The notes: generated by a model not told the origin, from the sequence alone. 35,385 nucleotides of DNA from an uncultured Rubrivirga sp. (GCA_964631085.1 CAZVWA010000004.1:1-35385), one strand, 5' to 3'; shown: positions 1 to 35,385, numbered from the stretch's first letter. Numbers and translations are program-made.

Positions 1-1144
1 TCTCCGGCTCACCGAGAACCATCCACTCGGCGATGGACTTACCAACGCCCGGACCCTCCTTGATCCATACGGCTGCCGCGGACCACAGGCCCTTCACCTC
101 GGGCGTCTCGCCGAGGATCGGTGCGCCGTCCGGGGTGAGCGATAGCAGACCGTTGCACGCGTACTTCTCACCGATCGACTCGTCTCCAACGATGTCCGGC
201 ATCAACTCCATCGCGTGCTCGTCTTGCAGATCAAAGTCCTCCTGCGTGAACGGCATCTCGGTCGGCGACAGAGCTGCTTGCTCGTTCGAGGGGATCTCGC
301 CTGCCTCGTACAAGATCGCGCGGTGGGCGTAGGAGCCGATTTCCAGGCCGGTTCCGTGCTGCCGCTCGTACATGAAGGTGTCCATGTCGCGGATGATCGG
401 CCACTCGATGTCGCCCTTGGCGTCCGCGAAGAACGGAACCGGACCGATGTCCTTCATCTGGTGAACCGCCGGCGTCAACGGAATCGCAGCACCTGCCATC
501 TCGGCGATACGCGGGCTCCAGCAACCGCAGGCAACGACGACGTACTCGGTATTGATCGTGCCTCGGTCCGTTACAACGGCAGACACCCGACCGTCGGTCA
601 CCTCGATGTCCATGACTTCGGTGTTGGGCAGGCTCGACAAGGCACCCATCTCGATGGCCTTCTCGCGCATGATCGTTCCGGCTCGAAGCGAGTCCACGAC
701 ACCCACCGACGGTGTCCAGAAGCCACCGAGAATCACTTCTTCGTCGATGTACGGCACCTTCTCCTTGCATTCAGCAGGAGTGAGCATCTGGGTGTCTTCG
801 ATCTCGAAGGACTTGGCCGACTGCATGCGTCGGTGCAATTCCTGCATCCGGTCCTCGGTACGGGCAACCTCGATACCACCGCACTCGGTGAAGACACCCA
901 TCTCCTTGTACTGGCGCATGCTCTCCAGCGTGAGTTGGGTGATCTCCTTGCTGTGGTCGGTCGGGAAGATGAAGTTCGAGGCATGCCCGGTGGAACCTCC
1001 CGGGTTGGGCAGTGGGCCCTTATCGACCTGGACGATGTCCGTCCAACCCAACCGGGCCAAATGCCACACGATCGAGTTGCCGACGATGCCTGCTCCGATG
1101 ACGACGCACTTCGCGTTGCTCGGTGCCTGCAGTTCCTCCGCCAT
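1..1144 (-). CDS. GcvT-family FAD-dependent oxidoreductase, dimethylglycine/sarcosine dehydrogenase-like (3' end outside the window)
   Basis: Not in the ORF track because it has no stop in the window. Manual translation from ATG 1144 gives MAEELQAPSNAKCVVIGAGIVGNSIVWHLARLGW...GGSTGHASNFIF (GxGxxG Rossmann motif and the STGHA flavinylation-type motif) and later NGLLSLTPDGAPILGETPEVKGLW. GGAAGG SD-like sequence upstream. Confidence 0.88.
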   Translation of the reverse strand, partial: MAEELQAPSNAKCVVIGAGIVGNSIVWHLARLGWTDIVQVDKGPLPNPGGSTGHASNFIFPTDHSKEITQLTLESMRQYKEMGVFTECGGIEVARTEDRMQELHRRMQSAKSFEIEDTQMLTPAECKEKVPYIDEEVILGGFWTPSVGVVDSLRAGTIMREKAIEMGALSSLPNTEVMDIEVTDGRVSAVVTDRGTINTEYVVVACGCWSPRIAEMAGAAIPLTPAVHQMKDIGPVPFFADAKGDIEWPIIRDMDTFMYERQHGTGLEIGSYAHRAILYEAGEIPSNEQAALSPTEMPFTQEDFDLQDEHAMELMPDIVGDESIGEKYACNGLLSLTPDGAPILGETPEVKGLWSAAAVWIKEGPGVGKSIAEWMVLGEPE

Positions 1145-1196
1145 GTGCTCTACCTTCCGTTCTTGTCGTTCTTCGTCTATTTCGGTTATTTCGCTG

Positions 1197-1862
1197 CTAA
1201 AGGGCGAGGCGCATTTCTGCCTCGAAACCTTCGATGTGCTTGCCCATTACCGTCGCGGCCCGTTCGGCATCGCCGTCTCTGATCGCTTCGAGGATTTCGC
1301 GGTGCTCGAGCACCGCCTGGTGTAGATGCGTGACCTTCGTCAATCCCAGGAACCAAATCCGAAGGGCATGTGTGTAGTAACTCTCAAGATCCTCCGCCAG
1401 GTAAGCGTTGTGGCTTGCCCGGTAGACGACGTTGTGAATGCGCTCATCGAGGTCCATCAACACTTGATCGCTGGACCACGAACGATCGAGCTCGACACCA
1501 CTGTGTTCATAGGCGGCGAGGTCGGTGAGTAGTTGGTCGATCACCTCGAGGTCGGCATCCTCACGCCGTTCAGCGGCCAACTTCGCGGCGAAGGGCTCGA
1601 GTTGCTCGCGCACCTCGCTGATGGCCATCAGATCCCGTGGGTCCACCCCGGCGACGAACATGCCGCGCCGGGGGTAGACGTCGATGAGGTGCTCGGACGC
1701 CAGTGCACGCAGGGCTTCGCGCACTGGCGTCCGGCCCAGACCGAGTTGCTCGCACAACTCGGACTCGCTGAGCACCGCCCCTGGTTCGAGCTCGGCGGTG
1801 CAAATCATGCGACGCACGCGCCGGTATGCCTGGTCGGCCAGGGACTCCGTCGTCGTGGTCAT
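1197..1862 (-). CDS. GntR-family transcriptional regulator (FCD C-terminal domain)
   Basis: wHTH signature LSESELCEQLGLGRTPVREAL...PRRG; FCD motifs DERIH and EHREIL...H. Confidence 0.93.
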   Translation of the reverse strand: MTTTTESLADQAYRRVRRMICTAELEPGAVLSESELCEQLGLGRTPVREALRALASEHLIDVYPRRGMFVAGVDPRDLMAISEVREQLEPFAAKLAAERREDADLEVIDQLLTDLAAYEHSGVELDRSWSSDQVLMDLDERIHNVVYRASHNAYLAEDLESYYTHALRIWFLGLTKVTHLHQAVLEHREILEAIRDGDAERAATVMGKHIEGFEAEMRLAL

Positions 1863-1866
1863 GGCA

Positions 1867-1903
1867 CAGATATATCAGTTTGCCACTGTCTTGTACACCA
1901 GTT
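1867..1903. promoter_or_regulatory. Candidate tandem GntR/FadR-type operator sites upstream of gntR
   Basis: CAGATATATCAGTT (1867-1880, perfect GATATATC core) and CTTGTACACCAGTT (1890-1903), 23 bp apart in an AT-rich intergenic gap. Confidence 0.5.
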
Positions 1904-1925
1904 AGCGAAATTTTTTCGTCAGGCG

Positions 1926-2507
1926 CTACGCCAACAGCGCCTCGACCGCCTCGGCAAGGCGGTCCCGGCCCACGCGGCGCACCTCCAGGGGAAGGCCCAG
2001 GGCCGCGGCGGCGTCTTCGGCCAGGCCGCGGATCTCTGCGTCGTCGGACCTACCCGCCAACCAGACCACCCGCCGGTAGTTGCCGAAGTAGTCCTCTCGC
2101 AGTTCGGGATAGCGATCTAGGCCGAGTTCGACGATCACCGTGCGGTGGAAGCCCCGAACCAGGAAGTCGGTGAGCAGATACGTGCCCGGCTCGTGCGCCA
2201 TCAACGCCGCGATCTCCGACCGGCCCGCGTAGACGTCGTAGCAGTGCGCGCCGGGAAGTCGCACAACGCCCCGCCTCTCGCACACCTCATCCAACGCCCC
2301 GTACGTGCCGCAATCGGAGTAGGCGATCACGACCGGCCCGTCTCGCGGCTCCAGCTTGTCGAGCAGCGCTTCGACTCTCCCGGCGATCTGCTCGGGATGG
2401 TTGTGCAGCAGAGGCGGAAGCGGGTGGATCGAGATTCCCCAGCCCCGCTGATTATCGAGTTCGATGAGGTCGTTGGCGAGGGCACCGCAGGCGATCACAT
2501 CGACCAT
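1926..2507 (-). CDS. DUF1638 domain-containing protein (corrinoid reactivation-associated)
   Basis: Motifs VIACGAL, LHNHPE, YSDCGT, AHCYD and GTYLLTDF; directly downstream of the RACo-type gene. Confidence 0.8.
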   Translation of the reverse strand: MVDVIACGALANDLIELDNQRGWGISIHPLPPLLHNHPEQIAGRVEALLDKLEPRDGPVVIAYSDCGTYGALDEVCERRGVVRLPGAHCYDVYAGRSEIAALMAHEPGTYLLTDFLVRGFHRTVIVELGLDRYPELREDYFGNYRRVVWLAGRSDDAEIRGLAEDAAAALGLPLEVRRVGRDRLAEAVEALLA

Positions 2508-2520
2508 TGTCCGCGCTACC

Positions 2521-4461
2521 TCAGACCGGAAATGCGAGTTCGTCCACGAAACGATCGTTGAAGTCCTCGCGATCTGACAGTTCCACGTAGCTGATCACGT
2601 TCAACAGCGAATGCGCGCCGTTGCGCTCCGAGCCGGACAGGACGGCCATCTTGGCTCCCTCGCCCGCAACGTTGCCCGCGCTCACGACGCGCGGCGGTGC
2701 GATGTCCGGGACAAGTCCGATACGAATCGCGTTCTTAGGAGAGAGGTAACTGCCGAACGAGCCCGCCAGCAGCACTTGCTGGACATCCTTTTCCTCAATA
2801 CCGAATTCTTCGAGCAAGATCGCCCAACCGGTTGAGATAGCGGCCTTAGCGAACTGCAACTCGCGCACGTCGCGTTGCGACAGATACACACCGCTGCTCG
2901 TGATCGGATCGCCGGCGAGCACGAAGACCCGCTCCTGCCCCCGCATGACGAGTCGATCCGCCACCTGGGGCGCGAGTTCCGCAGCCCGCTCATCGGGCAC
3001 GAACCGACCGGACTCGTCGATCAGGCCGACTCGCACCAACTCGGCGATGGCGTCCACGAGTCCGGAGCCGCAGATGCCGGTCGCCGCGGCATCGTCGATG
3101 ACGTCGATGTGGAGACCGGAGTCATCGATCCGGACGACTTCGATCGCCCCGGCCGCCGCGCGCATACCGCACGCGATGGACGCTGCCTCGAAGGCCGGGC
3201 CTGCAGGCGCGGCGGTGGCCAACAGCCGATCTCCGTTGCCCAGGATCATCTCGCAGTTGGTGCCGACGTCGATGAACAACCGAACTCGCTGATCACGGTC
3301 CATTCCGCAGGCAAGTGCTCCGGCGACGATGTCTCCGCCCACGTACGCACCGAGGGCGGGGAACAGGCATGCGCGGGCGCGGGCATTTACCTTGATGCCG
3401 AGCTCACTGGCCCTGACATCGGGATAGTCCTCCGCAGCCAGGATGAACGGGGCAACACCGAGGGGCTCTGGATCAATACCCAGTGCGATTTGCACCATCG
3501 TCGCGTTACCCGCAACCGCCACCTGATAGACCTCACTGCGATCGACCCCGGCCTCGACGCATACCTCTTCGGTGAGTTCGTCCAAGGTCTCGTGGGCAAG
3601 GGCTTGAAGAGAATCCAAAGCCGTGGGGTCGAGCATCGTGGCACTGATACGGCTGATCACATCAGCGCCATAGCGCTGCTGCTTGTTGAGCATCGACGAC
3701 ACCGACAGCGGCATGCCGTTGATCAAGTCCACAAGTGTCGCGACCACACTCGTGGTTCCGAGGTCGTAGGCGATCGCGAATACCCGGTCGCTGGTATCGC
3801 CGGGTTCGATCGCCACCAGGATGTCGTCGACCACCACGACTGTGACCTTGAAGTCCGCAGAACGCAGGATCTTCGGTAAGCCTCGCAATACCTGCGGGTC
3901 AGCACCCGACGCCATGTCGGTGATGCCGTCCATCACCCGACGCAGATCCGGGCGCTGGTCGGTCAGTGTCGGTTCGGGCAGCTCGAGGTAGCGCTTGAGC
4001 ACCGTCGGCCGATGGATGACCTGACGCCCGACTCCCACAGTCGACGCCTTCGGACGGGTGGTGAGAGGAGGCACGTGCACACGCAGATCACTCCAGGCGG
4101 CCGCCTGACACGCCAAGCGCCAGCCCTGCTCCATCTCCTCTTCGGTGAACGCCCGCGCATCGACGCCTCCCGCGGGCACCTCACCCTCGAGAATCTGGAC
4201 GCGGCACTTGCGGCAAGTACCGTGCCCGCCGCACGTGGAATCGACAGCGATGGCATTCCAACTGGCCACATCGAAGACGTTCACGCCGACCGGCGCGCGC
4301 ACCTGCTTGCCCGACGGTTCGAAGACCACGGACACACGCGCTACTTCCTCGGTGCCGGGATCCTCAAGTGAGGGGACCTCCGGGCCCGGGTCTTCAATGA
4401 GGACGGTCGTATCCAGTTCCTGGTCTTGACCAGTACCGGAGCCGAAGTCGCTTTCTGTCAT
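2521..4461 (-). CDS. ASKHA-domain reductive activator of corrinoid proteins (RACo/RamA-like) with N-terminal 2Fe-2S ferredoxin domain
   Basis: CGGHGTCRKC...RLAC 2Fe-2S ligands; DLGTT, DVGTNCE, AGPAFE, GICGSG and LAGSFG motifs. ATG 4461 overlaps the upstream TAA (TAATG), so it is preferred over the track start 4515. Confidence 0.9.
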   Translation of the reverse strand: MTESDFGSGTGQDQELDTTVLIEDPGPEVPSLEDPGTEEVARVSVVFEPSGKQVRAPVGVNVFDVASWNAIAVDSTCGGHGTCRKCRVQILEGEVPAGGVDARAFTEEEMEQGWRLACQAAAWSDLRVHVPPLTTRPKASTVGVGRQVIHRPTVLKRYLELPEPTLTDQRPDLRRVMDGITDMASGADPQVLRGLPKILRSADFKVTVVVVDDILVAIEPGDTSDRVFAIAYDLGTTSVVATLVDLINGMPLSVSSMLNKQQRYGADVISRISATMLDPTALDSLQALAHETLDELTEEVCVEAGVDRSEVYQVAVAGNATMVQIALGIDPEPLGVAPFILAAEDYPDVRASELGIKVNARARACLFPALGAYVGGDIVAGALACGMDRDQRVRLFIDVGTNCEMILGNGDRLLATAAPAGPAFEAASIACGMRAAAGAIEVVRIDDSGLHIDVIDDAAATGICGSGLVDAIAELVRVGLIDESGRFVPDERAAELAPQVADRLVMRGQERVFVLAGDPITSSGVYLSQRDVRELQFAKAAISTGWAILLEEFGIEEKDVQQVLLAGSFGSYLSPKNAIRIGLVPDIAPPRVVSAGNVAGEGAKMAVLSGSERNGAHSLLNVISYVELSDREDFNDRFVDELAFPV

Positions 4462-5321
4462 TACCCCTGCGCTGCCTCGCGTGCCCGATGGGCAGATATC
4501 CAGTTCATGCCCCACTCGTCATTGCCGAGCATCAGGTCCCCTGCCTTCACTGCCGTCACAATCTGTGGTGTGCGAGCGTCCATGATCGCGCTCGTCAATC
4601 CTGCACCCATCGCCATGGGAAGGAACACTGAATTAAGGGTGTGTCGGTCGGGCATTCCGAACGACACATTGGACGCACCGAGGGTCATGTTGACCCCGAT
4701 CTTGTCCGCGATCAGTTCGATCGTCTCCAAAGTCCGAACAACCATCTGCGAGTCCGCACCGATCGGCATGGCCAGCGGATCGATGACGATGTCCTCGATC
4801 GGGATTCCGTACTTGGTGGTCGCGGTCTGCACGATGTACTCCGTCAACTCGAAACGGCGTTGCGGATCTTCGGGAATCTCTTTGTCGTCGTTCGGAAGTG
4901 CGATGACGGCTGCCCCGTACTTCTTCACTAGGGGCAGGATCAGTTCCATTCGCTCATCTTCGGCGGTCACCGAGTTCACGAGCGCCTTGCCCTCGTACGC
5001 AGCGAGTCCTGCATCCAAAGCCTCGACCACCGAAGAATCGATACACAGCGGCATGTCGGTCAAACTCTGAACCAAACGGACGGCGTCGGCCAAGAGCGCC
5101 GCCTCATCCACCAGGGGTGCGCCCATGTTGACGTCGAGCATCATCGCGCCCCCGGCCACCTGGTCGGCCACGTCCTTCTCCACGGCCGAAAGGTCCCCGG
5201 AGCGCAGTTGCTCTTGGAAGGCCTTACGACCCGTGGGGTTGATGCGCTCGCCGATGATGCAGAAAGGCTGATCGGATCCGATGGTCAAAGTCTGGTTCGC
5301 GGAGCTAACGGTGGTGTGCAT
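4461..5321 (-). CDS. Pterin-binding methyl-corrinoid:tetrahydrofolate methyltransferase (AcsE / MetH folate-domain family)
   Basis: IIGERINPTG, LDVNMG, PLCIDS, ALVNS, IDPL and GASNVSFGMP motifs; SD AAGGGAG upstream. Confidence 0.9.
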   Translation of the reverse strand: MHTTVSSANQTLTIGSDQPFCIIGERINPTGRKAFQEQLRSGDLSAVEKDVADQVAGGAMMLDVNMGAPLVDEAALLADAVRLVQSLTDMPLCIDSSVVEALDAGLAAYEGKALVNSVTAEDERMELILPLVKKYGAAVIALPNDDKEIPEDPQRRFELTEYIVQTATTKYGIPIEDIVIDPLAMPIGADSQMVVRTLETIELIADKIGVNMTLGASNVSFGMPDRHTLNSVFLPMAMGAGLTSAIMDARTPQIVTAVKAGDLMLGNDEWGMNWISAHRAREAAQG

Positions 5322-5373
5322 GGTTCTCCCCTTGTGACGGGCTTTTCGTGGGTTCTTCGTGCGTGTGTAAGTG

Positions 5374-6312
5374 TCAGGCGGTCTGATGGATTGACGGGTT
5401 TGCCCCTGTTGCGAATTCCGGGCCGATCTGGAGATCGGTCACCAGTCGCCGCAAGGTGTCGTCATGACGGAAGTCGGTTATGTGAATCCCGGCAACACCC
5501 GCGAGTGACAGCGCGTGCTCGGTTTGCTCCCGGACGAGTTGGTAGGACTCCTCCGCCGGATCCTCGGCATCGGCCACTCGATCGATCACATCCGACGGGA
5601 CGTGGATTCCGGGCACGTTGCCTTCCATGAAGCGCAATGCCCCGGCCGTCTTGGTCAAGATCACCGTCGGCAGGATCGCTGCGCCTCGTGTGACACCGTT
5701 GGAACGACAGGCCTCGATGAATGCCTCGAGTTTGTTCGGCTCGTAGCCGATCTGCAGCTGCAGGAACTTCGCGCCCCCGTCTACCTTCAAGCGCGCCCGT
5801 CGGGCACGTATCTCCACTGGCGGCGCGAACGGATTCTCGACCGCTCCGATGAGGAGTTCTCGGTGGTGCTTGAGCTTGCGCCCGGAGAGGTACGTCCCGC
5901 GGGAGATTCCGTTCATGATCGACACCAACTGCGGACCATCGATGTCGAATACCCGTCGAGCCTCCGGCTCGTCGCCCGCCGTGACGTCGTCGCCGGTCAG
6001 CGCGCAGAAGGCGGTCACCCCGTGCATTTGGGCACCCACGATGTCCGCTTGAGCTGCGATCCGGTTCTTGTCCCGGCACACCACCTGCATGATCGGCTCG
6101 CCACCCACCTGCTTCACGGCGATGGCCATCGAGACGTTGCTTGCGTGCGCGTGCGCCGCGGGGTTGTCCGTGATGTTCACCGCATCCACGTACGGCCGAT
6201 AGTGGTCGAACGCTTCGCGCACGGTTTCGAGATCTCCCCCATCCAGGGACGGAAACTCAGCCGTCACGATGGGTCGTCGCCGACTTTCGACGAGGCTTGC
6301 GAACTCCGACAT
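5374..6312 (-). CDS. metF: Methylenetetrahydrofolate reductase
   Basis: TAEF, DAVNITDN, CRDKNR, ALTGD and GGAKFLQLQ motifs. ATG 6312 overlaps the upstream TGA (TGATG). Confidence 0.85.
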   Translation of the reverse strand: MSEFASLVESRRRPIVTAEFPSLDGGDLETVREAFDHYRPYVDAVNITDNPAAHAHASNVSMAIAVKQVGGEPIMQVVCRDKNRIAAQADIVGAQMHGVTAFCALTGDDVTAGDEPEARRVFDIDGPQLVSIMNGISRGTYLSGRKLKHHRELLIGAVENPFAPPVEIRARRARLKVDGGAKFLQLQIGYEPNKLEAFIEACRSNGVTRGAAILPTVILTKTAGALRFMEGNVPGIHVPSDVIDRVADAEDPAEESYQLVREQTEHALSLAGVAGIHITDFRHDDTLRRLVTDLQIGPEFATGANPSIHQTA

Positions 6313-6686
6313 CACTGCTCCGCCAACCAACCGTCAGGCGTCTCACGGTCCTTGCCGTTCATCAAGTTGAGCCAGGATGAATCCCCTTTAAGGGAATTGT
6401 TCACCGGTGGTCGAAGGTGCCCCACCTCTTCGCGCCACGAGGACGGGAGCAGAGGCAGGGTCTCAGCCCGGTGGTTGGCCTTCACCCAAACGCACCGCAT
6501 CTCAGGCTTCACCTCGCAGTTACCGTCAGCGCGAACTCCCCCGCACGGCCCGTTGCGAAGTGTCTTGGGGCAGGTCATCGGGCAGGTCATCCCCGTTGAG
6601 TGCAAAACGCACTGGCCGCACATCTGGCAGTCCCACACGGGTCCCTTGACCACGTGCTCGGCCATCGGCAGCAACTTGCGCAGCAT
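6312..6686 (-). CDS. MTHFR C-terminal-domain / MetV-like Cys-rich metal-binding protein
   Basis: Eight cysteines in CQMCGQC...CPMTCPKTLRNGPCGG...CEV...CVW; translationally coupled to metF. Confidence 0.85.
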   Translation of the reverse strand: MLRKLLPMAEHVVKGPVWDCQMCGQCVLHSTGMTCPMTCPKTLRNGPCGGVRADGNCEVKPEMRCVWVKANHRAETLPLLPSSWREEVGHLRPPVNNSLKGDSSWLNLMNGKDRETPDGWLAEQ

Positions 6687-6688
6687 GG

Positions 6689-7345
6689 TCAGGCTCCGGA
6701 CCGAACCGCGAGGAGTTCCTTGGCGCGGCGCACGGCCGTTGCAGCATCAGCGGCGTACCCGTCGGCGCCTGAGACGTCGGCGTACTCCTGGGTAACCGGC
6801 GCACCCCCGACCATGATGATGATGTCGTCGCGCAGCCCAGCCTTCTCGATGGCGTTGATGTTCACCTTGAACATCGGCATCGTGGTGGTCAAGAAGGCTG
6901 ACATACCGACGATGTCCGGCTTGTGTTCCTGGATGGCTTCGATGAACTTCTCCGGTGGCACCTGCACGCCGATATCGATCACGTGGAAGCCGGCGCCTTC
7001 GAGCATGATGTTGACCAAGTTCTTACCGATGTCGTGAACATCGCCCTTAACCGTTCCCATCAAGAACGTGCCCACACTCTCTGCACCCGTCTGGGCCAGC
7101 AGTGGTCGGAGTACTTCTAGGGCACCGCTCATCGCCTTGCCCGCGATCAGCATCTCGGGCACGAAGAAATCACCCCGCTCGAACCGAGCGCCCACCTCTT
7201 CGAGCGCGGGAATCAACGCGTCGAACAGCAGCGAGTCCGGGGTCATGCCCAGCTCGAGACCAGAATTGGTGTGCTCGAGAACCGCCGGCGCGTTGCCGAC
7301 CATGGTCTCGTCGTAGAGCGCCTTCAACACATCGTCCGGAGTCAT
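6689..7345 (-). CDS. Stand-alone corrinoid (B12)-binding protein (MttC/MtgC-like)
   Basis: Cap domain (VGARFERGDFFVPEML), DxHxxG motif DVHDIGKNLV, SAFLTTT and VGGA. ATGA overlap with the iclR stop. Confidence 0.95.
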   Translation of the reverse strand: MTPDDVLKALYDETMVGNAPAVLEHTNSGLELGMTPDSLLFDALIPALEEVGARFERGDFFVPEMLIAGKAMSGALEVLRPLLAQTGAESVGTFLMGTVKGDVHDIGKNLVNIMLEGAGFHVIDIGVQVPPEKFIEAIQEHKPDIVGMSAFLTTTMPMFKVNINAIEKAGLRDDIIIMVGGAPVTQEYADVSGADGYAADAATAVRRAKELLAVRSGA

Positions 7346-8145
7346 GCAGCACCCACCCTTCCTCCTGTTTGAGTGACATTGGTGTCGGTCGAGCCCTCAT
7401 TCCCCTCAAAGCCCAGCGCCGCCGACGCGGCCAGTGCCGCATCGACGAGGAGCTGCGCGTACTCCTGCGCAACCTCGCGTGACATTCGCAGGGTCGGTCC
7501 GGAAATGGAAAGAGCCGCAACGACACTGCCGTCCGCGGTGAACACCGGAGCGGCTACGGCGATGAGTCCAGGTTCTAGTTCGGAATCGGCCATCGCCCAG
7601 CCCCTGAGCCGCGTCTTCTCCAGATCGTCGGCGAGTCGTTGGCGCGAGGTGATCGTGCGTGAGCTGATCTTGCGCAGCCGACCCGGCGGGAGTTCGGCGC
7701 CGTAGGCCAAGAAGACCTTTCCCAGCGCTGAAGCGTGGAGAGGGATCTTCTGATCCCCCCAATTCACCCCGCCGATCAAATAAGTGCAGTCCAGTTGGCT
7801 GATCTGCTCGACCTCTTGTCCGTCGAGGACCGCGAGGTTGATCTTCTCGCCGGTCGCTTCGCTGAGAGCGGTCATATGCGGGCGGCAAGCCTCGATGAGT
7901 TCGTCGGTCGGACGCCGAGAATGGGCGAAGCGCGTCACCGCACCCCCCGGACGGACGGCACCGTCCTCTCTCCTGGAAATGAGATCGTGCCGCTCGAGGC
8001 TGGAGAGCAGTCGAGACAGGGTGCTCTTGGCTAGCTCACTCGACTCCTGCAGCTCGCCGAAGGTAAGCGGTTCCTCGGCTTCGAGGACCGTCAGGAGCAG
8101 ACCCGCCGCACGGTCAACAGCTTGGGTACCCGACACAGACGCCAC
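7342..8145 (-). CDS. IclR-family transcriptional regulator
   Basis: N-terminal HTH (LAKSTLSRLLSSL), PLHASALGKVFLA and AVAAPVF...ALSISGP motifs; GTG start with GGGAG SD. Confidence 0.93.
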   Translation of the reverse strand: MASVSGTQAVDRAAGLLLTVLEAEEPLTFGELQESSELAKSTLSRLLSSLERHDLISRREDGAVRPGGAVTRFAHSRRPTDELIEACRPHMTALSEATGEKINLAVLDGQEVEQISQLDCTYLIGGVNWGDQKIPLHASALGKVFLAYGAELPPGRLRKISSRTITSRQRLADDLEKTRLRGWAMADSELEPGLIAVAAPVFTADGSVVAALSISGPTLRMSREVAQEYAQLLVDAALAASAALGFEGNEGSTDTNVTQTGGRVGAA

Positions 8146-8194
8146 TACGCTCCCACTTCCCAGAACTTCACGGGCCCAGACTCTTCCCTACGGG

Positions 8195-8225
8195 CCCATA
8201 TTGTGGAACGCTTGTTCCATATGGG
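8195..8225. promoter_or_regulatory. Palindromic candidate IclR operator in the divergent promoter region
   Basis: CCCATA-TTG-TGGAAC-GCTT-GTTCCA-TATGGG: perfect TGGAAC/GTTCCA inverted repeat flanked by CCCATA/TATGGG. Confidence 0.55.
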
Positions 8226-8226
8226 G

Positions 8227-8255
8227 AGTGTAGGAACCGCCCTCACTCCCGTCAA
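8227..8255 (-). promoter_or_regulatory. Housekeeping sigma70-type promoter for the leftward iclR-corrinoid-metVF operon
   Basis: On the minus strand, TTGACG (8255-8250), a 17-nt spacer and TACACT (8232-8227). Confidence 0.65.
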
Positions 8256-8281
8256 GGGTGACGTGACCAGCGAGGAGACCC

Positions 8282-9721
8282 ATGTTCCACAACTCGATGC
8301 CCCGCTACGAGATCTTGTCCCAGGACGCACTCGCCACGCTGGATTCCGGGTGGCGGCGAATAGTGAGCGAGATCGGCATCCAGTTCGCCAAGCCCGAGGC
8401 GGTCGAACTCTTCGCAGCCAACGGTCAAAAGGTGGACGGAGAGACCGTCTTCTTGGACCCGGAATTCGTCCTCGAGCAAGTCGCTAAGGCGCCGAGCGAA
8501 TTCGACATGCAGGCACGCAATCACGATCGTGATGTGCACATCGGGGGCGACTCGATGGTCTTTTCGAGCGTCTACGGCCCACCCTTCTTCAGGCGAGGCG
8601 ACGAGCGGCGTGACGGCACGCTCGCGGATTTCGAAGACTTCGCCAAGCTCGCTCAATCCTTCGATGTCATGGACAGCGTCGGCGGCGTCGTCGTGGAACC
8701 GAACGATGCGCCCTTGGATTCGCGTCACCTCGACATGGTTTACCGAGCCTTGACCATGACCGACAAGATCATCATGGGCAACGTGGTGACCGGGACCAAC
8801 GCTGAAGACACCGTCGCCATGGGCGAAATGGTGTTCGGCGGCCGTGAGTCCATCGAGGACAAGCCCTTCTGCATCTCGTTGATCAACTGCAATTCGCCTC
8901 TGCGGTGGGACGACCGGATGCTCGATTCCCTCTTCGTCTACACGCAGGCGCGCCAACCGTGCATCGTGACCCCGTTCCTGTTGATGGGAGCGATGGCCCC
9001 GGTCACCATTCCCGCTGCGCTCGCTCAGCAGATCGCGGAGGCCCTCTCGGGTGTCGCCCTCACCCAGCTCATCAACCCCGGAGCACCGGTCGTCTTCGGA
9101 TCATTCCTGTCCAACATCGATATGCAATCGGGCTCGCCTCAATTCGGAACCCCTGAGTCCGGCATCGGTCTCCTGGCAACCGGTCAGATCGCGCGCCACT
9201 TCGGGCTGCCATTCCGCGGCGGCGGCGGCCTCAATTCCTCGCAGGTGCCCGATGCGCAGGCTGGGTACGAGGCAATGATGACTCTCATGCCGGCGTTCCT
9301 TTCCGGCACGAACTTCATCATGCATTCGGCCGGCTGGCTCGAGGGCGGATTGGTGTCCAGTATCGAGAAGTACGTGATCGACGTTCAATTGCTGGAGATG
9401 CTGCAGCACGAGTTCACTCCGCTGGAGATCGACGAAGCTTCGATGGCGTTCGACGCGCACACCGAGGTCGGGCACGGTGGACACTTCCTAGGCGCCATGC
9501 ACACGATGGAGCGCTTCCGCGACTGCTTCTACCGCCCGTTCCTGTCCAGTGCGGACAACTTCGAACGCTGGACGCGCAACGGATCTAAGGACACCGCCAC
9601 CCGCGCGGGCGAGATCGCCGCGACCAAGATCGAGGAATACCAAGAGCCCCCCATGGACGAGGCCCTCAAGGAGCAGCTCCAAGACTTCGTTGCGCGACGT
9701 CGCACCGAACTAGGCGACTAA
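8282..9721 (+). CDS. mttB: Trimethylamine methyltransferase (MttB) superfamily protein, non-pyrrolysine; probable glycine betaine:corrinoid methyltransferase (MtgB-like)
   Basis: [53 protein letters not shown] and GHFLG motifs; no in-frame TAG; GAGGAG SD. Confidence 0.92.
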
Positions 9722-9732
9722 CCTTCGGCTCC

Positions 9733-11388
9733 ATGAAAGAGTCCTTCGACTACGTCATCGTCGGTGGTGGATCAGCGGGAAGCGCTCTAGCCAACAGATT
9801 GAGTGAGGACGGCACGAAAACCGTCCTGCTCCTGGAAGCGGGTAGGCGCGACTGGTGGTGGGAGGTGTACATCCACATGCCGGCGGCCTTGACCTTCCCG
9901 ATCGGTAACCCACGCTACGACTGGATGTACGCCAGCGAGCCCGAACCCGGCATGAATGGACGCCGCGTCACCGCCGGTCGAGGAAAGATCCTGGGTGGTT
10001 CCAGCAGCATCAACGGAATGATTTTCCAGCGGGGCAACCCGCTCGACTACGAGAAGTGGGCCAGCAACCCGGGCATGGAGTCGTGGGACTACGCCCACTG
10101 CCTTCCCTACTTCAAGAAGATGGAGAACTGCCTCGCCGGCGCCGACGAATGGCGCGGAGACTCCGGGCCCCTCGTCGTGACCCGCGGCCAGGTCCGAAAC
10201 CCACTGTTCTCGGCGTTCTTCGAAGCCGTTCAGCAGGCCGGATATCCGCTCACGGCTGACGTCAACGGGTACAAACAGGAGGGTTTCGCCGCATTCGACG
10301 GCAGCCTCTACAAGGGAAGACGCGTCAACGCCTCCAAGGCTTACCTGACGCAGGCCCGCAAACGCCCGAACCTCACTATCCGAACGCGCTCGCTGGTGAC
10401 CAAGATCAACATGTCCGGAACCCGAGCCACCGGGGTTCAGGTCCGCGACCGGCGCGGCAAGACCTCCGACGTCTCCGCAGGAGAGGTCATTTTGAGCGGT
10501 GGAGCGATCAACTCTCCGCAATTGCTGCAGCTGTCGGGCATTGGCAACGCCGAGCACCTGAAGTCGGTCGGCGTTGATGTCGTCCACCACCTTCCGGGGG
10601 TCGGCGAGAACCTTCAGGACCACCTCGAGGTGTATGTCCAGCACTCATGCACACAACCGGTCTCGCTGAATCCGAATCTCCAGTTCTGGCGCCGTCCCTT
10701 CATTGGTGCCGCGTGGCTGTTCGGGCGCACTGGACCGGGGGCCTCCAACCACTTCGAAGCCGGGGGGTTCGCCCGCAGCAATGAAGACGTCGACTACCCG
10801 AACCTGATGTTCCACTTCCTGCCCATCGCCGTCCGTTACGACGGCACGGCACCGGAGTCCGGTCACGGCTACCAGGTACACATCGGCCCGATGTTCTCCG
10901 ACGCACGAGGGTCGGTAAAGATCACCTCCACCGACCCCACCAAGGCGCCGGCCATGCAGTTCAACTACCTCACCACCGAGCAGGACAAGCGCGAGTGGGT
11001 CGAGGCGATTGCGGTTGCCCGGGACATCCTCAGCCAATCGGCATTCGCGCCCTACAGCGGCGGGGAGATCTCGCCGGGACCCGATGTCCGGACCGACGAG
11101 GAGATCTTGGAGTGGGTCCGCCGGGACGGCGAAACGGCCTACCACCCCTCCTGCACCTGCAAGATGGGCGTCGACGAAATGTCCGTCGTCGACCCCGAAT
11201 CCATGAGGGTGCACGGCATAGAGGGCCTTCGGGTGATCGACGCGTCCGTCATGCCCACGATCACGAACGCGAATATCTACGCGCCCACCATGATGATCGC
11301 GGAAAAGTCAGCAGATGGCATCAATGGGGTAAATCCGCTCCCACCGGAGCCGATTCCGTTCTATCGTCACCGCGACCACACCGCCTAG
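9733..11388 (+). CDS. betA: Choline dehydrogenase (GMC oxidoreductase)
   Basis: [43 protein letters not shown] and [12 protein letters not shown] motifs; adjacent to betB and the betaine ABC transporter. Confidence 0.92.
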
Positions 11389-11442
11389 GGCAGCGGGCTG
11401 ATCGGCGACGCACCGACTATCGACGAGGGGGCTCGTAAGACC

Positions 11443-12927
11443 GTGACCGGACTGCTGATCGACGGCAGGTGGGTACCCGCCGAAAGCGGGGACACCCGGA
11501 CCATCATCTGCCCAGCCGACGGGCGCGAAGTGGACACTGTTCCCGAAGCATCCGCGGCCGACACCGAGAAGGCCATCGCCGCTGCTCGCCGGGCGTTCGA
11601 TGACGGCGGGTGGCGACGCACATCCGCCTGGGAGCGGGCCGCCCTGCTCAACGCGGTGGCCGATCGCCTCGAGGCCGAGATCGAAACGGTTGCCGCCGCC
11701 GAGTCGGCCGACACCGGCAAGCGACTCGAGGAATCCAGGTACGACGTAGCCGACGTCGTCTCGTGCTTTCGGTACTTCGCAGGCCTCATCCCCAAAGACA
11801 GCGGACGCGTCATCGACACCGGGAGTCACACAACTATTTCGCGGGTGCAGTACGAGCCCGTGGGCGTGTGCGGGCTGATCACGCCCTGGAACTACCCGCT
11901 GCTGCAGGCAAGTTGGAAAGTCGCGCCCGCTCTCGCGGCCGGGTGCACGTTTGTCCTCAAGCCCAGTGAGTTGACACCGCACACCTCGATTTTGCTGATG
12001 CAGTATCTGATGGACGCCGGGTTACCCGCTGGAGTTGGCAACCTGATCCTGGGCGCCGGCGCAACGGCGGGGGCGCCCTTGGCCTCTCATCCGGACATCG
12101 ACATGGTGTCCTTCACCGGCGGTCTCATCACCGGTCGCGCGATCATGGCCGCTGCCGCACCGACGGTTAAGAAAGTGGCCCTCGAGCTCGGTGGCAAGAA
12201 CCCCAACGTCGTATTCGCCGACGCCGACTGGGATGCGGCGATCGATAACGCCCTGACGGCCGTCTTCCTACACTCAGGGCAGGTCTGTTCGGCCGGTGCC
12301 CGACTCATCGTTCACGAGAGCATCCACGATGAATTCGTCGACGCTCTCGTACTTGCCGCCGAAGGCATAAGGCTCGGCGGACCCAACGATGACAAAGCCC
12401 AAACCGGCACGCTCATCAGCGCGGGCCATCGGGACAAGGTTGCTGCGTACGTAGACCAGGCTGTCGCCGAGGGTGCCGTGCTGAGATGCGGCGGTGCGCA
12501 ACCAGACGATCCGGCGCTCGCGAACGGTTACTTCTACCTCCCGACGATCCTCGACAAGTGCAACGCGTCCATGACCTGCGTTCAGGAAGAGTCCTTCGGC
12601 CCCGTTTTGACAGTCGAAACTTTCCGCACCGAAGACGAAGCGATCCGTATCGCCAACGACACCTACTACGGACTAGCCGGGGCCGTCTGGACGTCCGACG
12701 TGTCACGCGGACAGCGCGTAGCCAACGCACTTCGCCACGGGACCATCTGGATCAACGACTTCCACCCCTACCTTCCGCAGGCCGAATGGGGCGGGTTCAA
12801 GCAGTCGGGTGTCGGTCGGGAACTCGGTTCCCAGGGATTCGCCGAATACCTCGAAGCCAAGCACGTGTACCAAAACCTCGATCCGAAGCCCACCGAGTGG
12901 TTCGACGTACCGAGCAAGGAGTCATGA
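11443..12927 (+). CDS. betB: Betaine-aldehyde dehydrogenase (ALDH family)
   Basis: [35 protein letters not shown] and WGGFKQSG motifs; substrate assigned from context. Confidence 0.85.
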
Positions 12928-14000
12928 TGACGATGACCAGCCCCGCGCCCGCAGAAGTCAGCACAGATGCGGCGATCTCCGTTCGCGGACTTTGGAAGAT
13001 CTTCGGGGAGAAGGCACACGAGATCATCGACTCCCCCGACGCCCGACTTCCGCGTCCGGAATTGCTGGAGAAGACAGGCTGCGTGGCCGCCGTCCGTGAC
13101 GCGTCATTCGACGTCGCCAACGGCGAGGTATTCGTTGTCATGGGCCTGTCAGGATCGGGTAAATCGACGCTGGTTCGCTGCCTGACTCGATTGATCGAGC
13201 CGACGGCGGGCGAGGTCTTCTTCGATGGCGAAGACATCCTCACAGCCTCCAAGGCACGCCTGCGTGAACTCCGCCGTACCAAGTTTTCGATGGTCTTCCA
13301 GCACTTCGGCCTGCTGCCCCATCGTCGGGTCATCGACAACATCGCCTACTCACTCGAGGTCAACGGAGTCAAGAAGGAGACCCGTCACGCCCGCGCCATG
13401 GAGGTCATCGAACTCGTCGGCCTCGACGGTTACGCCAACCACTTCCCCGAGCAACTCTCCGGAGGTATGCAACAGCGCGTCGGCCTCGCCCGAGCGCTCG
13501 CCGTCAACCCCGAAGTCATGTTCCTCGATGAGCCCTTCAGCGCCCTGGACCCACTCATTCGGCGCGATATGCAAAACGAAGTCAAGCGGTTGCATCAGGA
13601 CCTAAACAAGACCATGGTGTTCATCACCCACGATCTATCGGAGGCAATGAAGCTCGGGGACCGGATCGCCATCATGCGCGACGGAGACATCGTGCAAATG
13701 GCAACACCAGCCGATCTCGTCATGCATCCGGCCGATGACTACGTCGCGGACTTCACCAACGACATCCCGAAGTCACATGTGCTTACCGTCGGGTACATCG
13801 CTCGGCCTGCTGGTGATGGCGAGGATATCTCCGGCCAACCGATCGACGCCGACATCATCATCCGTGACGCAATCCCGCGCATCGTCAACGCCACCGGACC
13901 GGTCCCGGTCACTCGCGCCGGTGAAAGCATCGGTGTAATCGGAACGGACGACATCTTGCATCTCGTGGCCGAGGATGCATCCGAAGGCAGCGCTACGTGA
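12927..14000 (+). CDS. proV: Glycine betaine/choline ABC transporter ATP-binding protein
   Basis: GLSGSGKST Walker [29 protein letters not shown] and [12 protein letters not shown]. Start placed at ATG 12927 behind AAGGAG (12924 and 12933 are alternatives); the track start 12486 lies inside betB. Confidence 0.9.
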
Positions 14001-15961
14001 ACGCTCTGGAGTCGCTCCCGACATGGATGCGCAAACGCAGCACCCTCGTCCTTTTGGTCGTGGGCGTTTGGTTCGTGCTCGGAACAATCCTCGCCGGTGT
14101 CCACACTCTGGAACTGTCAACCGCAACGAACACCCCGGCAACCGACTGGCTTCGGGAATTCGCGGCATCGATTCGCGGTAGCCGAGCGGAGTCGCCGATC
14201 TTCGTCTATTTCTTCAATCCACTTCGTGGCGGAATCGAAGGGTTTATCGAGATCATCCGGGCGGTTATCGCGGTACCCGCTTCCGGCAACGTCATCCCGA
14301 TCATCGGATGGTTCGGGGTGGTCGCCCTCGTTGGCTACATCGTCTACGCGTCGTCCAACTGGCGGACATCACTGCTCTCGATGGCGCTGCTCACCGCCTG
14401 CGGAATGCTCGGGGTCTGGGCCTACACGATGGACACGCTGGCCATGACCGTCGGAGCGGTCCTGCTGTCCCTGGCGATCGCGCTCCCGATAGGCATTTGG
14501 GCGGGATTGAGCGATCGGGTGATGGCCTTCATCAGACCGATCCTCGACCTCGCGCAGATTCTCCCGACGTTGGTCTACCTGGCTCCGCTCGCACTCGTAT
14601 TCCTGATTGGAATCGCCGCCGCCACCATCGCGACCATGATCTACAGCATCCCGATCTGCGTACGCATCACCGCGCACGCGATTCGAAGCCTCAAGGCCGG
14701 TCCCATCGAGGCGGCCGAGTCCATGGGGTCCACCCGAGGTCAAATGCTCCGCAAAGTCCAACTCCCCATGGCACGTCGCACCATCATCCTTGGAATCAAT
14801 CAAACGACACTCGCTGCGCTGTCCTTCGTCGTCATCGCCGCACTGATCGGGGCACCTGGGCTCGGTAAGCCGGTCATTGAAGCCCTCACCATTCGCAACG
14901 TGGGTGATGGAGTCGTGGCTGGGCTGGCAGTGGTGTTCCTCGCCGTCATGCTGGACCGGGCGACGACCGCCGCCGTTCAGCACAGTGCGGAACTACCTCC
15001 CGAGGGCCCGGCACTCATCCGTCGACGCATCGGTCTGATCGCTGGTGGCGTGCTGACACTGGTCGCCATCTACCTTTCACGCTTCCAACTGTGGGCCGCG
15101 GTCTTCCCCGAAAATCTCGTGATAGGCGAGTACATCGCTAACGCGGCGGACGCCGTGACGGAGTGGATCACCTCGACTTTCTACTTCCTCACCATCGGCC
15201 TGAACGAGAACTTCACGATCCACGTCCTCAATCGTGTGGAATCGCTTCTTGCGAACACTCCCTGGTACATCACGATCATCGCCATCTCGCTTCTTGCCGC
15301 CATCATCGGCGGTCGTTTCGTTGCGATCTTGTCCGCGGTCCTTCTCGGAGCCATCGTCTTGATCGGTCTGTGGAACGACGCCATGGTCACCCTCACGCAG
15401 GTGCTCATCGCAACGGGAATCGTGATGCTCATCGGCGTCGTGGTGGGGGTGCTGGCGGGTCGCAGCGCCCGCATCGAACGGGCTCTGAAACCCATACTCG
15501 ATGCCGGACAGACGCTTCCCGCTTTCGTCTACCTCGTGCCCGTTCTCGCCCTCTTCGGGCCATCTCGTTTCGCAGCGATCGTCTGCGGTGTCTTCTACGC
15601 AACGCCCGTTGTCGTGCGTGTCGTCGCAGATGGGGTCCGCGGAGTGCCGAGCGACATGGTGGAAGCAGCCGTGTCTTCAGGGTCGAGCACCACGCAGGTC
15701 GTGACGAAGGTGCAGTTGCCTGCGTCCAAACGCTCGCTTCTCCTGGGTGCAAACCAGGGCATGATCTTCGTTCTCGCCGTTGTTGTCATCGGCGGGTTCG
15801 TAGGAGCAGGTGGCCTCGGCTACCTGGTCATCGTTGGCCAGTCCAAACCGGAGCTTCAGGGCAAAGGACTGGCGGCAGGCCTGGCAATCGTCTTGCTAGG
15901 TGTTGTGATGGACCGCATCGCGCAAGCCGGGGCGCGTCGCAATGAGAAGAAACCCGCATGA
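13997..15961 (+). CDS. proW: Glycine betaine ABC transporter permease with two fused ProW-like modules
   Basis: Two EAA loops ([20 protein letters not shown] and [20 protein letters not shown]) and two PILD.xQ.LP..VYL motifs. Confidence 0.88.
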
Positions 15962-16021
15962 GGGCGGGATGCAGTACCAACGTCCACCGCGGACGTCGGT
16001 AACTCCGAAGGGAATACAGGT

Positions 16022-17077
16022 ATGAGGAATCACCTACGGGGGCGCCTAGCGGTGCTTCCCGCGCTGGCTGCAGCCAGCCTGGTGCTCGCCGCCTGCGGCG
16101 GCGACGTGAATGAGGCGGCCACCGAGGCCACCGAGGAGGCTGTCGCAGAGGAGACAGTCGCCGAAGAAGCGCCCGAAGAAGAGGCCGCTGAGGAAATGCC
16201 CGAGGAAGAAGCAGTCGTCGCCGACTGCGGCGACTGGGGCGTTGCCATGCACGCATGGGTTGGCTACACCGCTTCGGCTCAGGTGCTGTCCGACGTAGCT
16301 CGAGATGCTCTCGGCTGCAACATCGAGCAGATTCAGCTCGAAGAAGCCGGCGTCACCTACGACGCCATGGAAGCCGGCTCGGTAGACGTCATCATCGAGG
16401 ACTGGGGCGGCGGCCGCTGGCAAGAGTGGGTTGACCGTGGAGCAGTCCAAGAGGCTGGCTACAACGGCAACGTCGGCCTCATCGGCATGTACGTCCCACA
16501 GTGGATGTGCGAGGAGTACCCGGACATCTCGGACGGCACCAAGCTCAACGAGTACGCCGAACTCTTCGTGACTCCTGAGTCCGGTGGCAAGGGCGCTTGG
16601 TACGAGGGTCCCCCCGGATACACCACGATCGGCGAGAAGATCATCAACGCCTACGACCTCGACTTCCAGGTCATCAACACCGGGTCCGAGGCTGCGCTGA
16701 TCGAGATGTTCACGCAGGCTGCCGAGAACCAGGAGCCGGGTCTGGGCTACTTCTACGAGCCGCAGAACTTCCTGGCTCAGGTAGAGCTCTGCCGGGTCAA
16801 CTTCCCAGAGAACGACTGGAGCGATACCGCGGATGCCAGCGGCTTGACCGACTACCCGGAAACCCCGCTGGTCAAGTTGGCAACCTCTGAACTCCTTGAT
16901 TCAGGCTCGCCGTTCGCCACACTCGTGTCGAACTTCGAGTGGACCAATGGCGATCAGAACTCTGTCGCTGCGGCGATCGAGGGTGGCGCCAGCCCGGAGG
17001 AAGCTGCTGCCGAATGGATCAGCGCTAACACCGACACCGTCAACATGTGGTTGGAGGGCACGGGAGCAAGCATGTAG
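16022..17077 (+). CDS. proX: Glycine betaine/choline ABC transporter substrate-binding lipoprotein
   Basis: Lipobox LAAC, acidic linker, AWVGY, IEDW, GMYVP, GSEAAL and YFYEP motifs; last gene of the ABC operon. Confidence 0.85.
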   Translation: MRNHLRGRLAVLPALAAASLVLAACGGDVNEAATEATEEAVAEETVAEEAPEEEAAEEMPEEEAVVADCGDWGVAMHAWVGYTASAQVLSDVARDALGCNIEQIQLEEAGVTYDAMEAGSVDVIIEDWGGGRWQEWVDRGAVQEAGYNGNVGLIGMYVPQWMCEEYPDISDGTKLNEYAELFVTPESGGKGAWYEGPPGYTTIGEKIINAYDLDFQVINTGSEAALIEMFTQAAENQEPGLGYFYEPQNFLAQVELCRVNFPENDWSDTADASGLTDYPETPLVKLATSELLDSGSPFATLVSNFEWTNGDQNSVAAAIEGGASPEEAAAEWISANTDTVNMWLEGTGASM

Positions 17078-17095
17078 TTCCCGGCTAAGGCCACT

Positions 17096-17135
17096 GTGGG
17101 GGTCCCAGCATCTGCTGGGGCCCCCACTCTTTTTT
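17096..17135 (+). terminator. Rho-independent terminator closing the mttB-betAB-ABC operon
   Basis: GTGGGGGTCCCAGCA-TC-TGCTGGGGCCCCCAC stem (one G:U pair) followed by TCTTTTTT. Confidence 0.9.
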
Positions 17136-17217
17136 GCCGAAAGCACCACCGACACGCCCTGATGCTTGCCAGACTCAGAGCACGTATTCGAGCGGTCAGC
17201 GTTCCAGGGGAGCCACC

Positions 17218-18765
17218 ATGATCATCCACCGAAGTCCGTTGCCCGACGTCGTCATTCCCGACGTCACCATCACCGACCATGTGCTTCGTGAAGCCGCACG
17301 AGTTCCCGACCGGCCGGCGTTGATAGACGGACCGTCGGGGCGCACCTATACCTACGCTCAACTAGCCGGGGCCATGAAGGCATTTGCCGGTGGACTCCAG
17401 GCGCGTGGCCTGGGCCCCGGAGACACCATCGCCTTGATGTCGCCGAACATCCCCGAGTTTGCGATTGTCTTCCACGGCGCAGCTATTGCCGGGGTGACGG
17501 TCAGCACGATCAATCCCACCTATACGGCCGAAGAGGTGGCCTTCCAACTTCGCGATTCGCGATCGACCATGTTGATCACCATCGGACTTTTCGCCGAGAC
17601 CGCGGTGACCGCGGCGAAGGATGCTGGAGTCACGGACATATTCATAATCGGTGACGCTCCTGATGGCATGGAATCGTTCATGCAACTCATGGCTGCTCCC
17701 ATCGAGCAGGTTGCGGTCGACGTCGATCAGCAGATCGTGGTGCTTCCGTACTCGTCGGGAACAACGGGCTTTCCCAAGGGTGTGATGCTGAACCACCGGA
17801 ACCTCGTCGCCAATCTGGTCCAGTGCGAGGACGCACTTGAGGTCGAGGATGGCGAGGTCGTTCTGGCTGTTCTTCCGTTCTTCCACATCTACGGGATGCA
17901 GGTGTTGATGAACTTCTTCCTCAGCAAGGGCTCCACGATCGTGACGGTTCCGCGTTTCGACCTCGAGCAAAGCCTGAGCCTGATCCAAGAGCACAAGATC
18001 ACGCGGTTGTTCGCGGTACCGCCAATCGTGCTCGCCCTTGCTAAGCACCCACTCGTGGAGAACTTCGACCTCTCGAGCCTGAAGCAGGTCTTCTCGGGTG
18101 CGGCTCCCCTCGGCGCCGAACTCGCCCAGGAAGCTTCCGACCGCATCGCCTGCGAGGTGGTGCAGGGATACGGGATGACCGAGATGAGTCCGGTCTCGCA
18201 CGTCACCCGCATGGGTGGCTTCAAGCCTGGGACCTGTGGTGTCACCGTCGCCAACACCGAGTGTCGAATCGTGGATGTCGAGAACGGCGACGATCAAGAC
18301 GTTGGTGGCGTCGGTGAACTATGGGTGCGGGGCCCACAAGTGATGGAGGGCTACCTGAACAACCCCGAGGCGACCGCCGAGACCATCGATGAGGATGGGT
18401 GGCTGCACACTGGAGACGTCGGCTTCATCGACGAGGACGGTCACCTCACAATCGTCGATCGTGTCAAGGAACTCATCAAGTTCAAGGGTTTCCAGGTGGC
18501 TCCTGCCGAACTCGAAGCGCTTCTCCTCACGCATCCCGCGATTGCCGATGCCGCGGTGATCGGGGTCCCGGACGATGAGGCCGGGGAACGCCCCCGTGCT
18601 TTCATCGTGCTCAAGCCTGGACAAGAAGCCAGTCCGGCGGACATCACTGAATTCACCGCCGAGCACGTCGCTACCTACAAAGTGGTACACGACATCGTGT
18701 TCACCGAGGAGATTCCAAAGTCAGCGTCGGGAAAGATTTTGCGGCGCATGCTCCGCGACCAGTGA
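17218..18765 (+). CDS. 4-coumarate--CoA ligase-like AMP-binding acyl-CoA synthetase
   Basis: YSSGTTGFPKG, GYGMTE, GWLHTGD, DRVKELIKFKGFQVAPAELE and PKSASGKILRR motifs; ATG 17218 follows a GGGGAG SD. Confidence 0.88.
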   Translation: MIIHRSPLPDVVIPDVTITDHVLREAARVPDRPALIDGPSGRTYTYAQLAGAMKAFAGGLQARGLGPGDTIALMSPNIPEFAIVFHGAAIAGVTVSTINPTYTAEEVAFQLRDSRSTMLITIGLFAETAVTAAKDAGVTDIFIIGDAPDGMESFMQLMAAPIEQVAVDVDQQIVVLPYSSGTTGFPKGVMLNHRNLVANLVQCEDALEVEDGEVVLAVLPFFHIYGMQVLMNFFLSKGSTIVTVPRFDLEQSLSLIQEHKITRLFAVPPIVLALAKHPLVENFDLSSLKQVFSGAAPLGAELAQEASDRIACEVVQGYGMTEMSPVSHVTRMGGFKPGTCGVTVANTECRIVDVENGDDQDVGGVGELWVRGPQVMEGYLNNPEATAETIDEDGWLHTGDVGFIDEDGHLTIVDRVKELIKFKGFQVAPAELEALLLTHPAIADAAVIGVPDDEAGERPRAFIVLKPGQEASPADITEFTAEHVATYKVVHDIVFTEEIPKSASGKILRRMLRDQ

Positions 18766-19532
18766 GAAGGACTCTGGTTATCGCTGCAGCCGCAGCACTG
18801 GCGCTTGTGGGCTGCAGCGGTGAACCCGCAGACAGCAAACCAGCCACCTCTTCGACTCCGACCACACCTTCGACGCCCACTGAATCACCCACGATCGAGA
18901 ATCCGTCCCCTGCCGATGCATGGGTGGACGCCGTGGCCAGCACCCGTGGCCAAGTCTCGGTGGAATCACAGTTGATCACGAACGTCGAGGGCTTCGAGAG
19001 AATCCTTGCCGGCGTCGGGTTTGTCGACATCGATTCCGAGTACGGCGATATTGCGTGGTCCGACGAATTCGCTACGACCCGCGAGATTCAAACAGCCGAT
19101 GGTCACTTCCTAGAACTCGACGGAACCTGGTTCGCACTCGACTCCGAGACTGGAGTGCCGACGAAGGTGGGCTTCACCCCACTCGAGGGTCTCGATTCGG
19201 CCACCAACGTCACCCTCGTTGGAGACGAGGAGGTCGTCGATACTTCAGCGACGAGATTCGACGCCGATCTTGACCCGAGTCTCGGCCCGTTGACGATGGG
19301 CTTCAGCGGCGAGGAACTGACCGTCGTCAACGACGCAACAGACGCCTCACTCGTGGCGACGATCTGGGTGGACGACGAGGGTCGGATCGTGCGGATACTT
19401 CGCGAGTACTCCGCGAGCAGCCCCGATGGCGACCCCATCAGTGCCACGAGCCTGTACCTCTTGAGCGATTTCACCGACCCAACGCCCATCGACGTCCCCG
19501 AAACAGCCGATGCGATTCCGGCACCCGCGTAG
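18762..19532 (+). CDS. Acidic lipoprotein, possibly LppX/LprAFG (LolA-like) fold
   Basis: Signal peptide with LVGC lipobox, S/T/P-rich linker, C-terminal TIWVDDEGRIVR...LSDF..P.PIDVP pattern; GTGA overlap with the ligase stop. Confidence 0.65.
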   Translation: MRRTLVIAAAAALALVGCSGEPADSKPATSSTPTTPSTPTESPTIENPSPADAWVDAVASTRGQVSVESQLITNVEGFERILAGVGFVDIDSEYGDIAWSDEFATTREIQTADGHFLELDGTWFALDSETGVPTKVGFTPLEGLDSATNVTLVGDEEVVDTSATRFDADLDPSLGPLTMGFSGEELTVVNDATDASLVATIWVDDEGRIVRILREYSASSPDGDPISATSLYLLSDFTDPTPIDVPETADAIPAPA

Positions 19533-19573
19533 GAACACCCGGCTCCTTACCTGAACTTCACCTAAGTCACACA

Positions 19574-19690
19574 CTCGACGACAACGGTGTCCTGCAGTTC
19601 GTTCCCCGAGCCGATGACAGCCGTCTAGATGAAGTTGAGCACGCAGCCGATGCTTGCCCGATGCAGGCCATTAGCCTGAGAGTGTCATGA
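19574..19690 (+). pseudogene. 5'-truncated ferredoxin remnant (C-terminal half of a small actinobacterial 3Fe-4S/4Fe-4S ferredoxin)
   Basis: Reads LDDNGVLQFVPRADDSRLDEVEHAADACPMQAISLRVS*; the TGA overlaps the reductase ATG (ATGA). No start codon and no N-terminal Cys cluster in frame back to the lipoprotein stop. Confidence 0.75.
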
Positions 19691-20877
19691 ACGATCCCGT
19701 GGTAATCGTGGGTGCCGGGCTCGGCGGCCTCCGAGCAGCCGAGTCACTACGCGGTGCTGGCTACGAGGACCACATCATCGTCATCGGGGACGAACCACAC
19801 CCGCCCTACAACCGCCCACCGTTGTCGAAGGAGGCGCTCGCCGGAGGCGTGGAAGTCGAGGATCTCCATTTTCCGCGTCGCGCATCCATCGATGACGTCG
19901 AGTGGCGCCTCGGCAGCCGCGTCGTCGCAAGCGATCTCGCGGCTTCAAGCGTCACCCTCGACGACGGATCGGTCCTCCCCTTCTCGGGTCTCGTGATTGC
20001 CTCCGGTATCCGCCCACGGCAACTCCCCATCCCCGGCCCCACCGCTGGCCGAGTTCTCCTTCGAAACGCCGAAGACGCGGCGCACCTGCGCGACCAACTC
20101 GGTCCCGGAAGCCGTTTGGTCATCTTGGGCGCAGGATTCATCGGCTGTGAGGTCGCAGCAACGGCCCGCAAACTGGGCGCCGATGTCGACGTTGTGGCAC
20201 TCGACCCCGAACCCCTGGTCCGACCACTGGGTGCGGAGTTCGGCGCTGCCATGCGTCGGCATCACGAAGCCAACGGCGTCCGATTTCACCTTGGCCGAAC
20301 AGTCGAGGAGGTGCTGGGAGACGATCACGTGACCGGTGTCCGACTCGATGACGGAACCGAACTACCGGCCACCGTGGTCCTCGAGGCGATCGGTTCGGTT
20401 CCGAACGTCGAGTGGCTTCAAGGCAACGGCCTCGACCTTTCCGACGGTGTGCTCGTGGATGAGTCACTGAAGGTCGTGGACAGCCCGGCACCCGCGGTCG
20501 CCGTCGGTGACATCGCACGCCATCCCAACGCGCTGTTCCCAGGTGAACCGTCGCGGGTCGAGCACTGGAACATGCCGACAGAGATCGGTCGTCGCGCTGG
20601 GAAAACCCTCGCCGCCCTACTCGACGGCGCCGAACCTGACCCAACACCCTTCGCCGCCGTCCCGTCCTTTTGGAGCGATCAATACGACCTCAATATCCAA
20701 TCCTTCGGGATGCCCTCCCTCGGTGAACCACACCTCGTTGACGGTGATTGGGATGGGGATTGCATCGTGGAATACCGCGATACGGGAGCGTCAGGAGAAA
20801 TCGTCGGAGTGGTTGGGGTAAATCGCAGCAGGGACCTCCTGCCCTACCGAAAGGCCCTTCAGTCCCGCCAAGAGTGA
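19687..20877 (+). CDS. NAD(P)/FAD-dependent ferredoxin reductase (putidaredoxin-reductase type)
   Basis: VIVGAGLGG, PYNRPPLSK, ILGAGFIGCEVA, AVGDIA, RVEHW and PSFWSDQY motifs. Confidence 0.92.
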   Translation: MNDPVVIVGAGLGGLRAAESLRGAGYEDHIIVIGDEPHPPYNRPPLSKEALAGGVEVEDLHFPRRASIDDVEWRLGSRVVASDLAASSVTLDDGSVLPFSGLVIASGIRPRQLPIPGPTAGRVLLRNAEDAAHLRDQLGPGSRLVILGAGFIGCEVAATARKLGADVDVVALDPEPLVRPLGAEFGAAMRRHHEANGVRFHLGRTVEEVLGDDHVTGVRLDDGTELPATVVLEAIGSVPNVEWLQGNGLDLSDGVLVDESLKVVDSPAPAVAVGDIARHPNALFPGEPSRVEHWNMPTEIGRRAGKTLAALLDGAEPDPTPFAAVPSFWSDQYDLNIQSFGMPSLGEPHLVDGDWDGDCIVEYRDTGASGEIVGVVGVNRSRDLLPYRKALQSRQE

Positions 20878-20931
20878 CCAAACTGTGACCACCGCGCGGA
20901 CCCGGCGAGCAGGCTCGGACGTCCAAGATGT

Positions 20932-21756
20932 GTGGACATGAAGAGAAGGGCTCTCGGGATCGGTGCGGCTGCACTGGCCGTCGGCATGCTGACGGGGTGC
21001 GGCAACACCAATGTCGACTACGCGGAGCCATCGGGCGTCTCCGCTGAATCCGCTCCCATGGATGAAGCTACGAGTGTTCGGGTGGGCGAGCAGATCATTC
21101 GCACCGCGAACGTCTCGATGGAAGTCGACGATGTCCCGACGTCGATCTCCGACATCAAGGATGCGTCATCGAGTCTCGAGGGTTTCATCCAAAACCAGAG
21201 CGTCTACGGAACCGACGACGACGCCAGCGCGAGCCTCACCGTTCGGATTCCGGCCGCCAACCTCGACGCTCTCCTGGATTCGGTCGCGATGCTCGGAGAA
21301 GTCCAAAGCAGCAGCATCGACTCGCAGGATGTCACTGTGGAAGTGATCGATGTGGAAGCACGCATCGACGCCCTTGAGCAGTCAATCGACCGTCTCGAGG
21401 AACTCCAGCGCCAAGCACAGTCAGTCGCCGACCTCATCGCAGTAGAAGGCGAGCTCGCCAACCGGCAAGCCGAGCTGGAATCCACGACTGCTCGGCGTGA
21501 CTACCTCACCCGGCAGGTGGAGATGTCCACGGCCTACATCTACCTGGACCAACGCGACGTGGGGCCCGGAGTATCGCCAGACTTCCTCGGCGGGCTCGAA
21601 AACGGATGGAATGCGTTCCTCGCACTCACCGCAGGAGCCGTAACCGCACTAGGGTTCCTGCTCCCCTTCCTCGCTATCGCCGGATTCATCACCGCCGTCG
21701 TCTTCGTCATCATCGCCATCGCTCGATCGCGCGAAAAGAAATCGGAGCAGTCATGA
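20932..21756 (+). CDS. DUF4349 domain lipoprotein
   Basis: LTGC lipobox, IIRTA, LTVRIP, QDVT...DVEARI, coiled coil and C-terminal TM segment (LGFLLPF). ATG 20938 is an alternative start. Confidence 0.8.
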   Translation: MDMKRRALGIGAAALAVGMLTGCGNTNVDYAEPSGVSAESAPMDEATSVRVGEQIIRTANVSMEVDDVPTSISDIKDASSSLEGFIQNQSVYGTDDDASASLTVRIPAANLDALLDSVAMLGEVQSSSIDSQDVTVEVIDVEARIDALEQSIDRLEELQRQAQSVADLIAVEGELANRQAELESTTARRDYLTRQVEMSTAYIYLDQRDVGPGVSPDFLGGLENGWNAFLALTAGAVTALGFLLPFLAIAGFITAVVFVIIAIARSREKKSEQS

Positions 21757-22127
21757 TCGCTAACACATCCCGCGTCTTTACCGTCCTCGCCGCGATCGGG
21801 TTGGGTGCTCTCGTGCTAGCCGGATGCTCATCCGAAACCGGCGATTCCACCTCCACCGATCCGTCGACACCGAGCCAGGAAACAAGCCAGACTCCCGAGG
21901 AGGAAACGGACATGAACATCACTCCCGAGCAGGTGGCTTTCCTGGATGAGCTCATCGCCGAGCCGATGCCACAGGACGAGGCAACCGCGATGATCGAGCA
22001 AGCGGATTACGTCTGGCGACTCGGCACAATCGATGGCCAGCCGCAGGCGGTGACCATGGACTATCGAAACGATCGCTTGACGCTCACGGTCCAGGACGGT
22101 CTCGTCACCGACGGAATGTGGGGTTAA
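21753..22127 (+). CDS. Small lipoprotein with peptidase-inhibitor I78-like C-terminal motif
   Basis: ATG 21753 (ATGA overlap, GGAG SD), LAGC lipobox, C-terminus AVTMDYRNDRLTLTVQDGLVTDGMWG. Confidence 0.65.
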   Translation: MIANTSRVFTVLAAIGLGALVLAGCSSETGDSTSTDPSTPSQETSQTPEEETDMNITPEQVAFLDELIAEPMPQDEATAMIEQADYVWRLGTIDGQPQAVTMDYRNDRLTLTVQDGLVTDGMWG

Positions 22128-22396
22128 CGCCTCGGCCGTCCTCCGAAGGGACCACCCCGAGGCGGGCCTTCGTTCTGCGAAATTCCCGGTCCGCCACCGG
22201 AGTCCGGCGCGGTGGCACGGCCTAGCCCGATACCGATGAAGATTCCCACGAGTAGCACGAGCACACCGATGAGGATTGACGTCGATCGTGCCCGGCCCTT
22301 CTTGCCACGCTTTGCGAGCAGGGCGGCTAGTTCATCGGCGGAATTGCTCTGGTCGTCAACAGCTTGGGAGTCGGCCATCTGCTGATCCTCACTCAT
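22124..22396 (-). CDS. Small single-pass membrane protein (hypothetical)
   Basis: ATG 22396 overlaps the permease end; acidic N-terminus, basic patch, one TM helix (ILIGVLVLLVGIFIGIGLG) and a Gly/Pro tail. Confidence 0.65.
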   Translation of the reverse strand: MSEDQQMADSQAVDDQSNSADELAALLAKRGKKGRARSTSILIGVLVLLVGIFIGIGLGRATAPDSGGGPGISQNEGPPRGGPFGGRPRR

Positions 22397-23594
22397 GTCG
22401 CAACGCCTCAATCGGTCGTAGGGATGCCGCCCGCTTGGCCGGATAACTGCCGAAGAACAAACCAATCGCCACGCTGATCACGTATGCACCCACGACAGAG
22501 ATGGGAACGACGGACGGAGATATACCTGCCACCTCCACCTGAGCAATCAAGATGGCTATACCCACACCAGCGGTGGCTCCGAAAAGCGACAGCACGGTCG
22601 CTTCGAGAAGAAACTGCAGCAAGATGAATCGCCTCGACGCACCGATGGCCTTTCGAATACCGATCTCTCTGGTTCGCTCCGTCACCGAAACCAACATGAT
22701 GTTGGTGATTCCGATACCGCCGACGAGCAGACTGATCGCTCCGACCGCACCGAGGAGTGCGGTGAAGACTCCCAAAGCGGTGTTGGCCGTCTCGAGGAGA
22801 CTGGCCTGATTGAAGACCTCAAAGTCGCGGGTTCCTTCTTGCGTCCCGTGTCGGTCGTCGAGGATCGCGATGACCTGCTCTTCAGCCAGATCCGTGGTCT
22901 CCGGCGAGGTCGCTTGGACGGAAATCGAACTGACCGCACCGTAGCCAGTAATCGAATTCTCCACCGCGGTAATGGGAGCGATGACGATGTCGTCCGGGTT
23001 CGTGAACGACGCCCCTTTCTCTTCCTGCACACCAACGACCGTGAACGGAGCTCCGTTGCAGGAGATCCGCTTGCCCAGCGGGTCACTGTCGGGGAACAAC
23101 TCCTCGGCGACCGTGCTCCCGACGACCACGATGCGGCGCGCGGAGAGTTCATCGGAATTACTGAAATAGGCGCCGGCGGCTACCGGTGAGTTGGTGATCT
23201 CGAAGTAGGCCGGCCAGGTACCGATCATCTGAGTCGAATGACTCAGATCACCGATGGTGCAGGTAACGGCAGCCCGCTTCTCCGGCGCGGCTCCCGCCAC
23301 ATCGGGGGCGGCTACCGGATCGTTCAAGGCAGCCGCATCCTCCACCGTTAGATCCTGAATGGACGGATTGACGATCTCGCCGCCCCGGTTGGGGTTCTCG
23401 GCAGTGACCGTGAGCAGATTGCTCCCAAGGGATTGGATGCTCGAGGTAACCGAGTTCGAGGCCCCCTGACCGAACGCGACCAGGATGATGACCGCCGCAA
23501 CACCGATCATGATGCCGAGCGTGGTCAGGATCGATCGCAGACGATTGGCGAGGATCGCTTGCCAACCGCTCCTGAGGGCTTCGATGAAAATCAT
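22389..23594 (-). CDS. MacB/FtsX-type ABC transporter permease
   Basis: RSILTTLGIMIGVAAVI, ISLLVGGIGITNIMLVSVTERTREIGIRKAIGA and PAKRAASLRPIEALRHE motifs. Confidence 0.93.
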   Translation of the reverse strand: MIFIEALRSGWQAILANRLRSILTTLGIMIGVAAVIILVAFGQGASNSVTSSIQSLGSNLLTVTAENPNRGGEIVNPSIQDLTVEDAAALNDPVAAPDVAGAAPEKRAAVTCTIGDLSHSTQMIGTWPAYFEITNSPVAAGAYFSNSDELSARRIVVVGSTVAEELFPDSDPLGKRISCNGAPFTVVGVQEEKGASFTNPDDIVIAPITAVENSITGYGAVSSISVQATSPETTDLAEEQVIAILDDRHGTQEGTRDFEVFNQASLLETANTALGVFTALLGAVGAISLLVGGIGITNIMLVSVTERTREIGIRKAIGASRRFILLQFLLEATVLSLFGATAGVGIAILIAQVEVAGISPSVVPISVVGAYVISVAIGLFFGSYPAKRAASLRPIEALRHE

Positions 23595-24286
23595 CGCGCG
23601 GCCGCCAGCACATCGGATTCGATGCGCCCGTCACGCAGTGTGACCACACGATCGGCCCGAGCTGCTACCTCGTCCTCGTGGGTGATGATGACGATGGTCT
23701 TGCCCTCGGAGTGGATTTCGTCGAGGAGATCGAGAACATCCGCCGTCGACTTCGAGTCCAAGTTGCCCGTTGGCTCGTCTGCGAGCATCAACGACGGTTC
23801 CATGGCTAGCGCCCGCGCCACGGCAACACGCTGCTGCTGACCGCCGGAGAGCTCGTTCGGTTGATGGTGCGCGCGATCCGCAAGACCGACTTTGCCTAGG
23901 GCATCCAAAGCACGGCGCCGACGCTCCGACCTACGCACGCCCCGATACATCAAAGGAAGCTCGACATTCGCGGCCGCACTCATGCGTGGGATCAAGTTGA
24001 ACGCTTGGAAAATGAAACCGATGCGCCGGTTGCGGACAAGGGACAGTGCGTCATCATCGAGATCGCCGATATCGACTCCATCGATCCGATAGATGCCCGA
24101 CGTTGCCACATCGAGAGCCCCGATGATGTTCATCAGCGTGGACTTACCCGAGCCCGAAGCACCCATGATGGCGACGTACTCGCCCGTCGCGACAGTCAAC
24201 GAGACCCCGTCCACGGCGCGGACCTCGGCTTCTCCTTCGCCGTAGACCTTGGTGATGTCCTCCATCTGGACGACCGGGACCCTCAC
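23591..24286 (-). CDS. MacB/LolD-type ABC transporter ATP-binding protein
   Basis: GASGSGKST, GFIFQAFNL, LSGGQQQRVAVARAL and LADEPTGNLD motifs. Confidence 0.94.
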   Translation of the reverse strand: MRVPVVQMEDITKVYGEGEAEVRAVDGVSLTVATGEYVAIMGASGSGKSTLMNIIGALDVATSGIYRIDGVDIGDLDDDALSLVRNRRIGFIFQAFNLIPRMSAAANVELPLMYRGVRRSERRRRALDALGKVGLADRAHHQPNELSGGQQQRVAVARALAMEPSLMLADEPTGNLDSKSTADVLDLLDEIHSEGKTIVIITHEDEVAARADRVVTLRDGRIESDVLAAAR

Positions 24287-26040
24287 TCGCCGCCCCCTCC
24301 GAAGGGACCGTCGGGGTCAGAGTCGCGGCCCGAGCCGGGTACGCCACCATCGGGGAATGCGACGTCGTCCGCCGACGGAATGACGAGGACATCACCGTCC
24401 TTCACCCCCGCCGTGACCTCGGTGCCGGCATCACCTTGCAAACCGATCGTCACGCGCGTTCGAACAGCCTCGCCATCGGGGCCGAGCAACAGCACCGACG
24501 CCCGATCTCCCGAACCGGTAATCGCTCCCTGCGGCACGAACAAGGTGTCCGGTGATCGTGCGACGAGGACGGAGACCGACGCCGTCATGCCTTCGCGAAC
24601 CGACTCGGGCGGATCGGTCACTTGAATCCGGACCCGGTAGGTGACTAGCCCTGATGCTCCTGTCGTCGCCACGGGATCGACAGCCACAACCGATCCGACA
24701 GCCTCGGCTCCCGCGAGCGCATCGAAGGTCACGGTGGCCTCTGCACCGACCGCGATTCCCGACGCATCCGACTCCGCGAAGTCAGCGACAATCTCCAATG
24801 GACCCTCGGGAATCACCGTGATGCCCCCCGTCGCACCCGCGGTGGCCGTTGATTCACCCACCACATAGGGAACCTCGCCGATCAGTCCATCGACGGGACT
24901 CACGAGCGAAGTTTCCTCAAGAGCTTGCTCGGCCACATCAACACCGGACTGCGCCGCGACGATGGCCGCTTGCGCCGAATTCAACTCTTCACCATCGGGC
25001 AACTCGACGGTTTGCTGTGAGGCGAGCGCCGATGTCAATGCAGATTGGGCTGACGACACCGACTGTTGGCCAGCCACCTTGCCCTGGTCGTAGACACGCT
25101 CAGCGCTCTGCAGCGCCTGCCGTGCTGATCTCACGGCATCATCGCCCGCCTTGCGCAGGTCGACCTGCGCCTTCTGCAGGGCGACATTGGCGCTCGCCAG
25201 GCTCAGCGATGCCGTTTGCTGAGCCTGCTGATCGACCAGCAGGCCGGTGGTCCGGGCCCGCACCGCGTTGTCATACGCCTGCCGAGCGGTGACAGTTGCC
25301 GTTTGCGCGCTCGTGCACACCGACGTACCCGAACCAGCGCCCTCACAGGCGCTGTTCTCCTGGTTTTGTCGTTGCGTCAGCAGTTCACCGGCCTGGTTCA
25401 CCGCAACGTCATAGCCGATTGCATTGTTCGCCGCGTTCTCAACCGAGGTGTCGAAGGCACGTTGAGCAGAATCGACACTCGCCTGTGCCGACTTCAGTTG
25501 CGATTGCGCGGACGGATTCGGACACATCGAGTTATTCGGATCTAGACACGTTTCGTCCCACACGTCCTGAGCCACAGCAAGCGATTCCTCGGCTTGTGTC
25601 ACCGCGAGCTTGTTGCGCTTGTTCGTTTGCCTAGCTACTCGCTTCGCGTTCGATAGGGCAACGCTGGCGCTCGAGACAGAGGCATCGCTCGATGCCGCGC
25701 TCTGCACGGCCTGGGCAAGTGAAGATTCTGCGGCGGCCAACTGCTGAAGGGCAGCCGTGTCGTCCACCGTCGCGAGGACCGATCCAGCACTGACGCTGTC
25801 TCCCGGCTCCACGTTGACCGACGTAATCGTCCCACCCGACGTGAAAGACAGGTCCACGATTCCTGCCCGCTCGACCGTGCCACTCGCGGTCACGGTCGCA
25901 CTCACATCCCCGCGGGAAACCGACACGGTTCGTTGTTCGACCGGCTCAGCCCCGGGCCGCAAGGAAACCATTATCAAGCCGAGAACGACGACGATCACCG
26001 CGCCTATACCCAGATTCACCAACAGGGTGCGACGTTTCAT
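24283..26040 (-). CDS. Membrane fusion / periplasmic adaptor protein (MacA/HlyD-like) with extended helical hairpin
   Basis: N-terminal TM, lipoyl-like half-motifs (GTITSVNVEPGDSV; LVSPVDG), ESDASGIAVG and VREGMTA motifs. ATG 26040 preferred over TTG 26061. Confidence 0.85.
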   Translation of the reverse strand: MKRRTLLVNLGIGAVIVVVLGLIMVSLRPGAEPVEQRTVSVSRGDVSATVTASGTVERAGIVDLSFTSGGTITSVNVEPGDSVSAGSVLATVDDTAALQQLAAAESSLAQAVQSAASSDASVSSASVALSNAKRVARQTNKRNKLAVTQAEESLAVAQDVWDETCLDPNNSMCPNPSAQSQLKSAQASVDSAQRAFDTSVENAANNAIGYDVAVNQAGELLTQRQNQENSACEGAGSGTSVCTSAQTATVTARQAYDNAVRARTTGLLVDQQAQQTASLSLASANVALQKAQVDLRKAGDDAVRSARQALQSAERVYDQGKVAGQQSVSSAQSALTSALASQQTVELPDGEELNSAQAAIVAAQSGVDVAEQALEETSLVSPVDGLIGEVPYVVGESTATAGATGGITVIPEGPLEIVADFAESDASGIAVGAEATVTFDALAGAEAVGSVVAVDPVATTGASGLVTYRVRIQVTDPPESVREGMTASVSVLVARSPDTLFVPQGAITGSGDRASVLLLGPDGEAVRTRVTIGLQGDAGTEVTAGVKDGDVLVIPSADDVAFPDGGVPGSGRDSDPDGPFGGGGE

Positions 26041-26130
26041 ACGGTGAGCCTGCCCGATCAAGGCGTCCGCGTCACCCTCGGGATGTTCGAATCACGTTAA
26101 TTGTGGAAAACCTTGCCGCTCCCGAGGGGA

Positions 26131-26736
26131 TCAGGCGCATTCCGGTGCGTCATCGAAGGCTCGAGCCAGAGGTCCGCTGGAGTCGTTGCGGACATCGTTG
26201 AGCAGTGCGAGCGCCTCGGTTGCATCGCTGTAGGCCGACTGGGCCGCAGCCACCGCTTGCACCGCAGCTACCCCCGCGAGCAGGGCGTTGTCCGCCTCGG
26301 TTGCCGCCTGCAACTGCGATAAGGCCTCGTTTGCCGATTCCTGAGCAGAGCCGACCAAAGTGTCGACTTCGTCAACGAACGCGCTGACCTCGGGGGAGTC
26401 ATCGGGCACCGCGCGCACAGCGATCAGGAGATCGTCGACACCCTGCTGGAGAACTTCTACTTCGCCTTCAACTTGCTCGCGCAACTCCGGAAGTTGATCC
26501 AACCCACCCCCGGGATCCACGTCGAGACCCAGCGCGACGCTGGCCACCTTCAATTCCAGGAGATCGCGGGCCTGGCACACCTCACCGGCCCAATCAGCCA
26601 GAGTGCGCGTCGTTTCCTGCGGACTCGAAGAAGCAGCCGGGGAAGATTGGGACCCATCGCCCGGGTCAGGATCAGGCGGGGAGCATCCGGCAACCACCAG
26701 CGCCGCCAACACCAGGCCCAGCACTACTCGCTTCAT
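26131..26736 (-). CDS. Hypothetical helical lipoprotein
   Basis: MKR plus hydrophobic core and VAGC lipobox; WAGEVC near the N-terminus and terminal APEC suggest a disulfide-closed helical bundle. Confidence 0.7.
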   Translation of the reverse strand: MKRVVLGLVLAALVVAGCSPPDPDPGDGSQSSPAASSSPQETTRTLADWAGEVCQARDLLELKVASVALGLDVDPGGGLDQLPELREQVEGEVEVLQQGVDDLLIAVRAVPDDSPEVSAFVDEVDTLVGSAQESANEALSQLQAATEADNALLAGVAAVQAVAAAQSAYSDATEALALLNDVRNDSSGPLARAFDDAPECA

Positions 26737-26737
26737 C

Positions 26738-28387
26738 TCAGATTCCTATCAATGTCCGAAGGTGCCTCGGTGCAGGGGAACCGTGGCTCAGCATCAGATC
26801 GTGCACTTCGCGATCGCTCCACTGGGGGTGCAACACTCGAAGATCGTCGGCGATGCTGCGGACAGCCCGGTATCCGACGAAGTACGTCGGCAGTTGCCCG
26901 GCGGTGAGCAGCGCCCGGCGCCATTTACCGATCGCCTCTCCCTGCTCCTGGAAACCGCGAAAGGTCATCAGGCGAAGCGCCTCGTCCTCGGTCATGTCCA
27001 TGGAGTGGACCCGAATATCCAAGATCGTGTTGATCGCCATGCGGGCTTGCATCTTCAGTTGCTGAAGGCGGATCGCCAGCGCCGATCGCCGAGATTCCTC
27101 GGGCGCGTATCCACGATCGAGTAGGAGTTCCTCTGCATAGACCGCCCACCCTTCGACGAATACGCCGCTGAAACCGAATCGGCGCACGCGTGTAGGCGTC
27201 TGCAGCTTCGCTGCGTGCGCCAACTGCAGGACATGGCCGGGCATCGCTTCGTGCACGGTGAGGTCGTGCAGAAGGGTCGCGTTGTACTCGCGGTAAAAGG
27301 AAGCAACCTGATCCGCATCCCAGGCAGACGGTGTCGGTGAGACCGCGACATACGTGGGAACGTCGGCTTGCTCGAGCGGACCTGGAGCATCGCAATAAGC
27401 GACTGCGACACCGCGGTGGATCTCGGGCATCTCGATGACCTGGGTATCGACAGCGGGGATGGTCACCAAATCATGTCGCCTGACGAAATCGGTTGTTCGC
27501 ATCAGAGCATCCCGCACGAGGGGCAGGACGGTCTGATCGGACACTGGCGCCTGTGCCGCAACCGCTTCCAAAGCGCGGCGAACAATGCGCTCGGCATGCG
27601 TCGACTCACCGAGATACTCCGCGGCGACGTCGCGCATGCGTTCGGTCACTGCATCAAGGTGGGTTTCTGCATCCCGCAGCAGGTGGTTCGCGCTAGTCGC
27701 GTCATCGAGCGCATGCCACAGCACCCCGGCGTAGACGCGCTGATTTAGTCGAGGGCTTCGGGTGCTGACGGGTAATTGATCTTCGAGCCACGCCAGGTGT
27801 CGATCAATCTCCTCAACGGCCCCCGCAATGGAGTCAGGGACCCGGGAGTCATTCGCCTGACAGTGCTCGGCGATGACATCAGCGATGAGACTCCGGGTCC
27901 CCTGCATCTGAACGATCGTGGTCTCGACGTGAATATGGGGCATCGATTCGAGCGTGCGACGTGCCTGATCCAAGAACTCGGGAATGGCCGATAACCGGGC
28001 ATCGATACTCCCCAGCCGCTCATCCCACCCAGCAAAGTCCCGGGACAGCAGCAGATGCAGCCCGGTCCCGGGGTTCCACACCATGGGATTCCATCGATGT
28101 GCCTGCAGTTCTTCTATCTCGAAGGCCTCGCGCTGCAATCTCGAGCGCAGGATCTCCAGATCCACGAGGTCGGTCACATCGAGTTCGACATCATCGATCG
28201 CATCGATTGCGGTCAGTTGATCGTCGATCTCGCGGGCACGCGAGTCCTGGGCCGGTACCGAGTAATCCGGGAGTCGCCCATCGAAACGGTGATCACCAAG
28301 CCACGTGGCTGCAACCGGATCGGCTTCCAGCGCGGAGTCGATTGCCCGTTCAGCCAATCGCCGGAAGTCCGCGGTGGCGTCGTTCAC
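26738..28387 (-). CDS. DUF885 domain-containing protein (putative zinc metallopeptidase fold)
   Basis: ATWLGDHRFD, HEAMPGHVLQ, FVEGWAVYAE, LDIRVH and YFVG motifs. Confidence 0.85.
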   Translation of the reverse strand: MNDATADFRRLAERAIDSALEADPVAATWLGDHRFDGRLPDYSVPAQDSRAREIDDQLTAIDAIDDVELDVTDLVDLEILRSRLQREAFEIEELQAHRWNPMVWNPGTGLHLLLSRDFAGWDERLGSIDARLSAIPEFLDQARRTLESMPHIHVETTIVQMQGTRSLIADVIAEHCQANDSRVPDSIAGAVEEIDRHLAWLEDQLPVSTRSPRLNQRVYAGVLWHALDDATSANHLLRDAETHLDAVTERMRDVAAEYLGESTHAERIVRRALEAVAAQAPVSDQTVLPLVRDALMRTTDFVRRHDLVTIPAVDTQVIEMPEIHRGVAVAYCDAPGPLEQADVPTYVAVSPTPSAWDADQVASFYREYNATLLHDLTVHEAMPGHVLQLAHAAKLQTPTRVRRFGFSGVFVEGWAVYAEELLLDRGYAPEESRRSALAIRLQQLKMQARMAINTILDIRVHSMDMTEDEALRLMTFRGFQEQGEAIGKWRRALLTAGQLPTYFVGYRAVRSIADDLRVLHPQWSDREVHDLMLSHGSPAPRHLRTLIGI

Positions 28388-29052
28388 CGGCCCTCGATTT
28401 GGCGAATGGCGGCGATGCGACGTCTAACCGCCTGCCGTAGGGCGGCTTCTGCGTCCCAGTCGCGATCGCGCGCGAGTGAAGCGACGGCGAGCAACAGATC
28501 ACCGAGAGCGTCTTCGTTCTCGACCGAATCCAGTAGTTGCTCTGCCCTCTGGGACATCTCCGGTGCCGGGAGATCATCACCGAGCGAGGCGCTTCGTGAG
28601 TGCACCTTGGACGCCCGCAACAGCGCCGGCAAATGCTCGGGAATTCCGTCGGTCACCGACGCTCGTCCCTTTTCCTGGGCCTTGAGGGCGTGCCAGTTCG
28701 CTTCGACTTGCTCGGCGGTATCGGCATCGGCATCGGCGAAGACATGAGGATGTCGACGAATCAACTTCTCGATGATGCCCCCCGCAACATCGTCTATGTC
28801 CCAGCCTTCGCCGTCGGACTCTTCCGCGATCCTGGCGTGGAAGACGACCTGCAACAAAAGGTCCCCGAGCTCTTCGCGGAGGCCGGCGTCGTCCTCGTCC
28901 TCAATCGCCTCGACGGTTTCGTAGGCCTCTTCAACCAAGTACTCCACGAGGCTGGCATGCGTTTGGCGCGCATCCCACGGGCACCCGCCCGGGGATCGAA
29001 GCCGATCCATCACCTCGACGAGTTCGAGAACCCGCTCGCCACGCTTGGTCAT
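28384..29052 (-). CDS. mazG: MazG-family nucleoside triphosphate pyrophosphohydrolase
   Basis: LRSPGGCPWD, EEAYE, EELGDLLLQ and KLIRRHPHVF motifs; ATG 29052 chosen because the track start 29136 lies inside the upstream gene. Confidence 0.9.
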   Translation of the reverse strand: MTKRGERVLELVEVMDRLRSPGGCPWDARQTHASLVEYLVEEAYETVEAIEDEDDAGLREELGDLLLQVVFHARIAEESDGEGWDIDDVAGGIIEKLIRRHPHVFADADADTAEQVEANWHALKAQEKGRASVTDGIPEHLPALLRASKVHSRSASLGDDLPAPEMSQRAEQLLDSVENEDALGDLLLAVASLARDRDWDAEAALRQAVRRRIAAIRQIEGR

Positions 29053-29059
29053 GCGCCCG

Positions 29060-29662
29060 TTAGGAGAACGGAATCGGGGCAGAGAGATCGTTTGGAGGAG
29101 GTCCGACCACCAGCCCCGCCGGATCCCACGATCCATAGCGCGGACTCACCTCGGTGCCCGCTTCCTGACTAAAGGCAGTGACTGCCGCGAAAATCGCCGC
29201 GGACTGGCTATCCGGTGTTCCGCCGGGATCGAGGATCATGCCCATCTTCTGCGCGAGGATGTTCACCCGAAACAAATCCTCGATGTCGTCGGGCGCGAGA
29301 TCTTGCGCGAGCAGCGTGTCTTTGAATGCCTGCTCGCCGCCGGAGGCGGCGGCGTACTGGGCGATGGTCGCGTCGAGTTCACCCTGGGTGACTTCGATTC
29401 CCTGTTCCTCGGCGATCTGCTCGACGAGTAGCGAGGTAATCATCCGATCAAGGGTGGTGACGACCAGAGCCTCGGAAGCCGAATCGACCGGCCGCCCCTG
29501 GGCAACGAGCACCTGCTCGACCTGCTCGGTCAGTTGCCGCTCGGATATGCGTTCGTTCCCGACGATCGCTGCCGCTCCCGGGGTGGCAGATGCGCAACCA
29601 CTGAGCACGAGCGCTCCCGCGGCGATCGCGCCCACGAGCCCCAACTTCGGCCTATTCACCAT
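29060..29662 (-). CDS. SurA N-terminal domain-containing lipoprotein
   Basis: LSGC lipobox, GAAAIVGNERI and EVSPRYGSWD motifs; sits between mfd and mazG as is common in actinobacteria. Confidence 0.75.
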   Translation of the reverse strand: MVNRPKLGLVGAIAAGALVLSGCASATPGAAAIVGNERISERQLTEQVEQVLVAQGRPVDSASEALVVTTLDRMITSLLVEQIAEEQGIEVTQGELDATIAQYAAASGGEQAFKDTLLAQDLAPDDIEDLFRVNILAQKMGMILDPGGTPDSQSAAIFAAVTAFSQEAGTEVSPRYGSWDPAGLVVGPPPNDLSAPIPFS

Positions 29663-32600
29663 CGATCGATCCGTCCTTCGTTGTCTGCCGTGCCGGTGCG
29701 CCGCGTACCGCACTCACTAGTTCGTCGGCCCACGTCAGCAGTTCTTGATCTTTCAGGGCTGCTGCGCCGACCGCGGATCCCGCAGTCGGACGCGGCACGA
29801 TGATCGTACGGACGGCGGGCTTGACCGTGGTGCGCGGGTATAGGCGGGTGATGCGCATCTGCGCGGACTCGGGCAGTTCGACCGGGTGGACGCGAACGGC
29901 GTTGCCCTGGGCGATGACTTCCTCGATCCCCGCGGCTCGGCAATGCACGCGGAATCGAGCCACGTCCACGAGAGTCCGCGCCTCCGCGGGCAATGGTCCG
30001 TACCTATCCGCCAACTCCGCTGCGACTTCGTCGACCTGCTCGTCGGTGTGGGCATCGGCCAATCTCTTGTACGCCTCTAGGCGCAGGCGCTCGGCTGGCA
30101 CATAGTTCTCCGGCAGGTGGGCGGTAATGGGCAACTCGACCTTGACCTCCGCGACCTCCGCCTCACCCTCCCCTAGGCCGGCCTTGTGCTCGGCGAGGGC
30201 CTCGCCGACAAGCCGTACGTAGAGGTCGAATCCCACATCCGCGATGTGTCCACTCTGCTCACCGCCGAGCAGGTTGCCCGCCCCACGGATTTCCAGATCT
30301 TTCATCGCAATCTGCATGCCGGACCCAAGGTCGGTGCGCTGGGCGATGGTGGACAACCTCTCGTGGGCGGTCTCGGTCAGCGGCTTATTCGGGTCGTACA
30401 ACAAATAGGCGTAGGCCCGTTCGCGGCTTCGCCCCACGCGCCCGCGAAGTTGGTGCAGTTGGGACAGGCCGAATGTGTCGGCGCGGTCGACGATCAGGGT
30501 GTTGGCGTTGGCGATGTCGATACCAGATTCCACGATGGTCGTGCACACGAGAACATCGATCTCCTTGTTCCAGAAATCGACAATGACCTGCTCGAGTCGC
30601 CCCTCAGCCATCTGGCCGTGCGCGATCGCGACCCGCGCTTCGGGAACAAGCTCCTGAACACGCTTGGCGGCACGCTCAATGGACTCCACGCGGTTGTGGA
30701 CGAAAAAGACCTGACCATCGCGAAGCAACTCACGGCGAATGGCCGCGGCGATCTGTTTGTCGTCATACGGACCGACGTACGTCAACACCGGATGACGCTC
30801 CTCCGGCGGCGTCTGAATTACCGACATCTCCCGGATTCCGGTAACCGCCATTTCCAGCGTGCGTGGGATGGGGGTGGCCGACATCGCAAGGACATCGACG
30901 TTCGCTCTTAACGCCTTCAGGTGTTCTTTGTGCTCTACACCGAATCTTTGTTCCTCATCGATGATCACCAGGCCGAGATCCTTGAAACGAACCTCAGGGG
31001 TGAGGAGACGGTGCGTGCCGATGACGATGTCGATCGTTCCATCGGTGATTCCGGCGAGGACTTCGGTGCGTTCCTTGGCCGAAGTGAATCGAGACAACGC
31101 TGCGGTTCGAATCGGGAAACTTGCGTACCGATCGCTAAATGTGGCGAGATGCTGTTGCACGAGCAACGTGGTCGGAACGAGCACGGCAACTTGCTTGCCG
31201 TCCTGCACGGCCTTGAACGCCGCGCGCACCGCGATCTCGGTCTTGCCGTAACCGACATCACCGCAGATAAGCCGATCCATAGGAGTCACGCGCTGCATAT
31301 CGAGTTTCACTTCGTCAATGCAGGCGAGTTGATCGGGGGTCTCGACGTACTCGAACGCGTCTTCAAGTTCGCGTTGCCACGGAGTATCCGGAGCGAACGC
31401 ATGTCCGGTACTCGCCTGTCGAGCCGCATACAAACGTACGAGTTCCCCGGCAATCTGCCGCACAGCTTTGCGGGCACGTCCTTTCGTCTTTGCCCAATCA
31501 CCACCACCAAGACGGTGCAGGCTCGGCGACTCGCCTCCGACATAACGCGTGATCAGATCGAGTTGATCCATCGGTAGGAAAAGTCGATCCGCGGGTTGTC
31601 CGCGCTTGCTCGGGGCGTACTCGATGATCAAATATTCCCGCTCGGCACCCTGGATCGTGCGTCGGATCATCTCAACGTATTTACCGACTCCGTGATGTTC
31701 GTGGACGACAAAATCCCCTGCCTTCAAGGACAGCGGATCGATGGTCTTGCGGCGCCGGCTCGGGAGTCGTTGACCGTCCTTGCCGGTACTGCGCTGTCCG
31801 AGCAGATCGCTCTCGGTGATCACCGCCAGTGTGGGCAGAAGGAATCCTCGATGCAGGTGGCTGCGCACCAGGTGCACAACGGAGTCGGTTCCGATCTCGA
31901 GGTCATCCTCGAGCCGGGAGGGAACATCAGCCTGCGCCATCTCCTCGGCCAACCGCTCCAGCGAGCCTCGACCTCCCGCGGTAACGATGACAACACGACT
32001 GTCGGCAAGCCACGTTCGAAAATCTCCGAAGGCAGTTTCTGCATCGCCTCGATACTCCTCCGGGGCGCTTGCGCCGAAGTCGATATCGGGGTCGGGATTG
32101 CGGAGAGGGTCAAGCGACCACCATCGACACCCTCGGGTCCCGGCGAGCTCATGGAGTTCATCCAGCGTCCGGTAGGCGGCCGGATCGATGTCGATCGGCA
32201 CATCGGCTCCCACCGCCGCGCTGTGCCAACCGGCTTCCAAGAACTCCTGCGCCGTCCGGATCACATCCGCCGCCCGCGCACTCACCCGCTCCGGCTCACT
32301 CACGACTATTTGGGAGCCACGGGGCAAGAGCTCGAGCAATGTCACCATTGATGAGTCGAACAGCGCGCTTAAGGACTCCATCCCTTCGATCGCGACACCT
32401 TCGGCTATCTGCGTACACAGGTCCGCGATACCCGGTGCATGCGCGGCCAATTCGCGGGCGCGCTCGCGCACATCGTCGGTCAGCAGCAGCTCTCGAACGG
32501 GAGTGGCGAGGAGGCCGTGCTCAACCGGCTCGAGAGACCGTTGGTCCGCAACGGCGAAGTACCGGATTCCGTCAACATCGTCTCCCCAGAATTCCACGCG

Positions 32601-33203
32601 CACGGCGTGTTCTTCGATAGCCGGGAAGACGTCGACGATGCCGCCTCGCACGGCCACCTGGCCTCGACGCTCGACCAGGTCGACCCGTTCGTAACCCAAA
32701 CCCACCAAGTGTTCGACGAGATCGGTGAGATCAATGTGATCTCCGACGCGCACGCGCGCGGGCTCGGCCTCAGCCACCGCCGACATAACGGGTTGGAGTG
32801 CCGCACGCACGGATGCGACGACGATGTCCACCGGCTGCAGCAGGGGATCGTCATCGACCGGGTTAGCGATGCGCCGAAGGACGTGGGTTCGCCGACCCAC
32901 GGTGTCGGACGAAGGGGACAAGCGTTCGTGCGGGAGGGTCTCCCAGGAAGGGAAGGTTGCAATCCGTGCTTCGGGTGCGAAATCCCGCAGGGCCGCCGCC
33001 ATGTCGTCGGCACCGGATCCCGTCGGAGTCAACACCAAGACCGGAGTATTCGAGGCGTGACGTATCCGATGGGTGATGACGGGGTGTGTGCCCAGCAGAG
33101 CGTGCACGTCGATGTCGTGAGCCGACGGATCCGCGGCGAGTTCACCCACCCGAATGATCGGTGGATACCGATCGAGGAGTTCGTCTAGCTGGCGAAGGCT
33201 CAC
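29652..33203 (-). CDS. mfd: Transcription-repair coupling factor
   Basis: FPSWETLPHE, VRGGIVD, VVHEHHGVG, GDVGYGKTE, DEEQRFGV, SATPIPRT, QLRGRVGRS and DLEIRGAGNLLG motifs. Confidence 0.97.
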   Translation of the reverse strand: MSLRQLDELLDRYPPIIRVGELAADPSAHDIDVHALLGTHPVITHRIRHASNTPVLVLTPTGSGADDMAAALRDFAPEARIATFPSWETLPHERLSPSSDTVGRRTHVLRRIANPVDDDPLLQPVDIVVASVRAALQPVMSAVAEAEPARVRVGDHIDLTDLVEHLVGLGYERVDLVERRGQVAVRGGIVDVFPAIEEHAVRVEFWGDDVDGIRYFAVADQRSLEPVEHGLLATPVRELLLTDDVRERARELAAHAPGIADLCTQIAEGVAIEGMESLSALFDSSMVTLLELLPRGSQIVVSEPERVSARAADVIRTAQEFLEAGWHSAAVGADVPIDIDPAAYRTLDELHELAGTRGCRWWSLDPLRNPDPDIDFGASAPEEYRGDAETAFGDFRTWLADSRVVIVTAGGRGSLERLAEEMAQADVPSRLEDDLEIGTDSVVHLVRSHLHRGFLLPTLAVITESDLLGQRSTGKDGQRLPSRRRKTIDPLSLKAGDFVVHEHHGVGKYVEMIRRTIQGAEREYLIIEYAPSKRGQPADRLFLPMDQLDLITRYVGGESPSLHRLGGGDWAKTKGRARKAVRQIAGELVRLYAARQASTGHAFAPDTPWQRELEDAFEYVETPDQLACIDEVKLDMQRVTPMDRLICGDVGYGKTEIAVRAAFKAVQDGKQVAVLVPTTLLVQQHLATFSDRYASFPIRTAALSRFTSAKERTEVLAGITDGTIDIVIGTHRLLTPEVRFKDLGLVIIDEEQRFGVEHKEHLKALRANVDVLAMSATPIPRTLEMAVTGIREMSVIQTPPEERHPVLTYVGPYDDKQIAAAIRRELLRDGQVFFVHNRVESIERAAKRVQELVPEARVAIAHGQMAEGRLEQVIVDFWNKEIDVLVCTTIVESGIDIANANTLIVDRADTFGLSQLHQLRGRVGRSRERAYAYLLYDPNKPLTETAHERLSTIAQRTDLGSGMQIAMKDLEIRGAGNLLGGEQSGHIADVGFDLYVRLVGEALAEHKAGLGEGEAEVAEVKVELPITAHLPENYVPAERLRLEAYKRLADAHTDEQVDEVAAELADRYGPLPAEARTLVDVARFRVHCRAAGIEEVIAQGNAVRVHPVELPESAQMRITRLYPRTTVKPAVRTIIVPRPTAGSAVGAAALKDQELLTWADELVSAVRGAPARQTTKDGSIDGE

Positions 33204-34018
33204 GTTGCGGAGGCTGATGCAAGGGCCTGCATCACGTGCGGGTAGAGGATCGGGTGTGACACGACGAGGTTGTTGACATACGGGGGCATGTGGTTGAACG
33301 TGATCGCCTCACCACCGGTGTTCGAACAGCGAAGTCCGTAATGGGTTGCCACTCCGTAGGGTGCCGCGACATCCCACTCGTAGAAGCCGGTGTCGTGGAG
33401 ATAGATGTCCGCGCGACCCTTCAAGATCTCATTGACCTTCGCACCTACCGACCCGACGTCCACGACTTCCACCCCCCGATCACTGATCCCGGCGTCGGCT
33501 AGAAGGCGTCCGAGCTCGGCGCAGGTGGCATCCAGCGTCGCCGGAGGGCGACTGCGCGACGCGACGACGCGGATCGGTCGGGTGGTATCCAAAGGCGCGT
33601 AACTGAGGTCATCGAGGACCGACCGGGTGATTTCCTGAGCCGGAAGATCGACCGTGCATGCGTGCAATTCCCCGCCACTCCACAGCGCAATATGAACGGC
33701 AAAGTCCACTCGGTTTTGCCCGTACTCCCATGTGCCATCCAGCGGGTCGACTATCCACACACGTTCGGATTCCAGCCGAGACGGGTCATCCTTGGCCTCT
33801 TCGCTGAGGACCGCATCCCCCGGACGCGCGTGGGCGAGGAAATCCAAGATGAGGTCGTTGGACGCTGCGTCGGCTCGATCGCGGAGTTTGTTGGCGGTCT
33901 CCCTATCGTGAACGTCCCCGTTCTCGGCAAGGAATTCCGAGCGGATCTGCAGCAGCAACTGCCCGGCGCGCTGGGCGACGTCCCGTGAGACCTCAGCATC
34001 AGAACGTGGATCGCTCAT
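33200..34018 (-). CDS. cysQ: Inositol monophosphatase family 3'(2'),5'-bisphosphate nucleotidase (CysQ-like)
   Basis: VLSEE, WIVDPLDGT, VASRS, GSVGAK and EWDVAAP motifs. Confidence 0.8.
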   Translation of the reverse strand: MSDPRSDAEVSRDVAQRAGQLLLQIRSEFLAENGDVHDRETANKLRDRADAASNDLILDFLAHARPGDAVLSEEAKDDPSRLESERVWIVDPLDGTWEYGQNRVDFAVHIALWSGGELHACTVDLPAQEITRSVLDDLSYAPLDTTRPIRVVASRSRPPATLDATCAELGRLLADAGISDRGVEVVDVGSVGAKVNEILKGRADIYLHDTGFYEWDVAAPYGVATHYGLRCSNTGGEAITFNHMPPYVNNLVVSHPILYPHVMQALASASAT

Positions 34019-34623
34019 AGGTTCCCTCCACCGGATGACCGCTCGTTGAACTCATTCTGCGCCACTTCCAAGCCCCGTCGTATGAGGGTCTCAGCGGCAT
34101 CGCTGGCTCGCGACAAGAAAGCCGGCAGTTCGGTGCGCTGCGCACCTGTGAACGCCTGAAGAACGAAGTCCGCCGGTGCCTGGCGCCCGGGGGGTCGACC
34201 AATTCCCAATCGAATTCGGTAGTAGTCACCGGTTCCGATCGCCGACCGGATGCTCTTCAACCCGTTGTGTCCGCCGTCTCCACCGCCCTTCTTGATCCGC
34301 AACGCGGTGAAATCGATGTCGAGTTCGTCGTGCAGCACCAGGAGTCGCTCGGGTGGTATTCGGTAGAACGCCATTGCCGCCTTGACCGGACCCCCGCTCT
34401 CGTTCATGTAGGACAACGGAGCGCACAGCACCGCGGGCACCCGATCACCGGGGAAACCCAGATGGGTCTCCGCGATGTTCGCCAGGGCCTTCTTGTGGCG
34501 CGAGAGCTTCACGCCGACCTGGTCAGCCATGGCTTCGATGGCCATCGCGCCGACGTTGTGCCGAGTCGCCGCGTACTGCGCCCCCGGGTTGCCCAGACCG
34601 ACGATCAGCCAGGGCTCGGACAT
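34015..34623 (-). CDS. pth: Peptidyl-tRNA hydrolase
   Basis: LIVGLGNPG, TRHNVG, YMNESG, HDELD, GGHNGLKS and RLGIGRP motifs. Confidence 0.97.
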   Translation of the reverse strand: MSEPWLIVGLGNPGAQYAATRHNVGAMAIEAMADQVGVKLSRHKKALANIAETHLGFPGDRVPAVLCAPLSYMNESGGPVKAAMAFYRIPPERLLVLHDELDIDFTALRIKKGGGDGGHNGLKSIRSAIGTGDYYRIRLGIGRPPGRQAPADFVLQAFTGAQRTELPAFLSRASDAAETLIRRGLEVAQNEFNERSSGGGNL

Positions 34624-34677
34624 GTCGCTCGGTTCGATAGATCGTCGAAGGTGGGGAGTTCCGGTAGGAACCGAGGG

Positions 34678-35262
34678 TTATTCGCCCTCAGCCTCGTCGG
34701 CGCTCGCTTCCGCCGCACCCTCGGCTTCCTCACCACCGGCTTCAGCAGCCGCCGCCTCGCGCGCCGCTTCACGTGCAGCAGCAGCCGCCGCCATTTCAGC
34801 CGCGCGCTCCTTGACGTCCGCCACTGCGTGGTCGACCGCCTCGAGCGGATCTTCACCGCGAGCAACGGCTTCTTCGAGAGCCATGATCACCGAGGCTGCG
34901 TCGTAGCCGGCTTCCGCGGCGGCGATCTCGGCCTTGGCGACAGCGTCGGCGTAGGAGCTGCGGATGGCCGCTTCCTGCTTGGTGATGATGACAAGGTCGA
35001 CGTGCTCGAGGTTGCGCTTGACAGGGTCGCGCTGGACGTCGCGCGGCTTGGTCAAGTAGACGTTCCCCCCGTAGGAAACGTTGAGGACGACCCGCGGCTT
35101 ACGCAGCGCTAGGTCGATCTGGTGCTCGTCGAGTGCGATGTGGGTGAGTTCGATACCGGTGCCGTAGATGACAGCGGGAACATTCCCGGAGCGGCGCAAC
35201 CGGCGTGCGGCACCTTTGCCGAAGTCGGTGCGGGGCTCAGCGGTGATCTCGACGTTCGTCAC
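34678..35262 (-). CDS. rplY: 50S ribosomal protein L25 (bL25) with atypical Ala/Glu-rich C-terminal extension
   Basis: RTDFGKGAARRLRR, VPAVIYG and VQRDPV...HVDL motifs; GTG 35262 behind a GAGGAG SD; directly upstream of pth. Confidence 0.93.
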   Translation of the reverse strand: MTNVEITAEPRTDFGKGAARRLRRSGNVPAVIYGTGIELTHIALDEHQIDLALRKPRVVLNVSYGGNVYLTKPRDVQRDPVKRNLEHVDLVIITKQEAAIRSSYADAVAKAEIAAAEAGYDAASVIMALEEAVARGEDPLEAVDHAVADVKERAAEMAAAAAAREAAREAAAAEAGGEEAEGAAEASADEAEGE

Positions 35263-35385
35263 GGGTATCTCCTCGGTTCCATGCGCGTGCGGTCGCACGC
35301 TTGTTGCGGTTACCTCGCGGGGGCGCGGACAGACGTCAGGTGGCACCACCCGCGTCGATCACGGCGACCAGCCCTGTAGGACCGG

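Follow-up and report, generated by a model that had tools for sequence, protein, structure and literature searches.

The window, the whole 35,385-nucleotide stretch of DNA analysed here, carries two divergent gene arms that most likely encode, in an actinobacterium, a glycine-betaine demethylation system of the aerobic cobalamin-dependent MtgBCD type, joined with choline oxidation and uptake in one divergent IclR-controlled locus. Every activity in the pathway is assigned from homology and gene context. All genes named in an earlier sequence-only reading of this DNA are present where it placed them according to Pfam and NCBIfam models (Table 1).

Proposed pathway

Choline and/or betaine would be imported by an ABC transporter, and BetA and BetB would convert choline to glycine betaine. 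The single MttB-family enzyme would then transfer a betaine methyl group to Co(I) of the corrinoid protein MtgC, leaving dimethylglycine (DMG), and MtgD would pass this methyl group to tetrahydrofolate (THF). MetVF is predicted to oxidize methyl-THF to methylene-THF. Co(II) arising in air would be re-reduced by the RACo-like activase with ATP, and DUF1638 may assist in an unspecified way. The DAO-GcvT enzyme would convert DMG to sarcosine and a second methylene-THF, with its electrons probably passing to ETF encoded just past the contig end. Formate-THF ligase (FTHFS) and a formate-dehydrogenase-like enzyme, both seen in a near-identical relative, would complete C1 oxidation.

The sequence-only reading had drawn the same route from choline to sarcosine with two one-carbon units captured as methylene-THF, the first by way of methyl-THF. 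Every test run fits it, including the match to the Sinorhizobium meliloti cluster. In a search of five genomes, no GbcB scored above the cut-off. No sarcosine-oxidizing enzyme was identified.

Table 1. Features of the two divergent arms, numbered from the first nucleotide of the window.
Feature	Coordinates	Strand	Evidence or remark
DAO N-terminal 381 aa, dimethylglycine dehydrogenase/oxidase homologue	2..1144	-	Pfam DAO 1.4e-48; contig end cuts gene
GntR/FCD-family regulator	1197..1862	-	Pfam GntR 9e-19, FCD 1e-24
DUF1638 protein	1926..2507	-	PF07796 1.7e-22
RACo/RamA-like ATP-dependent reductive activase	2521..4461	-	Fer2, RACo_linker, Raco_middle, RACo_C_ter (1.5e-76)
Pterin-binding methyl-corrinoid:THF methyltransferase, MtgD/MtgA-like	4461..5321	-	Pterin_bind 1.7e-27
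MetF-type methylene-THF reductase	5374..6312	-	MTHFR 9.9e-18
MetV-like small subunit, MTHFR C-terminal domain family, DUF5981	6312..6686	-	PF12225 1.9e-24
Corrinoid protein MtgC	6689..7345	-	B12-binding_2 + B12-binding
IclR-family regulator, first gene of left operon	7342..8145	-	HTH_IclR + IclR_C
Palindromic box, 6-base arms, 4-base spacer	8204..8219		136-bp divergent intergenic region; candidate operator
Non-pyrrolysine MttB-superfamily methyltransferase, probable MtgB	8282..9721	+	MTTB (PF06253) 7.6e-187; 479-aa frame without in-frame stop
Choline dehydrogenase BetA, GMC oxidoreductase	9733..11388	+	NCBIfam TIGR01810 852 bits, above cut-off of 732.1
Betaine-aldehyde dehydrogenase-like BetB	11443..12927	+	Aldedh 7.4e-169
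ABC transporter ATPase	12924..14000	+	ABC_tran 3.4e-33
Fused double permease, choline/betaine-type ABC importer (putative)	13997..15961	+	BPD_transp_1 in two stretches
OpuAC-type substrate-binding protein	16022..17077	+	OpuAC 1.3e-31
Intrinsic-terminator-like hairpin closing right arm	17096..17127	+	14-pair stem, 11 G-C pairs, then T run

Operon architecture and candidate control element

Both arms are translationally coupled, and many start and stop codons overlap, as the sequence-only reading had noted. Three junctions overlap by 4 nt (IclR/MtgC, betB/ATPase, and ATPase/permease) and two by 1 nt (MetV/MetF and MtgD/RACo), the latter provided that translation begins at the internal ATGs at 6312 and 4461. 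These two ATGs are the likely starts of MetF and RACo, with open frames extending to 6330 and 4515, respectively. The ATPase likely begins at the ATG that overlaps the betB stop, with an AAGGAG ribosome-binding site. In the right arm, betA starts 11 nt past mttB, which heads the betAB operon, and the terminator-like hairpin lies close to the cluster end placed at 17135.

The palindrome between the arms occurs in perfect form just once in the 1.45-Mb host genome. It is perfect in 31 of 78 related loci and has one mismatch in another 25, and in all of these it lies upstream of mttB. The IclR regulator is encoded in 75 of 80 loci and, with the palindrome, forms a candidate regulator-operator pair; the GntR/FCD regulator is found in only 13 of 80. 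RNA-library contigs from two libraries, identical to the window, cover pieces of both arms and give a weak hint in favour of the demethylation reading; DNA is possible in such libraries.

Genes of the two arms

MtgD exceeds the cut-off of NCBIfam NF005719 (319 bits vs 259). MtgC falls below both NCBIfam MtgC cut-offs, matches PDB 1y80 (2.6e-53), and has D102, H104, and G107 invariant across 34 aligned orthologues. The activase matches PDB 3zyy (3.8e-104) and reaches neither the AcsV nor the RamA cut-off of NCBIfam. DUF1638 is restricted to MttB-positive genomes (23/23 in a class-wide sample). In the right arm, BetB does not reach the TIGR01804 cut-off (589.3 vs 668.6 bits), although this is still its best-scoring model, and the permease scores 333 bits with the ChoW model and 310 bits with the ProW model, reaching neither cut-off.

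The gene described earlier as a GcvT-family dehydrogenase is only partly contained in the window: its DAO part is present, while the GcvT part lies outside and is seen in a full 842-aa orthologue in a 98%-identical relative (L001:291-2819; DAO + FAO_M + GCV_T + GCV_T_C). This orthologue has the architecture of a dimethylglycine enzyme and full-length similarity to solved examples, with N,N-dimethylglycine oxidase 1pj5, which is presumably the Arthrobacter globiformis enzyme, as its best PDB match (2.2e-151) and 5l46 at 2.3e-85. In the relative, the cluster continues into ETF beta and alpha, formate-THF ligase (860 bits), and a 948-aa formate-dehydrogenase-like gene. The last has a 98% identical copy on contig C67 of the host genome; for ETF and FTHFS, the evidence comes from the relative alone. 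Since the ETF genes directly follow the dimethylglycine gene with an overlapping start, the arrangement suggests a dehydrogenase linked to ETF, like that of mitochondria, and not an oxidase that uses O2.

The cluster was also thought to be self-contained. This does not hold, because the contig end cuts it, the relative continues beyond that point, FolD is encoded elsewhere, and a marker search found no corrin-ring synthesis or CobS marker. On the same marker result, B12 is probably scavenged by import; there is an ECF-type transporter under B12-riboswitch control.

Host and distribution

The host is an oxygen-respiring salt-marsh actinobacterium of the phylum Actinomycetota. It is read as an aerobe because it encodes two haem-copper oxidase (COX1) genes. 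Salt marsh is the habitat label of the sequencing runs that hold this DNA. The nearest relatives are 'Ca. Nanopelagicales' MAGs, and the window's own genome is 68.9% complete.

A search for conserved synteny in actinobacterial genomes, as proposed earlier, recovered 80 loci, with cultured Nocardioides, Phycicoccus, and Nostocoides among them. The 45 loci with full 10-kb flanks contain MtgC (45), MtgD (45), IclR (44), RACo (43), DUF1638 (37), and BetA (35), counts that make the arrangement more than chance. An MTHFR gene of either of two unrelated types occurs in 41 of these 45, never both together. Across all 80 loci, betA lies near mttB in 56 and is not within reach in 24 (among loci with full flanks, in 10 of 45). 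The machinery is found in 24 of 294 high-quality Actinomycetes genomes sampled and 17 of 141 genera, a tally that counts one unpublished genome. Judged by gene content, predicted betaine-demethylation machinery is widespread, though patchy, across aerobic Actinomycetes. Cultured soil, sludge, and mangrove genera carry the cluster and could serve as genetic models.

A likely second role in methionine synthesis

MtgC, MtgD, and RACo likely have a second role as a split methionine synthase, which the sequence-only reading overlooked. Two close relatives of the host (G001 and G002) have neither MetE nor a MetH reactivation domain. Both carry a stand-alone 294-aa S-methyltransferase whose best model is BHMT (289 bits vs cut-off 338) and which shares 45.7% identity with S. 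meliloti Bmt. This MtgE-like (Bmt-like) gene was not found in the window's own genome (G000) at its present completeness. The cluster MetF is the sole PF02219 match in G000 and G001, and the two matches of G002 stand side by side adjoining its own cluster. Among 45 genomes, all 13 without PF02965 carry an MtgE-like gene, and all 28 without an MtgE-like gene have PF02965. In a congeneric pair, G186 has the full cluster, while G245 lacks MttB, DUF1638, IclR, MetVF, and betAB and retains only MtgC-MtgD-RACo with the MtgE-like gene. The text of PMC12478193 reports a genetically shown dual role in betaine and methionine metabolism in Ruegeria pomeroyi.

These observations could also mean that the left arm is mainly a methionine synthase plus MTHFR, a split MetH formed by MtgC, MtgD, and RACo with the MtgE-like homocysteine module encoded elsewhere, so that MttB feeds methionine in the manner of BHMT and C1 or energy harvest is secondary. 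Such a priority is unlikely. With betA, betB, an importer, and the dimethylglycine enzyme in the locus, and ETF, FTHFS, and the formate-dehydrogenase-like gene added in the relative, the gene set points to a catabolic rather than a biosynthetic route. Genomes that keep MetH (G003, G004, G024, G053, G082, and G304) have the same cluster. The two roles are compatible, and the disagreement concerns only which is primary.

With betaine demethylation retained as the main function, we lean slightly towards a combined view. In the window's lineage, the betaine cluster would also supply the sole MTHFR and, through MtgC, MtgD, and RACo acting together with a stand-alone MtgE-like protein, the sole core of a B12-dependent methionine synthase. 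Methionine synthesis, osmolyte breakdown, and the pool of C1 units on folate would then all depend on scavenged cobalamin and one IclR-controlled locus. The G186/G245 pair would show the core outliving the betaine branch, with DUF1638 tied to the MttB branch and not to reactivation in itself. Comparison across the genomes suggests that in some carriers methionine synthesis, like osmolyte turnover, is limited by how much B12 is available, a dependence relevant to vitamin cross-feeding in marsh and estuary settings.

MttB and its substrate

MttB matches PDB entries 4yyc (2.7e-128), 2qne (1.8e-118), and 9yce (5e-118), is at most ~45% identical to homologues from characterized systems, and scores under every NCBIfam cut-off. 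The pyrrolysine trimethylamine methyltransferase MttB was rejected as an identity: the frame contains no in-frame stop, TIGR02369 gives 292 bits where 525 are required, and the pyrrolysine-type structure 7xcl matches at only 7.5e-44.

The betaine-binding residues of Desulfitobacterium hafniense MtgB are Y97, R312, H348, and F356 (PMC13080624). Three of the four align with Y98, R312, and H348 of the window's MttB, which are conserved in 79, 80, and 80 of 80 betA-linked orthologues, respectively. The F356 column is Gly, so this MttB is kept out of the strict D. hafniense MtgB motif class. Trp352, invariant in orthologues and found in paralogues too, may take the place of F356. Position 98 is Gly or Ala in 8 of 10 aligned actinobacterial MttB paralogues; none of the 10 adjoins betA, and these 8 are not beside mtgC either.

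The lost F356 and the modest identity to any MtgB could indicate another methylated amine as substrate (proline betaine, carnitine, or gamma-butyrobetaine), with betAB and the transporter serving only betaine as an osmoprotectant. Actinomycetes do have MttB paralogues with other substrates, and osmoprotection matters in a salt marsh. This is nevertheless very improbable: the residues for carboxylate binding (R312 and H348) and for the cation-pi contact (Y98) are kept, with the Tyr missing from aligned paralogues, mttB and betA share one operon and are linked in most loci, the dimethylglycine enzyme lies in the same locus, and each of five genomes checked has one MttB gene only. The idea that the two arms have nothing to do with each other, with an osmoprotectant operon placed by chance beside a corrinoid methyltransferase operon, has almost no likelihood, for despite the loci in which betA is out of reach, the divergent arrangement is conserved across many genera, a conserved palindrome lies inside the shared intergenic region, and mttB itself heads the betAB operon.

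Comparison with known systems

The MtgB/MtgC/MtgA system of the anaerobe D. hafniense (2qne, 9yce; PMC13080624) carries out the same three-component betaine-to-THF methyl transfer via a corrinoid protein. Its MtgB shares all but F356 of the betaine-binding set with the window's MttB. In contrast to D. hafniense, the window's host respires oxygen, and its cluster adds MetVF, betAB, and the dimethylglycine enzyme. That enzyme, in its L001 orthologue, matches dimethylglycine oxidase 1pj5 and mammalian dimethylglycine dehydrogenase (5l46, 4pab) over the full length, with DAO and folate-binding GcvT parts. The activase has the same four domains as RACo (3zyy, 4c1n), namely a [2Fe-2S] ferredoxin, linker, middle, and ASKHA ATPase domain. 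Unlike RACo, it would act in an aerobe, on a corrinoid protein of the methylamine type.

That aerobes can demethylate betaine with cobalamin was recognized only in 2025, in a paper whose text names Proteobacteria (PMC12478193). That text describes a genetically shown system of MtgB, MtgC, MtgD, a RamA-like activase, DUF1638, and MetF2 in aerobic R. pomeroyi, genetically tied to growth on betaine, as well as co-located mtg clusters in Alpha-, Gamma-, and Deltaproteobacteria, and it assigns 5% of ocean mtgC reads to Actinomycetota. An mtgB1 deletion phenotype is described in the text for Phaeobacter inhibens (bioRxiv 10.64898/2025.12.19.695462). The novelty claimed by the sequence-only reading therefore stands in part. 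Literature searches, which covered the text of the key papers, found no characterization of such a system in Actinobacteria, but the claim was overstated because the same kind is shown in marine Proteobacteria, and the window's cluster adds to that kind without founding one.

As far as their texts describe them, the aerobic MtgBCD(E) systems of R. pomeroyi, P. inhibens, and S. meliloti (PMC12478193; PMC5764234; bioRxiv 10.64898/2025.12.19.695462) have the same parts list as the window: a non-Pyl MttB, a corrinoid protein, a pterin-binding methyltransferase, a RamA/RACo-like activase with a ferredoxin domain, DUF1638, and a MetF paralogue with MetV. The MetF paralogue for methyl-THF oxidation, a feature of these systems, has its predicted counterpart in MetV + MetF at 5374-6686. 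The left arm and mttB are one-for-one homologues of the S. meliloti cluster at only about 32-52% identity (MttB 44.6%, MtgC 44.7%, MtgD 47.9%, MetF 36.9%, MetV 52.4%, RACo 31.7%, and DUF1638 41.8%). Also shared are an aerobic host, an MtgE/Bmt-like gene elsewhere in the genome of relatives, and frequent absence of MetH.

Unlike the proteobacterial systems, the window's host belongs to Actinomycetota, the locus has an IclR regulator and conserved palindrome, and MetVF is swapped for an unrelated MTHFR in most actinobacterial lineages. The window's mttB is also single-copy and first in an operon with betA, betB, and the ABC importer, which makes for a cleaner link between an enzyme clade and betaine than in the multi-paralogue roseobacters.

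Gene Content and Organization

The window is all of contig C4 of genome G000, a 1.45-Mb assembly of 146 contigs that is 68.9% complete and 0.85% contaminated, and its G+C content is even throughout (0.605-0.641). Pfam and NCBIfam models confirmed every gene listed in the sequence-only reading, which had proposed a self-contained B12-dependent cluster for choline/betaine demethylation and C1 harvesting at 1-17135. The overlapping start and stop codons reported there were also found when the junctions were read: ATGA overlaps join iclR to mtgC, betB to the ATPase gene, and the ATPase gene to the permease gene. MetV/MetF and MtgD/RACo have one-base overlaps, provided that internal ATGs are the starts, and the mttB-betA gap is 11 nt. 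As read from the sequence, these junctions show translational coupling of the cluster genes.

Features of the cluster and its boundaries
Feature	Position	Strand	Remarks
Left arm	8145 to contig start	minus	order: IclR, MtgC, MetV-like, MetF, MtgD, RACo-type, DUF1638, GntR/FCD, DAO part
MtgD, pterin-binding methyltransferase		minus	NF005719, 319 bits vs cut-off 259
RACo-type activase		minus	four domains
DUF1638 protein	1926-2507	minus	
DAO gene	at contig start	minus	DAO part of larger enzyme
Palindrome	8204-8219		78 nt 5' of mttB start; two 6-base arms, 4-base spacer; from sequence reading and pattern scans
MttB-family gene	from 8282	plus	479 aa, frame uninterrupted
betA		plus	852 bits vs cut-off 732
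betB-like aldehyde dehydrogenase		plus	589 bits vs cut-off 668.6 (below)
ABC ATPase, fused double permease, OpuAC binding protein		plus	after betB
Terminator	17096-17127		strong hairpin then T run; end of right arm

The remaining window content is unrelated and comprises an efflux system, DUF885, MazG, mfd, pth, and the ribosomal protein L25 gene. The acyl-CoA-ligase-like (AMP-ligase) gene 3' of the terminator is found only in the nearest relatives (5 of the best 80 of 569 loci); an overlapping 256-aa frame lacking a Pfam match is likewise confined to them, and the pair occupies 17134-19532. A tripartite efflux operon on the minus strand (22389-26061) encodes an HlyD-type adaptor alongside a MacB/FtsX permease and an ABC ATPase. 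No Rfam family was found in the window at gathering thresholds, and promoter-like matches were not above chance (2 found vs 1.6 expected).

The palindrome lies in the 136-bp iclR-mttB intergenic region, and the 1.45-Mb genome contains no other perfect copy. A repeat search of 8130-8295 at a minimum length of 10 found no inverted repeats, and a window-only scan allowing up to two mismatches gave 1 match vs 1.04 expected, a count at chance level. The weight of the palindrome comes from its conservation across loci. Among the 78 loci with enough upstream sequence, drawn from the best 80 of 569, 31 carry a perfect copy, 25 a copy with one mismatch, 5 one with two, and 17 none, and the spacer is variable. 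This pattern supports a putative single control point for both arms, and we infer that the IclR protein binds the palindrome as a candidate operator.

Host and Distribution

The nearest public loci belong to MAGs labelled 'Candidatus Nanopelagicales bacterium', an order within Actinomycetes. In the closest of these, L001, MttB is 98% identical to that of the window and the other cluster proteins are 88-99% identical. Two haem-copper oxidase subunit I genes in G000 indicate that the host respires oxygen. Window DNA is present in 22 DNA runs (21 salt-marsh metagenomes and one seawater sample); since all date from 2018, they may represent one campaign, possibly including the source sample. Three loci (L005, L008, L009), from one 'Rubrivirga sp.' MAG and two records titled 'Bifidobacterium breve', carry the cluster with MttB at 79-92% identity, a clash of title and content that likely reflects mis-binning or mislabelling.

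Contigs identical to the window occur in two RNA libraries from different years, one of them DNase-treated. They lie on pieces of both arms: MetV/MetF and iclR on the left, and mttB, the final part of betA, and the gene for the binding protein on the right. Because such libraries can contain DNA, these contigs are a hint of expression of both arms, and stretches lacking them (bins 1-1308 and 9811-11118 in run X23, and most of run X24) are not readable as silent. A deletion variant without the cluster core, proposed from a single DNA contig of run X1 that joins 1784 to 13458 and skips 11,673 bases, was rejected as too weak, its shorter side being only 20 letters.

In a sample drawn evenly across the class, MttB occurs in 25 of 301 genomes (a tally that includes G000 and the unpublished G023), in 24 of the 294 of high quality, in 17 of 141 genera, and in none of five other genomes of the window's own family. 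A wider search confirmed 569 MttB relatives, of which the best 80 (71-98% identity) were kept; cultured carriers among these include Nostocoides jenkinsii (L020), Phycicoccus (P. jejuensis, L050), Nocardioides (N. aquiterrae, L042), and Agilicoccus. Gene presence was scored by tblastn (E <= 1e-10, at least half of the query), and 45 of the 80 loci have full 10-kb flanks.

Conservation of cluster genes around mttB
Gene	Loci among the best 80 of 569	Loci among the 45 with full flanks
IclR	75/80	44/45
MtgC	72/80	45/45
MtgD	67/80	45/45
RACo	63/80	43/45
DUF1638	51/80	37/45
BetA	56/80	35/45
BetB	51/80	34/45
ABC ATPase	51/80	34/45
DAO-GcvT enzyme	25/80	20/45
MetF	20/80	11/45
MetV	21/80	12/45

Loci lacking the window-type MetVF still have an MTHFR: an MTHFR-like gene of a second type, 278-297 aa long, lies beside DUF1638 in 35 of the best 80 of 569 loci. 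It matches PF02219 at 33-34 bits (cut-off 24) and PDB entry 7xg9 at 1.7e-28; for the window MetF, no PDB relative was found by sequence at E <= 0.01. No locus carries both MTHFR types, and one or the other is present in 41 of the 45 full-flank loci from the best 80 of 569, which argues that the step between methyl-THF and methylene-THF is conserved within the unit, carried by two unrelated enzymes.

MttB Substrate

By sequence, three solved structures lie at a similar distance from the window MttB: PDB entry 4yyc (2.7e-128), for whose code a literature search found nothing, and the betaine methyltransferases 2qne (1.8e-118) and 9yce (5e-118). The pyrrolysine enzyme 7xcl is much more distant (7.5e-44). 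Each of five genomes examined carries one MttB gene.

In the available text of Picking et al. (PMC13080624), Y97, R312, H348, and F356 bind betaine. The aligned columns of the window protein hold Y98, R312, H348, and G356; the F356 column is thus Gly, and the strict four-residue betaine motif is incomplete. Of 80 orthologues, the best of 569 relatives, 79 retain Y98 and all retain R312, H348, W352, and G356; the S. meliloti protein has the identical five residues. None of ten aligned actinobacterial paralogues (23-54% identical) lies beside betA. Eight of these, at 38-54% identity, are not beside mtgC and keep R, H, and W with Gly or Ala at 98; in the other two, which diverge most, position 98 is Ala and R, H, and W are missing. 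Because orthologues keep Tyr and paralogues have Gly or Ala, Tyr98 tracks the betA-linked clade, a pattern that agrees with betaine as the probable MttB substrate.

Second MttB paralogues of other Actinomycetes (L087-L094; 38-54% identity) adjoin DAO-type oxidoreductases and aldehyde dehydrogenases, not corrinoid genes, and have no Tyr98 equivalent. Their substrates are probably other methylated amines, processed via the shared MtgC/MtgD core.

Probable Dimethylglycine and C1 Oxidation

The DAO gene is truncated by the contig end. Its L001 orthologue combines DAO, FAO_M, GCV_T, and GCV_T_C domains and matches dimethylglycine oxidase 1pj5 at 2.2e-151 vs 2.3e-85 for mitochondrial dimethylglycine dehydrogenase. 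A GCV_T fragment on G000 contig C128 was considered as the missing C-terminal half; it is only 25% identical to the L001 protein and was taken to be housekeeping GcvT. No sarcosine enzyme was identified.

In the relative, the DAO-GcvT gene overlaps the start of ETF beta, and ETF alpha and formate-THF ligase (FTHFS, 860 bits) come next; beyond three smaller frames lies a gene for a 948-aa molybdopterin enzyme whose domains are those of a formate dehydrogenase alpha subunit. From these genes it follows that the true unit is larger than the self-contained span first proposed. The formate-dehydrogenase-like gene and its neighbours are present on G000 contig C67 at 91-98% identity; the G000 assembly (68.9% complete) lacks ETF and FTHFS. 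ETF beta adjoins the cluster in 12 of the best 80 of 569 loci, a count limited by flank length, and FolD lies elsewhere in the relatives' genomes. As read, the larger unit would take betaine methyl groups all the way to formate and CO2.

In the window's lineage, a gene of about 100 aa that matches Pfam 'Virulence_fact' (PF13769) sits beside the formate-dehydrogenase-like gene: G001 (L100:9807-10100), G000 (C67:1126-1416), and L086 (7081-7383). MetV of the S. meliloti mtg cluster likewise has a gene annotated 'virulence factor' as its direct neighbour. The PF13769 gene may be an unrecognised accessory of C1/folate redox enzymes.

Cobalamin Supply and GbcB

CbiC and CobS were found in none of G000, its close relatives G001 and G002, or G003; Nocardioides G004 has both. 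The only cobalamin riboswitch of G000 (C51:3121-3251) leads a likely operon for B12 or cobalt uptake (C51:3121-8830, L084): a gene with weak prenyltransferase-toroid matches comes first, then two frames that match no Pfam family, a double ABC ATPase, and an ECF S-component. Given the missing CbiC and CobS and this riboswitch-led ECF operon, B12 scavenging is the likely supply in a genome that is only 68.9% complete. GbcB was above cut-off in none of five genomes.

Proposed Split Methionine Synthase

A likely second role, as a split methionine synthase, had been left out of the sequence-only reading. Neither MetE nor a MetH reactivation domain is present in G001 or G002 (about 2.2 Mb). Both carry a stand-alone S-methyltransferase of 294-298 aa (top model 'BHMT', 289 bits vs cut-off 338) with 45.7% identity to Bmt of S. 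meliloti, which corresponds to MtgE in Mausz et al. (PMC12478193, as far as its available text goes); G001 also has an MmuM-like gene. PF02219 matches only the cluster MetF in G000 and G001, and the two matches of G002 sit together beside its own cluster.

The reactivation domain PF02965 served as MetH marker because a limit of 1e-40 sat near the MetH N-terminal scores and missed some (e.g., G304). Among 45 genomes scored for both markers, all 13 without PF02965 carry an MtgE-like gene (263-312 bits), all 28 without an MtgE-like gene have PF02965, and 4 have both; kinship makes these counts non-independent, the 13 comprising at least four genera and the window's own relatives. Within one genus, G186 has the full cluster (L099), and G245 (L097, L098) lacks MttB, DUF1638, IclR, MetVF, and betAB. 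G245 keeps MtgC (82%), MtgD (65%), and RACo (60%) together, adjoining FolD, plus an MtgE-like gene (65%), and no MetH marker was found in it. This remnant is what the shared core of a split methionine synthase would leave.

DUF1638 occurs in 23 of 301 sampled genomes, all 23 MttB-positive; in the two MttB-positive genomes without it, MttB is very divergent or fragmented. In the available text of Price et al. (PMC5764234), a P. inhibens DUF1638 mutant is a methionine auxotroph, and the absence of DUF1638 from G245 conflicts with this. Alignment A1 of 49 homologues has invariant C7, C66, C76, C89, H35, and H88, and the four Cys and two His suggest a metal or Fe-S site. The AlphaFold2 model (pLDDT 93.4, pTM 0.86) had no Foldseek match in the PDB at E <= 0.001 (best 2.5e-3, TM-scores <= 0.37). 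A predicted DUF1638-MtgC complex scored 0.46 vs 0.00 for the best of three controls, a mark that 58 of 80 solved complexes and 2 of 110 mismatched pairs attain; at scores of <= 0.60 it is attained by only 7 of the 80 solved complexes and by both passing mismatches. Runs agree in at least 97% of contacts with partner pLDDT of at least 87, and the model lends weak support to a DUF1638-MtgC contact.

Comparison with Known Systems

The observed cluster is confirmed, and homology, context, and residue patterns support the proposed pathway. According to the available text of Mausz et al. (PMC12478193), aerobic Ruegeria pomeroyi needs mtgC and mtgD for betaine growth and for methionine synthesis; betaine raises two MttB-family proteins, a RamA-like protein, DUF1638, and MetF2; and co-located clusters occur in Alpha-, Gamma-, and Deltaproteobacteria and in S. 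meliloti. The accessible parts of two further sources describe a split MetH with a RamA-like protein and DUF1638 in P. inhibens (PMC5764234) and an mtgB1 deletion phenotype (preprint 10.64898/2025.12.19.695462). In the annotated S. meliloti region, an MttB-family gene is divergent from a cobalamin-binding protein gene, accompanied by DUF1638, an MTHFR and its C-terminal-domain partner, a methyl-THF:cobalamin methyltransferase, an ASKHA protein, and bmt. Seven window proteins match genes of this mtg cluster at 31.7-52.4% identity.

The suggestion that the system had not been characterized in actinobacteria is borne out by literature searches, which found no paper describing it there; the supplements and figures of the key papers, which may list actinobacterial genomes, lay outside their reach. 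This kind of system was already published in 2025, and the window is a phylum-level addition and not a new kind. It adds several points to the published picture: mttB is single-copy and joined with betAB; the palindrome is conserved; one MTHFR type displaces another; the unit runs on into ETF, FTHFS, and a gene resembling formate dehydrogenase; and there is a comparative case for the split methionine synthase.
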